Source of the DNA: Dictyostelium discoideum | Taxonomy: Eukaryota | Reading direction: 5' to 3' | Length of the DNA stretch: 64,000 nucleotides | Assembly: GCA_000004695.1 (NCBI GenBank) | Contig: CM000153.2 | Location: forward strand, 1,280,001 to 1,344,000 | In this document: in pieces, positions 1 through 64,000 of the stretch | Position numbering within the stretch: the first letter of the stretch is position 1 | Layout of the letters: each line of letters starts with the position of its first letter | Translations under genes and position numbers: made by a program | Notes under the pieces: generated by a model | Databases searched by the model: none | Told to the model about the DNA's origin: nothing | The model's input: only the letters and a program-made list of their open reading frames with translations

Positions 1-147
1 TTATTTTTCACTTTTTATTTTATTTTAATTTCATTCACACATCTCACCCTATTTTTTTTTAGTACTTTTCACATAACATAAACTTCATCTTTTTAAAAAA
101 AAAAAAAAATAAAACAAATAAAGAAAGAAATTAAATAAATATTAATA

Positions 148-455
148 ATGACAACAGCAATAAATAATAATATTGTAAATAAAGAGTTTGACTTAAAAGA
201 TAAAACTTTTTTAGCATCTGGTAAAACCAAAACCATTTATCAATTAAATAAAGAAGATCAATATGTTTTAATTGAATCAAATTCAGCAATTACAGCTGGT
301 GACGGTGCAAAAAAGGATATTTTACCAAATAAAGACATTTATTCAACAACTACAACCGTTAACAATTTCAAAGTATTACAATTATCTGGTATTAATACCC
401 ATTTTGTTAAACAAGTAAGTTTTATTATAAAATAAATTAAATTAAAATAAATAAT

Positions 456-504
<49 letters not shown>

Positions 505-1256
505 AAATTATTAATAATTTTTTTATTTATTTTCATCTTTTTAAAAAATTTAAGGTTGAACCAAATGCATTCATTGCAAAGAAATGTTCAATGATTCCAT
601 TGGAAGTAATTGTTAGAAGATTAGCAACTGGTAGTTATTTAAAAAGAAATACACATGTTACAGAGGGTACTAAATTCAATCCACCATTAATCGAATTTAC
701 ATTCAAAGATGATGTTCAACATGATCCATTAGTTACTGAACAAGATATTTTAGAGATGAATTTAAAGATTGGTGGCGTTCCAATCACTTCAAAATTATTA
801 TCTCAAACTAGACATATTGCAACTTTATCATTTGAAGCTTTAGAAAGAGCTTGGCAATCACTTGATGTAACTTTAGTTGATTTTAAAGTAGGTTTAAATA
901 TATATATGTCTCTATACATTTAAAAAGAAATATTAATACAAATTTAATCTATATTATTTTTATTATTTTCCTAGGTTGAATTTGGTATTACATCACAAGG
1001 TGAATTAATTTTAGCAGATGTTATTGATAATGATTCATGGAGAATTTGGCCAAAAGGTGATAAAACATTAATGAAAGATAAACAAGTTTATCGTAATCTT
1101 CCATCTGCACTCAATACACCAGGTGCAACACCAACAACACAATCTGGTCCATTACTTAATACTTTATCAGATCAACAATTAAAAATGATTGAAGATAATT
1201 ATGCTTGGGTTGCAACTTCCACTGAAAAATTAGTTGAATTCACTGCTGCAAATTTA

Positions 1257-1287
<31 letters not shown>

Positions 1288-3703
1288 GTAATAATAATAA
1301 TAATAATACAAGTTCTACATCAGTATAATATCATTATTTATATTACTTCATTCCTCCTCCCCATCATCATCGTCATCATCATGTATATAAAATACCCTCT
1401 TTCACACTACCATACCCTTTCTTAATCAATAACAACACATATTTGTGTTTTTTTTTTTTTTTTTTATTCTTTTATTTTTTATTCCTTTTTTTTTTTTTTT
1501 TTTTTTTATCATTTGTTTTTTTTATTCTTAAAATTATTTCAATTGTTTTTTTTTTATAATAATGAGAAAGATATGGAAAAAGAAAGAGGTATATTTTATA
1601 TTTTTTACATTATTTATATACTAATATAAATATATGAAATTATTATTATAATTATAGAGATCAAATAGTTTACCAAATGTACCATCAATAACTACAACAC
1701 CAACTCTTCACCATCATCATCATCATCATCAACAACAACAAAGTGGTGTTGGTAATAATAATAATGTTAATTCAGGATTTCAAGTTCAATTAAATCAACC
1801 ATTAGTTGGAATTATTATGGGTAGTCAATCAGATTGGGAAACTATGAAATTAGCAGCAAATACATTAACAACATTAGGTGTACCATTTGAAACTAGAATT
1901 GTATCAGCACATAGAACACCTGATAGATTATTTGAATATGCAAAAACAGCAAAGAGTAGAGGATTAAAAATTGTGATTGCAGGTGCTGGTGGTGCTGCTC
2001 ATTTACCTGGCATGGTTGCTGCATTAACTCCATTGCCTGTATTTGGTGTACCAGTGCAATCCAAAGCATTGAGTGGTGTTGATAGTTTATTATCAATCGT
2101 TCAAATGCCTGCTGGTATTCCTGTTGGTACTGTTGCAATTGGTGCTGCTGGTGCTACAAATGCTGCTTTATTATCTGCTGCTGTTTTGGCTCCTTATTAC
2201 CCTTCAATCGAGTTAAGTTTAGATTTATATAGAAAGAAACAAACTGATGCAGTTGCTGAAATACCTGTTGATAATCCAACATCAACATCAACTACTACTA
2301 CTACTACAACTACATCAAATGCAACATCAATTTTATCAGCAATTCATACTTCAACAATTAATAGTAATACATCATCACATAATAATAATCAACAACAGCA
2401 ACAACAACAACAAACAATATTACCAACACAACCAACTATAATTAATACACCAACACCAGTTAGATCATCAGTATCAAGATCACAATCACCATTACCATCA
2501 GGTAATGGAAGTAGTATTATATCACAAGAAAAGACACCATTATCAACATTTGTACTTTCAACATGTAGACCATCAGCATTGGTATTGCCACCAGGTTCAA
2601 CCATTGGTATTTTGGGTGGCGGTCAATTAGCAAGAATGATGGCTATTGCAGCAGCACAATTAGGTTATAAGACTCATATTTTCTGTCCAGAGAATGATCC
2701 ATCCGCTTCACATGTTGCAACCTATACCACTAAATCAAACTATAACAACTATTCAGCATTGGACATTTTCGCAAGACAAGTCGATGTTGTAACCTATGAA
2801 TTTGAAAATATTATGGTTGAACCAGTTGAATATCTAACCAAACAAGTTGCAGTATTCCCAGATCCAAAGATTTTAAGAACTTGTCAAGATCGTGTTTTAG
2901 AGAAAACATTCATTCAATCATTGGATATACCAACAGCACAATTCCAATCTGTCGAATCATTTAACGATTTAAAGAGTGCAATTGAAAAGATTGGTTATCC
3001 AGCAATTCTTAAATCAAATACTATGGGTTATGATGGTAAAGGTCAAGTTAAATTAACCGATCAAGTCGATCTTGAACAAGCTTGGAAAAAGGTTACCTCT
3101 GAAACTTGTGCAACCAAAGCAATACTTGAACAATATATAGAGTTTGAATCAGAAGCATCAGTTATTGTAGCACGTGCTTTAGATGGAACAGAGTTAACCT
3201 TCCCATTGGTTACCAATAAACATCGTAATCATATTTTACGTCAAACCATTGCACCAGCTCAATTGCCAGAATATATTCATAAACAAGCCAATGAAATTGG
3301 TTTAAAGATTGCTCGTTCCAATGGTTTGGTTGGTATTATTGCCGTCGAATTATTTGTAGTGAAAAACAATGAAACAGGTCAATACTCTTTAATGGTAAAT
3401 GAATTGGCACCAAGACCACACAATAGTGGTCATTGGACCATCGAAGGTTGTGTAACCTCTCAATTTGAACAATTGATTCGTTGTGTTTGTGGTTTGCCTT
3501 TGGGTTCAGTCGATTTCACTAAACGTATAAGTGAAGCTGAATTTATTCAACAACAAATTCCACCAATTGTAATGACAAATCTTTTAGGTCAAGAAGTTAA
3601 CGGTTGGGAAAAAATACTTCAAACTAAAGGTTCACATCTTCATATCTATGCTAAAGGTGATGCAAAAGAAGGTCGTAAAATGGGTCATGTTACTCAACAA
3701 TAA
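148..3703 (+). CDS. purC/E: Trifunctional purine-biosynthesis protein: SAICAR synthetase (PurC), AIR carboxylase/N5-CAIR mutase (PurE) and N5-CAIR synthetase (PurK, ATP-grasp). Exons 148..414, 555..887, 975..1322, 1658..3703; about 997 aa.
   Basis: Exons 1-3 translate to a SAICAR-synthetase fold (KTKTIYQL…, [24 protein letters not shown]). Donors are GTAAGT(415), GTAGGT(888) and GTATAA(1323); acceptors are ttaag|GTT(555), ctag|GTT(975) and tatag|AGA(1658). All introns are phase 0 and the frame is continuous. Exon 4 carries a His/Gln/Asn linker, then PurE motifs ([25 protein letters not shown]), then a Thr/Gln/Asn/Ser linker. It ends with PurK motifs ([50 protein letters not shown]). Confidence 0.85.
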
Positions 3704-4280
3704 AAAAAAAATTAAAAAAAATAAAAATAAAATTTAAAATTAATTTTTAGATATTTTCCAATTAGACTACTTTTATAATTTTTTTTTATTTAAAAATTTA
3801 GCAGTTTAATAAAGTATTTAAATTTCCCAATAAAAAAAATAAAAATAAAAAAAAAAAAAACAGATTCATAAATTTAAATCTGTTTTTTTTTAAGGTTTAA
3901 TAAAAATATCATCTTTTTGTTTTTTTTTTTTTTTTTTTTGTTGGGAAATTTAAATAGTTTATTAAAATCTTTATTTAAATTAAAAAAAAAAAGTTTTTTT
4001 ATTTTTTATTGGGAAATTTAAATAGTTTATTGAAATCTTTATTTAAATTTAATAAAAAAGTTTTTTTTATTATTTATTTTTTAAGATATTAATAAAGGAA
4101 AATAAAAAACCTTTAATATTTAAATTTAATAAAATAAATAATATATAAAAAACCTTTTTTTTTTTATTATTTTTTTATTTTTTTTTTTTTTTTATTTTTG
4201 TTTTTTTTTTTATTTTTCCAAAAAAAAAAAAAATTAAAAATAAAAAAAAAATAAACCACACAAAAGATTTAAAAAAAAAA

Positions 4281-7103
4281 ATGATATCATTAAAATTAAT
4301 AATTTTAAAATTTTTTATTTTAATTAAATTAATAAATTCATTACCATCAGAATTTAATGTTATTGGACCATTTCCAATTGGAGAAAGAGAGGAAGGATTA
4401 GATAGTTTAAAAGCATATGGTGGTATTTTTGAAATACCAATTGGAGATGATACAATGTATCCATCAGAATTGGGTACAAATGGAGTTGTTGGATGGGAAA
4501 AAGTACAATCAACAAGTGGTGGATATTTATCAATTGATTGGAGTGATATTGTTGATTGGTCATTTTTACAACAAACTTGGGGTTGGTCAATTTGGTTATG
4601 GTATGGATATGCCATTGGTTCATTCAATGTGGAAAATTCTGGTTCATACATTATCAATTGTTCAGGTACTAGACAATATTTCATTCAATCAACAACAACA
4701 ACAAACACCAACAATCAAATATTTGAATTCTCTGGTGATTTTTATGGATATGGTACAGGTCAACAATTAATTCACCTAAATCAATCAACAACTTATAATT
4801 TAATAGTTAGAATGCAAAGCTCAGTTAGATTATCACAATCACCTAATTCTCAATTTTCATGTTCTTTGACGCCAATTCAAAATAATCAATATATTACAGT
4901 TTTAAATTCTGAAACTTTAATTTCAGATTTAATAAATGGTGAATTAGCAACACCTTTTGCAACAATTACAATTTTTAATAATGGAATTTATAGTAATGAT
5001 AATAATGATAAAAATAATAATATTATTGATTTAATTAATGTTACAGTTAATAATAATACTCAATCAATAATTGATGTCAAATTATTAAATAATTCAAATT
5101 TAAATATATTAGCAGGTCAGAAAATGTCATTACCATTAGAGATTACAATTGGTTCACAAATTAATTGTCCATTTAATTTAACATTAAATATTGAATCAAA
5201 TGGAGAGATTATTGGTGAAACAGTAATTGAATTTAATTGTACAGAATGGGGTAATCCATATTTATATACATTTTTAGATTATGATAATACTGTTCAATAT
5301 GCAATTGCTATACCACCAACAGAATCATGTAGTGATAGTGAAGGTGAAACTATTTGTGGGGTAATGTTAGCAACACATGGTGCTGGTGTTGAAGCATCTT
5401 CACCATTTTGGATGAACGCTATACCACCACAACAATCATTATGGATTATTTTACCAACTGGAAGAAGATCATGGGGATATGATTGGGAATCATCTTCAAG
5501 ATTGAATGTAATGAGTTCAATTGACTACTTGGTAAACAATTTACCTGGTGTTCCAAATCAATTGAAATCACAATATCAAGTAAATGGTGAGAAAATCTTA
5601 TTCGTTGGTCATTCTTGTGGTGGTCATGGATGTGTTAGTCTTTTATCAAGATTTGGTGATATGGCAATTGGTGGAATGTGTGCTGCAGGTTTTGTTAAAC
5701 TTCAATTCTATGTTTTCTACAATACAAGACCTGGCTTCTCTTATATTGACCCTTCCCTACAGGGTTTATTAATGGCATCGATTGCAGAGAATGATAATGA
5801 TCTTTACACTTCAAATATTGTTGGTATACCATTGATGGTAAGGTATGGTGAAAATGATACCAATGTAAATCCTTGGCATAGTCGTAGAATTGCAAGAATG
5901 GTTGATGAACAATCCAATCAACTTTCATCAGTCACCATTAGTGAAGTACCAAACTCTGGACATTGGTTTGATGGCATATTGAATGACCAATATGTATTGA
6001 ATTGGTATAATCAATTGACAGAGAGTTCATTGTTTTCTCAACCACCAATACCAAAGGTGATAACAGTGACTAGTCATAATCCTTCATCATCAGGTTCAAG
6101 GGCAAATATTAAAATACTTCAAACTATAAACCCATCACGTGTTGCAAAGATTCAAATTGTTCAGATCAATAACGAACAAGGCGAGTTGGTTTGGATTTTA
6201 TCAACTCAAAATGTACGTAGATTTGGGTTTCAATCAACACCAATTCGTACCCAAGGTCTACCAATTAGTGTCACTATTGATGGTCAGCCATTTACAACTG
6301 AATTTTTACCAACAACTCATTTCGCAAGATTAGATAAATGGTTACCTGATTGGAATACAACCACCGATACAACTTGGACTCAAACTGAACGTTCACCATT
6401 AACCAGTGGTCCAATTCGTCAAATCTTTGAAAAACCATTTACAATTATTTATGGTACAAATTCAACAAATATTGATTTATTCCAATGGGGTTCAGTTTTT
6501 ATTTCAAACTTTTATAATACCTATGGACGTGGTTCACCAAATATTTTAGCAGATATTGATTTCGTTGAACCAGAGATTTGTTCCTCAAATGATAATTACA
6601 TTTTGTTGGGTAATAGTTTTCAAAATTTAGTTACCTCAAAATATCAATCATTATTACCAGTGGTTTTTAATTGGGATAACTCTTTTTCGGTGGGTCCATC
6701 CTCTCCATACTCTTATCCTGGTACTGGTATTTTATTTTTAGCTCCAAATCCATGTGGTCAAGGTTTAATTTTAGTAGTTGCTGGTTATGATGATCAAGGT
6801 TTTAATAATGCATTACATTCAATTCCACAACGTTCAGGTGTTTTAGTTCCTGATTTTATGGTAGTTGGTAATGATATTTGGAAAGGTAATTATTTATTTA
6901 TTTTAATTATTATTTTTATTTTTATTTTTTTTACTTTTAATTTAAAAACATACTAATCAATTATTTTTATTATTTTATTTTTTTTTATTTTTTTTATTTT
7001 TTTTTTAAAAAAAGGTGCTGGTGGTATCATTTCAACTGGCTTTTGGGATCCAAATTGGTTTGTTTCTTTAGATTCTTCTTATTTCGGTTTTACTCCATTT
7101 TAA
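4281..7103 (+). CDS. Secreted alpha/beta-hydrolase-like protein (esterase/lipase/peptidase-type nucleophile elbow GHSCGG). Exons 4281..6885 and 7015..7103.
   Basis: The N-terminus is a signal peptide (MISLKLIILKFFILIKLINSLPS). The catalytic-triad-like motifs are HGAG…, VGHSCGGHG (GxSxG), GENDTNVNPWH and SGHWFDG. The final intron runs GTAATT(6886) to aaag|GT(7014), in phase 1, and leads to the tail …GAGGIISTGFWDPNWFVSLDSSYFGFTPF*. Confidence 0.6.
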
Positions 7104-7652
7104 AAAAAAAATAATAAATAAATTGTAAATTTTAAAATTAAAAATATCTAAATCAATTTATTTTATTTTTTTGTTTTATTTTATTTTATTTTATTTCATT
7201 TTTATTTTATTTTATTTATTTTATTTTTTTTTATTTTTTTTTTTTTTTATTTTTTTTTAGTTTTTTTTTTTTACATAAACAAAAAAAAAAAATAACTGTT
7301 TTTTCATTTCCATGATTCGATTTTTAAATTTAAATTTGGAACACTTTTTTTTTTAAAATTTTATTTACATTCGTTCCATTCGTCTTTTTGAAATAAAGAT
7401 ATTTTCAATGGAAGCAAAAACAAAAAAAAATAAAATAAAATAAAATAAAAACTTAAAAAAAAAATAAAACAAAAAAAAATAAAAATTAAAAAAAAAAAAA
7501 AATATAAATTAAAAAAAAAATCTTTTTTTTTTAATTTTTTTTAATTACTTTTCAGTTTCAAACTCATCGACCCCACTATTGTTTTTTTTATTTTTTTTAT
7601 ACTTTTTTCTGTTTTAGATATATAATTTTTTTTTTTCAGATATTTTAAAAAA

Positions 7653-8744
7653 ATGGTTGAAATAAAAGATAAAGAAATTAATAATAATAATAATTATAGT
7701 AAAAAAATTATATTAGCCGTTGGTGGTGTTACAGTTGGTAGTATCTTTGGATATGCATTACAAAAAGGTAATGTTTATTTACCAAGTGTAATTCAAGGAC
7801 AAATGAATTTTACCAATTTTACAATGTTAAAAATGTTTATGACAGCATCTTTAACATCATCATTGGCAATAACATTTTTAAAATCTCAAAAATTAATTGT
7901 ACTTGAAAAGTCTTCAACAATGTATAAAAGAAATATAATTGGTGGATTTATAATGGGATCTGGTATATCATTGACTGGTGCATGTCCAGGCACTGTTTTA
8001 GCTCAAATACCACAAATCAATGGTACTTTATGGACTTTATTGGGTGGTGTTGTTGGTGCAACTCTATTTGGTTTTGTCAATAGTTACATTTCAAAATTAT
8101 TACCATCAACTCAACCAACTTCAAAATCCTCAACCACTGTTTATGAGAAATTTAAGATTTCAATGTCAAAAGCAACAATACCATTCTCAATTATGATTGC
8201 ACTTGTACTCTATTTAATTGAATCTAAATTTCCATGGCAAGTTGATAGTGGTGTATCAAAGAGTATCTCAATATTTGGTTCTATCAGTGAGAGTAAAGTT
8301 TGGTCACCTTATGTTGCTGGTATCACTATTGGCTTATTACAAATCCCAAGTTTCTTGATTTCAAATACGGGTTTAGGTTGTAGTTCTGCATATGTTACAG
8401 TTGGCTCAAAAGTTTGTAATGCCGTTAGTTGTACCGTAGATTACTTTAAAAGTTTTAATACAACCGTTCGTTCAATTTATGGTCCACTATTAAATTTAGG
8501 TATCATTGGTGGTGCTTATTTGGCTTCTCGTTCAAATCCTGCTCCTTTAATTGAACAACTCAATAATCAATCAACTCTAAATCACTTTTTAGGTGGTTTT
8601 GTTTTATTATTTGGTGCTCGTCTTAATGGTGGATGTACTTCAAATGGTTTAACCTCGATGGGTAAATTAGAATTTAGTAGTTTCGTTACAATGGCCTCAA
8701 TGTTTGCTGGAGGTGTTTTAACCTCTTATTTTTTGAATAAATAA
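7653..8744 (+). CDS. YeeE/YedE-family (sulphur/thiosulfate-transport-like, DUF395) polytopic membrane protein, 363 aa.
   Basis: A single ORF carries the two repeated signature motifs GGFIMGSGISLTGACPG and GARLNGGCTSNGL. Multiple hydrophobic segments are predicted. Confidence 0.7.
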   Translation: MVEIKDKEINNNNNYSKKIILAVGGVTVGSIFGYALQKGNVYLPSVIQGQMNFTNFTMLKMFMTASLTSSLAITFLKSQKLIVLEKSSTMYKRNIIGGFIMGSGISLTGACPGTVLAQIPQINGTLWTLLGGVVGATLFGFVNSYISKLLPSTQPTSKSSTTVYEKFKISMSKATIPFSIMIALVLYLIESKFPWQVDSGVSKSISIFGSISESKVWSPYVAGITIGLLQIPSFLISNTGLGCSSAYVTVGSKVCNAVSCTVDYFKSFNTTVRSIYGPLLNLGIIGGAYLASRSNPAPLIEQLNNQSTLNHFLGGFVLLFGARLNGGCTSNGLTSMGKLEFSSFVTMASMFAGGVLTSYFLNK

Positions 8745-9222
8745 AAAAATAAAATAAAAAATAAAATAAAAAATAAAAAAATTAATTAATTAAAAAAAAT
8801 ATATTCTTTTAACAGATATTATTTAATACTCATAGATATCATATAAATAATTAAATAAAATAAAAAAATTAAAATAAATTTGATAATTAAAAAAAAAAAA
8901 TATATTAATAGATATTATTTAATACTCATAGATATAGGGATGATAAAAATAATTTCAAATTAATTAAAAAAAAAAAAAAAAAAAAGGAATCTACAAAATC
9001 TGATCTGATTATAAAATTTTATTTTTTTAAAAGAAAAAAATTCGTTCAATGTAGTTAAAACAAAAATAAAAATTGAGGTATTTAACCGAAAAAAAGAGGT
9101 TTTTTTTTTTTTTTTTTTTTTTTTATTAAAAATAATTTTTTTAAATTTTTTTATTGTTTTCTTATAAAAACGATTGGTTTTAGAATCAATCAGCATGCCC
9201 AAAAAAAAAAAAAAACCTTTTG

Positions 9223-9258
<36 letters not shown>

Positions 9259-9306
9259 CTTTATTTTATTTTATTTTTTTTTTGTTATGTATTATATATA
9301 TAAAGA

Positions 9307-12300
9307 ATGAGTATAATAAAATTTAATAATAATAGTTTATTTTTATTAATATTTTTATTATTCCATGTTTCATTATCTCTCTCGGCTTTTGACCAACAAC
9401 AACGTAACCAATCAACACTCACTTTCGTTTTTTCAATTTTCTTTTTTCAATTTTTTCTAATTTTTATTTTTTTTTTATTTTTATTTTTAGAAATATCTAT
9501 CGATACACTTATAGGTGTTTATAATTTACCTCCTATAGAAAATAATAATTATTGTGGATTACCAGATAATTTCAAATGTGATATAAATCAAACCACTATA
9601 TTATCAATGTTTGTATTTAAATTATTCTTAGATTTAATTTCATTAAATAATTATTAATTATTGATTATTAAAAAAAAAAAAAAAAAAAAAAGAAATTTAA
9701 GTGGTTCTGAAACAAATAAACCAGTTTTTCCCGATCAAATAATCGGAACATTTAAAAATGTTTCTGAAATTAAAATTTCAAATTCTAATGTCTCATTAGA
9801 TTTTTTTAAAGAATACCCAAATACTTTGTCTACTTTGACATTAGAAAGTTGTGGTATTCCAAATTTCCCACCATCACTAAAAACTTTAAAAAATTTATAT
9901 ATGTACGATTTACTTTTTAGTGGTAATATAACAACAACTTCAATTAATTTTTTAAGTATATTGTAGGTTATTTTTTATTATTTTTATTATTATTTTTTAT
10001 TTATTATTTTATTTTTTTTTTCCTTTCCTTTATCGTTTATTTATTCTAATGAGGAAATAAACTTTTAATATTTTTAATAAATTTTTTAATATTATTTTAT
10101 TTTTTAAAAAATAAATTATCATTTATACTAATAATAACTCTTTTTTTTAAATAGTAAATTAAAATATTCATCAAGTGATCTAATAAGTGATTACCAATTT
10201 ATAAATGATGGTAATAGTGGTGCTACAAAAACCCAAGTAATTTATGAAATAACGATGAACAATATTCATAAATTTTCTAAAAATTCTTTTGCTGAAGTGT
10301 ATGTTCTTTATTTTCTTTTATTTACTACCAACTACTACTATCATTACCAATTATTAATATTATTAAATATAATTTAGAACAATTATTTTAGGAAAATATT
10401 TCAATCCTGATGGTTTAGTAAATTTACAAACAATAAATTCAGCAAAGTTAACAATGATTGATATTGGTCATTTTAATATGCCTATGAATGTGGATGGTCT
10501 TTTCACTTTTAATGGAGCTCAATTAAATTTTAAAAATATTCATTTTAATTTACCAAATGATAAAGATAATTTAGATTTCACAAATAGTACAAAACTATTT
10601 ACTCAAATGGAAATTAATAATTGTACTGGTTTAATAAATTCAACTGGTGATTTAAGAGTTTTACTTAGTAGTGGTATTAAATTTTTGTAAGTTTCTATAT
10701 TTATTATTTTTTTATATATTTTATTTTTTTAAAAAAACTAATTAATTATTATTATTATTATTTAGAGGAATTATAAAGTCAAATTTAATTAAATTACCAC
10801 CATTATCATTTTATTATGGTAAATTAAATGTGTTTGGATTAAAAGGTAATAGAATTACTGGATCATTACCAGATATACCAGAACCAAATGATAAACAACA
10901 AACCATTACACTTGATTTCTCTGAAAATTTATTTACAGGTTCAATACCGCAAAATTATTGTTATCATTATGTGAATATTTCAAATAATTTTTTAGATGGT
11001 CAATTACCAATGTGTTTTATTTGTATATTAAATGATTATTATTTAAGATCGATTGTTGATAATAATGATTTCCCAAATTTTAGCAGAGGTTCAATTAGTA
11101 ATTTCCCACAATGTACTGGTATATCATTTTCAAGTAAATTACCAATTACATCGGGTGGTAATAGTATTGTAAATGGTACAAATTTTGGTTGGAATTCTTT
11201 AAATCCTAAATATTCTCCATATTCAATTACATCAAATCCAAATTTAGATTTATTACTATCAATTCCAAATAAACAAATTTCCATTGGTGTTGTATCATAT
11301 GAAGAATTTGAAATTTTTAAAAAAACAAATTTCACAAGTAATGTTTTCTTTTCAATTCCAAACATTACAATTAAAGTAGAATTGGATGTTTTAAAGCCAG
11401 TGATTAAAGAAGTTCGTTCTTATCCATATTTTAATTCAGGTTATGGTTTTATGATTCTTGGTACTGGTTTCTCTTATCAATCAGAATCTTCATCACAAAC
11501 TATTGTAACATTTGGTAATTATAAATGTTCTTTGGTTTCATCTAGTGGTAATTTCATTGAATGTATAGTTTATGAAAAACAATTGGCCGAAAGAGTTTAT
11601 ACCATTACAGTGAATAATAATCAAACTTTTCTATCTGGTGATTATCAATTTAAATTCCAAAGAACTTATCCATACATTACTGCTATTAATCCACCAACTA
11701 CCAATGGTGGTGTTGTAGTGGTTTTTGGTAGTTATGGTCCAAATCATACAGTTGTTGATCTATTGATTGGTCAACAACAATGTAATATAGAAACTATGAA
11801 TTCATCGGTTATCATATGTTCAATTGGTGGTGGTTCAGGTGTTCAAAATATAAGTTTAACAGTTGATGGTGTAAATTGGTTTGGACTTGAATATTTTAGA
11901 TATAAAGATCAAGAATTGACATGTCCAGGTACACCTCCTTGTAGTGGTAATGGTGATTGTTTAAATGGTTATTGCGTTTGTGATGGTGGTTTTGGTGGTG
12001 AAATTTGTAAACAACTTTTCACTGATGATCCTGTAGTTAGAAGGAATGATACCCTAACACAGATGATTAAGAATGGTTATTCATTTGGTTTTTCAATTAC
12101 AGATATTAGAGAAATTGATTTCAATGGTAAAACAGTTAGACAACATAATTTCACAAGTTGGTCATTAACGCCAGATTCAACCATTTTGAAATGGACTTAT
12201 GTAAATTACTATAGTGGTGGTGGTGAACAAAATTCAATCATTTCATATACAATTGAACAAATTACAGGTACAGCAAAAACTTTTACATTTGCAGGTGAAC

Positions 12301-12881
12301 AATTTACACTTCAACCTGGTTCTTTAAAATTATCAGCAAACATTTCAAATTGGGAATATTTAGGACCACTTAATACTCTACAACTTCAAATTCAATCATC
12401 AGTTAAAGTAGATGCAGCACAAGATGAGAATGAATGTCATCAAAAATCAAATATCAATTCAAATGGTGATGGTGTATCATTAAATTATATTACTATTCAA
12501 AAAGATAAAAATGTATTCAGTGGTAGATTCATTGATAAGGTACTCTCTGATGGTAGACCTACCTTTTCAAAAGTTTCAATCTCTGAACAAACAGAAGATT
12601 CAATCACAGTTTCAATATCATTACCTTATTGTAAAGAATGTTTAATTGACCCTGATTTCTCTGTACTTTTATCTCAAGATGATTCAATCAATTCTTGTGG
12701 TGGAAGCTCTTCAAGATTAAAATGGGTAATACCAACAAGTATTATCTTGGGTTTATTAGGTATCATTGGTATTGCAATTGGTGCTTATTTCTTACTAAGA
12801 AATAGACTTTATGTATCTCGTTCTGGTGTAATTGTTTTAAAAAAATCAACAAAGAGTTCTTCTGATTCTTCTCGTGCTTAA
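9307..12881 (+). CDS. Type I membrane receptor-like glycoprotein A: signal peptide, Cys-capped plant-type LRRs, IPT/TIG-like domains, EGF-like module, TM anchor. About 1,017 aa. Exons approximately 9307..9403, 9491..9608, 9693..9962, 10155..10298, 10378..10686, 10766..12881.
   Basis: Signal peptide MSIIKFNNNSLFLLIFLLFHVSLSLSA. The LRR consensus is present (LxxLxLSxNxLTGxLP; MCFIC). The IPT/TIG-like segment reads YPYITAINPPTTNGGVVVVFGSYG…CNIETMNSSVIICSIGGGSG. The EGF-like module is CPGTPPCSGNGDCLNGYCVCDGGFGGEICK. The C-terminus has a TM helix (IPTSIILGLLGIIGIAIGAYFLL). Intron phases (1,2,2,2,2) are consistent with the paralogue at 13218..16843. Confidence 0.6.
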
Positions 12882-13217
12882 AAAAAAGACAAAAAAAAAA
12901 AGATAAAAATAAATAGATATTTATTTCAATCACCCAAATCGATTTTGTGGTATTTTTTTTTTTTTTTTTTTTGGATAAAAAAAAAGTAGAAATTTCTAGC
13001 TCGGAATAGTGAAAAGTTTTTTTTTTTTGCATTGTTCTGTATAACCTTTAAAAAATGTTTGGAGGTTTTTTTTAAAAAATTCCAATAAACAAATAGATAT
13101 TTTCTTAGATATTTTTTTTTTTTTTTTTATCGAAAAACAAAATATTTTTTTTTTTTTTTTTTTTATTCTCTATTTTCTTTTTTTTTTTTATTTTTTTATT
13201 TTTTTTTAAAACACAAA

Positions 13218-13540
13218 ATGAAATTTGGGACTTTCTTTTTATTTTTATTTTTGTTTATTTCAATTTCATCATGTGAATTACCTTTAAAAGAAAGTAAGAT
13301 TTTTTATTTCACCAACATTCCCCAAAAAAATTATTCTAATCACAAAAAAAAAAAAAAAAAAAAATTTAAAAATTGATAGAGCAAGCAATAGATACTTTAT
13401 TACAAATATATGGTTTAAATTTAATAAACGGTGATTATTGTGGTTCACCCCAATATTTTGTGTGTAATTTTGAAAACACAACGATTACAGAAATGTATTT
13501 ATCAATTTTTAATTTTAAATAATTTAATACCCATCATCCC

Positions 13541-13572
<32 letters not shown>

Positions 13573-14138
13573 CTTTCAATAGTTCATTAAGTGGTAATGA
13601 AATTAATAAAACTATTTTCCCAGATGGAGTAATTGGTAATTTTAGTTTTATAAATAAAGTAAAATTATCAAATTCAAATATCTCAAATGCTTTTTTTAGT
13701 GAATTACAAACCACAAGAAATTTTCAATTTGATAATTGTTTTATTCCAAAATTTCCAACATTCCTCCCCTATGTCCAAGTATTATATATGAATGATGTAT
13801 TTTTTAATGGTAATATAAATTATTCATCATTTTCAGCTATCGGTAATTTGTAATTATTATTATTATTATTATTAATATTATTATTTATTAAAATTATTGT
13901 TTTAGATTCCTAACATTTTTTTTTAATTTTTTATTATTTTTTTTTTTAAAAAAAAAGTACATTGATTTATTCTTCAGGTGATTTAATGACAGATTATCAA
14001 TTGATTGATGATTCACCACTTTATTTTGTTATTTCAAACATTAAAATCGTATTAAATAATATTATAGATTTTCAGTATTCACTTCAAAAAATGTAAATAT
14101 TTAATTATTATAAATAACAACTATTTTATTCCTTTTTT

Positions 14139-14176
<38 letters not shown>

Positions 14177-14573
14177 AAAAAAGAGAAATTTATTTAGGAA
14201 AATATTTTAATAATAGTGATAGTTTTAGAAATATGAGCTTCACTGGTGGCCCAATTTTCATTAGTGATTTGTACTATAATAAACCTATCGAAATTACAAA
14301 TTTAATTGGTCAAAGTGTAATATTAAATTTTGCTAATGTCCAGTTTAGTTTACCGGATAATAGCTACATGGATTTTACTTTCCATTTGGTTAGTTCTTTG
14401 TTTGTATTATTATTTTATTATGGTTATTTTGTTTTTAAATTTTTTTTTTTTATTTTTTTTTTTACTAATAATAAAACCACATCAGAATTTTTACTAATTG
14501 CTCAGGATTAACAAATTCAAATGGTGATTTAATGATAAAAATAGGAAGTGTTAAAACTTTGTAATTATTATTA

Positions 14574-14643
<70 letters not shown>

Positions 14644-14648
14644 TTTAA

Positions 14649-14679
<31 letters not shown>

Positions 14680-16843
14680 AGAACAATAACCAATTCGAAA
14701 TTAAAAAAGATACCTCCATTTTCATTTTATAAAACTTTATCTTCATTGGATATTAGTAAAAATAATATTATAGGTCAGATACCTGAATTATATGAACCAA
14801 TGAATGCATCACAAATAATTGGTATTAATTTAAGTGGAAATAAAATAAGTGGTGAATTAAATCAAAATCATTGTTATCACAATTTAAATATATCCAATAA
14901 CCAATTAACAGGTAAACTTCCAATGTGTTTTATATGTCAATTAAATGATCCACTATTAAGATATAGAATAAATGGAAATAATTTTGAAAATTATATTAGT
15001 AATAGTGAAAATAATTTTCCAATTTGTTCAGGCATATCATTTATTGGGGATGCTTTGATAGAAGTTGGAACAACTAATTCATTTATTAATGGAACTAATT
15101 TAGGATGGGAATCTATATATTATAGTATTCCAGGACAAATATTAAGTGATCCATTGGGATTATTTTTTTCAGTGGAGATTCCAAATAAAGTTTTAAGAAT
15201 TTCAGATCCAAAAAAATTATTCCCAATTGATAAAGCAATTGTGAATTTCGCAATTCCAAATATAAATGTTACAATGCATTTTAAATACTCTGAACCAAAA
15301 GTATATGCTATTACAGTGTATCCATATTATAATCTTGGTTATTTATTTTTAATTAATGGTGCTTCATTTCCATCCCAAAATAGCACTTCCTCAAGAGTTT
15401 CTGTAAAATTTGACAATTTTGATTGTGAACCAACAATAGTTGCCGGTATTGTTATTGAATGTATTGTATATAAATCTCAGTTAGCTGAAAAAATCTATAC
15501 AGTATCGATAACCAATGAACAAACTAGAAAAACTGGTTTTTCTAAATATAAATTTGAAAGAGTTTATCCTTTTGTTTATGCATATAGCTCACCAACGAAA
15601 ATTGGTGGTGTTGTAACATTTTTTGGAAGTTATGGGTCAGTCTTTACCAATGCAACTATTAAAATTGGAAAAGGTACATGTGAAATTATCAATATAAACT
15701 CAACAGTAATTACATGTAACCTAGCAGGAGCTAATTCAATTGGTCCAAGTCCTGCAAATGTTAGTATAACAATTAATCAAGTTAATTGGTTTGTAAATGA
15801 TTATTTCATTTATAATGAAGATAATATATGTCCAGGAACACCAGAATGTAGTGGCAATGGTATTTGTTTTAGTGGTTATTGTGCATGTTCAAATGGTTAT
15901 TCTGGTATTAAATGTGATAAAAGTAAGTAGTTTATTTAATTAATAATTAATAAATAATTAATATAATAATAATAAAAATAAATATTAATTTTTATTTATT
16001 TATTTAATAGTTTTTACAGGCGATATAGAGGTTAAAAAGAATGATACTTTAACAGAAATGATAAAGAATGGTTATTCATTTGGTTTTTCAATTAGAGATA
16101 TTAGAGAAATTGATTTCGATGGTAAAACAGTTAGACAACATAATTTCACAAGTTGGACATTAACACCAGATTCAACGATTATGAAATGGACTTATGTAAA
16201 TAAATTTGAAAATTCAATCATTTCATATACAGTAGAACAAATTACAGGTGCACCAAAGAATTATACATTTGCAGGTGAACAATTTACACTTCAACCTGGT
16301 TCTTTAAAATTATCAGCAAACATTTCAAATTGGGAATATTTAGGATCACTAAATACTCTACAACTTCAAATTCATTCTTCAGTTAAAGCTCAACAAGAGA
16401 ATGAATGTGAACAAAAATCTGAAATTCAATCAAATGGTAATGGTGTATCATTAAATTATATTACTATTCAAAAAGATAAAAATGTATTCAGTGGTAGATT
16501 CATAGATAAGGTGGTTTCAGATGGTAGACCTACCTTTTCAAAAGTTTCAATCTCTGAACAAACTGAAGATTCAATCACAGTTTCAATATCATTACCTTAT
16601 TGTAAAGAATGTTTAATTGATCCTGATTTCTCTGTAATGATCAATCCAAATCCAATATTTAATCCATGTGACAATGATCAACCTTCTAATTTAAAATGGA
16701 TTATACCTGTTAGTGTAATATTAGGTTTGTTAGGTTTGTTTGCTATTTTTGTAATAGTTTTCTTTTTAGCACGTGATCGTATTTATATCTCTAAAAAAGG
16801 TGGAATTATTTTATTAAAAAAACAAAAAAAAACATCAACATAA
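13218..16843 (+). CDS. Type I membrane receptor-like glycoprotein B, a tandem paralogue of gene A with the same LRR–IPT/TIG–EGF–TM architecture. Exons approximately 13218..13293, 13379..13493, 13583..13849, 13958..14092, 14184..14392(?), 14506..14560, 14682..15922, 16020..16843.
   Basis: Signal peptide MKFGTFFLFLFLFISISSC. An exon-by-exon parallel with gene A holds (IDTLLQIYGLNLINGDYCGSPQYFVCNFENTTITEM; SLSGNEINKTIFPDGVIGNF…). The EGF-like module is CPGTPECSGNGICFSGYCACSNGYSGIKC. The C-terminal 260 aa are about 85% identical to gene A, including the TM helix. Gene B has an extra micro-exon (GLTNSNGDLMIKIGSVKTL) and one donor that can only be placed at a weak GTTCTT(14393). An (ATT)n tract lies in intron 14561..14681. 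Confidence 0.5.
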
Positions 16844-17287
16844 AATAAATAAATAATTTTTTAAATTAAATTTGAATTAAATACAATTTATTGATTTTAT
16901 TATAATAAATAAAAATCTTTTTTTTTTTTTTTTTTGTGGATATCACGATTGTTGATCTTTATAAAATTTTTTTATAATAATTAAATTAAAAAATCCTTTT
17001 TTTATTTTATTTTTTTTTTTATTTGCAGTGTTTATAAAAAATCTTTTTTTGTTATGGAATTATCAAGAGAACAATTTTTTTATTTTTTTTTTATTTTTTT
17101 ATTTTTTTTATTTGTGTTTGAAAATTCAAAATGGAAAAGTCAGTAGAAATTTTATTTTTATTTTTATTTTTATTTTTATTTTTTTTTTTTAGTCCATTTT
17201 TTTTTTTTTTTAAAAAAGATTTTTTTTTTTTTTTTTTTATTTTCATTTTCTGCAGTAATAATAAAATCAAATAAAAAAAAATATAAA

Positions 17288-18315
17288 ATGAGAGTATTAT
17301 TATCATTAGTTGTAATTTTATTCATTATAAATTCAGCCTTTGCTGTAAAGATTAATATTGGTCGTCCAACCAAATCACATAAAACTATCCATCACGAAAC
17401 TTGGGTAGAAGAACAAACTGATCAATTCGATAATATTAAAGTTGGCCAATTATTAGGTTTCAAGAGAAGTCCAAACAGACCAAAACTTCAAATTAAATCT
17501 TATGATCCATTAGGAGTTCAAATTCCAACTTCTTTCAATGCTCAAACCAACTGGCCAAATTGTACTACCATTAGTCAGATTCAAAATCAAGCAAGATGTG
17601 GTTCTTGGTATGTTTTTTCATTTATTTTTATTTTATAAAAAAACAACAACAAAAAATATATATGCTAATATTTATTTACATTTAAAAAAAATATTTTAGT
17701 TGGGCTTTTGGTGCTACAGAATCAGCTACTGATCGTTTATGTATTCACAATAATGAAAATGTTCAATTAAGTTTTATGGATATGGTTACTTGTGATGAAA
17801 CTGATAACGGTTGTGAAGGTGGTGATGCCTTCTCTGCATGGAATTGGTTAAGAAAGCAAGGTGCTGTATCAGAAGAATGTCTTCCATATACAATTCCAAC
17901 TTGTCCACCAGCTCAACAACCATGTTTAAATTTTGTCAACACTCCATCATGTACTAAAGAGTGTCAATCAAATTCCTCTTTAATTTATTCTCAAGACAAA
18001 CATAAAATGGCTAAAATTTATTCTTTCGACTCTGATGAAGCAATCATGCAAGAAATTGTTACTAATGGTCCAGTCGAAGCTTGTTTCACTGTCTTTGAAG
18101 ATTTCCTTGCTTACAAATCTGGTGTTTACGTCCACACAACTGGTAAAGATTTAGGTGGTCACTGTGTTAAACTCGTTGGTTTCGGTACCTTAAATGGTGT
18201 TGATTACTATGCCGCTAACAACCAATGGACAACTTCATGGGGTGATAATGGAACTTTCTTAATCAAACGTGGTGATTGCGGTATCTCTGATGACGTTGTT
18301 GCTGGTTTACCATAA
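17288..18315 (+). CDS. Cathepsin B-like papain-family (C1) cysteine protease, 312 aa. Exons 17288..17607 and 17700..18315.
   Basis: A signal peptide is present. The active-site Cys motif QARCGS|CWAFGATE is reconstituted across a phase-2 intron (GTATGT at 17608 to ttttag at 17699). Downstream motifs are GCEGGDAFSAWNWL, GGHCVKLVGFG and NQWTTSWGDNGTF. Confidence 0.85.
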
Positions 18316-18385
18316 ATAAAAATAAGTTTTAAACATTTTGTAATTTTAATTTTTTTCTTTTTTCTTCTTTTTTATTGTATTAGCA

Positions 18386-21300
18386 TTGGAATTTTTTTTT
18401 TTTTTTTTTTTTTTTTTTGACTTTAAAAAAAAGAATATATTCATGGATAATTTGAAAGAAATATTATTTTGGAAAGTGTTTCATAATAAACCATTAAGGA
18501 ATTTGATTTTCTATCATATTCAAATAACAGAATGGGTAGAATATACAGATCCAATACAAATTAAACCAAATAATAGATTGAAATTTAAAGAAATAACTTC
18601 ATTAAAATTTTTATTAATGAATAAACTATACAAATTATTAAAATGTAAATTAGAACATGATGAATATATTGAAATTGGGGTAAAATCAGTTTCATTATTA
18701 TTTGAAAAAATTGAAAATTCAACAACAACAGAATCAATAACAGAATCAAAAACAACAACAACAGTAATAGAAGAAGAATAATAATAATAAAAATAAAAAA
18801 GATGAAAAGTTAAATTCAAATCTTAAGAAATTGCCAATTAAAATATTTAATTCATTTAAAAGTTTAAAAACAAAAAAAGAATTATTAAATTTAAAAATAC
18901 TTTCTTCATCTGGAATATCAGAGAAAGAATCTTTTAATCAATATTATAGTAAAGAGTTTAGTATTGATATTGAATATGAAGAGTTATTATTACAAATCTA
19001 TTATAAATATTATAAATATAATGAAGCAAAGGATAATATTGATTATAGTATTAATAAAATTGTAAATAGTGATAGTAACACCGATAAATTAAGAGAACTT
19101 CAAAAGTTGGTTATTATATCAACATTACTCAGTCCATTATATCAAGATTATTTTTTAAAGTATAGCGAGATTTAGAAGATTTTCACACTTTAAAACATGG
19201 AGTTGCGTCACCAATTGGCATTGATGCTAGTTCAAAGTTTATTACTCTTTACAAATACTTTTCAATATATGAAGGTAATGAAATTCTATTAGAAGAGATT
19301 AAAAATTTAATAAGTTCTAAAAATGTCAAATATTTCCCATTGATAGATTATATTGAATCAGATAGTGGCCACCAGGTGATATTTTGGTTTTTAAAGATAC
19401 ATTAATAATTGATTGGATAATAGAGTATAATTCACATATAAAGAATTTTTTAGCTCTATTCTCAGAATCATAGATTTCAATCAATCCAAGTACTAGAGTA
19501 TTTTGTTAGCTATAAATCAAAGGATAATCTTTATGGATTTACTTTAGAAAACTCAAGTTTATTTACATTTATCAATGCAATTTCTCAATGCAATATAGAG
19601 GAGTTACAATTTATTGATAGTTTAAATAGTAAATTATGTGGTGTTCCAAATGATCATAAATTCTTATCAACAAATTGTTCATTTCAACAACACCATGATT
19701 TACTAGTATACTTAAATTTAACTGGTTTCCATAGTTTTTCAAAACTAAATTTTACAAAGATTTGTAAAGAGTTTTTAGAAATTAATCAACTAGAATTTAA
19801 AAAAGTAAATTTAGAAGGGTTTTCTATTTTTGAAATAAATGAAATTTTTACTATTGCCTTGAAAAACTTGGATTTCAAATTTTTACATTTGATGGTAAAT
19901 TGCATGGATCCAAATTATTTTTCTGTAGATTTTCCGTATGGTTTAGAATCTACACCAAGAATAATTTTTAATAAACAGGGTGAAATTTATCAAATAGTTG
20001 GTGATTGTATTACTTCAATAATAAAATTAATGGAAATGTTTATAAATAAATTTATTGAGATACTAAATAACAATAATAATAACAATGGTAATCAACAAAA
20101 AAAAAAGAAAAAACCCTTTCAAATTCACATTTGGTATAATTTTAAATTTATATTATCAATCTACCAGTCATTTGGATCATCATCATCACTAAATGATGCA
20201 CAAGAGTATTATGACTGTATTAGAGATGATGATGATGATCCAAATGACTGGTAGATTGATAATACTGTATTAGAGACTGTGATTCTACTACTCACGGATT
20301 TAATATATTAAATCTCATATATTTAGTCTTGATTTTATTATTGGTTGTGGTCAAGAAGGTATATTTAAAAATTCATTTTACAATATTATCAATACGTTAA
20401 TTCATTGGTTATCAAATGAAAAATTTAACGATTTATCAAGTACAACTTTTCTTGGTCATTTTACAGTTATAAACAATGCAGTTCTAGAATTTTGTTTGAA
20501 TATTAAAAGAGTTGATTTATTTTTTGAACAGTTGGATTATATACAAGGTTACATAGATTTGGCAAATAAAAGTTATGGCTATAGATTAGATAGATCATTT
20601 CCTCATTATTCATTCACATATAGCTCACCCTCAACAACATTATTACCTTCTAGTTCATTAGTAATTCCTCAACAGGTATTGGAAAGAGTTTCCCATTTTA
20701 GTGAAAACCAAACAGCATTTCCAAAAGTCATCAATTCATTTAAATATTCAAAACAGGTGATTAGATTAGCAGGTGAAGTTTTAGGGTTAGAGTCAACTCA
20801 AAGGTTTATAGAGTACAATTTTTTAATATCTAAATTTCAGAAAAAATTATATAAAAGTACTATGGATAGTTGTAGATTGGATATAGCTAGTTTTTTATTA
20901 GAAAATTATGATATTCAAGGATTAAATTTCTCTTTAGGTAAATATAGAAATAATTCCTATTGTATCTATAGAGAGGTGCAATATTTACTTGAAAATCATT
21001 TTGATAAGGTCAAACATCTACATCTCGTTGATTCTCATAAATCACTTTCCAAGTTTCAAGATTTCAAATATAAATGTTCTATCTTTTTTCATATTAAATC
21101 AGATTCAATCCAATTTACTACACAAACTATTTAATTCTAATTCAACACAATCATTAAATGATATACTTAAAACAACATTTCCTCAAATTAAAAAATTATT
21201 TTATCAAACTGGTGTAAATGGTTATGAAAAAAGTGAACAAGATTTTTTAGTTTTTATCAATTCAACAAAAATCAAAAAGCAAAGAGAATCAATTGAAAAA

Positions 21301-21543
21301 TTAGAGTTATTTTATAATAATAATATTAAAGAGATAACAAAGATCTTGGATTCATTATTCGATAAATCCTACAAACAAGAAATATTACCAATTTTAAAAA
21401 AAGAAGAAAATAGATACGTTGACAAAAAAAATAATCTATTTGCAAAACATTTTAGTAGAGGTGAAATTGTATTATGTGAACTCATTTTAAAACACTATCC
21501 AAATCAATTCAAGATCTCAAATTATTTAATCAAAGTGCATTAA
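18386..21543 (+). pseudogene. Degenerate or frameshifted paralogue of a Dictyostelium-specific family (N-terminal LFWKVF…NLIF motif). Coding-like sequence is split across at least 5 frame changes.
   Basis: Successive ORFs with amoeba codon usage lie in frames 2, 0, 2, 2, 0, 1 (18386-18781, 18831-19175, 19175-19413, 19859-20254, 20496-21134, 20989-21543). No GT…AG introns reconcile them; for example the 50-nt gap at 18781/18831 has no donor. The N-terminal motif EILFWKVFHNKPLRNLIF resembles EKLFWKIFRNSKLFSEIF in the convergent gene at 21821..26170. Confidence 0.4.
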
Positions 21544-21820
21544 AATATAAAAATAACCACAGTTAATAATATTAGATCTGATAATCAATTATCACAAAAT
21601 TTAAGTGATTTATTTGATGTTTTATGAAATTTCATCAAATAATAAAGATTTTACCAAAAAAATAATCTTTATTAAAATATAAATTTTTTATTATTATTAT
21701 TTATATCTCTGCAAACTAGATTCTGACAAATGGGGTATGAATCCACCATTTAGTGCATTTAATTAGATAATTAAAAAAAAAAAAGGTATAGTTTCGAACA
21801 CTAAACATTTATTTATTTAT

Positions 21821-26170
<4,350 letters not shown>

Positions 26171-26680
26171 TTTTTTTAATAATAAAATTTTTCATATTTT
26201 CAATTTCCTTTTTAGTTTTTTATCTTTTTTTTTGTCTTTTTTTTTTTTTTATCTATTTTTTATTTTTTTTTTTTATTTTTTATTTTTTTTTATTCGTTTT
26301 TCGGTTTTGAAAAGATAAAAAAAAAAAAAAATAAAAAAATAAAAATAAAAATAAAAAATAAAAATGAAAAAAAAAAAAGCTTTTATATGAAAATCATTTT
26401 AAAACAAAAGAAAAAGATATTTTATGGTTAGGAAAATAAAAAAAAAAAAAAAAAAGATTTTTCCTGGTCTAAATTTAGCGGCCCCGATGTGTCCCACGCT
26501 TCTTGAAAGTGGGGTAAAATAAATAGTATGATTTCTCTGGATATTTTGAACTGAATTTTTTTTTTTTTTTTTTTTTTAATTTTAAATTTTTTTTTTTTTT
26601 TTTACAATGAATCTTATTACATTATTAATTTTTATTTTTTTTAATTTTTTTATTTTTTTATTTTTTTTTTTACAATATAT

Positions 26681-27045
26681 CTAATTTTTGATATTATTTT
26701 TAATTGTTTCTCTGACTCTCATTAAAGTTTTACCTAATTGATTTCTACCTGAACCATCACCACCATCACCCCAATAACTATCATTTCCAGTATGTTCGAC
26801 AAGTGTGGCGTCACCTGTTTCTAATAAAACTAAAATAATTTACAATAAGTTAGTTTTATATTTTTTTAAAAAAAAAAAAAAATTTAAAAAAAAAAAAAAA
26901 AAACAAAATTCATACTTTTTTGAATATCTTTATGTTGAGAGAATTTTGCTAAACAAATTTCATACATGAGTTCATCTTTAACACCTTCCCAATCTTTTCT
27001 CAATGGACGTTTACGATCTCTACCTAAATTATTAAAAAAAAAAGG

Positions 27046-27078
<33 letters not shown>

Positions 27079-27437
27079 AAATTAATACTACACAGAAAAA
27101 AGATAATATCATTTTTGAAGAAAAGAAAAAAAAAAAAAAAAAATATCTACCCATTTTAGCACTATCACCAGGGGTTTTGGTGTTTAAAACATCATTAAAA
27201 TGTTGTGTGCCTTCGAATTTCATAGCCTGAAAAATGTGTTCTGATGTTTTTGCCACTAATAATAATAATAACAATGAAATTTTATATTAAAAAATATTCA
27301 TTTTTTTTTTAATTCATATATAATAGATACTAACAAACATTATTATAAAAAACAGTATGACGAGAGAAATTTGAAAATGGGCCATATGGAATCTCGTTTG
27401 GTCTATAAAAGTTTATAACATGTTCATCGTCTGACAT
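26681..27437 (-). CDS. NADAR-domain (YbiA-like, DUF1768) protein, about 151 aa. Exons on the minus strand: 27437..27335, 27255..27151, 27023..26916, 26820..26681.
   Basis: The translation reads MSDDEHVINFYRPNEIPYGPFSNFSRHTVFYNNV|LAKTSEHIFQAMKFEGTQHFNDVLNTKTPGDSAKM|GRDRKRPLRKDWEGVKDELMYEICLAKFSQHKDIQK|KTGDATLVEHTGNDSYWGDGGDGSGRNQLGKTLMRVRETIKNNIKN*. Donors are GTTAGT, GTAGAT and GTATGA. Intron phases 1,1,1 are consistent. Confidence 0.75.
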
Positions 27438-27486
27438 TTTATTATTATTTTGTTTATTTTCTTTATGGATTGATTAAATTGAAATG

Positions 27487-27518
<32 letters not shown>

Positions 27519-27684
27519 TTTAAAATAAAAAAAAAAAAGGGAATTTAAAAGGAAAAAAAAATAAAAAAAAAATAAATAAAAAATAAAATAAATTAATTTA
27601 TTTTTCAAAGAAATCAAAAAAATTAAAGAAAATGACTATTTTTATTTTTATTTTTATTTTTATTTTTATTTTTATTTTTATTTT

Positions 27685-27907
27685 TTAATATTCGTTATTC
27701 GTATTTGTAAAGGCAGATTGTTTATTACTTAAATAATTATAACATTTTGAATAGGTTTTCCTATCTTTTCCCTCTAATTTACTACGAACTAATTCAATTA
27801 ACATTCCATCTGTATCATAACAATAATTATCTAAATTAAAACCTAATTCAACTGATACTTTTTTTAAAACATTATAATTCACATTATTATTTATATTATT
27901 ATTTTTA

Positions 27908-28002
<95 letters not shown>

Positions 28003-29325
28003 GTTATTATTATTATTATTATTATCATTATTATTATTATTATTATTTTCCAATTTTTGAGGTGATTGTTGTTGTTGATTTTTATTAATATGATTAGTAT
28101 CAAAAGCTTTCATTCTATCTTTCATTTCTTGCATTTTTGTAAAAATGAATTTATGTTCTAAATTATCTTTTTCTTCTTTTGTTAAATTTAAACCAGCCAA
28201 ATTTAATTTCTTTGAGATAACTTTAAAAATACCATCTATACTAAAGTTAAATCTTTTATAGAAATCAACCATATGATTCTCAATAAATTCTCTAATAAAA
28301 ACTTGTTCTAAAATTTGTTGAGTTGAAAATCTTGATTCTGGATTCTTATTTAATAATTTAAATAATAATGAACTTAATTCTTCATTGGGACTGAATTTTA
28401 TTTTTTAAAAAATAATATCAGAATGTATTAATATTAAAAATAAAAATAATATTAAAATAGTTGAAAAAAACACACTTACTGATTAACTGGTTTAAATATA
28501 GTAGATTCAGTTTGAATGTTTCTCATTACAGTTTCTTTTCTACCATCAAATGGTAATGATAAGGTCATTAATTCATATAATACGACGCCTAAAGACCAAA
28601 TATCCGTTTTGTTAGTGTATGGTTTTTTATTACATATTTCGTAGGAAACATATTGTGGAGTACCAGCAGTTGTATTTGCGTATAGATCAGTTTCAGACAT
28701 TAATTTTGAAACACCAAAATCTGCAATCTTTAATAACGGTATTGAATCATTACTACTACCACTACCACTACCACTACCACTACCACTATCACTACTTGAT
28801 AAAACTATATTCTTTGGTTTTATATCCCTGTGAATTATATTTTGTGAATGAATATAATTTAATGCAATAACTAATTGACAAAAGTAATGCATAATTTCAA
28901 AATCTGAAAATGGTTTACCACTTCTTTTTTGATTTTCAATTTTTTGAAATAAATCTCCATTCTCTGCAAATTCCATTATAATTACATAATTACCATTCTC
29001 AAAGAATGAATCATTCAATTTAACCACATTAACATGATCCATCACTGTTAAAATTTTACCTTCTTCTAATACTTTTTCAATATTCTCTTGATTATTTACT
29101 TGTATTGATTTTTTACAAAATACTTGACCACTTTCTTTGTGGGTAACTATTATTATTTTAATTTTGATTTTTTAAAATTAATTTAAAATACTAGGGAGAA
29201 AAAAAAAAAAAAAAAAAAAATAGTTTCTAAACACACAAACCTTTAAATGTATTTCCATATGATCCTGATCCAATTTGACTTTTTATTAGGTACTTATCTG
29301 CTGGAGAGTTCTTTTTTTTAATCAT
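27685..29325 (-). CDS. Serine/threonine protein kinase, about 485 aa, with a C-terminal poly-Asn tail. Exons on the minus strand: 29325..29241, 29146..28480, 28390..27685.
   Basis: Kinase subdomains are present: GSGSYGNTFK (Gly loop, split by a phase-1 intron), VFCKK (VAIK-like), HRDIKPKNIVL, DFGVSK and GTPQYVSYE. Donors are GTTTGT and GTAAGT. The C-terminal exon carries (AAT)n poly-Asn. Confidence 0.8.
27911..28050. repeat. (ATT)n with rare interruptions. It is (AAT)n on the minus strand, coding the poly-Asn tail of the kinase.
   Basis: Seen directly in the sequence. Confidence 0.85.
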
Positions 29326-29506
29326 TGTTTTTTTTTTTTTTTTTTTTCAAAAACAAAAAAGCCAAAAAAAAAAAGCGAAAAATCTTTTTAACCAAAAAAA
29401 AAAAAAATAAAAAAACAATTCAATTTGGCGAACTCGATTACTGAGAGAAAACAAAAAAAAAAGAAAACTGTTTTATTTATTTTTATATTTATTTATTTTT
29501 TGATAT

Positions 29507-31425
<1,919 letters not shown>

Positions 31426-31759
31426 TTTTATTTATTTTGTTATTATTTTAAACTTTATTACTATTTTTTATTTTTTTTTTATTTGTTATTTAATATTAAA
31501 AGATATAATTGTTTTATGAATTTATTTTTATTTACTTTAATTATTATTGTTATTATTTTTTTTTTTATATACAAATGTTATTAAATAATATTTATTAAAA
31601 AGAGATGAATTGAAATTATTATTATTTTTTTTTTTTTATTATTTATTTAATTTTATTTTTAATTTTATTTTTTATTTTTTTGTAATTTATTGTTTTTGGT
31701 AAGTTGTTAATTAATTTATAAATTTACAGCTATTGTTATTTGCTACCCAACATTACAAA

Positions 31760-31797
<38 letters not shown>

Positions 31798-32252
31798 TTT
31801 TTTTTTTACATTTTTTATTTTTTTGCGATTTTGGGCGGCAAATTTTCAATTTAAATAACACAACCCCAAACCATTTATTAAAAAATATTAAAAAAATAAG
31901 ATGAAAATTCAGATATTAGATTTATTAACTTTCCAATTTGTTTAAATAGATTTATTAAAAAAAAAACAAAATAAAAAATAATAATAAATAATAATTTGAA
32001 ATTATCAGTTATTTTTTTTAATTAATGCAAATTTGAATTTTTGGGGGGAAAATATGTTTTTTGCATTTTGTGTATTTTTTTATTTTTTTTTATTTTTTTA
32101 TTTTTCAAACCAACAATTGGGTCACATTTTAGGAATTCACTTTTATTATTTTTTTTATTTATTTGTAAAATTATTATAATATGAGTTTGGTATAGAAAAA
32201 TAGAGTACTCAAAAATACACAAAATAATATAAAAAAAAAAAAATGAATGTGA

Positions 32253-32286
<34 letters not shown>

Positions 32287-32339
32287 CAAGCCAATAATAA
32301 TTAAAAAAGTGGAAATAGTTTTTTTTTTTTTAATTTAAT

Positions 32340-35300
32340 TTATTTTTTCTTTGAAGGTAAATTTGATACTTTTGTTGTAACGATATTAATAATTTGATTA
32401 ATTGTTGAGTTTTGAATTTCAGGCATGGATAATATATTTCTAGTAAATTTATTATCAGCCCAATTTTTAACTTCGACAACAAGTAATGAATCAGCACCAT
32501 AATCAATTACCTTTATATCTAAATTGAGTTTGGATTGATCAGTTGAAAGTAGTGATGCAAATTTATCAACGATATCTTGTCTAATTGAAAATTCTTTTTC
32601 GTCAGTCACAGATTCTTTTGATATGATTGGATTTAAAAAGTAATCTAATTTATATGATAGTTTATGATTTTTGTATGTTTTACAAGTAGCGTGGAATTCA
32701 AATGATGCAACCATTTTATTTGTTGATTCGTTTTGATTTTGTAAAAGTAAATCTAAACTACCCCAAACTAAATCTTTTGAAATACCAACCAAACCTTGTA
32801 ATTCAAATAATTTAAAAACAGCATCATTACGTGCAGCAAAACCACCACCTCCCAATAGACCCCAATTGATTGAAATACATGGTAGATTTAATGATTTTCT
32901 ATGTCTTGATAATGCATCTATAAAGCAATTTGAAGCTACATAACCACATTGACGTTGTGATCCTAAAATTGATGTTACTGAACTTGATAAAACAAATTGT
33001 TTTATTGGCCAATTTAATGAAAGTTTATGTAAATTGTAGGCACCCATCGATTTTGCAGAATGAGAGCTAATTAAATGATTCATATCAATCTCTAATGGTT
33101 CACATTCTGCTGGTGAAAATGCATTATGGAATATTGATTCAATTGGTTTAATATCTTTATTTTCTTCAAATAATTGATTAATTGTTTTTAATAAAAGTTT
33201 TTCATCTGAAATATCAACTTGTTTAAAATAGATTTTCAAATTTGTTGATCTTATTCTACCAATTGCTCTTTCTAATTCAAATTTAATTGGTGATTTTGAT
33301 AATACTATTATTGATTCAATAGAATCTGATCTTTTTTCTCTTATCCATTTTATGATTGTATCTGAAAGACCTGCTTGACCTGTTATTAATATTGTTTGAC
33401 CTAAAGTATCTTGATGAATTTTATAATTTGATGAACGATGGATAAAGTTGTGATTATTTGAAAATTCAGGACAATCAATTAAATCAATTCCTTCAGGATC
33501 GTTGAAATTTACAATATTTTTACCAATATGTTTTCTATCACCAAGTGATTCAATTGCTTCTTTAATTTTTGTTACTGGATATACATTGAATGGTATAGTT
33601 TTTAATTTACCACTTGCTAATAAATCAACAATAATTTTCAATACATGTTTATGTTTTCTAAAACCAGCAATGACAGATTCATAAGTCATATAACCAATAT
33701 GATTTTTAAATTTATAAAAATCGGTTGTATCTGTTGTTGTCATATGAGTGATTGATAAATCTATAATTCTACCACCTTGTGAAAGACAATTAAAGTTTGC
33801 ATCCATATAATCTGCTGATAAAGTATTAATAATTAAATCCACACAAATCATTGAAAAACCACCATATTCTTGAGATGGTGCTTTTAGTTCAATTAATTTC
33901 TCTTTAATTAAATATTCATAGTCTGTATTTTTAGTTGAATAAATCTCTGTGATGAAATTACCATAACGATCTTTTAAAAATTGTTTCTTTTCTTCAGAAC
34001 CTACAGTTACAAATAAAAATCCTTTAAATCCATATACTTGTAATAAATCGATACAAGATAAACCAATACCACCACTTCCTGAATGAATTAAAACTGTTTC
34101 AGTCGAACCATGTAAACCTAATCTACCAAGTTCGAATAAACTACAATATGAAGTTAAATAAACCAATGAGATTGATGCTTCAAACCAAGAAATGTTTGAT
34201 GGTTTTAATTCGATTCTGTCTTGATCTACATGAACACTTGATGAAAATGTATGAAAAGTAACTCCCATTACATGATCACCAACTTTGAATTTGGTCACAT
34301 TCTTACCGACTTTGGTAACGATTCCACTTAGTTCATATCCAAATTGTGGTTTTGAAGGATCACCATTTTCATTTGAATTTGCCATATTAATTAATTGACG
34401 ATAAACTAAGAAATCTTTAAAATTAACACCACTTGCCATTACTTTAACTTCAACGAAATTTGGATTCAATGGTAATACTGCTTCTAATGCAAACGTTAAA
34501 TCTGGTTTTAATCTTGAAACTAATTCATTTTTATTTTCAATATATGATTTTGATTTATATTTTAATTTTAAATTTGATTCTAATTTAATTCTTTCATAAT
34601 AAATTTTACCATCACTTCTAATTGAAAATTCATTTTGTGAATGTTTATTTGAATTTGATAATTCTTGAATAATATTAAATAATTTATCACCACCACTAAG
34701 AATATTATTACCTTCAAATTCAAATGAATAAATATTTAATTGATTGAATTCACAAAAGTATCTAAATGAACCAATTAACGATGATCCAAATAAGTTTGAA
34801 GTTTCAAAGTTTATATTTCTTGAAATTAAAATATGTTTACAACCTGAAATTTCATTTTTTAATAAATGTTGATTGATTTCTATATAGTTCATTGAGACTT
34901 GATTAAAGTTATCAACTGTTAATAGATTTACTGACTCAATAAATAATATTAATGATTTATCAGTTAATGGTTGTAATTTGGCATGTTCTTTGAATTTATC
35001 AATTGAATTTATTGCTATTGGAACCACGCCACCACTACCACAGAAAGAAGAACCAATATTAATTTCATCGCAAGTACCAAAAATTATAATTTGATCATAT
35101 TCAGATGTATGCTCTTTACTAACTGAATTAATTGAATTTGATAGATTTGGTTTTTGAACTTGAATTAAATATGGTTCAATTTCACCTGTTGAACATATGA
35201 AATTATTAAATTTCAAATCATTTATTAATAATTGATTCCATTGATTTAGTTTCATTGCACCACTACCAGAATTTAAATAATTAAATGATAACCATTGTTT

Positions 35301-38300
35301 GTAGTTTTCTAAATAATAATCTTCATCTATTGATGTTTGAATGAAATTTGTATCTAAAATTAACAAATGACCGTTTGGAGTTAAAATTTCATTTATAAAT
35401 GAAATTGATGTTTTAATATCTTTAATTTGATTTGTTGTATTTGATAGAATAATTAAATCATAATAAGATGGTGAAAATGATTGTTCTTGTAATTGTTTGT
35501 TTAAATCAATAATTTTAAAGAAACAACTCTTTTTTGAATTAAATAATCTTTCTTTAATTAATAATACTTTTGAATCGGTATAATCTGAAAATACAAATTC
35601 TATATCAATGTTATATGATGGATTATCATTTAAAATTGATTCTAAATTATCATTGATTAGTTTAGTTAATTCACCAACACCACATCCAATTTCTAAAATT
35701 CTAAAAACTATTTTTTCATTTACGATTGGAATAATTGATTTTGAAATTATATCTAAAATTAATTGATGTTGATAAATACCAATATGTGAAATACCTTTAT
35801 TTGAAACAATAGTGTCAACTACTAATAATTCGTTTGGAATGTTATTCAAGAGAAAGTTTGAAACTTGGTTTTGATCAATATGTTTGTGATGTGTTAATAA
35901 AAAGTTGATTGTTAAGAGGATTAAATTGGATCTGATAGTACCAACTTCAACCTCATCCAAGACATATGAATATTTTTCAATCAACTGTTCAAGTGAATTA
36001 TTTTGAAATTCATCAACGGTTAGGTTATTTAATCTTTTCTTTAATATGGAAAAAAGATATGTAGATAGGGTAGATATTGAAATGATATTTGATTGTTGAA
36101 GTTGAAGTTGTTGATTAAAATGTTCTTTCAATATTAATGGTGATTGTAAAATTGAATCTTTTGGTTGAAGACATTGTGAAAATAATTGATTGTTTGGACA
36201 TTCAAGATCAGTTTCACTTTTTGTTGATAGTGTAGATGCAATTGTTACCAATGGAGAATGTAATAGAACAGTGCCATCTTTTAAGAAGCAAGTTGTTTTA
36301 AAATAAATAAAATCACTAAATTGTTTAATAAGCTCAGCATAACAGTAAACGTATTGTTGCTTCACTCTATCTTCTGCAGTTAATGGAACACTTGAAGAAT
36401 AAATTTTTAAATGTTCAATTCTTTCAAAAACAGACGAAGCTGGGTTATCAAAGAAAATACATGGATGTATACATGTATCAATAATGCAAATATTTAAAAA
36501 TGATTCATTATCATAGCTTGAAGTTGGATCCAATGAAACTTTACACAAGCATCTATTATCACCATATGAAGCTTCTTCAATTCTTTGAAATGGTTCTAAT
36601 AGTGAAATGTTTGCATAATTTTTAATTAAATCATATAATTGTTCTCTTTTCAAAGTTGACCAATTACATTGATCACGTATTGATTGAACATCAACTTTTT
36701 TAACTGTTACATCTAAACTTTTCATTAAAATTCTACTATTTGCAGATTGGATCCATTTACCACTTGTTTGATCTTTAAAATTAAATGTTGCTCTATATTC
36801 ATTCTTTGCACTTTTGTAGAGATTAGTTGTAAGAGTTTTTTTTACACCTTCAGTTAATACAAATTGTGATTTAAATTCTAAAAGTGGTATGGTTAAATCT
36901 TGATTTGGGAAAAGTTTTAAAATAATATCCAAATAACCAACTCCTGGGAAAAGTGATTTACCACGAAATTGATGATCTTTTAAGAATCTAAATGGTTCTT
37001 CTTTAATATCGATATATGATGTATATGATATATGTGGCGATGATTCATTTTTATTACCAAGTTGATTTATTGGTGCTCCATTCTTTCTATTGTTTAGTGA
37101 TGAAATACCTTCTCTCCAAAATAATGATTCATCCCATTGATAATGTGGTATTAGATATGAGCATTTCTTGAATGAATTTGATGTTATTTCCGATTTAAAT
37201 TGGGCACTAAAATCGACATTGTAACCAAAACAATAAAGTTGTGAAATTGTTGATTGAATTTCATTAATATCTTCTTTTTTCTTATTTAATGATGATAATA
37301 CACTTATTGAATCTTTGTTTAAAAAGTAATTTGAATTCTTTGGAATCATTTCTTTAACATAATGGTTTAAGGTTGGATGAGGTGATAATTCTAAAAATAT
37401 TACTGAATTACCTAAATCATTTGATTCAATATGTTTGAATATATTTTCAATTGTTTGTTGAAATAATACTGGCTTTCTTAAATTGTCAAATATATAACTT
37501 GAATTATAAGGTGTATTTTTATCGAATTTATTTGATGTGACTGTTGAAAATGTTGTTATAGAAGGTGGTCTTGATTGAATATGATTGGTTGATTCTATGA
37601 TTTCATCTTTGATTATATCTTGTTTTGATGAATGAAATGCTGATGATGTACCTAATAAAGAGTTGAATATTTGTTTATCTTTTAATGATTTTGAAATATT
37701 TAATATATCAAGTTCATTACCACATACAACGATTGATGATGGTGAGTTAAAACATGAAATTTCAATTTCTGGATATTCCTTTGAAAATTGATTATTGAAT
37801 TCTTCAAGATTTAAACTAATTGCTAAAAGTCTTCCAGATCCATTGGTTTTATTTTGAATGGTTGCTCTTTTATATATCACGAAGCATGCTGTTTCTAAAT
37901 CAATCATACCTGAACAAAATGCACTGGCTACTTCTCCTAAACTATGGCCAACTATTATAGATGGTGTGATTCCCCAATGCAAATATAATTTATATAATGA
38001 TATTTGAATCATAAATATAGATGGTTGAGCTAATATTGGTTCATTAATTAGAATTGGATCATCATTAATTGATCTTAGTTTTTGAATGATTGAATATCCA
38101 AAATATTTAAATAGTATTGAATCTAATATATCCATGGATTGTTTATATATTGGTTCATTTTCATATAAATTTAAACCCATTTTTGAATATTGAGGACCTT
38201 GACCACAAAATGAAAATACTAATGGTGGATTAATATCATTTGATTTGATAATATTACCAGATTTATTATTTTTTGTTGAAATAATTTCATTTATATCAAT

Positions 38301-39278
38301 TTTTAAATCATTCCAATCATTACCAATTAAAACTGATCTTTGTGATAATTTGGTTGTTTTTGAATAAACTTGAAACATTGCAAACTCTTCAAAAGTTAAG
38401 CTTTCTGAATATGTATCAATTTCTTCAAGTAGTTTTGATTTGAATTGTTCGAGTGACTTCTTTGAGTTGGTTGAGATTGGTATTAATAATTTTGATTTTT
38501 CATTTAATTTCATAGATGTTTGATTTTTTAATTCTGAAGGTTTGATATATTCAGACAATAAAACACATGCATTTGAACCAGTTATACCAAAACTATTGAT
38601 TGCCATTGATACTTGTCTATCTGGGAATGCTGTTGTTTCTGTACATACTTTAACATTCCATTCTTTGAATTTAATATTTGGATTTGGGTTATTGAAATGA
38701 ATATTCTTTACAAATTGACGATGTTTAAACATTAAACAAACTTTTGCTAATGATGCTACACCTGATGCAGGTTCAAGATGACCAATATTTGATTTAACTG
38801 ATCCAATTAATAATGGTTCTTGTTTAACATTTTTAAAAATATCAGCAACAGCTTCAACTTCGATTGGATCACCTACTTGTGTACCTGTACTATGTAATTC
38901 AAAGAAATCAATATCTTGATATTTCATTGCACCATTGGATGATAAAAATGCATTTTTGATATTAGTTGATTGTGCATTTTTTGAAGGTGCAAAAAAGTTT
39001 GTTTTCTTAAAAGTACCATCTACATTTGAACTACTTCCTTTCATTACACAATAAATTTGATCACCATCTTGAATTGCAAGTGATAATCTTTTTAAAATTA
39101 ATACAACAACACCTTCTGAACGTACAAAACCGTCGGCAGATTCGTCAAATGAATTACATCTACCAGATTTACCTGTAATATTAATTGAATGAAATGATCT
39201 AGTAATATATGGATCTTTTTTTAGAATAATAATAATAAAAATAAAAATAAAAATATTAGAAATATGGAAATGAAAAAC

Positions 39279-39321
<43 letters not shown>

Positions 39322-40136
39322 ACTAATATTATAATAATAATAATTACTTAATAATATATTACAACCAGCTACTACAGAGTAATTTGATTTACCATTAACA
39401 ATTGATTCATATCCTAAATGAACTGCATTTAATGATGATGAACATGCTGTATCAAGTGTTAATGAAGTACCACGTAAATCAAAACAATATGATATTCTAT
39501 TTGCAAATGCACTGAGAGTACCATTAAAAACATTGATTGGTGCTTCATTTTGTTCGAAATTAATAAAAGAATAATCAGTATTTGCGGCACCAACAAAAAC
39601 AGAAGTATTGGTTCCTCTGAGTTTTAAAGGATCAATTGATGCATCTTCAAATGCTTCCCATGTTAACTTTAACATTAATTTAATTTGTGGATCAATTTGT
39701 TTAGCATCAGTTGGATTGATTCCAAAAAACAATGGTTCAAAAGAATGCCAATTCTCTTCCAAATCAATTAATCCTGCGTTCTTATTTGAGATTTCTCCCA
39801 TACTATGGAATGTGTCGCTCCATCTAAATAAATAAAAATAATAATAATTTTAAAAAAAAAAAAAAAAAAAGGAAGGCAATTGTTTGATGAAAATCAAAAA
39901 ATAAGAAAAAATGAAAAAAAAAAAAAAAAAATGAAAAAAAGCAGTGTTAGTTATGATTTTTTTTTTTTTTCATTTTTTTTTTTTTACCTTTCGTTAGAAT
40001 CAACAATTCCATCAAAACCACCAAGCAAATTTTTCCAAAATTCTGAAGGAGAACCCGAGTTACCTGGTAATCTTAGCCCAAGACCAACAATCGCAACTTG
40101 GTTATCATTGTTCTTTTCAATATTTCCTTCAATCAT
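32340..40136 (-). CDS. Highly reducing iterative type I polyketide synthase, copy 1 (2,499 aa), with domain order KS-AT-DH-CMeT-ER-KR-ACP. Exons on the minus strand: 40136..39988, 39823..39348, 39214..32340.
   Basis: KS: exon 1 MIEGNIEKNNDNQVAIVGLGLRLPG…, active-site DTACSSSL, and HSTGTQVGDPIE. AT: GHSLGEVASAFCSG. DH: HQFRGKSLFPGVGYLD. CMeT: LEIGCGVGELT. ER: LIHSGSGGIGLSCIDLLQ. KR: ILITGQAGLSDTII. ACP: IDYGADSLLVVE. Donors GTAAAA(39987) and GTAATT(39347) give intron phases 2 and 1. A (TA)17 tract lies in intron 2. Confidence 0.9.
39285..39318. repeat. (TA)17 dinucleotide microsatellite in intron 2 of PKS copy 1. The copy-2 intron has only (TA)4.
   Basis: Seen directly in the sequence. Confidence 0.9.
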
Positions 40137-40997
40137 TTTAGATTTCAAATTATCTATTTATTATAATACTTGTAACTATTGAAATGAATTATTTAAATGA
40201 GTATTTTTATATCTTCTTTCAAAAAGAAACGAATATTTAAATAATTTTTTTTTTTTTACCTCTATTTATTTTTTTTTTTTTTTTTTTTTTTTTTCTTTCT
40301 TAAGTTAGATAACCACCATTCTTTATAATTTGGATGGAAAATTTTTACAGATAATCATTGGAGGGAACATATATACACGTGCAAATGGGAAAACCCCTTT
40401 CTTTTTAAAACAATAAATAAATTTTAACTTTACATAATTACCTTCGTCCATAAATCCAAATAATAATAAATTTCTAAAATTACTGCTTTAATAAATTTTA
40501 TTGGAATGCTTCCACTTAAATCTTTATTTTGGGGGTGAAAATTTGTTTTTTTGTTTCTTGTTTTTTTTTTTTACCCCTACCACTCCTTGACTTTTTTTTA
40601 ATATCTCCCATTTTTATAATTTCATTTTTGTTTCATATAACCAAAAAGTCAAAAAAAGTTAACTTTTTTTTTTCATAAAATTTGTGATTGGACCACTTCA
40701 AAAATTTTTGCACAAATTATCTATAACTTTTTTTTTGCACTGCAATTGACCTTTTAATCGACTTACCAATTGTTGGTGATTAAAATATAAATAAATAAAA
40801 AATAAAAATAAAATAAAAATAAAAATAAACCCGCCATTGAAAAAAAATTGTTGAAAAGTCTTTATATTGTTTTTTTTTAATTATATAACGATATAGAGGA
40901 TAGAAAAAAAAAAAAAAAATTGTGTAGAAAAAAAAAAATATAAAAAAAAAAAAAAAAAAAAATATAGCTTTAAATTTAAAATTTTATATTAAGAAAA
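40137..40997. promoter_or_regulatory. Bidirectional (divergent) promoter region shared by PKS copy 1 (minus) and P450 copy 1 (plus).
   Basis: An 861-bp spacer lies between the two start codons. It contains blocks conserved with the copy-2 spacer (50598..51359) despite otherwise heavy divergence: ttgtaactattgaaatgaattatttaa, ataaccaccatt, attttattggaatg…ccactt, aaagtcaaaaaaag, aaatttgtgattg.accactt and caattga.cttttaat.cgact.accaatt…gttggtgattaaa. Confidence 0.55.
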
Positions 40998-42607
40998 ATG
41001 GAAATAATTAATGTTTTTTTGTTTCTAATCATTCTTTTCTTGGTAAAAGATTTTGTATGTATTTAAATTTTTATATTTTAGAAAATTATTACAATTTATT
41101 AATTCTTTACATAAAAAAAAAAAAAAATAAAAAAAAAAAGGTTAAAAAAAATAAGAAAATTCATACAAAATCTCCAAGTGGACCAATTGCATTTCCTATT
41201 CTTGGAAATGTTGTTCAAATTAGATTTTGGGAATTATTCAAAATTCAAGAACATGAATTATTTGGTGGTTATAGTAAAAAATATAATGGTGTTGTAAGAG
41301 CATGGTTTGGAGAAAGATTATTTTTTTTTGTTTCAAATTATGATGTTGTAAAGTATTTTCAAAAAGATGAAAACTTCCATAACAGACCATCAGTTTTAGT
41401 TCCAGGTTGGAGATATGCTTCAAGTAATGGGCTAGGTGTAATGAGCTCATCTGATGACAAATGGAAAAGAGCAAAATCAAGTGTTTCGCAATCATTAAGA
41501 GTTCGTACAACTAAAAAATTAATGGAAGAAAAAGCAATTGAATTTATTGATTCACTTGAAAAAATTTCAAATAATAATGAAATTGTAAGTTTTTAAAAAT
41601 AATAATTACAATCAAAATATTGATAACATATTAATTTATTAAATTTTTATTTTTAGTTTTATCCAAAAGGACATATTCAAGGATATGCTTGTTCAATGTT
41701 ATTCAAATATATGTTTAATCAAGATTTATCAGTTGAAAGTGGCATGTCAAGAACTATTGGTAATGCAGTTGAACATGTTTTTGGTAATCTTTCAAAATTA
41801 ACTGCATTTGATTGTTTTGAAATTTTCTCACCACTTTATGATTGGTTCTTTACAAGAAGATTAAAAGGTTGCGATATCGTTAGACAAATAATCAGTAGTC
41901 AAAATGAAAATCATTTAAAGTCAATTGATCCAAGTAAACCAAGAGATTTAATGGATGATTTGTTAATTGAATATGGATTAAATGAAATCACTAAAGAAGA
42001 TACAATGCAAATCAATCAAATTTGTTTTGATATTTTTGGACCAGCCGTTGGTACAGTTACAATCACAATGAATTGGGTAATTTTACAATTATGTAATCGT
42101 CCAGAACTTCAAGAGATTGCATATCAAGAAATTAAAAAAGCTGTCAAAGATGATGAATATGTCAATTTGAATCATAAACAAAATGCCCCTTATATCGTTG
42201 CCTTTATTAAAGAAACAATGAGACTTTGTTCAAATGGATTTGGTTTACCAAGAACTGCTAAAAATGATCAAATTTGTGGTGATTTTTTCATTCCAAAAGA
42301 TGCTATTATTTTTATTAATTATTTAGAAATTAGTCAAAATGAAGAAATCTTTAAAAATGCCAAAGAATTTAACCCAACTCGTTATTTAGATGAATCACTT
42401 CCTGTACCAAATATTCACTTTGGTGTTGGTCAAAGAGCATGTCCTGGTCGTTTTGTCGCAATCGATAAAATGTTTCTTGGAATTTCAAATTTACTTTTAA
42501 AGTATAAATTAAAAACTCAAAATGGTGAAAAAATTGATGATTCAATTCAATTTAGTGTTTCTTTAAAAGCAAAAGATTATGGAATAAAATTAGAAAAGAG
42601 AATTTAG
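40998..42607 (+). CDS. Cytochrome P450 monooxygenase, copy 1 (482 aa). Exons 40998..41054, 41141..41584, 41657..42607.
   Basis: N-terminal TM anchor MEIINVFLFLIILFLVKDF. Lys-rich hinge followed by SPSGPIAFPILGN. ExxR motif (ETMRL). Heme-binding loop FGVGQRACPG. Donors are GTATGT(41055) and GTAAGT(41585); both introns are phase 0. Confidence 0.85.
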
Positions 42608-42761
42608 AACAACAATAATAATAATAAAAATTGTATTTAATGTTTTTATTTTTTATTTTTTATTTTTATTTAATTATTTATTTATTTATTATAAATTAAA
42701 AAGTTTTTTTTAGAACAATAATAATTAAAAAATTGGAAATAGTTTTTTTTTATTTATTTAT

Positions 42762-45700
42762 TTATTTTTTCTTTGAAGGTAAATTTGATACTTTTGTTGT
42801 AACGATATTAATAATTTGATTAATTGTTGAGTTTTGAATTTCAGGCATGGATAATATATTTCTAGCAAATATATTATCAGCCCAATTTTTAACTTCGACA
42901 ACAAGTAATGAATCAGCACCATAATCAATTACCTTTATATCTAAATTGAGTTTGGATTGATCAGTTGAAAGTAGTGATGCAAATTTATCAACGATATCTT
43001 GTCTAATTGAAAATTCTTTTTCGTCAGTCACAGATTCTTTTGATATGATTGGATTTAAAAAGTAATCTAATTTATATGAAAGTTTATGATATTTGTATGT
43101 TTTACAAGTAGCGTGGAATTCAAATGATGCAACCATTTTATTTGTCGATTCGTTTTGATTTTGTAAAAGTAAATCTAAACTACCCCAAACTAAATCTTTT
43201 GAAATACCAACCGAACCTTGTAATTCAAATAATTTAAAAACAGCATCATTACGTGCAGCAAAACCACCACCTCCCAATAGACCCCAATTGATTGAAATAC
43301 ATGGTAGATTTAATGATTTTCTATGTCTTGATAATGCATCTATAAAGCAATTTGAAGCAACATAACCACATTGACGTTGTGATCCTAAAATTGATGTTAC
43401 TGAACTTGATAAAACAAATTGTTTTATTGGCCAATTTAATGAAAGTTTATGTAAATTGTAGGCACCCATCGATTTCGCAGAATGAGAGCTAATTAAATGA
43501 TTCATATCAATTTCTAATGGTTCACATTCTGCTGGTGAAAATGCATTATGGAATATTGATTCAATTGGTTTAATATCTTTATTTTCTTCAAATAGTTGAT
43601 TAATTGATTTTAATAAAAGTTTTTCATCTGAAATATCAACTTGTTTAAAATAGATTTTCAAATTTGTTGATCTTATTCTACCAATTGCTCTTTCTAATTC
43701 AAATTTAATTGGTGATTTTGATAATACTATTATTGATTCAATAGAATCTGATCTTTTTTCTCTTATCCATTTTATGATTGTATCTGAAAGACCTGCTTGA
43801 CCTGTTATTAATATTGTTTTACCTAAAGTATCTTGATGAATTTTATAATTTGACGAAGGATGGATAAAGTTGTGGTTATTTGAAAATTCAGGACAATCAA
43901 TTAAATCAATTCCTTCAGGATCGTTGAAATTTACAATATTTTTACCAATATGTTTTCTATCACCAAGTGATTCAATTGCTTCTTTAATTTTTGTTACTGG
44001 ATATACATTGAATGGTATAGTTTTTAATTTACCACTTGCTAATAAATCAACAATAATTTTCAATACATGTTTATGTTTTCTAAAACCAGCAATTACAGAT
44101 TCATAGGTCATATAACCAATATGATTTCTAAATTTATAAAAATCGGTTGTATCTGTTGTTGTCATATGAGTGATCGATAAATCTATAATTCTACCACCTT
44201 GTGAAAGACAATTAAAGTTTGCATCCATATAATCTGCTGATAAAGTATTTATAATTAAATCCACACAAATCATTGAAAAACTACCATATTCTTGAGATGG
44301 TGCTTTTAATTCAATTAATTTCTCTTTAATTAAATATTCATAGTCTGTATTTTTAGTTGAATAAATCTCTGTGATGAAATTACCATAACGATCTTTTAAA
44401 AATTGTTTCTTTTCTTCAGAACCTACAGTTACAAATAAAAATCCTTTAAATCCATATACTTGTAATAAATCGATACAAGATAAACCAATACCACCACTTC
44501 CTGAATGAATTAAAACTGTTTCAGTTGAACCATATAAATCTAATCTACCAAGTTCGAATAAACTACAATATGAAGTTAAATAAACTAAAGATTGTGATGC
44601 TTCAAACCAAGAAATGTTTGATGGTTTTAATTCGATTCTGTCTTGATCTACATGAACACTTGATGAAAATGTATGAAAAGCACCTCCCATTACATGATCA
44701 CCAACTTTGAATTTGGTCACATTCTTACCGACTTTGGTAACGATTCCACTTAGTTCATATCCAAATTGTGGTTTTGAAGGATCACCATTTTCATTTGAAT
44801 TTGCCATATTAATTAATTGACGATAAACTAAGAAATCTTTAAAATTAACACCACTTGCCATTACTTTAACTTCAACGAAATTTGGATTCAATGGTAATAC
44901 TGCTTCTAATGCAAATGTTAAATCTGGTTTTAATCTTGAAACTAATTCATTTTTATTTTCAATATATGATTTTGATTTATATTTTAATTTTAAATTTGAT
45001 TCTAATTTAATTCTTTCATAATAAATTTTACCATCACTTCTAATTGAAAATTCATTTTGTGAATGTTTATTTGAATTTGATAATTCTTGAATAATATTAA
45101 ATAATTTATCACCACCATCACCACTAAGGATATTATTACCTTCAAATTCAAATGAATATATATTTAATTGATTGAATTCACAAAAGTATCTAAATGAACC
45201 AATTAATGATGATCCAAATAAGTTTGAAGTTTCAAAGTTTACATTTCTTGAAATTAAAATATGTTTACAACCTGAAATTTCATTTTTTAATAAATGTTGA
45301 TTGATTTCTATATAGTTCATTGAGACTTGATTAAAATTATCAACTGTTAATAGATTTACTGATTCAATAAATAATATTAATGATTTATCAGTTAATGGTT
45401 GTAATTTGACATGTTCTTTAAACTTATCAATTGAATTTATTGCTATTGGAACTAAGCCATAGAAAGAAGAACCAATATTAATTTCATCACAAGTACCAAA
45501 AATTATAATTTGATCATATTCTGATGAATGCTCTTTACTAACTGAATTAATTGAATTTGATAAATTTGATTTTTGAACTTGAATTAAATATGGTTCAATT
45601 TCACCTGTTGAACATATGAAATTATTAAATTTCAAATCATTTATTAATAATTGATTCCATTGATTTAGTTTCATTGCACCACTACCAGAATTTAAATAAT

Positions 45701-48700
45701 TAAATGATAACCATTGTTTGTAGTTTTCTAAATAATAATCTTCATCTATTGATGTTTGAATGAAATTTGTATCTAAAATTAACAAATGACCGTTTGGAGT
45801 TAAAATTTCATTTATAAATGAAATTGATGTTTTAATATCTTTAATTTGATTTGTTGTATTTGATAGAATAATTAAATCATAATAAGATGGTGAAAATGAT
45901 TGTTCTTGTAATTGTTTGTTTAAATCAATAATTTTAAAGAAACAACTCTTTTTTGAATTAAATAATCTTTCTTTAATTAATAATACTTTTGAATCGGTAT
46001 AATCTGAAAATACAAATTCTATATCAATGTTATATGATGGATTATCATTTAAAATTGATTCTAATTTATCATTGATTAGTTTAGTTAATTCACCAACACC
46101 ACATCCAATTTCTAAAATTCTAAAAACTATTTTTTCATTTACGATTGGAATAATTGATTTTGAAATTATATCTAAAATTAATTGATGTTGATAAATACCA
46201 ATATGTGAAATACCTTTATTTGAAACAATAGTATCAAGAACTAATAATTCGTTTGGAATGTTATTCAAGAGAAAGTTTGAAACTTGGTTTTGATCAATAT
46301 GTTTGTGATGTGTTAATAAAAAGTTGATTGATAAGAAGATTAAATTGGATCTGAAAGTACTAGCTTCTTGAATCTCTTCCAAGATATATGAATATTTTCC
46401 GATAAACTCTTCAAGTGAACCATTTTGAAATTCATCAGTGGTTAGGTTATTCAATATTTTCTTTAATGTGGAAAAAAGATAAGAGGATAGAGTAGATATT
46501 GAAATGATATTTGATTGTTGAAGTTGAAGTTGTTGATTAAAATATTCTTTCAATATTAATGGTGATTGTAAAATTGAATCTTTTGGTTGAAGACATTGTG
46601 AAAATAATTGATTGTTTGGACATTCAATATTAGTATCAATATTTGTTGATAGAGTAGATGCAATTGTTACCAATGGAGAATGTAATAGAACAGTGCCATC
46701 TTTTAAGAAGCAAGTTGTTTTAAAATAAATAAAATCACTATATTTTTTAATAAGTTCAACATAACAGTAAACGTATTGTTGCTTCACTCTATCTTCTGCA
46801 GTTAATGGAACACTTGAAGAATAAATTTTTAAATGTTCAATTCTTTCAAAAACAGACGAAGCTGGGTTATCAAAGAAAATACATGGATGTATACATGTAT
46901 CAATAATGCAAATATTTAAAAATGATTCATTATCATAGCTTGAAGTTGGATCCAATGAAACTTTACACAAGCATCTATTATCACCATATGAAGCTTCTTC
47001 AATTCTTTGAAATGATTCTAATAGTGAAATGTTTGAATAGTTTTTAATTAAATCATATAATTGTTCTCTTTTCAAAGTTGACCAATTACATTGATCACGT
47101 ATTGATTGAACATCAACTTTTTTAACTGTTACATCTAAACTTTTCATTAAAATTCTACTATTTGCAGATTGGATCCATTTACCACTTGTTTGATCTTTAA
47201 AATTAAATGTTGCTCTATATTCATTCTTTGCACTTTTGTAGAGATTAGTTGTAAGAGTTTTTTTTACACCTTCAGTTAATACAAATTGTGATTTAAATTC
47301 TAAAAGTGGTATGGTTAAATCTTGATTTGGGAAAAGTTTTAAAATAATATCCAAATAACCAACTCCTGGGAAAAGTGATTTACCACGAAATTGATGATCT
47401 TTTAAGAATCTAAATGGTTCTTCTTTAATATCGATATATGATGTATATGATATATGTGGTGATAATTCATTTTTATTACCAAGTTGATTTATTGATGCTC
47501 CATTTTTTCTATTATTTATTGATGAAATACCTTCTCTCCAAAATAATGATTCATCCCATTGATAATGTGGTATTAGATATGAGCATTTCTTGAATGAATT
47601 TGATGTTATTTCCGATTTAAATTGGGCACTAAAATCAATATTGTAACCAAAACAATAAAGTTGTGAAATTGTTGATTGAATTTCGTTGATATCTTCTTTT
47701 TTCTTATTTAATGATGATAATACACTTATTGAATCTTTGTTTAAAAAGTAATTTGAATTCTTTGGAATCATTTCTTTAACATAATGGTTTAAAGTTGGAT
47801 GAGGTGATAATTCTAAAAATATTACTGAATTACCTAAATCATTTGATTCAATATATTTGAATATGTTTTCAATGGTTTGTTGAAATAATACTGGCTTTCT
47901 TATATTGTCAAATATATAATTTGAATCATAAGGTGTATTTTTATCGAATTTATTTGATGTGACTGTTGAAAATATTGTTATAGAAGGTGGTCTTGATTGA
48001 ATATGATTGGTTGATTCTATGATTTCATCTTTGATTATATCTTGTTTTGATGAATGAAATGCTGATGATGTACCTAATAAAGAGTTGAATATTTGTTTCT
48101 CTTTTAATGATTTTGAAATATTTAATATATCAAGTTCATTACCACATACAACGATTGATGATGGTGAGTTAAAACATGAAATTTCAATTTCTGGATATTC
48201 CTTTGAAAATTGATTATTGAATTCTTCAAGATTTAAACTAATTGCTAAAAGTCTTCCAGATCCATTGGTTTTATTTTGAATGGTTGCTCTTTTATATATC
48301 ACGAAGCATGCTGTTTCTAAATCAATCATGCCTGAACAAAATGCACTGGCTACTTCTCCTAAACTATGGCCAACTATTATAGATGGTGTGATTCCCCAAT
48401 GCAAATATAATTTATATAATGATATTTGAATCATAAATATAGATGGTAGAGCTAATATTGGTTCATTAATTAGAATTGGATCATCATTAATTGATCTTAG
48501 TTTTTGAATGATTGAATATCCAAAATATTTAAATAGTATTGAATCTAATAAATCCATGAATTCTTTGAATATTGGTTCATTTTGATATAAATTTAAACCC
48601 ATTTTTGAATATTGAGGACCTTGACCACAAAATGAAAATACTAATGGTGGATTAATATCATTTGATTTGATAATATTACCAGATTTATTATTTTTTGTTG

Positions 48701-50597
48701 AAATAATTTCATTTATATCAATTTTTAAATCATTCCAATCGTTACCAATTAAAACTGATCTTTGTGATAATTTGGTTGTTTTTGAATAAACTTGAAACAT
48801 TGCAAACTCTTCAAAAGTTAAGCTTTCTGAATATGTATCAATTTCTTCAAGTAGTTTTGATTTGAATTGTTCGAGTGACTTCTTTGAGTTGGTTGAGATT
48901 GGTATTAATAATTTAGATTTTTCATTTAATTTCATAGATGTTTGATTTTTTATTTCTGAAGGTTTGATGTATTCAGACAATAAAACACATGCATTTGAAC
49001 CAGTTATACCAAAACTATTGATTGCCATTGATACTTGTCTATCTGGGAATGCTGTTGTTTCTGTACATACTTTAACATTCCATTCTTTGAATTTAATATT
49101 TGGATTTGGGTTATTGAAATGAATATTCTTTACAAATTGACGATGTTTAAACATTAAACAAACTTTTGCTAATGATGCTACACCTGATGCAGGTTCAAGA
49201 TGACCAATATTTGATTTAACTGATCCAATTAATAATGGTTCTTGTTTAACATTTTTAAAAATATCAGCAACAGCTTCAACTTCGATTGGATCACCTACTT
49301 GTGTACCTGTACTATGTAATTCAAAGAAATCAATATCTTGATATTTCATTGCACCATTGGATGATAAAAATGCATTTTTGATATTAGTTGATTGTGCATT
49401 TTTTGAAGGTGCAAAAAAGTTTGTTTTCTTAAAAGTACCATCTACATTTGAACTACTTCCTTTCATTACACAATAAATTTGATCACCATCTTGAATTGCA
49501 AGTGATAATCTTTTTAAAATTAATACAACAACACCTTCTGAACGTACAAAACCATCAGCAGATTCATCAAATGAATTACATCTACCAGATTTACCTGTAA
49601 TATTAATTGAATGAAATGATCTAGTAATATATGGATCTTTTTTTAGAATAATAATAATAAAAAAAATAAAAATTTTAGAAATATGAAAACTATTTTATAT
49701 ATATGTGTTACCAATATTATAATAATAATTACTTAATAATATATTACAACCAGCTACTACAGAGTAATTTGATTTACCATTAACAATTGATTCATATCCT
49801 AAATGAACTGCATTTAATGATGATGAACATGCTGTATCAAGTGTTAATGAAGTACCACGTAAATCAAAACAATATGATATTCTATTTGCAAATGCACTGA
49901 GAGTACCATTAAAAATATTGATTGGTGCTTCATTTTGTTCGAAATTAATCAAAGAATAATCAGTATTTGCGGCACCAACAAAAACAGAAGTATTGGTTCC
50001 TCTGAGTTTTAAAGGATCAATTGATGCATCTTCAAATGCTTCCCATGTTAACTTTAACATTAATTTAATTTGTGGATCAATTTGTTTAGCATCAGTTGGA
50101 TTGATTCCAAAAAACAATGGCTCAAAAGAATGCCAATTCTCTTCCAAATCAATTAATCCTGCATTCTTATTTGAGATTTCTCCAATACTATGGAGTGTGT
50201 CGCTCCATCTAAATAAAAAATAATAATTTAAAAAAAAAAAAAAAAAAGAAGATAATGATGAAAATAAAAAAAAAGAAAAAAATTAAAATAAAAAAAAAAC
50301 GGTGTGTTAGTGGTGGGTCACGATAACTTTTTTTTTTTATATTTTTATTTTTATTTTATTTTTTTTTTTTTTTTATTTTTTTTTTTTTTTTTTATAATTC
50401 CCATTTTATATTATTTATTTTTTAATTATTTTTTTTTTTTTTTTTTACCTTTGATTAGAATCAACAATTCCATCAAAACCATCAAGCAAGTTTTTCCAAA
50501 ATTCTAAAGGAGAACCCGAGTTACCTGGTAATCTTAGCCCAAGACCAACAATCGCAACTTGGTTATCATTGTTCTTTTCAAAATTTCCTTCGATCAT
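42762..50597 (-). CDS. Highly reducing iterative type I polyketide synthase, copy 2 (2,499 aa, KS-AT-DH-CMeT-ER-KR-ACP), a tandem paralogue of copy 1. Exons on the minus strand: 50597..50449, 50208..49733, 49636..42762.
   Basis: Exon lengths are identical to copy 1 (149/476/6875 nt). The main exon is about 98-99% identical at DNA level. Differences are confined to a few patches and three compensating in-frame indels. Confidence 0.9.
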
Positions 50598-51359
50598 TTT
50601 AGATTTCAATTTATATATTTATTATAAAATTTGTAACTATTGAAATGAATTATTTAATTAAGTAATTTTTTTTTTTTTTTTTTATTCTTTTGAAATATTT
50701 AAATAATATTTTTTTTTAACCTTTAAATTAAATAACCACCATTTTTTATTTTATTTATTTTATTATATTATATTATATTTTTTTCTTTAAATTAAATAAC
50801 CACCATTTAATAAAAATTTGGACAATTGCCGACAGATAATCACTCAAAAAAAAAAAAAAAAAAATTTTATTGGAATGTACCACTTGTAAGATCTTAATTT
50901 TGGGCTAAAATTTGTTTTTTGTTTTTTTTTATTTTTGTTTTTTTTATTTTTTGTTTTTTTTTATTTTTTAATTTTTTTAATTTAAATTAATTACCACACC
51001 TTTTTTATAATATCATTTTTGTTTTTTATAAAAAGTCAAAAAAAGGTTTAAACCTTTAACTTTTTTTAATTTTTTTTTAATAAAATTTGTGATTGAACCA
51101 CTTAAAATTTTTTTGTTTTTCAAATTATCTTTTTTTTACCTGTAATTGATCTTTTAATTAATCGACTCACCAATTAATTGTTGGTGATTAAATCATAAAA
51201 AATAAAAAAATAAAAAAATAAATAAAAGATAAAAACAAAATAAACCTTCCATTTAAAAAAAATTGTTGTCAAGAAAAAAAAAAGAGGAGGATAAAAAAAA
51301 AAAAAAATAATTGTTAAGAAAAAAAAAAAAAAGTTAGTAATACTATATTATTAAGAGAA
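50598..51359. promoter_or_regulatory. Bidirectional promoter region shared by PKS copy 2 and P450 copy 2.
   Basis: It has the same conserved blocks as 40137..40997. The AACCACCATT-containing unit occurs twice here, at 50734..50743 and 50797..50806. Confidence 0.55.
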
Positions 51360-52963
51360 ATGGAAATAGTTAATGTTTTATTATTTCTAATTATACTTTT
51401 CTTGGTGAAAGATTTTGTATGTATCTAAATTTTCTATATTTTAGAAATAATTAAAATTACTTAATTAATTCTTTACAAAAAAAAAAAAGGTTAAAAAAAA
51501 TAAGAAAATTCATACAAAATCTCCAAGTGGACCAATTGCATTTCCTATTCTTGGAAATGTTGTTCAAATTAGATTTTGGGAATTATTCAAAATTCAAGAA
51601 CATGAATTAATTGGTAATTATAGTAAAAAATATAATGGTGTTGTAAGAGCATGGATTGGAGAAAGATTATTTTTATTTGTTTCAAATTATGATGTTGTAA
51701 AGTATTTTCAAAAAGATGAAAATTTCCTTTACAGACCATCACTTTTAGTTCCAGGTTGGAGATATGCTTCAAGTAATGGATTAGGTGTAATGAGCTCATC
51801 TGATGACGAATGGAAAAGAGCAAAATCAAGTGTTTCTCAATCATTAAGAGTTCATACATCTAAAAAATTAATGGAAGAAAAAGCAATTGAATTTATTGAT
51901 TCACTTGAAAAAATTTCAAATAATAATGAAATTGTAGGTTTTTTTTTAAAGAAATAATAATTACAATTAAAATTATTGATAACATATTAATTTATTAAAT
52001 AATTATTTTAAGTTTTATCCAAAAGGACATATTCAAGGATATGCTTGTTCAATGTTATTCAAATATATGTTTAATCAAGATTTATCAGTTGAAAGTGGCA
52101 TGTCAAGAACTATTGGTAATGCAGTTGAACATGTTTTTGGTAATCTTTCAAAATTAACTGCATTTGATTGTTTTGAAATTTTCTCACCACTTTATGATTG
52201 GTTCTTTACAAGAAGATTAAAAGGTTGCGATATCGTTAGACAAATAATCAGTAGTCAAAATGAAAATCATTTAAAGTCAATTGATCCAAGTAAACCAAGA
52301 GATTTAATGGATGATTTGTTAATTGAATATGGATTAAATGAAATCACTAAAGAAGATACAATGCAAATCAATCAAATTTGTTTTGATATTTTTGGACCAG
52401 CCGTTGGTACAGTTACAATCACAATGAATTGGGTAATTTTACAATTATGTAATCGTCCAGAACTTCAAGAGATTGCATATCAAGAAATTAAAAAAGCTGT
52501 CAAAGATGATGAATATGTCAATTTGAATCATAAACAAAATGCCCCTTATATCGTTGCCTTTATTAAAGAAACAATGAGACTTTGTTCAAATGGATTTGGT
52601 TTACCAAGAACTGCTAAAAATGATCAAATTTGTGGTGATTTTTTCATTCCAAAAGATGCTATTATTTTTATTAATTATTTAGAAATTAGTCAAAATGAAG
52701 AAATCTTTAAAAATGCCAAAGAATTTAACCCAACTCGTTATTTAGATGAATCACTTCCTGTACCAAATATTCACTTTGGTGTTGGTCAAAGAGCATGTCC
52801 TGGTCGTTTTGTCGCAATCGATAAAATGTTTCTTGGAATTTCAAATTTACTTTTAAAGTATAAATTAAAATCTCAAAATGGTGAAAAAATTGATGATACA
52901 ATTCATTTTAGTGTTTCTTTAAAAGCAAAAGATTATGGAATAAAATTAGAAAAGAGAATTTAG
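51360..52963 (+). CDS. Cytochrome P450 monooxygenase, copy 2 (482 aa). Exons 51360..51416, 51490..51933, 52013..52963.
   Basis: Same exon structure and phases as copy 1. Exon 3 is identical in protein sequence except for 3 residues near the C-terminus. Exon 2 carries 10 substitutions and exon 1 carries 2. Confidence 0.85.
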
Positions 52964-53064
52964 AACAATAAAAATAATTGTATTTAATTCAAATTATTAT
53001 CCCAATTCATTGATTTAAATAATTATTATTAATAAAGACTTTTTTTAAAAAAAAAATTATTTTT

Positions 53065-53103
<39 letters not shown>

Positions 53104-53703
53104 TCTATTTATTTATTTTTTAACCCTATTTTTTTTTTTTTTTTTTATATTTTCATTTTTGCTAACAAATGTGTAATCTATTAAAAAGAGATAATTTGAA
53201 ATTATTATTTTTAATATTTATTATAGAAATATATAATAATAAAAATAATAATAAAAATTTCGCACAATCATTGTTATTATTATTTCTATAATAAATAGGG
53301 AATTTAATTCAAATAGCCTTTGTGGATAACTAAATATGTTATGTTGAACTTCATTAATTTATAAAAATAAAAAAAAAAAAAAAAAAAAAAAAAAATAAAA
53401 ACAAATTAAGAATTTCCAACTTTATTAATAAAAAATATAATATCGGTAAAGTTGAAGGGGTATTTAAAAAATTTCAACATTGCTCGACCCCTCTTCAACT
53501 TAATCGGTATTTAATTTTTTTTTTTTTACTCTATGTTGTTAGTGGTAAAATTAAAATAAAAATAAAAAAATAAAAATAAAAATAAAAATAAAAATAAAAA
53601 TAAAAATAAAAACAATGGTGTTGTTTAAAGATTTAAGTTTTTTTTTGTTTTTTTTTTTTTTTTTTAATACATATTTTTTAAAATTCTAATACAAATAAAA
53701 TAA

Positions 53704-54645
53704 ATGTCAAATACTTCAAGTGATAATTATAAAGTTTGGTTCATAACTGGAGTTACAGGTGGAGCAGGTAAAGCATTAGCATCTAGATTATTAGAAATTG
53801 GAGGTTATAAAGTTGCAGGTACATCCAGAAGTAAAGAGAAATTAAATTCTTTAGATGGTAGTTTAATATCAAATAAGGATTTCCTTAGATTACAAGTAAA
53901 TTTAATTGATGAGAAAAATGTAAAGGAATCAATTGAAGAAACCATAAAGAAATTCGGTAAAATTGATATTATTGTAAATAATGCCGGACAATCAATATTT
54001 GGTAGTGTTGAAGAGATTACTGATAAAGAACAAAGGTTATTAATGGATGTATTGTATTTCGGTCCTTGTAATGTAATTCGTTCAGTTTTACCTCATTTTA
54101 GAAAGAGAAAATCCGGTTTAATCTTCAACATCTCTTCAGTTATTGGTGGTGATCCTACCAATAATGTACCCTTCTTTTCTGGATATTGTGCTGGTAAATC
54201 TGCAATTCACTCAATGACTCAATGTCTCAGGGAAGAGGTTAAACAATTTAATATTAATGTGTGTTGCATCCTTTTAGGTTATTTAAAAACCAGTTTCAGT
54301 AGTCCATTAACAACTAATCAAATTAAAGACTATAATCTTAAAGAGAAAGCCAATGATATGAATAAACAATTCCAAAATAATACACCAGAATCACCAATTA
54401 ATTTTGCTAATTTTATCATTGAAAATTCAAAACATTCAAATATTCCCCAAACAATCCAATTTGGTAAAAATCCATACCATAATCCAAATAATTCAAATAA
54501 TCCAAATAATAATAATAAACCATCTTATCCTCATCAAAAAGTAAGAGTTAATCAAGATCTTCCAAAGCAATTTGATAAAGATATTGCAAATTTACCAGAA
54601 TTAACTGATGGTAATATTCATATGCCTTATATTTTACATGAATAA
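53704..54645 (+). CDS. Short-chain dehydrogenase/reductase (classical SDR), 313 aa.
   Basis: Cofactor motif ITGVTGGAGKA (TGxxxGxG). NNAG motif. Ser (SSVIGG) and YCAGK (YxxxK) catalytic residues. Single exon. It lies immediately downstream of the duplicated PKS/P450 module. Confidence 0.8.
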   Translation: MSNTSSDNYKVWFITGVTGGAGKALASRLLEIGGYKVAGTSRSKEKLNSLDGSLISNKDFLRLQVNLIDEKNVKESIEETIKKFGKIDIIVNNAGQSIFGSVEEITDKEQRLLMDVLYFGPCNVIRSVLPHFRKRKSGLIFNISSVIGGDPTNNVPFFSGYCAGKSAIHSMTQCLREEVKQFNINVCCILLGYLKTSFSSPLTTNQIKDYNLKEKANDMNKQFQNNTPESPINFANFIIENSKHSNIPQTIQFGKNPYHNPNNSNNPNNNNKPSYPHQKVRVNQDLPKQFDKDIANLPELTDGNIHMPYILHE

Positions 54646-55184
54646 ATAAAATCTTATTTCATAAAGATATAAATTAAATAAATTGGTCCCCACAATTTCT
54701 ATTTTTTTTTTTTTAATGTTTTTAATTATATTCCTTTTTTATCAATTTAATGTAAAGAAACCATCATTTATTCATTTCAATGTATTATTAAATATTTATT
54801 TAAATAGTATTATTTATTTATTTATTATTATAAATTAATTATTCTAAATATAGTAAATTAGTTATTATTATATAATTATATTTCTTAAAAATAGTAATAT
54901 AAAATTAATATAATATAATATTAATATAAAATTATTTATTTCCAAAGATTATTATATTCAATTAAAAAATTAATAATCTTATTAATTTTTTAGTTAATTC
55001 TATCAACTCATTTTTAATAGTATTAATTAAAATTTTTATTTTTATTTTTATAATATAAACAAATAAAAGAATAAAAAGATAAAATTCAATATTAAATTAT
55101 ATAAATTTCAAAGATAATAATTATAAAGGAAGACCACTTCTGTTAAAATAAGTAATATAAGTTATTATTTCTTTACAGTTATTA

Positions 55185-55215
<31 letters not shown>

Positions 55216-55604
55216 TTAATATTTATATAAAATATATTCCCTACTCTTTTTTCTTCAAAATAAAAAAATAATTACAAAAAATTAACCATAATTAAAAATA
55301 AAAGAAGGGATTTGAAATGAATGTGTCATATGACGATCGATTTCTTTGGTTTTTATTTTTTATTTTTTTTATTTTTTATTTTTAATTTTCAAATTGTTTT
55401 GGTTAATATGGTGGTGTTTTGTGAAAATTATTATTTGAAAAAAAAAAAATAGTCGCAACACGAAGAAAAAAAAATAAAAAAAAAATAAAAAAAAAAATAA
55501 AAATTAAAATTAAAAAAAAAAAAATAATAAAAAAAAATAAAAAAAAATAAAAAAAAAAAAAAATTTTGAAGATAATTCTTTTTTAATTGCACATAAAATT
55601 TTAA

Positions 55605-55618
55605 CACACACACACACA
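55605..55618. repeat. (CA)7 microsatellite in the intergenic region upstream of the Sec1-family gene.
   Basis: Seen directly in the sequence. Confidence 0.8.
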
Positions 55619-55850
55619 GATACAATAATTATCTTGTATATTAAATATATAAAAACAAATAATAAACAAATAATATTTTTAAAAAAAAAAAAAATAAAAA
55701 ATTTAAAAGAGCTACTTTTTTTTTTTTAAAAATAAACAACAAACTTTTTTTTTTTTTTTTGAAGTTTGTTTATATATAATAAATAATAAAATAAATTCCC
55801 AAGTTCATATAGTAGTAATAATAGTTATAAATAATAATAATAAATTAAAA

Positions 55851-57901
55851 ATGGCAACAAGTTTAAGAGAGCTTTGTAAAGATAGAATTTTAAATGAAAT
55901 GGTTAGAACTATTACACCAGAAGCAAGTAATGGTTGGAAAGCTTTGATTGTAGATCAAGATTCACTTAGAGTTATTTCAGCATGTTGCGGAATGTTTGAT
56001 ATTATGGAAGAGAAAGTTACAGGTAATATTATTTTATTTTATTATTATCTTCATTTCTTATAGAATATTTATTTTATAAAAATATTATAATATATTAATT
56101 ATTATTATTATTATTTAAAAAAAAGTTGTTGAAAAAATTGATAATCCAAGACAACGTCTACCAAATTTAGAAGCAATTTATTTTCTTACACCAACTGCAC
56201 AATCAATTGATTTATTAATTAATGATTTTAAAAAGAAATCTAGCCCACATTATTTAGCAATTCACTTATTTTTAACTTCAAGTAAATTATCTTTTTTTAA
56301 AAAAAAAAAAAAAAAAAAGAGAAATATTTAATATGATTTTAACAAATACATATATATTTTTTTTTTTTTTTTTTTGATTTTAACATATACATATATATAT
56401 TTTTTTTTTTTTTTTATTATTAAAAATTTTAGAATTACCAGAAGTAGAATTTAAAAAATTATCAGCGTCATTAGCAGTACATAGAATTAAAACATTTAAA
56501 GAGATTAATTTAGAATTTTTAGCGATTGAAAGTCAAGCATTTCATTTAGATCAAAATAATACATTATTTCAATTATTTTCACCAGATTCAATCGATCCAA
56601 CAGAGGAGCAAGCAAAGATTGCAACACGTTTAGTATCGTTATGTGTATCATTGAATGAATGTCCAATCATTCGTTTCTCACGTAGTCATCCAGTATCAGC
56701 AATGATTGCAGGTTTTACACAAGAGAAATTGGATAATGTTATGAGAACGGTCAAATCATTCAAACCAAACGATGACCGTTCAACATTATTAATTTTAGAT
56801 CGTACTCAAGATCCATTAGCACCATTAATTCACGAATTTTCATATCAAGCAATGGTTTATGATCTCTTTGATATTGAAAATGATAAATTTTCATTCGATA
56901 CAGTCACAAATGCTGGCGCCACATTAAAGAAGGATGTATTATTGGGTGAAACGGATTATATGTGGTCTGGTTTACGTCATCAACATATTGCTGATGTCTC
57001 CACCAATTTAACAACCCGTTTAGATGAATTTTTGAAAACTAATCAAGTATCACAATATGGTCAACATACTGGTTCCTTAAAGGAGGCAGGTGAGGTTGTA
57101 CGTTCCTTACCACAATATCAAGAGATGATGGGTAAATACTCTGTACACATCAATTTAGCAGATCGTGCCTCTGCCAAATTCCCAGAGCTCGAACAGTTGG
57201 CATACCTCGAACAAGATTTAGCAACAGGTGAGGATGCCAATGGTAATTCTCCAAAGAATGTCACAGGTCGTCTTTCAAATTATTTATCAGATTTCTCTGC
57301 AGAGAAGTATAATAAAATTCGTTTATTGATGATGTATATCATTAGTCAAGATGGTATCAAGGAGGAAGATCGTCGTAGATTAATGGAAATGGCTGGTATC
57401 TCTCAAAGTGAACAAAATGCTTTCACAAATTTACGTTATCTTGGTGTGACACTAATGAAAGGTGCCAAAGGTAAGAAACCAATTTCACCTCCAAAGAATA
57501 GAAAATCAGAGTCTGGTAATGTACCTTATGAGGTATCTCGTTACGTTCCTGTAGTAAAGGATATCGCTGAGAATATTATCAATGAAACTTTACCAAGCAC
57601 AGATTTCCCATTCGTAAAAGAGGAACCAATCGCTCGTGCCACAAATGCACCAGTCTCAAAGGTTTCCCTTAAAGGTAAATCAAAACAACCACGTTGGGCT
57701 GACCCAAATGTACAAGTTGAAGAAACTAAATACTCTGGTTCCAAATTAATCATTTTCGTCATTGGTGGTATGACTTTTTCTGAAATGAGATCAATCTATG
57801 AATTATCTTCTCATTATAAAAAGAATATTTATATTGGTTCTACAAATATTTTATTACCAAAGAAATATATTGATCAATTATTAACTTTAAAAAATGAATA
57901 A
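55851..57901 (+). CDS. Sec1/Munc18-family syntaxin-binding protein (Sec1/Munc18-type rather than Vps45, Sly1 or Vps33), about 598 aa. Exons 55851..56022, 56126..56281, 56433..57901.
   Basis: Collinear matches to Munc18: WKALIVDQDSLRVISACCGMFDIMEE, RQRLPNLEAIYFLTPT, LILDRTQDPLAPLIHEFSYQAMVYDL, SLPQYQEMMGKYSVHINLA, KIRLLMMYII and KLIIFVIGGMTFSEMRSIYEL. Donors are GTAATA(56023) and GTAAAT(56282); both introns are phase 1. Confidence 0.85.
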
Positions 57902-58241
57902 AAAAAAAAAATAAAAAAAAAATTTTAAAACATATAATAAGTAGGAAAAAAAACAATATTTATTTGTTTATTTTTTTTTTTTACGCACTTTAAACCTATT
58001 TATATAATTAATTTTTAAGCATTATTATTTTTTTTATCATTTTTTTTTTTTTTTTCATAAACTAAATCCGGATCTCTGGATAATTAATAAAAATAAAACC
58101 TATCTTAACATTTCTTCGAAAAAATGTTTTTTTTTTAATTTCTATTATTTTTTTATTTTTTTTTTTTTATTTATTTTTTTTTTTATTTATTTTTTTTTTA
58201 TTTTTTTTATTTTTTTTTTTTTATATATTTTTTAAAATTAA

Positions 58242-61418
<3,177 letters not shown>

Positions 61419-61553
61419 ATATGAAATAAACTAAAATCAAATATTTCATATTTATGGATAACAAATACTCAATTTTTAATTCTCTAAAAAAGATGGGTTA
61501 TTAATATTTTTTTTGTTTTTTTTTTTTGAATGTTTTTTATTTTTAGTTATTTC

Positions 61554-61585
<32 letters not shown>

Positions 61586-61706
61586 TTTCCCAAAAACTCA
61601 TATTTATTAAATATCGTGTGAATTGATAAAACCAATAAATGAAACAATATTTTATAAAAGAAAAAAAAAAATTTTTATGTTTTTTATTTTATTTTATTTT
61701 ATTTTA

Positions 61707-62150
61707 TTACAATTTTTTTAAATTTGCAAAGACATAAATTAACCCAAAAATATATGGAATAACAATATATGCAGTTGCAAGTAATAGAGAGATAAATGCA
61801 ATTTTTCTAACTTTGCAAATGGGTGATCTTAAATAAAAAATATTGAAAAAAAGTGGAAATAAAAAAAAGATACTATTGGAGATGTACATTAATAAAAATT
61901 AATACATATTTATATGAAATTATTATTATTATCAATATTATTTGTCAATTTAAAATATTTACCCTAAAATAAAAAATGTAAGTGAGTAAATATAATCATT
62001 TTTATATTTTTCTTGAATATGTGTTGTAGGTTTAATGCCATTTGGGTATTGTTGTTTTTCATGATAGGTATGTGGTTGTAATGGATAAAAATATTTTGAT
62101 GATGATTCTTGGATTAGAGGCGTTTGGATATCTAATTGATAGTTAGACAT
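61707..62150 (-). CDS. Small hypothetical membrane protein, about 120 aa, probably 2 exons with hydrophobic C-terminal segments.
   Basis: The minus ORF MSNYQLDIQTPLIQESSSKYFYPLQPHTYHEKQQYPNGIKPTTHIQEKYKNDYIYSLTFFILG ends at …TTAGG|GTAAAT. The acceptor ccaatag| joins in frame to IFFLFPLFFNIFYLRSPICKVRKIAFISLLLATAYIVIPYIFGLIYVFANLKKL*. I found no homology signal. Confidence 0.35.
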
Positions 62151-62528
62151 TTTTTTTTTTTTTATATTTTATTATTATAATTTTTTAAACTTTAATATGA
62201 ACACAAGTAAGAATGGAAATTTTTTTTTTGAATTTAAATTCTAAAAAAAAAAAAAAAAAAAAAATCTTTTTGGATCCAGAATAAAAAAAAAATATCAAAA
62301 ACCCATTTTTTGGAAATTGATTTTAATATAATTGAATGTTGGTGGAATTTAAAACCATTTTTTATTTATTTTTATTTTTTTAATTTTTGTTTAAAGAAAA
62401 AAGATTTTTTTTTTTTTTTCCCGTATTCTAAAAAAAAAAAAGATTTTTTTTTTTTTTTCCCTGTATTCTAAAAAAAAAAAAAAAAGAAAAAATAAAGAAA
62501 AAAAAAAAAAAAGTGGAAGAAATTAAAT

Positions 62529-63339
62529 TTAATTTCCAATTTTAATACAAATATTTTTTTGTTCAGTAAAGAAATCAATTGAATGATCACCACCTTCACG
62601 ACCAATACCGGATCTTTTAACGCCACCAAATGGAGTACGTAAATCACGAATTAACCAACAATTAACCCAACAAATACCACAATCAATCTTTGAAGCTACA
62701 CGATGACAACGATCAACATTTTGACTCCATAATGAAGAGGCTAAACCATATTCAACATCATTTGCATATTGAATAACTTGTTGTTCAGTTGAGAAAGAAG
62801 TGATGGTAATGACAGGACCGAATATTTCCTCTTTTAACACTCTACTAGTTAATGGATTTAAACCAATGATAACAGTTGGTTCATAGAAATAACCATTCTT
62901 TAAATTTTCATTTTCATTACCACCGAAAATAGCGGATAACTCTGGTCTCTTACCACCACATAAAATTGTACCGCCTTCATCTTTTGCCAATTGAACGTAG
63001 TATTCAATCTTTTTCAAATGATCTTCACTAATTAATGCTCCCATTCCACTCTTTTCAGATTTTGGATCACCAACAACAATCTTTTTAGTCTTTTCTACAA
63101 ATTGTTCTACAAATTTATCAAAGATACCTTCTTGAACATATAATCTAGATGTACATAAACAAATTTCACCTTGATTTGAAAATGATGATCTTACTGATGT
63201 CTCTACACATTCTTCAAATTTACAATCATCAAAAATTATACCTGGATTCTTTCCACCTAATTCTAAACTTAATTTTTTATTTAATGGTGATGCTTGCTAA
63301 AAAAAAAAAAAAAAAAAAAATATTAGTAATTTATAAGAT

Positions 63340-63372
<33 letters not shown>

Positions 63373-63735
63373 TTTTAAACTTACTTGTTGAATGATTTCA
63401 CCAGTTTTTGTACCACCAGTGAAAGAGATTAAAGGTACATCTGAATGTCTAACCAAAGGACTACCAGCATTTGGACCATTACCAAAAACAATATTAACAA
63501 CACCACGTGGTAAACCAACAGTGTTAAACACTTCACCTAATAAATGAGCAGTTGCTGGTGTCATTTCTGATGGTTTACAAACACATGTATTACCAGTTGC
63601 AATTGCTGGTGCAATCTTCCATGTTAATAAATATAATGGTAAATCTAAAATATAATTAAAAAAGTTAATTTTTGTTAGTTATTACTACTATTATACTACC
63701 ACTACCACTATTAATAATAATTGTTGTTGTTGTGG

Positions 63736-63776
<41 letters not shown>

Positions 63777-64000
63777 ATTGTTGTTGTTGTTGTTGTTGTT
63801 TAAAAACTAGATACATTACTCCATGGCGAAATTAAACCACAAACACCTACTGGACTTCTTAATGTATAATTTAAAACATTTGGTAATGGACCAACAGTAG
63901 ATTCATTTTGATGATGTAAGATTGCACCTGCAAAGAATCTAAAATTATAAATTGATCTTGGAATTTCAATTGTTGTTGCTGTTGTAATGGTTTTACCTTG
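62529..64000 (-). CDS. Aldehyde dehydrogenase (ALDH superfamily). The C-terminal about 400 aa are present; the 5' end runs beyond the window. Exons on the minus strand: …64000..63820, 63644..63385, 63296..62529.
   Basis: ALDH motifs: ISPWN|LPLYLLTWKIAPAIATGNTCVCKPSE, FTGGTKTGEII, ELGGKNPGIIF, NQGEICLC (catalytic Cys region), EEIFGPV and PFGGVKRSGIGREGG. Donors are GTAATG(63819) and GTAAGT(63384); intron phases are 1 and 0. Confidence 0.85.

Follow-up and report, generated by a model that had tools for sequence, protein, structure and literature searches.

In the window, a stretch of 64,000 nucleotides of Dictyostelium discoideum DNA, two genes lie head to tail on the + strand, separated by a spacer of 336 bp. 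They are DDB_G0283993 (gene A) and DDB_G0283995 (gene B), an intact tandem pair that had been annotated before and is uncharacterised; no paper naming DDB_G0283993 or DDB_G0283995 was found. Gene A (9307..12881) encodes 1017 aa in 6 exons (9307-9403, 9491-9608, 9693-9962, 10155-10298, 10378-10686 and 10766-12881), and the deposited protein KAM9943178.1 is identical to our model. The AX4 model of this gene has 994 aa, the sole difference being an earlier donor of intron 1, which removes the signal peptide. Gene B (13218..16843) encodes 985 aa in 8 exons (13218-13293, 13380-13494, 13583-13849, 13958-14092, 14184-14399, 14486-14560, 14682-15922 and 16011-16843), and the AX4 protein (P0019) is identical to the model. 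The original prediction of two head-to-tail genes with products of about 1,000 aa therefore holds. Its six shared intron positions become five (phases 1,2,2,2,2). Gene A contains no introns beyond these 5, and gene B contains seven (phases 1,2,2,2,2,2,1), two of which, at 14400-14485 and 15923-16010, are private to it. As for transcripts, the Logan contigs matching the two genes were unspliced genomic DNA only.

The two proteins are alike in domain order: a signal peptide, an LRR solenoid with some 14 repeats, a middle region, a pair of IPT/TIG domains, a single EGF module, the ComC "supersandwich" domain (ComC_SSD, hereafter SSD), a TM helix and a short tail. All features given below are on the + strand. 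In gene A, the signal peptide (aa 1-27; 9307..9387) appears as a Kyte-Doolittle hydrophobic segment and as an AlphaFold helix at residues 10-21. The LRR solenoid (aa 34-400; 9491..11027), broken by introns 2-5, comprises about 14 periodic beta-strands at a pLDDT of 70-92, with Cys54/Cys62 on its N-terminal side and the invariant Cys378/396/399/429 on its C-terminal side. The generic LRR models of Pfam scored at or under the threshold, and the best model was the dictyostelid-specific LRR_ComC: gene B reached 28.7 bits against a cut-off of 27 and an orthologue of gene A reached 41 bits, while gene A itself scored under the reporting threshold of this model. AlphaFold modelled the LRR (residues 30-390) and two beta-sandwiches (521-695) with confidence, and residues 395-521 poorly. 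These beta-sandwiches correspond to the two IPT/TIG domains (aa 525-690; 11400..11897), which Pfam TIG matched in two stretches (E=3.9e-10) and for which the best Foldseek matches were the IPT domains of MET and plexin (probability 1.00). In gene B, the two IPT/TIG domains (about aa 501-672; 15298..15813) were placed by Pfam TIG at 593-667 and by alignment to gene A.

The EGF module of gene A (aa 699-727; 11922..12008) matched EGF_TEN and EGF_Teneurin and has six invariant cysteines (C699/705/711/716/718/727); that of gene B (aa 678-706; 15829..15915) matched EGF_Teneurin at 24.6 bits against a cut-off of 24.3. Both contain the proposed pattern CPGTP.CSGNG.C..GYC.C..G..G..C. Between the EGF module and the TM helix of both proteins lies the SSD of 205 aa, the largest conserved domain, which had been missing from the predicted domain list. 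It was detected at 12044..12666 in gene A (E=1.3e-46) and at 16039..16637 in gene B (E=1.4e-46), with a Pfam score of 159 bits against a cut-off of 24; these two coding regions form the gene-conversion tract described below. The TM helix of gene A (aa 967-990; 12726..12797), seen in the hydropathy profile and as an AlphaFold helix at residues 970-990, is followed by a 27-aa cytoplasmic tail, and that of gene B (aa 939-962; 16700..16771), seen in the hydropathy profile, by a 23-aa tail. The hydropathy profiles gave one N-terminal and one C-terminal hydrophobic segment per protein, in agreement with the proposed type I membrane topology, and the topology analysis also counted 21-22 N-glycosylation sequons. 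The combination of a Cys-flanked LRR region, IPT/TIG domains, a single EGF module and a TM anchor in tandem paralogues was thus confirmed by Pfam, AlphaFold and Foldseek, the HMM matches being TIG (E=4e-10), LRR_ComC and EGF_Teneurin.

The gene B-specific intron 5 (14400..14485; GTTTGT…CATCAG, 86 nt, phase 2) was found by listing the frame-preserving GT/AG pairs, and the chosen pair yields the AX4 protein. Its donor GTTTGT at 14400 is the same hexamer as that of gene A intron 2. The micro-exon that follows (14486..14560) is therefore 75 nt long, not 55 nt (14506..14560) as had been proposed; it encodes IFTNCSGLTNSNGDLMIKIGSVKT and retains a family-invariant Cys. The weak GTTCTT donor previously placed at 14393 is likewise wrong, and the GT there is missing in FIR (AAT). 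The donor GTTTGTATT and the acceptor TCAG|A are kept in the four genomes compared, among them FIR, D. citrinum and D. firmibasis, and the 75-nt exon is free of indels in all four. The predicted (ATT)n tract does lie in the next intron, intron 6 (14561-14681), as an (ATT)30 microsatellite (14564..14653; Tandem Repeats Finder, period 3, 30.3 copies). FIR has a longer tract, D. citrinum a degenerate one and D. firmibasis none. The other private intron, intron 7 (15923..16010; GTAAGT…TAATAG, phase 1), is present in all the gene B orthologues and in none of the gene A orthologues.

The gene pair and its flanking genes were found in FIR, FIY, FIZ, D. citrinum and D. firmibasis, and the duplication that gave A and B is older than the split from D. 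firmibasis. A clear contrast is seen along the two genes. In the N-terminal region, A and B are 42% identical in amino acids at a dS (NG86) of 0.93; in the SSD, the identity rises to 89% and dS falls to 0.17; in the tail, the values are 43% and 1.13. Because NG86 estimates around a dS of 1 are imprecise when the genome is AT-rich, the duplication can be dated only with uncertainty. At the nucleotide level, the SSD tract is about 92% identical, as against about 60% in the flanks, and the synonymous differences between tract and flanks are distributed very unevenly (Fisher p=4e-15). The tract starts just 3′ of the gene B-only intron 7, which ends 28 nt upstream of it. Between orthologues, the SSD shows a normal dS (0.26-0.30 to D. 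citrinum and 0.50-0.62 to D. firmibasis), so this domain is under no special synonymous constraint. Within single genomes, on the other hand, the A-B dS of the SSD is 0.17, 0.13 and 0.35, lower than the dS between orthologues of different species (bootstrap 94.5-100%). Since the paralogues within a genome are closer than the orthologues between species in three lineages, these comparisons indicate that a stretch of about 620 bp coding for the SSD has been homogenised repeatedly between the neighbours by non-allelic gene conversion limited to this domain. Consistent with this, 29 SSD sites (22 of them third codon positions) are species-specific yet common to both paralogues, while 11 are paralogue-fixed.

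Two other explanations of this mosaic need to be weighed. One is that a single ancient domain replacement, by exon shuffling or conversion, took place instead of repeated conversion. The sharp borders of the tract, with the 5′ border adjoining a gene B-specific intron, and the slightly higher amino acid identity of the SSD between orthologues would fit such an event. However, a single event before speciation predicts that the A-B dS is at least as large as the orthologue dS in every species, whereas it is smaller separately in the D. discoideum complex, D. citrinum and D. firmibasis, and there are sites at which both paralogues differ in D. discoideum alone (5) or in D. citrinum alone (6). This explanation is thus improbable. 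The other is that strong purifying selection alone keeps the SSDs of A and B alike. No part of the protein is indeed under tighter constraint than the SSD (dN/dS 0.10-0.23); even the distant paralogue DDB_G0283623 shares 79-81% identity with A and B in this domain, and the 11 paralogue-specific sites survive across three species. Selection on the protein does not account, however, for a synonymous divergence five-fold lower within the tract than outside it while the orthologue dS of the same tract is normal, nor for the fact that in three lineages the synonymous sites group the paralogues by species, nor for the third-position changes common to both paralogues within one species; we consider it very improbable as the sole cause. 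Recurrent gene conversion, the reading that we prefer, has not recently extended to DDB_G0283623, which is on the same AX4 record: its SSD has a dS of 0.5-0.8 to A and B, placing it outside the recent exchange.

From their Pfam-defined architecture (LRR_ComC and ComC_SSD), genes A and B are predicted to encode type I cell-surface proteins of the dictyostelid ComC family. The link is made via Pfam models named after ComC: LRR_ComC (PF24141), Beta-sand_ComC_1st/2nd (PF24142/3) and ComC_SSD (PF22933). In the literature, comC has EGF domains, a signal peptide and a TM segment and is listed for group 4 only (PMC4931340 Table 3), and its mutants show aberrant aggregation (PMC2873529 Table 1). Genes A and B share with it the signal peptide and single TM segment, the N-terminal LRR_ComC-type solenoid, an EGF module and the membrane-proximal SSD. 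Nevertheless, they are paralogues and not comC itself: they have two IPT/TIG domains and a single EGF module between the LRR and the SSD where the ComC type has an EGF array, and the two ComC beta-sandwich models of Pfam gave no match in either protein. In one family protein (P0072), the order is LRR_ComC, beta-sandwich 1, beta-sandwich 2, EGF and SSD. Among 769 representative carriers of ComC_SSD, this domain nearly always lies 50-70 residues from the C-terminus; in the 47 of similar length, TIG was found in 34 and LRR_ComC in 29, so that the LRR cap, regarded in the original prediction as an unusual addition, is typical. The uncharacterised relatives DDB_G0283623, DDB_G0279859, DDB_G0280511 and DDB_G0281231 of D. 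discoideum and DICPUDRAFT_75792 of D. purpureum belong to the same ComC_SSD/LRR_ComC family and are similar in overall length, but their N-terminal regions are merely 28-43% identical to those of A and B; DICPUDRAFT_75792 is equidistant from the two (36% in the N-terminal part).

The original prediction had given the pair the architecture of the polymorphic Tgr (tiger) kin-recognition family; on this view it would be an LRR-capped Tgr offshoot that works like tgrB1/tgrC1. The resemblance is real in several respects: both groups are dictyostelid type I surface proteins with IPT/TIG folds and a TM anchor, their paralogues are clustered, and their ectodomains evolve fast (dN/dS 0.4-0.9 in the LRR and middle regions of A and B). 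The middle region of gene B is merely 88% identical between two D. discoideum strains, and interlocus gene conversion has been reported among the tgrB paralogues as well (bioRxiv 10.1101/2025.10.22.684067). However, Tgr proteins are defined by a TM segment and IPT/Ig-like E-set repeats, with no LRR, EGF or ComC_SSD, and are often encoded by head-to-head pairs sharing a promoter (bioRxiv 10.1101/2025.10.22.684067; PMC3188802), whereas A and B are head to tail and every sequence homologue found carries ComC_SSD. While tgrB1/C1 are extremely polymorphic, the between-strain dS of A and B (0.04-0.10) equals that of the neighbouring genes, and an unlinked locus shows the same nucleotide divergence of about 3%; this match to the genomic background leaves no room for deep balanced alleles. 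Nor did dN/dS exceed 1 in any domain. A Tgr origin is, on these grounds, highly improbable.

Outside the SSD, the LRR, middle and TIG parts of A and B are about 40% identical and fast-evolving (dN/dS 0.2-0.9), in contrast to the strong purifying selection on the SSD itself. Judging from the sequence, gene B has stayed intact in six genomes and shows no decay. In FIR and D. citrinum every one of its exons is open, as are exons 2-8 in D. firmibasis. Some features might suggest a pseudogene, decaying or mis-spliced: the extra micro-exon followed by a long (ATT)n tract, a higher non-synonymous divergence than gene A, and shorter annotations of 949 aa in FIR and 723 aa in D. firmibasis. That reading of gene B is scarcely credible, because a normal GTTTGT…CAG intron yields the annotated protein, FIR has an open frame and has lost none of the seven GT…AG pairs, the conserved micro-exon carries no indels, and dN/dS, over a dS of up to 0.7, is 0.4-0.7 outside the SSD and 0.10-0.21 within it.

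Some structural likenesses bear on what the proteins may do. MET and plexin, too, are type I receptors with IPT/TIG domains in tandem in the stalk of the ectodomain (E=6e-8 to 1e-6, 17-22% identity over 176-191 columns), but the likeness is confined to the two IPT domains, and A and B have no Sema/PSI head, kinase or GAP domain. The ectodomains of the plant LRR receptor kinases TMK3 and SRF6, which rank after the IPT domains and match weakly (E=2e-3 to 1e-2), similarly combine a helix and a Cys pair, an LRR solenoid and then a Cys cluster; A and B differ in having no kinase domain and in fitting the dictyostelid-specific LRR_ComC rather than a generic LRR model. The SSD has a galactose-mutarotase-like supersandwich fold. 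Among solved structures, its closest analogue is the GLMP luminal domain (PDB 8r8q_B), at 8% identity, a fold-level lead that says nothing on function; together with the galactose-mutarotase-like supersandwich domains of glycoside hydrolases and the YidC periplasmic domain, the range is 4-12%, a fold analogy only. GLMP is a type I accessory subunit of a transporter.

Because comC mutants aggregate aberrantly, the A and B proteins may, by analogy, serve cell-cell communication as receptors or co-receptors for adhesion or recognition. Ligand binding would fall to the variable LRR/TIG ectodomain, and a common membrane partner or glycan would be the docking site of the conserved SSD. As the tail lacks an enzymatic domain, signalling would depend on partners. 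Overall, we regard it as probable that the locus holds two intact tandem genes for ComC-family, N-glycosylated type I surface proteins with a gene-converted SSD and a possible role in adhesion or recognition. What is new here is the domain-limited recurrent conversion between A and B: the pair is ordinary for D. discoideum, apart from this exchange, which holds a 620-bp domain-coding stretch near-identical.

The two genes, gene A (DDB_G0283993, positions 9307–12881) and gene B (DDB_G0283995, 13218–16843), lie head to tail on the + strand with a spacer of 336 bp, in a D. discoideum window whose G+C content is about 24%. Spliced models of both genes were built from the window sequence, and they bear out the original prediction in coordinates, strand, gene order and protein size (about 1000 aa). 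Gene A comprises the exons 9307–9403, 9491–9608, 9693–9962, 10155–10298, 10378–10686 and 10766–12881 and encodes 1017 aa; gene B comprises the exons 13218–13293, 13380–13494, 13583–13849, 13958–14092, 14184–14399, 14486–14560, 14682–15922 and 16011–16843 and encodes 985 aa. Gene B has all five introns of gene A at the same positions and in the same phases (1, 2, 2, 2, 2): the predicted conservation was found, but the number of shared introns is five, not six. Two introns (14400–14485 and 15923–16010) are private to gene B. The gene A model is an exact match to KAM9943178.1, and the gene B model is identical to the protein of DDB_G0283995 in the reference strain AX4. The sole difference of the AX4 model of DDB_G0283993 (994 aa) is an earlier intron-1 donor, which falls after codon 9 (9334^9491) with the loss of residues 10–32, a hydrophobic signal peptide, while the donor of the 1017-aa model is GTAACC at 9404. 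Because the latter retains the signal peptide and matches the exon 1 structure of gene B, the earlier donor in AX4 probably reflects faulty annotation. The ORF at 7653–8744, on the left flank of the pair, is identical to AX4 DDB_G0283991.

Gene B had been suspected of being mis-spliced or decaying, with a 55-nt micro-exon behind a weak GTTCTT donor. When all the GT/AG pairs around its intron 5 that keep the reading frame open were enumerated, the GTTTGT donor at 14400 and the acceptor at 14485 gave a micro-exon of 75 nt and the deposited gene B protein. The same hexamer serves as the donor of gene A intron 2, and the micro-exon keeps a family-invariant cysteine (NCSGL). In a four-genome alignment, the donor GTTTGTATT, the acceptor TCAG/A and the indel-free micro-exon are conserved in FIR (a strain labelled D. 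discoideum), D. citrinum and D. firmibasis; the GT at 14393, previously taken as the donor, is AAT in FIR. The tandem pair and its left-flank gene (the Sulf_transp/DDB_G0283991 orthologue) are present in FIR, FIY, FIZ, D. citrinum and D. firmibasis. Gene B has all of its eight exons open in FIR and D. citrinum, and exons 2–8 open in D. firmibasis; when its exon structure is projected on FIR, the frame stays open and the same seven GT…AG pairs recur. The orthologue has annotated lengths of 949 aa in FIR (locus L003, 14001–17640) and 723 aa in D. firmibasis; both genomes retain the upstream exons in an open state, and the shorter lengths are modelling differences. The dN/dS of gene B is 0.10–0.21 in the ComC supersandwich domain (SSD) and 0.4–0.9 elsewhere, with dS up to 0.7. 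Judged from the open exons, the kept splice sites and the SSD dN/dS, gene B is not decaying. Logan/ENA contigs were rejected as transcript evidence, since they are collinear with the genome, introns included, and are not cDNA. The annotations corrected here are AX4 DDB_G0283993, which lacks the signal peptide, and the truncated models of the gene B orthologue in D. firmibasis and FIR.

The predicted (ATT)n tract is present as (ATT)30 at 14564–14653 in a gene B intron. In the alignment it is longer in FIR (L003, about 15313–15487) by about 18 ATT units; D. citrinum has a degenerate tract and D. firmibasis none. The introns of the D. firmibasis gene B orthologue (locus L001, 13600–16400) carry long ATT-type microsatellite expansions at about 14980–15700.

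The most prominent domain match in both proteins is ComC_SSD (PF22933), with Pfam scores of 159.5 bits for gene A and 159.4 bits for gene B against a cut-off of 24 (E of about 1e-46 in both). The SSD ends about 20 residues ahead of the TM helix, and its AlphaFold model (pLDDT 87.8) has a supersandwich fold. The earlier reading of LRR, TIG and EGF domains was largely right: all three were recovered by Pfam, and the IPT and LRR folds by AlphaFold and Foldseek. LRR_ComC (PF24141) was matched by gene B at 28.7 bits (cut-off 27) and by the gene A orthologue P0004 at 41 bits, and gene A itself gave no match at E ≤ 1; its LRR solenoid is confidently modelled and aligns with that of gene B along the full extent. 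The EGF consensus is also present, as a single six-cysteine module per protein with all six cysteines invariant; EGF_Teneurin was matched by gene B at 24.6 bits against 24.3 and was sub-threshold in gene A. TIG was found by Pfam alongside this teneurin-type EGF. The two ComC beta-sandwich domains (PF24142 and PF24143) had no Pfam match in either protein. Residues 400–520 of both proteins have no domain match and low pLDDT, and two TIG domains then follow. The AlphaFold model, with 12 family sequences as the input, is confident for an LRR solenoid of about 14 strands (residues 30–390) and for two beta-sandwiches (521–695) but poor at 395–521. Among solved structures, Foldseek placed MET and plexins first, through their tandem IPT domains, and plant LRR ectodomains next. 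Hydropathy revealed exactly two hydrophobic segments per protein, one N-terminal and one C-terminal, and each protein carries 21–22 N-glycosylation sequons. The cytoplasmic tail of 23–27 aa is without a catalytic domain and contains the conserved motif R-x-R-x-Y-x-S…G-x-I-x-L-x-KK.

A feature absent from the original prediction is that the similarity between the two genes is mosaic. The amino acid identity and dS between A and B are 42% and 0.93 in the N-terminal part (gene A residues 1–735), 89% and 0.17 in the SSD (residues 742–947), and 43% and 1.13 in the TM and tail; the contrast in synonymous differences among the regions is significant (Fisher p = 4e-15). At the nucleotide level, the tract spans 12044–12666 in A and 16039–16637 in B, where identity is about 92%, compared with about 60% in the flanks, and starts 28 nt past the gene B-only intron 7. 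Synonymous constraint does not explain this similarity, because the dS between orthologues inside the tract is normal (0.26–0.30 to D. citrinum and 0.50–0.62 to D. firmibasis). The synonymous sites of the SSD group by species, not by paralogue: the dS between A and B there (window, 0.17; D. citrinum, 0.13; D. firmibasis, 0.35) is in every case smaller than the matching orthologue distances, with 94.5–100% bootstrap. There are 29 biallelic sites that are species-specific yet common to both paralogues (22 at third positions), and 11 sites, mainly at first and second positions, are fixed between the paralogues. The best reading of these sequence comparisons is repeated non-allelic gene conversion limited to the SSD-coding stretch, with a small number of paralogue-specific residues preserved by selection. 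At its 5′ border, the conversion tract may be limited by the intron heterology. As a finding, this domain-limited concerted evolution is tidy but not surprising.

A third paralogue, DDB_G0283623, is found in the same AX4 record as A and B. With each of them it shares about 43% identity in the N-terminal region and 79–81% in the SSD, where dS is 0.5–0.8; it stands outside the recent exchange between A and B. D. purpureum DICPUDRAFT_75792 is equidistant from A and B. In D. cf. discoideum FIY, the third paralogue lies at 10001–13746 of locus L006, with a 987-aa gene on the opposite strand as its neighbour.

The architecture had been assigned to the Tgr family, which is defined by an ectodomain built solely of IPT/TIG / Ig-like E-set repeats (bioRxiv 10.1101/2025.10.22.684067; PMC3188802). 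By this published definition the assignment fails: A and B have only two TIG domains each, and the remaining ectodomain consists of LRR, EGF and ComC_SSD. Moreover, tgrB1 and tgrC1 are arranged head to head with a shared promoter, whereas A and B are head to tail. All of the 769 SSD-based matches and all full-length matches were ComC_SSD proteins. Deep allelic divergence of the tgrB1/C1 kind at this locus was likewise rejected. The coding DNA differs between the window and FIR by 2–3% over the whole 20 kb, roughly tenfold the mean nucleotide diversity that has been published (0.003; bioRxiv 10.1101/2025.10.22.684067). The divergence is strain-wide, because an unlinked locus shows the same value of about 3% between an AX4-like strain and FIW. 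The dS of A and B (0.04–0.10) equals that of the neighbouring genes, in contrast to the extreme allelic polymorphism of tgrB1/C1 between isolates. At 15001–16000, gene B differs by 6.5–7.8%, and this excess is non-synonymous: only dN is raised, in the ectodomain, with dN/dS of 0.46–0.88 in the domains other than the SSD, TM helix and tail, compared with 0.02–0.04 in the neighbours. A search for dN/dS above 1 gave no evidence of positive selection: one 88-codon exon of gene B has dN/dS of 1.24, but every domain-level partition stays at or below 0.94 in the six comparisons. These values indicate relaxed or partly adaptive evolution of the gene B ectodomain, not the balanced hyper-polymorphism of the Tgr type. 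FIR and FIW, both labelled D. discoideum, are about 3% from AX4-like sequence in coding DNA at two unlinked loci (window 1–22262 against L003; L005 against L004), and may represent a divergent lineage.

Genes A and B belong to a dictyostelid family that is already known and had been deposited and auto-annotated before; no new kind of system emerges from the pair. With the SSD as the query, an exhaustive HMMER search gave 769 representative proteins at E ≤ 1e-3, in which the SSD nearly always lies 50–70 residues from the C-terminus. Among 47 size-matched members, LRR_ComC occurs in 29 and TIG in 34; the LRR, regarded earlier as an unusual addition, is therefore the family norm. PF24142 and PF24143 occur in 6 and 18 of the 47, respectively, and one protein, P0072, has the order LRR_ComC, beta-sandwich 1, beta-sandwich 2, EGFs and SSD. 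The pair shares with the ComC family the membrane-proximal SSD, the EGF, the signal peptide and the single-pass type I topology, but gives no Pfam match to these beta-sandwiches. comC itself has EGF domains, a signal peptide and a TM segment and is confined to group 4 (PMC4931340, Table 3), and its mutants show aberrant aggregation (PMC2873529, Table 1). Sequence-cluster look-ups for eight family representatives returned only "hypothetical protein" or "EGF-like domain-containing protein" and no named ComC; a homology search with EGF and SSD alone gave three matches, again with no named ComC. Within the paper library searched, none mentions DDB_G0283993 or DDB_G0283995. The AX4 ComC_SSD locus DDB_G0273015 (P0039, 2785 aa) corresponds to two adjacent genes in a newer assembly, ACTFIT_002711/002712 (1470 and 1387 aa), which suggests that a tandem pair was fused in the AX4 annotation.

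Other features were also seen in the window. A segment of about 10.4 kb is duplicated in tandem (32292–42622 and 42716–52978) with 96–97% nucleotide identity, and each copy carries an ORF for a highly reducing type I polyketide synthase (PKS; – strand, 2234 aa, KS-AT-DH-MT-ER-KR-ACP), paired divergently with a cytochrome P450 ORF (303 aa, + strand). In D. citrinum, P450 and PKS directly follow gene B. The long ORFs at 21821–26170 (–, 1449 aa) and 29698–31425 (–, 575 aa) have no Pfam match at E ≤ 1e-5, and the GC skew is unusually high (+0.41) at 30–32 kb.

These data show how the domains are ordered, the topology, the selective regime and the conversion, and a role may be proposed on them. By family analogy with comC, the products of A and B may act at the surface in adhesion, recognition or as co-receptors during development. 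The variable LRR, middle and TIG regions would form the ligand-binding part, and the conserved SSD would dock onto a common partner or glycan. Because the short tail is without a catalytic domain, the signal would pass through partners. A more specific scheme, which we regard as improbable, is that A and B, perhaps with DDB_G0283623, form a two-component recognition system parallel to TgrB1/TgrC1 with a distinct mechanism: the fast-diversifying LRR/TIG heads would engage in trans either one another or a variable ligand, and the SSD, which gene conversion keeps identical, would be a docking module common to both proteins and couple them in cis to the same membrane partner, much as GLMP couples to its transporter. 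If this were true, domain-limited concerted evolution would be the genomic signature of a shared partner. The ComC_SSD family is a large set of dictyostelid surface proteins that is almost wholly uncharacterised, and comC is the sole named and phenotyped member that we came across. The pair illustrates the evolution of such receptors: divergence is fast in the ligand-facing part, while selection and gene conversion together hold the membrane-proximal module constant. This points to the SSD as the part whose function is common to the family, and makes it a reasonable choice for finding partners.

Follow-up and report, generated by a model that had tools for sequence, protein, structure and literature searches.

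Do the polyketide synthase (PKS), cytochrome P450, and SDR genes that lie side by side on chromosome 4 of Dictyostelium discoideum AX4 belong to one biosynthetic pathway? Products are known for only about 4 of the 40 PKSs of D. discoideum (PMC12828403, PMC12625978), and product discovery has a practical target in a PKS that keeps a conserved partner enzyme. A preliminary description of the locus had proposed a cluster containing all three kinds of gene. We favor, with a probability of roughly 0.65, a two-gene biosynthetic cassette (PKS plus P450) that is present twice and does not include the SDR as a third cluster gene. In the window (the whole 64,000-nucleotide stretch that was analyzed), five genes were modeled with GT..AG introns, in the order pks22 (minus strand)/cyp517A1 (plus strand), pks23 (minus)/cyp517A4 (plus), and the SDR gene DDB_G0283935. 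All five models match public AX4 proteins exactly. The genes and their adjacency were annotated previously, and the locus is an ordinary one with some useful new detail. In the literature searched, pks22 and pks23 appear only in one structural-modeling paper, and cyp517A1, cyp517A4, and the DDB_G identifiers gave zero text matches. The literature that could be searched makes no mention of a product or mutant of Pks22/23 or CYP517A, and the accessible part of the 2025 global PKS study reports no pks22 or pks23 mutant. The origin of the dictyBase synonym "ostA" for cyp517A1 could not be traced.

The two PKS genes each encode 2499 amino acids. Gene modeling, an exact protein match, Pfam, and motifs define pks22 (DDB_G0284001, Q54QD3) at positions 32340..40136 of the minus strand (exons 32340-39214, 39348-39823, and 39988-40136); pks23 (DDB_G0283931, Q54QD1) occupies 42762..50597, also on the minus strand (exons 42762-49636, 49733-50208, and 50449-50597). 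In both copies, Pfam places KS-AT-DH-MT-ER-KR-ACP in this order on a single polypeptide, with the DH detected in its N-terminal half only. The KS Cys/His/His, AT GHSxG, DH HxxxGxxxxP and DxxxH, MT ExGxGxG, ER GGxG, KR Tyr, and ACP DSL motifs are intact at equivalent positions in both copies, and every motif that the preliminary description had quoted for a highly reducing PKS of 2,499 aa was found in each. Of the solved structures, D. discoideum Pks16 (9nju; E=0) matches best, and dictyostelid PKS paralogs are 38 to 51% identical to Pks22/23. By sequence, Pks22/23 are iterative type I highly reducing PKSs of the Dictyostelium FAS-like PKS family, and their MT and ER are predicted to be active. 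The programming of iterative PKSs is cryptic, and the C-methylated, fully reduced chain predicted in the preliminary description is tentative; either enzyme would use malonyl units to assemble, on its own ACP, an acyl chain that is reduced and may carry methyl branches. Pfam also bears out the earlier remark that the PKS stops right after the ACP: both proteins terminate 2 residues past it, with no TE or R domain, and release would therefore occur in trans or by hydrolysis. The D. firmibasis ortholog likewise ends at the ACP, and no thioester reductase remnant was found 3' of pks22 or pks23. An alpha/beta-hydrolase was considered as a linked release enzyme and rejected, as it lies 650 bp 3' of the PKS in one D. 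citrinum strain and is absent from all other loci and from the window.

The P450 genes are cyp517A1 (DDB_G0283929, Q54QD2; 40998..42607, plus strand; exons 40998-41054, 41141-41584, and 41657-42607), encoding a microsomal-type P450 of 483 aa, and cyp517A4 (DDB_G0283933, Q54QD0; 51360..52963, plus strand; exons 51360-51416, 51490-51933, and 52013-52963), also of 483 aa. Their assignment as cytochrome P450s agrees with PF00067, which spans residues 31 to 478, and with the heme-Cys loop FGVGQRACPG already pointed out in the preliminary description; ExxR (ETMR) and a PERF-like motif (FNPTRY) are present too. The canonical I-helix acid-alcohol pair, (A/G)Gx(D/E)T, was not found: the sequence reads PAVGTV, with the acid replaced by Gly and the Thr kept. 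This pair is typical of P450s but not strictly defining. The Gly is conserved in all CYP517A orthologs, whereas the Cavenderia homolog has GGVDTT, and its presence in place of the acid is a point against a functional cassette. At E<=1e-30, matches to the CYP517 family came from the D. discoideum complex only, except for one 26% Cavenderia match. An ER-anchored CYP517A1 or CYP517A4 would oxidize the released PKS product.

Each PKS and its neighboring P450 are read divergently from a spacer of 0.76 to 0.86 kb. Spacer A (40137..40997; 861 bp) separates the start codons of pks22 and cyp517A1 and is presumed to act as a bidirectional promoter; spacer B (50598..51359; 762 bp) separates those of pks23 and cyp517A4. 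Self-BLAST of the window aligned 32292-39928 with 42716-50299 (97.2%), 39952-40208 with 50409-50670 (92%), and 40987-42622 with 51349-52978 (96.1%). The repeat period is 10.35 to 10.43 kb, as had been claimed for a tandem unit of about 10.4 kb. The unit begins approximately 50 to 65 bp beyond the PKS stop codon and ends about 15 to 35 bp beyond that of the P450; each repeat therefore contains exactly two genes, one PKS and one P450. The units meet at 42608..42761, which consists of P450 3' flank, AT-rich filler, and PKS 3' flank. The copies are about 3% apart in DNA, with more than 330 differing sites plus indels, and the reading frames are open in both. The proteins are 96.8% identical for pks23 versus pks22 and differ at 15 of 483 residues for cyp517A4 versus cyp517A1. 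"Near-identical" is thus an apt term for the coding parts (about 97%) but not for the spacers, which have numerous indels and share only about 81% identity over alignable columns (about 19% mismatch).

The PKS copies have a dS of 0.040, a dN of 0.013, and an omega of 0.33, and as judged from sequence both unit copies are intact and under purifying selection. P450 exon 3 has zero synonymous differences between copies. Paralogs inside one genome differ by 1.9 to 2.0%, less than the 3.2 to 5.7% between orthologs of different strains, a pattern that points to sequence exchange between copies. The history would be one of recent tandem duplication with variable copy number, in which the copies trade sequence and the coding regions are held at 97 to 100% identity while the spacers have diverged. 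Zero tRNA genes lie in the window, and the idea that tRNA genes had served as rearrangement or retrotransposon targets was dropped.

Copy number differs among isolates. Two units are present in AX4 and in GCA_054883475.1, which was assembled independently from Nanopore and Illumina reads of a near-identical strain and has the same flanks. The wild isolate GCA_054859385.1 has one unit, and the diverged isolate GCA_054859235.1 has at least two full units and, truncated where the contig ends, a third P450. The AX4 reference dates from 2005 and is based on Sanger reads, and the central 2.5 kb of both units is placed otherwise in GCA_054883475.1, so the local assembly is partly doubtful; one might suspect that the repeat had been collapsed or falsely expanded. 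As the source of the copy number, however, such an artifact is refuted by the divergence of two copies with open frames, by the independent assembly with its two units, and by wild isolates with one unit or at least three, and we consider it extremely improbable.

The different placement of the central segments is a new observation: in GCA_054883475.1, the central 2.5 kb is reciprocally swapped between the units. The unit A segment (39132..41654), comprising the PKS 5' end, the spacer, and P450 exons 1 and 2, is found there in the SDR-proximal unit, and its reciprocal partner from unit B (49554..52010) is found in the distal unit. The unit A segment is bounded by stretches of 584 bp (38548-39131) and 860 bp (41655-42514) that are identical between the units; these are the two longest such stretches, and the swap breakpoints fall on them. 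The exchange is perfectly reciprocal at 127+197+5 and 127+203+5 informative sites, with 0 sites matching neither unit. Inside the units, GCA_054883475.1 has 0 mismatches to the window in the compared segments and gaps in the central segments only; its strain is probably AX2-214, assembled from Nanopore reads.

Expression data bear on which linkage is correct. According to Kin et al. 2018 (PMC6198379, supplement 5), from which all our expression values are taken, pks22, pks23, cyp517A1, and cyp517A4 have values near 0 during vegetative growth, increase as development proceeds, and appear among the cup-specific genes. The cassette would be switched on in multicellular development and most strongly in the cup cells of the fruiting body, with the two units timed differently (a peak at 8 to 16 h for one, at 24 h for the second). 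In the AX4 time course, cyp517A1 correlates with pks23 (r = 0.99) and cyp517A4 with pks22 (r = 0.88), values subject to uncertain read mapping between 97%-identical paralogs, which itself tells against the cassette reading. As the window is drawn, each P450 therefore has its highest correlation with a PKS that lies in the opposite unit, another observation that speaks against a cassette. In the Nanopore-based GCA_054883475.1, these pairs lie on either side of one spacer. The earlier proposal of co-regulation from a shared bidirectional promoter thus fits the published data with the linkage of central segments in GCA_054883475.1 but not with that in the window.

These observations make it fairly probable that the AX4 reference mis-joins the central segments and that the true arrangement is that of GCA_054883475.1, with the pks22 body joined to a cyp517A4-type center and the pks23 body to a cyp517A1-type center. 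The perfect reciprocity with no site foreign to both units, the otherwise complete identity of the strains within the units, breakpoints on identical stretches of about Sanger read length, and the AX4 time course all argue for a mis-join. Homologous exchange also favors long identical stretches, however, and could have generated a real difference between laboratory lineages; an error of Nanopore assembly or polishing could be responsible instead, and that the strain is AX2-214 is our own deduction, as the record does not give its identity.

The SDR gene DDB_G0283935 (Q54QC9; 53704..54645, plus strand) encodes 313 aa and was assessed by Pfam, motifs, synteny, and expression. That it is a classical SDR (TGxxxGxG, YxxxK) agrees with PF00106 (E=5e-40) and with TGVTGGAG at residue 15, NNAG at 92, YCAGK at 161, and a catalytic Ser. 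It was said to follow the PKS-P450 units directly; it is indeed the next gene after cyp517A4, on the same strand, but starts 740 bp past the cyp517A4 stop and outside the repeat. If PKS, P450, and SDR formed one pathway, the SDR would reduce or oxidize the polyketide, and several observations are compatible with such a role: the short distance, the shared strand, adjacency to the cassette in every D. discoideum clade assembly examined at the SDR locus (for GCA_054859235.1, inferred from consecutive locus tags only), developmental induction with a time-course r of about 0.9 (log scale) to the late PKS/P450 pair, and an entry in the cup-specific gene sheet. Yet the SDR orthologs lie apart from the PKS pair in other species: D. 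firmibasis carries the two on separate chromosomes, in D. citrinum they share a contig at a distance of about 52 kb, and in D. dimigraforme the distance is about 22 kb. In D. firmibasis and D. citrinum, they sit between a Peptidase_C1 (cysteine protease) gene and Sec1.

The SDR would have come to lie beside the cassette when the D. discoideum lineage underwent a rearrangement, and an inversion accounts for the adjacency. A single inversion fits D. citrinum strain L002 but not strain L012, which has a further arrangement; the single-inversion model was therefore rejected and the claim limited to at least one inversion. Expression also sets the SDR apart. At the slug stage, it is prespore enriched (50 versus 0.36); the P450s and pks23, by contrast, tend toward prestalk, and pks22 is not clearly biased either way. 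The SDR peak comes at 20 h (527 units) rather than at 24 h as for cyp517A1 and pks23, SDR expression is roughly 10-fold higher, and its cup enrichment is weak (18 in cup versus 11 in spore). Together with its exclusion from the duplicated unit, these differences make a three-gene pathway improbable, and the SDR is probably a bystander rather than the cluster member that the preliminary description took it to be.

What stands of the cluster claim is the divergent PKS-P450 pair, which behaves as one evolutionary unit: it is kept in three other species, was duplicated as a whole, and shares developmental and cup expression. The PKS(-)/P450(+) head-to-head arrangement occurs in D. firmibasis (L001), in both D. 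citrinum strains (L002 and L012), and in D. dimigraforme (L003), with different flanking genes in each, and in several lineages breakpoints lie directly on either side of the pair but never between its members. The PKS and P450 might nonetheless be mere neighbors that share a bidirectional promoter region and were co-inherited and co-duplicated through adjacency, the P450 having an unrelated substrate. The species compared are close relatives, and a spacer of 0.5 to 0.9 kb is a small target in which breakpoints seldom fall, so chance adjacency could persist over such short evolutionary distances; a 54%-identical CYP517 paralog also has no PKS beside it. A search for a conserved promoter motif found no GC-containing 9-mers common to the PKS-P450 spacers of at least four species, which likewise does not favor a cassette. 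On the other hand, breakpoints that flank the pair so closely with none inside, AX4 duplication endpoints that enclose both genes, a second array in GCA_054859235.1 that again repeats both (its endpoints are unmapped), and time-course correlations of up to r = 0.99 speak against adjacency alone, and by analogy the same layout can be functional, as in DdTPS8-CYP521A1. We therefore consider mere neighborhood unlikely and retain the two-gene cassette, in which the P450 may act on the PKS product, presumably an oxidized derivative being formed after release.

A broader scenario is offered tentatively. The pks22/23-cyp517A cassette may be a conserved two-gene pathway, specific to the D. discoideum species complex, for an oxidized reduced polyketide in cup cells. 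The copies could have split their timing between mid-development and late culmination through their divergent spacers, gene conversion could keep the enzymes near identical, and the copy number of 1 to at least 3 could be a dosage polymorphism; in this scenario, AX4 mis-joins the central segments, and the pks22, pks23, cyp517A1, and cyp517A4 models are chimeric. A probable local reference error would affect the design of primers, guides, and reporters as well as paralog-specific expression values for these four genes. The narrow expression window (cup cells, 20 to 24 h) and the natural one-copy and multicopy strains add to the value of the cassette as a target, one guide RNA can reach both PKS copies, and a published PPTase-null metabolome is available for comparison. 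The SDR is removed as a false lead.

Among known systems, the fungal lovastatin genes LovB/LovA/LovG combine a TE-less iterative reducing PKS with a clustered P450 that oxidizes the product and a separate release enzyme. Fungal highly reducing PKS clusters have a regulator, a transporter, and a hydrolase among their many genes, whereas the cassette has two conserved genes and no linked release enzyme; the likeness is one of analogy, not orthology. Within the D. discoideum iterative type I PKS family (40 genes; characterized members are Pks16 [fatty acid synthase, 9nju], Pks5 [dictyodenes], StlA, and StlB), the same KS-AT-DH-MT-ER-KR-ACP order is found, most members have no TE, and pairs of closely similar genes that lie side by side on a chromosome have been described (PMC12828403). 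Pks22/23 differ from the rest of the family in being paired with a P450 and in sharing about 40% identity or less with the other named members that were compared. Their nearest paralog clade, the Pks2/Pks44/Pks45 type of about 3000 aa, is 46 to 51% identical and collinear over residues 5 to 2494, and it is grouped with Pks22/23 by predicted AT-ACP contacts (PMC12828403). These paralogs carry a C-terminal PF07993 thioester reductase release domain, whereas Pks22/23 end at the ACP, and the reductase would have been lost in the Pks22/23 lineage. The pks24/pks25 pair has a common promoter region (Günther et al. 2025, PMC12625978) but, unlike the cassette, consists of two PKS genes with no tailoring enzyme.

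The closest parallel is the head-to-head DdTPS8-CYP521A1 cluster of D. discoideum, the genes of which are proven to work together (Chen et al. 2019, eLife, PMC6524965). That cluster has a terpene synthase where the cassette has a PKS, it is not tandemly duplicated, and its product and P450 step are proven, which holds for that system only. In both, a scaffold synthase and a P450 diverge from a spacer of less than 1 kb (685 bp there and 762 to 861 bp at the pks22/23 locus), and in both the genes are off during growth and switched on as the same organism develops. The cassette reveals no new kind of system.

Self-comparison of the window revealed a tandem direct repeat in three segments: 32292-39928 matched 42716-50299 (97.2% identity), 39952-40208 matched 50409-50670 (92%), and 40987-42622 matched 51349-52978 (96.1%). 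The tandem duplication of a polyketide synthase (PKS) and a cytochrome P450 put forward in the preliminary description was thereby borne out. Gene models were built with GT..AG introns (G+C content of the window, about 24%), and each unit encodes, in three exons apiece, a minus-strand PKS of 2499 aa and a plus-strand P450 of 483 aa. By sequence comparison with public proteins, unit A comprises pks22 (32340-40136, minus strand) and cyp517A1 (40998-42607, plus strand), and unit B comprises pks23 (42762-50597, minus strand) and cyp517A4 (51360-52963, plus strand). The SDR gene DDB_G0283935 (53704-54645, plus strand) and then a Sec1-family gene follow. The five modelled proteins match public D. 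discoideum AX4 proteins exactly, which places the window on chromosome 4, and the units carry the UniProt names "Probable polyketide synthase 22/23" and "Probable cytochrome P450 517A1/A4." The repeat unit starts about 50 to 65 bp 3' of the PKS stop codon and ends about 15 to 35 bp 3' of the P450 stop codon, so it contains only these two genes and leaves out the SDR. The divergent start codons are 861 bp apart in unit A (spacer A) and 762 bp apart in unit B (spacer B). The next gene on the 3' side of pks22 is a low-complexity open reading frame (ORF) of 575 aa (29698-31425, minus strand; local GC skew of 0.41), which contains runs of His, Gln-Pro, Asn, and Ser. Orthologues of 594 to 619 aa occupy this position in D. 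dimigraforme and in further D. discoideum isolates, and the ORF adjoins an intron-containing protein-kinase gene (27685-29171, minus strand).

The duplication is genuine; it arose recently and remains dynamic. The two units differ at more than 330 sites plus indels, with intact reading frames in both. Pks22 and Pks23 share 96.8% of their amino acids (dS = 0.040, dN = 0.013, omega = 0.33); for the P450 genes, dS is 0.029 and dN 0.014. Identity is patchy: over windows of 300 bp it varies between 92% and 100%. Not one synonymous difference separates the two copies of P450 exon 3, and alignment of the spacers reaches only about 81%. For comparison, we used the Nanopore and Illumina assemblies of Hehmeyer et al. 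2025 (PMC12745789), which are independent of AX4. Among these, GCA_054883475.1 contains two units followed by the SDR and Sec1. D. discoideum GCA_054859385.1 has one unit, and D. cf. discoideum GCA_054859235.1 has a P450-PKS-P450-PKS-P450 array reaching the contig end. Paralogues within a genome differed by 2.0% (AX4) and 1.9% (the cf. discoideum isolate), less than orthologues between isolates (3.2 to 5.7%), and the AX4 copies were equidistant from D. citrinum (11.6 to 11.8%). Paralogues that are closer than orthologues imply either that recent duplications occurred independently or that the copies evolve in concert; under both, the array is variable in copy number. D. dimigraforme has an extra P450 without an adjacent PKS (15605-17239 of its locus, L003) and a second PKS copy on the same contig (ACTA71_001803; 83% identity), which suggests independent duplication in that species. 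The annotation of a D. discoideum assembly with ACTFIW tags splits the PKS into ORFs of 1183 and 1259 aa and gives the P450 a length of 445 aa (P0005, P0006, and P0032); these are either pseudogenes or assembly or annotation errors.

GCA_054883475.1, which we infer is probably the AX2-214 strain of PMC12745789, is free of mismatches to AX4 across the unit segments compared, where only the central segments show gaps; its right flank has 8 mismatches over 9.9 kb. Relative to AX4, the central 2.5 kb (39132-41654 and 49554-52010), comprising the 5' end of the PKS gene, the spacer, and exons 1 and 2 of the P450 gene, is reciprocally exchanged between its units. The SDR-proximal unit is of the AX4 B type at 127 informative sites, then A at 203, and then B at 5; the distal unit mirrors this (A at 127, B at 197, and A at 5). 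In neither unit did any site match neither AX4 copy. Its breakpoints lie within the two longest runs of perfect identity between the AX4 units, one of 584 bp (38548-39131) and the other of 860 bp (41655-42514). This pattern is expected of a Sanger-era mis-join, although homologous exchange would favour the same stretches.

Published expression data bear on this choice. All five genes are in the cup-specific sheet ("Cup") of supplementary file 5 of Kin et al. 2018 (PMC6198379), where the time-course and prestalk/prespore values originate from Parikh et al. 2010. At 0, 4, 8, 12, 16, 20, and 24 h, the values are 0, 0.18, 2.0, 2.3, 4.8, 17.8, and 183 for cyp517A1 and 0.08, 0.04, 0.55, 1.5, 1.6, 6.5, and 42 for pks23; they are 0, 1.9, 1.9, 7.6, 7.5, 2.7, and 8.2 for cyp517A4 and 0.24, 0.47, 4.0, 8.5, 6.6, 5.2, and 12 for pks22 (PMC6198379). 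Cup, spore, stalk, and vegetative values are 259, 6.5, 8.5, and 0.5 (cyp517A1); 26, 1.3, 0.8, and 0.3 (pks23); 66, 5.9, 3.9, and 1.5 (cyp517A4); and 8.1, 0.1, 0.4, and 0.2 (pks22) (PMC6198379). With short-read assignment imperfect between 97%-identical paralogues, the time courses correlated at r = 0.99 for cyp517A1 with pks23 and r = 0.88 for cyp517A4 with pks22. Under the same imperfect read assignment, the pairs sharing a spacer in the window reached 0.80 and 0.62. The two higher values belong to precisely the pairs that the Nanopore-based assembly places on either side of one spacer. These two independent lines of evidence suggest that the divergent pairs are co-expressed, that each unit has its own timing (as their diverged spacers would lead one to expect), and that the AX4 reference probably mis-joins the central segments. 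If so, the four annotated gene models (pks22, pks23, cyp517A1, and cyp517A4) would be chimeric. The co-expression anticipated for all three gene types would apply to the PKS-P450 pairs if they are linked as in the Nanopore assembly; the SDR differs in expression and is prespore enriched (prespore, 50, versus prestalk, 0.36; maximum of 527 at 20 h; cup, 18, versus spore, 11) (PMC6198379).

The head-to-head PKS-P450 pair was found in four other genomes. In D. firmibasis (PKS, 65%, and P450, 71% identical), a 1516-aa gene and an anoctamin gene lie beyond the P450. In D. citrinum GCA_054859325.1, the flanking genes are ComC-like or encode a sulphur transporter and a peptidase S9; in D. citrinum GCA_054859145.1, an MFS transporter gene borders the pair at one end and alpha/beta-hydrolase, SIR2, and purC/E genes border it at the other. 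D. dimigraforme also has the pair, in addition to its lone P450. Rearrangement has repeatedly reached both ends of the pair, never falling between the two genes, and duplications carry both together. These sequence comparisons give good grounds for regarding PKS and P450 as a candidate cluster. That purC/E gene, which encodes AIR carboxylase and ATP-grasp domains, is at 1817-3703 (plus strand) in the window but on the PKS 3' side in GCA_054859145.1 (27326-27783 of locus L012), which implies that the whole 50-kb neighbourhood has been reshuffled among close relatives.

The SDR has a different history. The orthologues in D. firmibasis and D. citrinum have a peptidase C1 gene on one side and Sec1 on the other. 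The SDR is on another chromosome than the pair in D. firmibasis (CM069766 versus CM069765) and about 52 kb and 22 kb from it in D. citrinum and D. dimigraforme, respectively. The window block at 17147-26191 (peptidase C1, plus strand; 1375-aa gene, plus strand; 1357-aa gene, minus strand) is inverted relative to the D. firmibasis (L006) and D. citrinum (L008) SDR loci, where it adjoins the 5' side of the SDR. The ComC block, which adjoins the P450 in GCA_054859325.1, is at 10 to 17 kb in the window. The inverted and displaced blocks indicate that at least one inversion in the D. discoideum lineage set the P450 3' end beside the SDR. Evidence for the SDR as a cluster member is therefore negative. 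The preliminary description was correct in observation and half right in interpretation: of its proposed PKS-P450-SDR cluster, the conserved pair is supported and membership of the SDR is not. The ComC block holds two tandem ComC-like genes (10830-12881 and 14548-16843, plus strand) with TIG, EGF, and ComC supersandwich domains; 12036-12665 and 16031-16636 are 90% identical, and the pair is a second, older local duplication.

All motifs previously quoted were found in both PKS and P450 copies. Pfam ordered the PKS domains as KS, KS-C, AT, DH (N-terminal part), methyltransferase, ER (ADH_N plus ADH_zinc_N_2), KR, and an SdgA-type ACP that stops two residues before the C terminus; it detected no TE or R domain in either copy, as described before. 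The AT motif, GHSLGE ... SAFH, is of the malonyl type as judged from sequence. The heme loop, ExxR, and a PERF-like motif are present in both P450s, whose N-terminal hydrophobic anchor, with KKNKK and a Pro-rich hinge after it, indicates a microsomal type. Their I-helix oxygen-activation motif is PAVGTV rather than (A/G)Gx(D/E)TT (residues ~295 to 301; window ~42040-42060 and ~52396-52416). Gly takes the place of the acid in every CYP517A orthologue and in the 54% paralogue; the Cavenderia homologue keeps GGVDTT. The dictyBase synonym "ostA" is listed for cyp517A1 in the supplement of Kin et al. 2018 (PMC6198379); we looked for the origin of the name or an attached phenotype and found neither. 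The SDR has TGVTGGAG, NNAG, and YCAGK motifs and an Asn/Pro-rich C-terminal extension of about 60 residues, and its best relatives outside dictyostelids are Flavobacterium and Pedobacter oxidoreductases (40 to 43% identity; E ~1e-47).

In the most probable pathway, the iterative reducing PKS would load malonyl units and use KR, DH, ER, and perhaps MT in a programme not readable from sequence. An unlinked activity would free the chain from the ACP, and the endoplasmic reticulum-bound P450 would oxidise it, all late in development and mainly in cup cells. A 233-aa alpha/beta-hydrolase (GYSYGG; L012, 18437-19138), 650 bp 3' of the PKS in D. citrinum GCA_054859145.1, would be an attractive release enzyme but was rejected as a conserved member, being absent from the window and every other locus.

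The locus is ordinary and its genes were already annotated; a few details are new and testable. Within incomplete literature coverage, we found no paper reporting that pks22/23 and cyp517A are paired, that the pair is conserved or varies in copy number, or that the reference is at odds with another assembly here. Neighbouring PKS genes of high homology have been described as typical of this family (PMC12828403). For terpene synthases, D. discoideum has proven clusters in which synthase and P450 genes lie head-to-head; the same paper only speculated on PKS-CYP combinations (PMC6524965). The nearest PKS paralogue clade (Pks45, 46%; others, about 50%; D. purpureum, 51%) differs in its ending: its members have about 3000 aa and carry a thioester reductase at the C terminus, whereas the ACP is the last domain of Pks22/23 and of the D. 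firmibasis orthologue, and no reductase remnant was found downstream. This difference from the nearest paralogues indicates that the Pks22/23 lineage lost reductive release.

Follow-up and report, generated by a model that had tools for sequence, protein, structure and literature searches.

Interlocus gene conversion has its textbook cases in the Drosophila amylase and Hsp70 duplicates, human HBG1/HBG2 and the primate red/green opsins. The pks22/pks23 locus of Dictyostelium discoideum AX4, which lies on chromosome 4 and was analyzed here in a 64-kb window (the whole stretch of DNA examined, whose positions are used throughout), contains a 10.4-kb tandem duplication that resembles these cases in several respects: paralogues are closer to each other than orthologues are, even though the duplication is older than speciation; the coding arms are homogenized while flanking and regulatory DNA is older; and the resulting tract mosaic includes islands that escape exchange. 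By contrast with the textbook cases, the duplicated unit is a biosynthetic cassette of two genes sharing a bidirectional promoter, its unconverted core is central, and the segment that escapes exchange belongs to the lid of a catalytic domain; the host is a haploid amoeba with 22–25% G+C, in which low-complexity spacers may set the limits of tracts. For the same gene family, Zucko et al. reportedly described, in 2007, D. discoideum clusters of very similar PKS genes with far more divergent promoters, and are said neither to have dated the duplications nor to have invoked gene conversion. The present locus fits that description, with similar cluster members whose promoters diverge far more than the structural genes, and extends it in that its age is bracketed by a junction found in a sister species and its homogenization is documented by site patterns.

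KS-AT trees group Dictyostelium PKS genes by species, and this has been read as ‘species-specific expansions’ (Sucgang et al. 2011, PMC3188802), in a paper from which the terms ‘gene conversion’ and ‘concerted’ are absent. For the cassette described here, however, by-species clustering in D. discoideum, D. citrinum and D. dimigraforme reflects homogenized older duplicates rather than new duplications, and because of this, PKS gene trees in these amoebae may understate duplication age and hide orthology. Jenke-Kodama et al. (2006, PMC1592344) describe domains of bacterial modular PKS genes that recombination or gene conversion has homogenized; here, too, recombination between repeated PKS sequences shapes PKS evolution, although in the bacterial systems exchange occurs between assembly-line modules, whereas at this locus entire iterative PKS genes exchange, along with the P450 genes that accompany them, in a eukaryote. 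Searches of the literature on pks22/pks23, and on whether Dictyostelium PKS genes undergo gene conversion or evolve in concert, yielded nothing specific.

BLAST of the window against itself revealed two direct repeats, 32292..42622 (unit 1) and 42716..52978 (unit 2), which align at 97.2% identity along 7.6 kb and at 96.1% along 1.6 kb; comparison of the units along their full length by global alignment (MAFFT, faster mode) gave a profile in agreement with these values. Each unit harbors one highly reducing PKS gene and one P450 gene, transcribed divergently. In unit 1, pks22 (DDB_G0284001; 32340..40136, minus strand; exons 40136-39988, 39823-39348 and 39214-32340) encodes a 2,499-residue product identical to XP_638811/Q54QD3. 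Its counterpart in unit 2, pks23 (DDB_G0283931; 42762..50597, minus strand; exons 50597-50449, 50208-49733 and 49636-42762), also encodes 2,499 residues (cluster member P0122); both gene-model proteins match AX4 pks22 and pks23 exactly, and exon lengths are 149, 476 and 6,875 nt in both copies. pks22 belongs to the highly reducing iterative type I PKSs, with the domain order KS-AT-DH-CMeT-ER-KR-ACP (all seven by Pfam), and the fold of residues 1094-1560 agrees with those of D. discoideum Pks16, LovB and the CurJ C-MT. The splice models of the P450 genes, whose products are named cyp517A1 and cyp517A4 in UniProt, lie on the plus strand: cyp517A1 (40998..42607; exons 40998-41054, 41141-41584 and 41657-42607), divergent from pks22, has a 483-residue product that matches an AX4 protein exactly, and cyp517A4 is the P450 gene of unit 2 (51360..52963; exons 51360-51416, 51490-51933 and 52013-52963). 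The P450 assignment is based on Pfam (p450, E = 1.8e-54) and on the haem-binding motif FxxGxRxCxG, present as FGVGQRACPG. The duplication junction extends from the cyp517A1 stop codon to the pks23 stop codon (42608..42761). A tRNA scan found no tRNA.

The two units form a mosaic in three parts: a diverged 5′ core, homogenized 3′ arms and one old patch within PKS exon 3. To cancel rate differences, divergence between copies was scaled, segment by segment, to the divergence of AX4 from the outgroup. This ratio is 0.02–0.04 in P450 exon 3, about 0.2–0.5 in PKS exons 2–3, about 0.8–1.1 in the spacer, PKS exon 1 and intron 1, and 0.9–1.5 in the patch; the heterogeneity is significant overall (P = 4e-7 to 1e-12), for coding segments alone (P = 3e-6 to 2e-9) and for the 5′ core versus the arms (P = 3e-7 to 8e-13). 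The uniform profile that, according to the initial annotation, would have meant a simple recent duplication was not seen, as the ratio spans 0.02 to 1.5. PKS exon 3, the main exon, is 98.2% identical between copies, within the 98–99% first given for it, but this identity does not hold ‘even at synonymous sites’, 4% of which differ (dS 0.040, dN 0.013); across the AX4 arms, paralogue dS is 0.033–0.042. Two tracts carry no differences between units. One covers 860 bp of P450 exon 3 (41655..42514, plus strand; partner 52011-52870), where 0 of 184 synonymous sites differ (P = 8e-6), and is the youngest exchange tract; the other covers 584 bp in the 5′ part of PKS exon 3 (38548..39131, minus strand; partner 48970-49553; P = 3e-4). 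Both are also identical between units in FIT, an independent long-read assembly of the same genotype as AX4, and assembly collapse was rejected as their source on these grounds.

The 5′ core spans the P450 5′ exons, the promoter, PKS exon 1 and intron 1. Its bidirectional promoter spacers (40137..40997 in unit 1, 50598..51359 in unit 2) differ by 70 substitutions over 669 aligned positions and by 69 gap events, in an alignment that, like those of the introns, is uncertain owing to its AT-richness and in which mismatch fractions saturate near 10–15%; the unit 1 spacer is as distant from unit 2 as from other lineages. P450 exons 1–2 and PKS exon 1 are as diverged as the spacer, and PKS exon 1 (4.7% overall, pS 0.093) equals intron 1 (9.5%; P = 1.0). 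Intron 1 measures 164 nt in pks22 (39824..39987, minus strand) and 240 nt in pks23 (50209..50448, minus strand), where it includes a conserved CCACTAAC-containing segment. The GC-rich insert reported at about 50298..50326 is indeed richer in G+C (48%), but it is not an insert: the copy 2 form is conserved in three other lineages, and the deletions belong to copy 1. In intron 2, by contrast, the copies (39215..39347 in pks22, 133 nt, (TA)17; 49637-49732 in pks23, 96 nt, (TA)4; both minus strand) differ by only 3 substitutions over 96 aligned positions (3%; paralogue/outgroup ratio 0.25–0.48) and four slippage-type indels, which equals the flanking synonymous sites (Fisher P = 1.0). The heavy divergence attributed to introns and spacers is therefore real for intron 1, the spacer, the lengths and the (TA)17/(TA)4 difference, but not for the substitutions of intron 2. 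Because intron 2 is homogenized like its flanks, and PKS exon 1 and P450 exons 1–2 are as diverged as the spacer, the boundary is not one between exon and intron, and the notion that short AT-rich introns escape homogenization is not supported; over much of intron 1, the two D. dimigraforme loci are almost identical. A Sawyer-type run test (GENECONV-style permutation), a check that had been proposed for this locus, was significant for paralogue pairs but also for orthologous controls (P = 0.0003–0.005) and hence is not specific; within PKS exon 3 alone, the longest run reached only P = 0.08.

Within-genome paralogue identity is 97.0% in AX4, 96.9% in FIZ, 96.0% in D. citrinum and 91.0% in D. 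dimigraforme, compared with 84–93% across genomes. The age of the duplication is indicated by FIY (GCA_054859205.1), a cryptic sister species separated from AX4 by a dS of about 0.11. In FIY, the distal P450 gene adjoins about 100 nt of PKS 3′ end and a junction remnant (L008, about 7255-7490) homologous to 42608-42761, and 166 kb from it is a decaying proximal unit, which, as in AX4, has Sec1-SDR as its neighbor. A junction common to AX4 and FIY shows that the duplication predates their split; yet in the AX4/FIY quartet (two copies each), exon 3 outside the patch has 95 concerted sites versus 4 and 2 for the other patterns, the AX4 copies pairing at 95 of 101 informative sites, which is concerted evolution. 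Positional orthology between AX4 and FIY is left only in the patch (9 orthology versus 3 concerted sites; contrast with the rest of exon 3, Fisher P = 3e-8), the spacer (14 and 1 versus 11) and the junction (flank, 5 versus 1). The ratio heterogeneity, the FIY junction and the 95 of 101 concerted sites all support the earlier suggestion that gene conversion homogenizes the copies, though not that it is ‘ongoing’, as AX4 and same-genotype FIT differ by no new non-reciprocal exchange tract. The reading we favor, with a probability of roughly 0.8, is thus an ancestral tandem duplication followed by concerted evolution through repeated non-allelic recombination between cassettes, with the core and the patch resisting.

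A simple recent tandem duplication without later exchange, in which AT-rich low-complexity DNA mutates faster by slippage and the patch is a fast-evolving linker, would account for an intron 2 that differs almost only in microsatellite length, for an intron 1 difference that consists largely of two deletions in copy 1, for a patch whose rate of evolution is roughly 1.5-fold that of the rest in all comparisons, and for the single unit found in each of the D. discoideum isolates FIR and FIW. It is nevertheless very improbable, given that the ratio remains heterogeneous after outgroup scaling and among coding segments alone, that FIY has the same junction, and that the pks23 patch groups with those of FIR and FIY-proximal rather than with pks22; furthermore, AX4 and FIT spacers show zero substitutions in about 850 bp, so they are not hypermutable at that time scale. 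The related idea of a young duplication private to NC4, derived from the single-unit isolates, was rejected on the basis of the FIY junction and the patch topology; the single units of FIR and FIW, which taken alone would fit a young duplication, are read as losses.

The related species also bear on the mode of exchange. Both D. citrinum and D. dimigraforme have their two copies at loci 36–43 kb apart, with conserved flanking genes distinct for each locus. In the quartet of these species, PKS exon 3 has 557 concerted sites, against 13 for one orthology pattern and 7 for the other, whereas the P450 5′ part (exons 1–2 and the introns either side of exon 2) retains A/A, B/B orthology at 26 sites. 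Equating the AX4 pair with these dispersed loci A and B was considered and rejected, both AX4 units being B-type at diagnostic sites. Exchange across 36–43 kb of unrelated genes means that conversion must operate in this family: the dispersed loci require exchange without a change in copy number, whereas the AX4 tandem pair fits conversion and unequal crossing-over alike. For AX4, homogenization by unequal crossing-over, with cycles of array expansion and contraction leaving hybrid units, rather than by strict gene conversion is conceivable but on balance doubtful. Copy number does vary between lineages (FIR, one unit; FIW, one unit; AX4, two units; FIZ, at least two PKS copies and a third P450), which shows that recombination between units occurs; FIR can partly be explained as a single-crossover deletion product, combining a unit-1-type spacer with a b-type patch, and FIW fits this better, its core being unit-2-type throughout and its patch a-type. 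On the other hand, crossing-over between the D. citrinum or D. dimigraforme copies would delete or duplicate the unrelated genes between them, and internal tracts with older sequence on both sides, such as the arms around the patch, arise more easily by conversion.

The mosaic, the homogenization within genomes and the age of the duplication relative to a speciation are demonstrated by these data; the molecular mechanism and the cause of resistance in core and patch are inferred. In molecular terms, concerted evolution would have begun after the P450–PKS cassette was duplicated in tandem in an ancestor common to D. discoideum and one or more cryptic sister species. Non-allelic homologous recombination would later have overwritten one cassette with the other repeatedly, by gene conversion that was possibly helped by unequal crossing-over. 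We infer that such exchange would be efficient in the 3′ arms, which are long and free of indels (PKS exons 2 and 3 with intron 2; P450 exon 3), and rare both in the 5′ core (P450 exons 1–2, the AT-rich indel-filled spacer, PKS exon 1 and intron 1) and in a patch of about 330–420 bp, with core and patch keeping old copy-specific sequence. These segments might resist because heteroduplexes fail to form across their indels and mismatches, or because selection favors separate regulation and different lid sequences. The locus offers a clean natural map of the limits of paralogue exchange in an extremely AT-rich genome, drawn by an indel-rich bidirectional promoter and one divergent coding island.

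The FIZ pair displays the same mosaic, with divergences of 15% in the spacer, 8.7% in exon 1, 5.2% in the patch and 0–1.7% in the remainder. In the AX4/FIZ quartet, the spacer is mostly concerted (43 sites versus 7 and 4). Orthology of the FIZ array to the AX4 pair did not stand, as the patch types occur in the opposite positional order, the junction differs from that of AX4 and FIY, and a third P450 is present; the array may have arisen by a separate duplication, and if it did, the resemblance of a FIZ patch to that of pks23 would have to be explained otherwise. An alternative origin is that unequal crossing-over between already diverged alleles produced the duplication and that the mosaic records an old history of allelic recombination. 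Single-copy isolates are either a type (FIW) or b type (FIR), a dimorphism resembling that of alleles, and orthologous control pairs are also mosaic. For the arms, this origin is contradicted: AX4 and FIY have a common junction and positional a/b order, yet 95 lineage-specific states are shared within a genome outside the patch, which requires exchange after the duplication, and the loci of D. citrinum and D. dimigraforme cannot be alleles. Overall we consider it hardly credible, while a contribution of diverged alleles to the FIZ array is possible.

By translation, the patch peptides are exactly those quoted in the initial annotation. In frame, the patch covers 35907..36233 in copy 1 (minus strand; residues 1203-1311; type ‘a’) and 46326..46655 in copy 2 (minus strand; residues 1203-1312; type ‘b’), and dimorphic sites shared between lineages run on to 36323 in copy 1; structurally, it comprises the disordered linker from DH to CMeT and the first helices of the C-methyltransferase lid. 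The exon differences are concentrated here as claimed, with 30 of 125 exon 3 substitutions falling within 327 nt (binomial P = 1.8e-13), but these are only a quarter of the exon differences. Between pks22 and pks23, the patch has a dS of 0.09 and a dN of 0.10. The a type occurs in pks22, FIW, FIY-distal and FIZ_35, and the b type in pks23, FIR, FIY-proximal and FIZ_37. The predominance of orthology over concerted sites (9 versus 3) marks the patch as a segment that escaped homogenization, in line with the first proposal of a limit to conversion.

The recurrence of a and b types across lineages is also what would be expected if selection kept the copies different, with functionally distinct lid variants, removal of converted haplotypes and homogenization of linked neutral sites. 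In the AX4/FIZ quartet, nine of nine shared-dimorphism sites are non-synonymous, whereas the concerted sites of that stretch divide into 8 non-synonymous and 10 synonymous (Fisher P = 0.009), although site counts in the patch are small and the quartets have sites in common. Patch dN/dS (AX4 pair, 1.19; FIZ pair, 2.18) exceeds the long-term value of 0.27–0.33 (P = 9e-4 and 9e-5) but is not significantly above 1 (P = 0.48 and 0.15). The diversifying selection once proposed for this patch is no more than a possibility. Relaxed constraint combined with heteroduplex resistance (7.6% divergence and a 3-nt indel) fits the AX4/FIY data equally well, and in D. citrinum the patch is homogenized (1.3%). 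Selection as the reason for the difference is thus a tentative explanation at best. More speculative still, the patch of about 110 residues could be a two-state (a/b) lid variant preserved by selection against gene conversion, such that two-cassette genomes keep two otherwise homogenized but differently programmed PKSs, while single-copy lineages have fixed one type. If so, the twin enzymes would be maintained by recombination and a small specificity-determining island by selection, in effect a natural domain-lid swap experiment. The C-methyltransferase lid, where the island lies, is a candidate determinant of product programming.

Three small in-frame indels distinguish the two proteins, which are nonetheless of equal length (2,499 residues each), as first noted and now confirmed by alignment and gene models: GSG codons in copy 1 only, in a length-variable Gly/Ser loop (35031..35039), GD codons in copy 2 only (45117..45122), and the Q codon of copy 2 within the patch (46368..46370; all minus strand). 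They had been described as compensating one another. However, the indels sit in Gly/Ser/Asp-rich loops of variable length in all relatives (2,492–2,525 residues), and the paralogue pairs of three other genomes are unequal in protein length; compensation between the indels is not supported.

Comparison with FIT also bears on the AX4 reference itself. Across a central module (39132..41654 in unit 1; partner 49554-52010 in unit 2), each FIT unit matches the ‘wrong’ AX4 unit, at 664 of 669 columns that differ between units for the proximal unit and 665 of 669 for the distal one, and the breakpoints fall inside the 860- and 584-bp identical tracts. This disagreement over which module belongs to which unit, with breakpoints in identical sequence, could be taken to mean that the mosaic was created by collapse or chimerism of near-identical repeats in the Sanger-era reference. 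We regard such an artefact as extremely improbable: FIT units carry one or other of the two AX4 states in clean blocks, bar a handful of isolated columns, both identical tracts are reproduced, and a module swap alters labels, not segment-by-segment divergence. FIY, FIR and FIW show the same linkage as FIT, and the central 2.5-kb modules of the two units have probably been interchanged in the AX4 reference. If so, the database sequences of pks22, pks23, cyp517A1 and cyp517A4 would be chimeric at their N termini, over about the first 210–230 residues of the PKSs (8 differing residues, all between residues 6 and 148) and the first 167 residues of the P450s (12 differing residues, between residues 4 and 143).

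A BLAST comparison of the window with itself revealed a tandem duplication of ~10.4 kb (32292..42622 versus 42716..52978) in AT-rich DNA (18–32% G+C in the window). Each unit comprises a highly reducing type I PKS on the minus strand, with KS, AT, DH, C-MT, ER, KR and ACP domains, and a divergent, three-exon cytochrome P450 on the plus strand: cyp517A1 in unit 1 and cyp517A4 in unit 2. The PKS models are exact matches to AX4 pks22 (DDB_G0284001) and pks23 (DDB_G0283931), with exons of 149, 476 and 6,875 nt and a protein of 2,499 aa in either case, and both P450 models likewise match their database entries exactly. The object at issue is thus a duplicated two-gene cassette whose genes share a bidirectional promoter, not the PKS genes alone.

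The initial annotation described near-identical exons separated by heavily diverged introns. Its primary observations are all present in the sequence: the intron coordinates, (TA)17 versus (TA)4, the G+C-richer stretch at 50298..50326, both quoted peptides and three in-frame indels between pks22 and pks23. The two coding sequences differ by 138 substitutions (dS 0.040, dN 0.013, dN/dS 0.32), 125 of them in exon 3; this exon is 98.2% identical, as claimed, but synonymous sites, to which the claim of 98–99% extended, reach 96%. The contrast between exons and introns itself fails. In intron 2, 3 of 96 aligned positions are substituted and four slippage-type indels make up the rest of the differences; its divergence thus equals that of flanking synonymous sites (P=1.0). 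In intron 1, 14 of 148 aligned positions are substituted, which matches the adjoining exon 1 at its synonymous sites (pS 0.093; P=1.0). Coding sequence near the promoter is itself diverged (PKS exon 1, 4.7%; P450 exon 2, 3.4%; P450 exon 1, 10.5%), and the spacer carries 70 substitutions in 669 aligned positions plus 69 gap events, whereas P450 exon 3 shows 1 difference in 859 bp and none at 184 synonymous sites. The real pattern is positional: a diverged 5′ core (P450 exons 1–2, spacer, PKS exon 1 and intron 1), homogenized 3′ arms on both sides, and one island in the long PKS exon. This island, the patch (35907..36233 and 46326..46655; aa 1203–1311; dS 0.09, dN 0.10), does concentrate the differences, with 30 of the 125 exon-3 substitutions (P=1.8e-13). 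The last 30 codons of P450 exon 3 (42516..42607 / 52871..52963) hold that exon's only three differences, all non-synonymous (T454S, S463T and Q465H).

Close relatives were found by protein search in recent long-read assemblies, from the project of PMC12745789, and eleven further loci were compared. Among D. discoideum genomes, FIT (GCA_054883475.1) has two units, as AX4, and FIR (GCA_054859385.1) and FIW (GCA_054859355.1) have one each. Of two ‘cf. discoideum’ genomes, FIY (GCA_054859205.1) harbors an intact distal unit and a decaying proximal unit 166 kb off, and FIZ (GCA_054859235.1) at least two PKS copies with a third P450 at a contig end. D. citrinum (GCA_054859145.1) and D. dimigraforme (GCA_054859025.1) each have two loci of one unit with different conserved neighbors. 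Paralogue identity is 91–97% in all four genomes with two intact copies, against 84–93% for any cross-genome pair.

To correct for rate, the pks22–pks23 divergence of each segment was divided by its AX4-to-outgroup divergence, using four outgroups. The ratio was 0.02–0.04 for P450 exon 3, 0.13–0.22 for the first 667 nt of PKS exon 3, 0.26–0.51 for the rest of exon 3 and exon 2, and 0.25–0.48 for intron 2, compared with 0.42–1.07 for PKS exon 1, 0.89–1.53 for the patch and, with alignment uncertain in AT-rich DNA, 0.81–1.01 for the spacer and 0.81–1.18 for intron 1. Uniform divergence across exons, introns and spacers had been named as the mark of a simple, very recent duplication; the ratios are heterogeneous (P=4e-7 to 1e-12), also for coding segments alone (P=3e-6 to 2e-9) and for coding core versus coding arms (P=1e-3 to 5e-5). 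A run test was significant for the paralogues but equally for orthologous controls, and is a weak point of the case. In pairwise alignments, the AX4 spacers score 0.28 with each other and 0.15–0.32 with those of FIR or FIY, and FIR and FIY are closer (0.44); coding DNA gives the opposite order of similarity. AX4 and FIT spacers differ by zero substitutions, and the spacer is therefore not simply hypermutable. The FIZ pair displays the same mosaic (spacer 15%, exon 1 8.7%, patch 5.2%, rest 0–1.7%).

The age of the duplication follows from FIY. In front of its distal P450 lie ~100 nt from the 3′ coding end of a PKS and a junction with homology to AX4 42608..42761 (L008 ~7255..7490); the SDR-side P450 flank of AX4, FIR and FIW has a different sequence. 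The proximal unit (L012 7975..16231) adjoins Sec1 and SDR exactly as AX4 unit 2 does; its P450 is truncated (model only 235 aa) and its PKS gapped (model 1,835 aa), with a SAM motif, EIGCGVGE, that is without one Gly. The junction remnant together with the SDR-side unit indicates that in FIY a tandem pair of AX4 type was divided by a chromosomal rearrangement, which makes the duplication older than the AX4/FIY split (dS ~0.11). When pks22 and pks23 are compared with FIY-distal and FIY-proximal as a quartet, exon 3 without the patch has 95 concerted sites, at which paralogues within a genome share their state, versus 4 and 2 orthology sites, at which copies match across genomes. Within the patch the counts are 3 versus 9 and 1 (Fisher P=3e-8 relative to the remainder of exon 3), pks22 pairing with FIY-distal and pks23 with FIY-proximal, that is, by positional orthology. 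Counts are 1 versus 5 and 1 in the junction flank and 11 versus 14 and 1 in the spacer (P=2e-8 against exon 3). These site patterns are the signature of concerted evolution, which patch, spacer and junction escape.

The cassette loci of D. citrinum and D. dimigraforme lie 36–43 kb apart and are not tandem (L003/L004; L005/L006). Locus A is flanked by MFS ... abhydrolase-SIR2 ... purC/E and locus B by ComC ... NADAR; both AX4 units are of locus-B type, and the locus-A copy is absent from AX4. Between these two species, PKS exon 3 has 557 concerted sites versus 20, and 26 sites in the 5′ portion of the P450 retain orthology by locus (A/A and B/B). Much of intron 1 is nearly identical between the two loci of D. 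dimigraforme, whose locus B has an extra P450 upstream (445 aa, L005 2038..3672).

Recurrent non-allelic homologous recombination between cassettes is the best reading of these sequence patterns, with the indel-rich core and the divergent patch as putative limits to exchange. Gene conversion, which had been proposed as ongoing, is needed to account for the dispersed D. citrinum and D. dimigraforme loci; no exchange event was observed directly. In tandem arrays, whose copy number varies, unequal crossing-over may also play a part. Simple recent duplication, origin from two diverged alleles and assembly artefact were each rejected as sole explanations. A weak point of this reading is FIZ, in which the junction differs and the spacers are mostly concerted relative to AX4. 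The FIZ junction has flank blocks absent from the AX4/FIY junction, reflecting either an independent duplication or a later loss of ~100 nt from the latter. A third P450 follows the second FIZ PKS at the contig end (L001 17983..19608), and the second junction is nearly identical to the first (L001/L002), from which it differs by 2 nt in poly-A length; the array thus has at least two PKSs and at least three P450s where the contig ends.

Concerted evolution of duplicated genes, with homogenized coding arms and diverged flanks, is a textbook pattern. In 2007, Zucko et al. reportedly described clusters of D. discoideum PKS genes that closely resemble one another but have far more divergent promoters. 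Sucgang et al. (2011; PMC3188802) read by-species clustering as species-specific expansion and did not mention conversion. As our literature search found no paper tying gene conversion to Dictyostelium PKS genes, the locus is a new, well-documented case of a known phenomenon, to which it adds a candidate specificity island in the C-MT lid and a probable reference-assembly error.

The island exists in two types: a in pks22, FIW, FIY-distal and partly FIZ_35, and b in pks23, FIR, FIY-proximal and FIZ_37. With FIR and FIY, 10 patch sites group pks23 with FIR and pks22 with FIY (versus 2 and 1), whereas the rest of exon 3 groups pks22 with pks23 (48 versus 15). Over a wider patch (aa 1172–1311), the AX4 pair gives a dN/dS of 1.19 and the FIZ pair one of 2.18, compared with long-term values of 0.27–0.33; neither is significantly above 1 (P=0.48 and 0.15), but both exceed 0.3 (P=9e-4 and 9e-5). 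Counts in the patch are small. In the AX4/FIZ quartet, 9 of 9 shared-dimorphism sites are non-synonymous, compared with 8 of 18 concerted sites in that stretch, the other 10 being synonymous (P=0.009). The diversifying selection suggested earlier is possible on these data but not proven. In a structure model (mean pLDDT 73.5), the last DH strands lie at aa 1094–1202, a disordered linker (pLDDT below 50) at 1207–1225, a helical region at 1234–1372 and the Rossmann core from 1378. The former assignment to the DH–C-MT linker is half right, since most patch differences fall in predicted C-MT lid helices. Sequence search aligns the Rossmann core only; Foldseek matches included D. discoideum Pks16 (9nju), LovB (7cpx) and full-length C-MT domains, among them those of CurJ (5thy) and the citrinin PKS (5mpt). 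The best match for the modeled segment (35160..36560; aa 1094–1560) was Pks16, a 2025 cryo-EM structure, so an experimental template now exists for mapping the patch onto a Dictyostelium PKS. The single FIW PKS is split between two annotated proteins (1,259 and 1,183 aa) owing to a shift of reading frame in the patch region near ...QQSNIISIST... (L011 ~14100..14260), either a real frameshift or a long-read consensus error.

Outside the units, FIT and AX4 show 3 mismatches in ~24 kb; the two therefore share one NC4-derived genotype, and FIT is most likely the AX2-214 assembly described in PMC12745789. Between them, a central module is reciprocally exchanged between units (39132..41654 / 49554..52010; L009/L010), comprising the first 167 P450 codons, the spacer, PKS exons 1–2 with both introns, and ~80 nt at the start of exon 3. 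Its breakpoints lie inside 860-bp and 584-bp tracts identical between units, in FIT too. The FIY proximal spacer pairs with the one found in the distal unit of the AX4 reference (14 sites versus 1), and FIW combines a unit-2-type core with an a-type patch. FIR has a unit-1-type spacer and a b-type patch, with P450 exons 1–2 and PKS exon 1 nearer the unit-2 type; it is therefore a mosaic that backs the FIT linkage through its spacer only. Linkage in the other genomes mostly agrees with FIT. The simplest explanation is probably a mis-join in the Sanger-era AX4 reference, the alternative being a real double crossover in a laboratory lineage. With a mis-join, the database N-termini of pks22, pks23, cyp517A1 and cyp517A4 would be chimeric; the swap alters labels only and leaves segment-by-segment comparisons unaffected.

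The segment at ~50298..50326 had been taken for a GC-rich insert. It is present, but the extra 76 nt of copy 2 intron 1 that include it, with its CTAAC element, are conserved in FIR, FIW and FIY, so that copy 1 carries deletions instead. The G+C-richer element with the branch-point-like CCACTAAC occurs in pks23 intron 1 and in FIR, FIW and FIY (L007, L008 and L011); in the pks22 intron, the element is shortened to TAACAC. The in-frame indels were thought to keep both proteins at the same length. Only pks22 lacks the Q, and GSG and GD fall in Gly/Ser/Asp-rich loops whose length differs in nearly every relative. Orthologue length varies between 2,492 and 2,525 aa, and in each of the other three paralogue pairs the two proteins are unequal; the equal length of the AX4 copies is regarded as coincidence.

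Outside the PKS region, the left part of the window holds a 630-bp direct repeat (90% identical, 12036..12665 / 16031..16636, ~4 kb apart). Long trinucleotide arrays, homopolymer-coding repeats typical of Dictyostelium and in several cases within long ORFs, comprise (TAT)73 at 21856..22074, (ATT)55 at 27883..28047, (TGA)36 at 30166..30274, (TAA)52 at 58391..58547, (ATG)35 at 59179..59283 and an imperfect (ACA)114 at 60626..60974.

Follow-up and report, generated by a model that had tools for sequence, protein, structure and literature searches.

In Dictyostelium discoideum, two terpene synthase-P450 couples, DdTPS8-CYP521A1 and DdTPS2-CYP519C1, have been described as head-to-head biosynthetic pairs (Chen et al. 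2019, PMC6524965). CYP521A1 was picked by its co-expression with DdTPS8, consecutive catalysis by the two enzymes was shown experimentally, and the same study suggests that comparable natural-product chemistry is likely to come from the PKS genes too, which number about 40 in this organism (Zucko et al. 2007, as cited in PMC6524965). A second point of comparison is given by the sigN group 2 promoters of D. discoideum, in which short conserved G/C boxes have been proposed to regulate contiguous opposite genes (PMC2257962). The locus analysed here resembles the TPS-CYP pairs in that a backbone enzyme and a P450 diverge from a shared spacer in the same organism (685 and 580 bp in the TPS-CYP pairs, 861 and 762 bp at this locus), and it resembles the sigN case in that paralogous promoters of one genome are compared and G/C-containing boxes lie in AT-rich spacers.

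Two head-to-head PKS-P450 pairs in tandem

The window, a stretch of 64 kb, lies on chromosome 4 of D. discoideum AX4 and carries a head-to-head pair duplicated in tandem, pks22(-)/cyp517A1(+) and pks23(-)/cyp517A4(+), hereafter units 1 and 2 (Table 1). We identified the PKS genes by splicing a model by hand and then looking up its translation exactly. The spliced pks22 model translates to an exact match to AX4 Pks22; Pks23 falls in the same sequence cluster and is coded between both P450 genes (EAL65452-EAL65454). The translated exons of cyp517A1 and cyp517A4 match P0011 and P0010 exactly. The first-pass annotation, which had assigned a PKS and a P450 to either side of a divergent promoter, was therefore right in both respects. 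In each pair the two genes lie on opposite strands and start outward from one common spacer, shorter than about 1 kb (pks22 ATG at 40136, - strand, and cyp517A1 ATG at 40998, + strand; pks23 ATG at 50597, - strand, and cyp517A4 ATG at 51360, + strand). On the + strand, spacer 1 has a T-rich half on the PKS side and an A-rich half on the P450 side. Noncoding RNA and tRNA genes in the spacers were rejected, as Rfam at gathering thresholds returned zero matches across the whole window and ARAGORN returned zero tRNAs.

Table 1. Positions of genes, spacers, the diverged island and shared blocks in the window; positions in unit 2 are in brackets where a row covers both units.
Feature	Position	Strand	Description
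pks22 (DDB_G0284001, Q54QD3)	32340..40136	-	exons 40136..39988, 39823..39348, 39214..32340; 2499 aa
cyp517A1 (DDB_G0283929, Q54QD2)	40998..42607	+	exons 40998-41054, 41141-41584, 41657-42607
pks23 (DDB_G0283931, Q54QD1)	42762..50597	-	exons 50597..50449, 50208..49733, 49636..42762; 2499 aa; spliced model
cyp517A4 (DDB_G0283933, Q54QD0)	51360..52963	+	exons 51360-51416, 51490-51933, 52013-52963
Spacer 1 (pks22/cyp517A1)	40137..40997		861 bp head-to-head intergenic; GC 19%
Spacer 2 (pks23/cyp517A4)	50598..51359		762 bp head-to-head intergenic; GC 14%
Diverged island, unit 1	39824..41140		pks22 intron 1 and exon 1, spacer, cyp517A1 exon 1 and intron 1
Diverged island, unit 2 partner	50209-51489		from identity profile
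64-nt tandem duplication, spacer 2	50678-50741 and 50742-50805		78% identical (family D6); doubles block B1
B0, TTGTAACTATTGAAATGAATTATTTAA	40170..40196 (50631-50657)		34-60 nt upstream of PKS ATG
B1, ATAACCACCATT	40309..40320 (50732-50743, 50796-50807)		copy 2 inside the 64-nt tandem duplication
Bx, ACAGATAATCA	40347..40357 (50832-50842)		WGATAR (GATA-type) core
B2 and By, AAATTTTATTGGAATG..CCACTT..ATCTT(T/A)ATTTTGGG	40493..40533 (50862-50904)		ATTGG (inverted CCAAT) core and G-run
Central CA-rich and TATA-like/oligo-T block, ACCCCTACCACTCC...TTTTTATAATTTCATTTTTGTTT	40573..40633 (50990-51024)		copy 2 is ATTACCACACC-TTTTTTATAATATCATTTTTGTTT
B3 and B4, AAAAAGTCAAAAAAAG and ATAAAATTTGTGATTG(G/A)ACCACTT	40643..40698 (51030-51103)		
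B5, TTAATCGACT(T/C)ACCAATT(N0-4)GTTGGTGATTAAA	40754..40784 (51158-51192)		imperfect palindrome
B6 and B7, AAAATAAACC..CCATT.AAAAAAAATTGTTG	40822..40853 (51237-51268)		A-rich stretch upstream of P450 ATG

A diverged island inside a homogenised repeat

Between units 1 and 2 the gene bodies are 96.6-99.7% identical (about 97-100%). P450 exon 3 has a dS of 0 and includes a stretch of 600 nt with zero differences, and PKS intron 2 is 98% identical. Identity drops sharply at the gene 5' ends and in the spacer, to 79% in PKS intron 1, about 71% of aligned columns in the spacer body (which has a further 209 gap columns) and 73% in P450 intron 1. The 1.3-kb island so delimited is the unhomogenised part of a 10.4-kb repeat. 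Within it, the first 72 bp beside the PKS ATG are still 90% identical between the spacers, and a shared 27-mer, TTGTAACTATTGAAATGAATTATTTAA, lies inside this stretch.

Comparison with other genomes sets bodies and spacers apart. PKS bodies group by genome, with AX4 pks22 and pks23 98.4% identical, the two ACTFIZ copies 99.1% identical, and about 94% identity between these two genomes. Spacers instead sort by type, whatever the genome: compared with AX4 spacer 1, ACTFIZ spacer b scores 175, but compared with the adjacent spacer a of its own genome it scores 52, no better than chance (AX4 spacer 2 scores 338 against ACTFIW, and ACTFIR scores 256 against L009). Paralogues within a genome are thus closer than orthologues between genomes, and the flanks left out of conversion find their nearest likeness in other genomes, as concerted evolution predicts. 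Sibling lineages carry at least three sequence types of the island, the unit that houses a given type varies from strain to strain, and another strain carries chimeric P450 alleles together with swapped islands. When AX4 is set beside strain ACTFIT, islands apparently trade places between the units.

These sequence comparisons indicate that the gene bodies are nearly identical because gene conversion homogenises them, and that the island is old sequence which escaped that process. Conversion stops short of the 1.3-kb island, and the island has therefore been diverging since before the split of D. discoideum from its nearest sibling lineages. We regard this pattern around the spacers as a more interesting result than the list of blocks that the spacers share.

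Collinear blocks shared by the two spacers

The best chain of matches containing at least two G/C joins 15 collinear exact blocks, 174 nt in total, between spacers 1 and 2; dinucleotide shuffles gave 38.5 ± 10.2 nt (z=13.3), and the best of 300 shuffles reached 64. Collinear similarity between these homologous non-coding regions is therefore beyond chance. The first-pass annotation had reported short collinear blocks in both spacers, and since all of its motifs were found, at or within 1 nt of the positions it assigned, and the chain stands at z=13, that observation is confirmed. Its description of the spacers as largely unalignable was overstated: the 40% nearest the P450 can be aligned at about 80%, and the left-centre part at 58-69%. 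Each block on its list is unique to the two spacers in the 64-kb window, except the short CCACTT and ACCAATT.

Several details needed adjustment. AACCACCATT is found at 40311 and 50734 as annotated, its third copy is at 50798 where 50797 had been given, and the repeat unit that holds it in copy 2, put at about 45 bp, is a tandem duplication of 64 nt. ATTTTATTGGAATG lies at 40495/50864, followed by CCACTT at 40512/50880, and AAAGTCAAAAAAAG lies at 40645/51032. AAATTTGTGATTG.ACCACTT is present at 40678/51083, with the trailing.AAAA true of copy 1 only. The near-palindrome is made up of ACCAATT (40765/51169) and GTTGGTGATTAAA (40772/51180), which adjoin in copy 1 and lie 4 nt apart in copy 2, and the 27-mer next to the PKS start begins at 40170 and 50631. 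Equally good blocks had gone unlisted, namely ACAGATAATCA (40347/50832), ATCTT(T/A)ATTTTGGG (40520/50891), TTTTTATAAT.TCATTTTTGTTT (40611/51002), CAAATTATCT (40713/51121), TTAATCGACT (40754/51158) and AAAAAAAATTGTTG (40840/51255).

Retention of the blocks was followed in 10 spacers of the D. discoideum complex. The 27-mer is the best kept, with 0-4 errors in 10/10; it is probably PKS 5'UTR or core promoter. Like the other blocks, it has no recognisable copy in either D. citrinum or D. firmibasis. By, as ATCTTAATTTTGGG, is likewise present in all ten with at most two errors. ACAGATAATCA, which has 2 matches in the window against 0.06 expected, is exact in six of the ten. The central CA-rich block lies near the switch of the spacer from T-rich to A-rich (+ strand); with AATTACCACACC and CATTTTTGT collinear in D. 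dimigraforme, it is the best cross-species candidate. The palindrome has inner arms (T)CACCAA and TTGGTG(A) around a centre of variable length; its arms have grown to 43 nt in L008 (20253-20366), whereas L006 and L008a lack it. We rejected it as a structured hairpin, given a DNA fold of -5.4 to -6.4 kcal/mol (z -1.4 to -3.1) and zero compensatory changes.

Consensus sites for GBF, Myb, STAT, CArG, CRE and GATA factors are not enriched in the spacers. No spacer contains the Myb site YAACKG, and there are practically no STAT-like TTGA repeats, CArG or CRE sites; the E-box CACGTG occurs in spacer 1 only (window position 40376). GBF half-sites, defined as (T/G)G(T/G)G(T/G)G(T/G) (PMC2257962), occur once in each AX4 spacer, isolated and non-homologous (TGGGGGT at 40530 and CCACACC at 50994; P 0.2-0.3), the second within the central CA-rich element of copy 2. 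Neither AX4 spacer has a close half-site pair; the one true pair, GGTGTGTTAGTGGTGGGT, is in pks23 intron 1 (50301-50318). GATA sites, with the motif preference of GtaC taken from PMC4506546, number 3-4 per spacer against 1.4-2.0 expected, and one WGATAR falls in ACAGATAATCA. The ACCACC core of B1 has 4 matches, against 0.5-0.7 expected, in the spacers of D. citrinum and D. firmibasis, and ACCACC/AACCAC differ from intergenic controls at P about 0.002. In an unbiased scan of 572 hexamers ACCACC ranks only 29th and AACCAC 10th, so the signal is not robust and we do not claim it.

Probable leftover homology, possible constraint and candidate promoter elements

What the blocks represent is best approached through the history of the repeat. 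We think it fairly probable that they are mostly leftover homology of two old duplicated, and thus paralogous, head-to-head promoter regions. An old tandem duplication produced the two regions, and gene conversion homogenises the gene bodies but spares the spacer and the first intron on each side of it. In this AT-rich DNA, slippage and indels quickly scramble homopolymer and microsatellite runs, whereas higher-complexity sequence changes by point substitution only, so that at about 25-30% divergence the complex stretches stand out as collinear exact blocks. The sequences show this much; from it we infer that selection is unnecessary to explain most of the blocks.

A more doubtful account, akin to the first-pass reading of the blocks as phylogenetic footprints and candidate shared cis-elements, is that most are true transcription factor sites under purifying selection, forming a shared upstream activating region for coordinated divergent transcription of PKS and P450. 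The blocks are the GC-containing islands of the spacer, and it is in such islands that Dictyostelium transcription factor sites usually lie. The PKS(-)/P450(+) layout is kept, with a spacer of 0.5-0.9 kb, in D. dimigraforme (724 bp), D. citrinum (837 bp) and D. firmibasis (505 bp), and DdTPS8 and its co-expressed P450 have a like arrangement (PMC6524965). Long exact runs also modestly exceed a homogeneous neutral simulation matched to 72% identity, with 7 runs of at least 12 nt against 2.9 expected (about 2.4-fold; P about 0.05) and 4 runs of 16 nt or longer where 0.8 would be expected (P no higher than about 0.05), an excess that hinges on the divergence assumed (P 0.017-0.22). However, independent lineages keep block positions no better than background (0.64-0.76, against 0.67-0.75 for other shared positions, with introns similar), in a test of low power built on alignments of low-complexity DNA. 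The flanking first introns diverge like the spacer and show the same exact runs broken by indels. Further, whole blocks have been lost where the genes are intact: AAAGTCAAAAAAAG and GTGATTG.ACCACTT are both deleted in L009, AACCACCATT and the palindrome are missing from L008a, and L011 lacks B4. These sequence data argue only weakly for selective constraint on the blocks.

Footprints should persist in the orthologous spacers of other species even after neutral sites there have become saturated, and the blocks as a set do not. Searches allowing up to two mismatches found none of the first-pass blocks in D. dimigraforme, D. citrinum or D. firmibasis, and the D. citrinum and D. firmibasis spacers have no collinear similarity to those of AX4 (z -1.6 to +1.1); loss of the blocks at orthologous loci, which had been named in advance as evidence against footprints, is thus what these two species display. 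The k-mers common to both AX4 spacers are not enriched in outgroup spacers (D. firmibasis P 0.69; marginal in D. dimigraforme and D. citrinum, P 0.07-0.23). By contrast, comparison of D. dimigraforme with spacer-2-type sequences recovers a collinear subset of blocks (z=3.0-4.5). This subset is partly different, comprising ATTACCACACC, TTGTGATTG and ATTGATCT; from the first-pass list it keeps only TTGTGATTG, in the B3/B4 region, alongside other blocks. In the D. dimigraforme introns (638 nt), nothing is common to D. discoideum beyond A-rich runs and a single GTGTGTT, and the retention of a spacer subset when introns keep hardly any complex sequence suggests constraint on part of the spacer. Neither the consensus sites surveyed above nor the ACCACC core, non-significant after multiple testing, lends weight to widespread factor binding, and a literature search on cyp517A, pks22/pks23 and the four DDB_G identifiers found no expression or promoter data for these genes. 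Of the footprint claim, homologous upstream sequence stands; the step from homology to footprint goes further than the evidence, given background retention and the loss of whole blocks.

Short-patch gene conversion, spilling over occasionally from the gene bodies, could also keep blocks alike, though we consider this improbable. Conversion is clearly active in the flanks, the 72 bp beside the PKS ATG retain high identity around the 27-mer, and one strain has the chimeric alleles and swapped islands described above. However, the same blocks, similarly decayed, recur in single-unit genomes and in the spacer types of other lineages, spacers group by type across genomes and not within a genome, and blocks of 10-17 nt amid diverged sequence are far shorter than the 600-nt identical P450 stretch. 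Chance matching between unrelated AT-rich sequences, for which 81-86% A+T and frequent short A/T-only matches might speak, is refuted by the length of the chain relative to shuffles and by the uniqueness of the blocks in the window.

Under leftover homology, then, only a few blocks find support as regulatory sites, and the comparison yields candidates only. A minority are probably working promoter parts, namely the 27-mer upstream of the PKS ATG (5'UTR or core promoter) and the central CA-rich and TATA-like/oligo-T block; ATCTTAATTTTGGG, the GATA-like ACAGATAATCA and the CACCAAT/ATTGGTG palindrome may possibly be others. A speculative and rather unlikely extension is that the islands are regulatory cassettes kept distinct by selection, such that near-identical PKS-P450 units are expressed differently (subfunctionalisation) while conversion keeps the enzymes identical. 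If so, a shared core promoter would be formed by the few blocks that every type has, namely the 27-mer near the PKS, ATCTTAATTTTGGG and the central block with its CA-rich and TATA-like parts, and type-specific island sequence would hold the regulatory differences.

Products and regulation are, to our knowledge, known for very few D. discoideum PKS genes, and a list of candidate elements for a PKS-P450 pair should be useful for reporter design or cluster activation. The locus also carries a caution: the likeness of two paralogous spacers in one genome is not, by itself, footprinting here, because the spacers are only about 25-30% diverged and converted flanks make the spacer look unduly exceptional. 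It offers a small but clean case of concerted evolution from which a regulatory island escapes, and in which gene bodies sort by genome and promoters by type.

Set against the described systems, the locus differs in several ways. Catalysis by DdTPS8-CYP521A1 is experimental, whereas the PKS-P450 pairs are known from their sequence, and the pair here is tandemly duplicated and evolving in concert. The sigN boxes fit the GBF consensus, are paired, and lie in promoters tested with lacZ (PMC2257962). The AX4 spacers, unlike them, each hold a single isolated half-site and are characterised at the level of sequence. That gene conversion makes tandemly duplicated genes evolve in concert while their flanking or regulatory DNA diverges is a general phenomenon, and this locus shares its hallmarks: likeness greater within than between genomes, tracts with a dS of 0, a sharp drop at 5' ends and spacer, and mosaic alleles. 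It departs from the general case in that the non-converted part is a compact, 1.3-kb bidirectional promoter island.

Diverged promoter islands in a homogenised duplication

Self-comparison of this DNA (~22% G+C) resolves a tandem duplication whose two units are 96-97% identical across their genes. We spliced both PKS genes by hand, which gave three exons and a 2499-aa product for each. Rfam and tRNA scans of the window returned no matches.

Window-relative coordinates of the features discussed
Feature	Coordinates	Strand	Accessions	Remarks
Unit 1	32292-42622			
Unit 2	42716-52978			
pks22		-	Q54QD3, DDB_G0284001	copy-1 translation matches Pks22 exactly
pks23		-	Q54QD1, DDB_G0283931	same sequence cluster as Pks22; accession EAL65453 lies between P450 accessions EAL65452 and EAL65454
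cyp517A1	exons 40998-41054, 41141-41584, 41657-42607	+	Q54QD2, DDB_G0283929	exon translations mismatch-free against CYP517A1
cyp517A4		+	Q54QD0, DDB_G0283933	exon translations mismatch-free against CYP517A4 of AX4 chromosome 4
Spacer 1	40137-40997			861 bp; pks22 and cyp517A1 head-to-head
Spacer 2	50598-51359			762 bp; pks23 and cyp517A4 head-to-head
Low-identity island	39824-41140 and 50209-51489			1.3 kb
Repeated unit, spacer 2	50678-50741, 50742-50805			
GBF-consensus matches	40530; 50994			TGGGGGT; CCACACC
Double G-box-like site, pks23 intron 1	50301-50318			GGTGTGTTAGTGGTGGGT; pks22 counterpart at about 39942-39957
Low-identity patch, pks22 exon 3	35349-36350			includes 200-nt window 35955-36154
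Repetitive stretches within ORFs	21856-22074, 27871-28100, 58375-58598			mutually 86-97% identical; 3- or 6-nt register
Other duplicated segment	12036-12665, 16031-16636	+		90% over 630 nt

Between the units, PKS exon 3 is 98-98.5% identical (dS 0.01-0.07), PKS intron 2 is 98% identical, and P450 exon 3 is 99.7% identical (dS = 0, with 600 nt free of differences). By contrast, the spacer body matches at 71% of aligned columns, with a further 209 gap columns. Because PKS intron 1 (79%) and P450 intron 1 (73%) are similarly low in identity, the spacer is not the sole poorly conserved part, and the island is wider than the spacer alone. These first introns, which come closest to a neutral standard, have diverged to the same extent as the adjoining spacer. 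The two homologous divergent-promoter regions are old relative to the homogenised genes, and have decayed about as far as the adjoining introns.

A second low-identity patch lies within the homogenised PKS body. This 1-kb segment of pks22 exon 3 carries 29 non-synonymous and 9 synonymous differences from pks23 (dN 0.037, dS 0.045), falling to 91% identity in one 200-nt window; it may have escaped conversion, or may reflect functional divergence. Elsewhere, the long repetitive stretches within ORFs are probably coding repeats for homopolymeric amino acids of the Asn/Gln type, which are typical of Dictyostelium. Another duplicated segment lies in two ORFs upstream of the PKS cluster, whose counterparts in D. 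citrinum and D. dimigraforme have ComC-type Pfam matches (LRR_ComC, TIG, ComC_SSD) and adjoin the P450. D. dimigraforme also carries a second cyp517A-like P450 (L002:15605-17239), which shares 84% nucleotide identity with the window genes and lies downstream of the first by 4 kb, with no PKS partner directly upstream.

Gene bodies and spacers across genomes

We reached orthologous loci in seven other Dictyostelium assemblies via the P450, keeping species and strain labels as in the NCBI records. In a 2-kb PKS segment, copies within a genome are 98.4% (AX4) or 99.1% ('D. cf. discoideum' ACTFIZ) identical, and AX4 and ACTFIZ are ~94% identical to each other. For spacers the pattern is reversed: the two from ACTFIZ have 52 nt in common, which is chance level, and 175 nt are shared between one ACTFIZ spacer and AX4 spacer 1; strain ACTFIW groups with AX4 spacer 2 (338), and ACTFIR with L009 (256), a locus of strain ACTFIY. 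This clustering, of gene bodies by genome and of spacers by type, is the hallmark of concerted evolution through gene conversion around a non-converted regulatory island. Because spacers cluster by type, spacers 1 and 2 split earlier than these lineages.

Among loci fetched through the P450, ACTFIW and ACTFIR have one PKS-P450 unit each, and AX4 and ACTFIT two. ACTFIZ has two complete units and a third P450 gene upstream, extending past the edge of the fetched locus. The syntenic ACTFIY unit (L006) has decayed, with a PKS frameshift, deletions of ~0.7 and 0.6 kb and a truncated P450; the second unit (L009), ~150 kb away, is intact.

In strain ACTFIT (GCA_054883475.1), the promoter islands lie in the opposite units relative to AX4 (window 39930-41600 and 50300-51950 compared with L010:8946-10600 and L001:8940-10600). 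Its upstream unit combines a pks22-like body (100% identical over a 2-kb segment) with a spacer-2-type island, and its adh-proximal unit a pks23-like body with a spacer-1-type island. Its P450s are reciprocal chimeras: protein P0016 is A4-like at its N-terminus and A1-like at its C-terminus, and P0001 the opposite. The swap of islands rests on two assemblies of a 97-98% identical repeat both being correct: it is either a true exchange of cassettes or the result of one genome being mis-assembled.

Shared blocks and tests of constraint

The first-pass annotation had described short collinear blocks in the two spacers as candidate shared cis-elements. Every string it quoted was found in place to within one base, and all except the short CCACTT and ACCAATT have no further occurrence within the 64 kb. 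Fifteen exact collinear matches that contain two or more G/C apiece form a chain totalling 174 nt, compared with 38.5 ± 10.2 in dinucleotide shuffles (z=13.3); the similarity is real and derives from homology. To call the spacers largely unalignable was too strong, since the P450-proximal 40% aligns at ~80%, and the repeated unit in spacer 2 has a period of 64 nt rather than about 45. Equally good blocks had gone unlisted: ACAGATAATCA, ATCTT(T/A)ATTTTGGG, TTTTTATAAT.TCATTTTTGTTT, CAAATTATCT, TTAATCGACT and AAAAAAAATTGTTG.

The near-palindrome near 40770 and 51170 is also present, with inner arms (T)CACCAA and TTGGTG(A) and a centre whose length is not the same in every copy; its hairpin is weak (z -1.4 to -3.1) and shows no compensatory changes. 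In one ACTFIZ spacer (L008:20253-20366), this region has grown into an inverted repeat whose arms (43 nt, 88% complementary) flank a 28-nt loop (DNA folding -27 kcal/mol, z=-6.7), an expansion suggesting that template switching or hairpin formation happens readily at this site.

Every alignment involves low-complexity DNA, and our tests used few, partly non-independent sequences. For a neutral simulation, we introduced composition-matched substitutions and indels following the observed spectrum into spacer 1, and realigned the outcome like the real pair. At 72% identity, long runs are in excess (at least 12 nt, 7 observed vs 2.9 expected; at least 16 nt, 4 vs 0.8; P about 0.05 or less). Because this excess vanishes at 77% identity (P 0.13-0.22), rate heterogeneity in the spacer is modest and tied to the divergence assumed; large replaced segments in the left-centre could be an alternative source of it.

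In independent lineages (L008a, L008b, L009 and L006), block positions match AX4 at 0.64-0.76, other AX4-shared positions at 0.67-0.75 and introns at 0.57-0.86; only the closest relative, L005, gives blocks a slight advantage (0.96 vs 0.87). Individual blocks are missing here and there: AAAGTCAAAAAAAG and GTGATTG.ACCACTT from L009, despite its intact genes, the latter also from locus L011, AACCACCATT and the palindrome from L008a, and the palindrome from the decayed L006. Across all 10 spacers of the D. discoideum complex, retention is best for ATCTTAATTTTGGG and for the core of the 27-mer near the PKS.

In the orthologous spacers of D. dimigraforme, D. citrinum and D. firmibasis, none of the annotated blocks occurs at two or fewer mismatches. 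Collinear chains to D. citrinum and D. firmibasis score as shuffled sequence does (z -1.6 to +1.1). Significant collinearity of the D. dimigraforme spacer (z 3.0-4.5) is confined to spacer-2-type sequences and runs through AATTACCACACC, CATTTTTGT, AAAAAAAGG, TTGTGATTG, GTTTCAAAT and ATTGATCT, a set overlapping only partially with the annotated one. Over 638 nt, D. dimigraforme and D. discoideum introns have in common only A-rich runs and one GTGTGTT; spacer collinearity beside such intron dissimilarity is the sole result that points to constraint.

Candidate elements and known systems

Each AX4 spacer has one match to the GBF consensus (T/G)G(T/G)G(T/G)G(T/G) (PMC2257962), at non-homologous sites and with no enrichment. 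Myb patterns have no match in the spacers and STAT-like, CArG and CRE patterns next to none, and GATA cores occur at background density, one of them inside the conserved ACAGATAATCA. The core of the first annotated block, ACCACC, turns up again in D. citrinum and D. firmibasis, where 25 kb of other intergenic DNA predicts 0.5 matches and four are present (P about 0.002); we make no claim for it, as it ranks 29/572 among hexamers in an unbiased scan against a 52-kb low-GC control. In pks23 intron 1, the double G-box-like site pairs two GBF-consensus half-sites at a distance of 4 nt; ACTFIT has an identical element, and pks22 and L005 degenerate ones; the equivalent D. dimigraforme intron has three TGTGTGT clusters.

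Slippage and indels in A/T runs would destroy alignability between complex stretches, which would persist as blocks without need for selection. Plausibly, the 27-mer at 34-60 nt before the PKS ATG belongs to the 5'UTR or the core promoter. In the centre, the CA-rich and TATA-like/oligo-T block, close to a T-rich to A-rich change on the + strand, is plausibly the strongest candidate as a shared upstream element. A literature search for expression of pks22, pks23, cyp517A1 and cyp517A4 found none. The annotated blocks themselves stand; their reading as cis-elements is a hypothesis that the comparisons support weakly. The more interesting part is a by-product, the promoter islands, which escape conversion, persist across lineages and, if the assemblies are right, occupy different units in different strains.

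Diverged regulatory flanks beside genes that evolve in concert are a textbook pattern, and the spacers and their blocks are a new instance of kinds already known. Head-to-head enzyme-CYP pairs with 580-900-bp spacers have been described in Dictyostelium (PMC6524965), and paralogous promoters were compared earlier in D. discoideum for the sigN genes (PMC2257962). The DdTPS8-CYP521A1 pair has the same head-to-head enzyme-CYP layout as the units described here, and that pair has been validated (PMC6524965).
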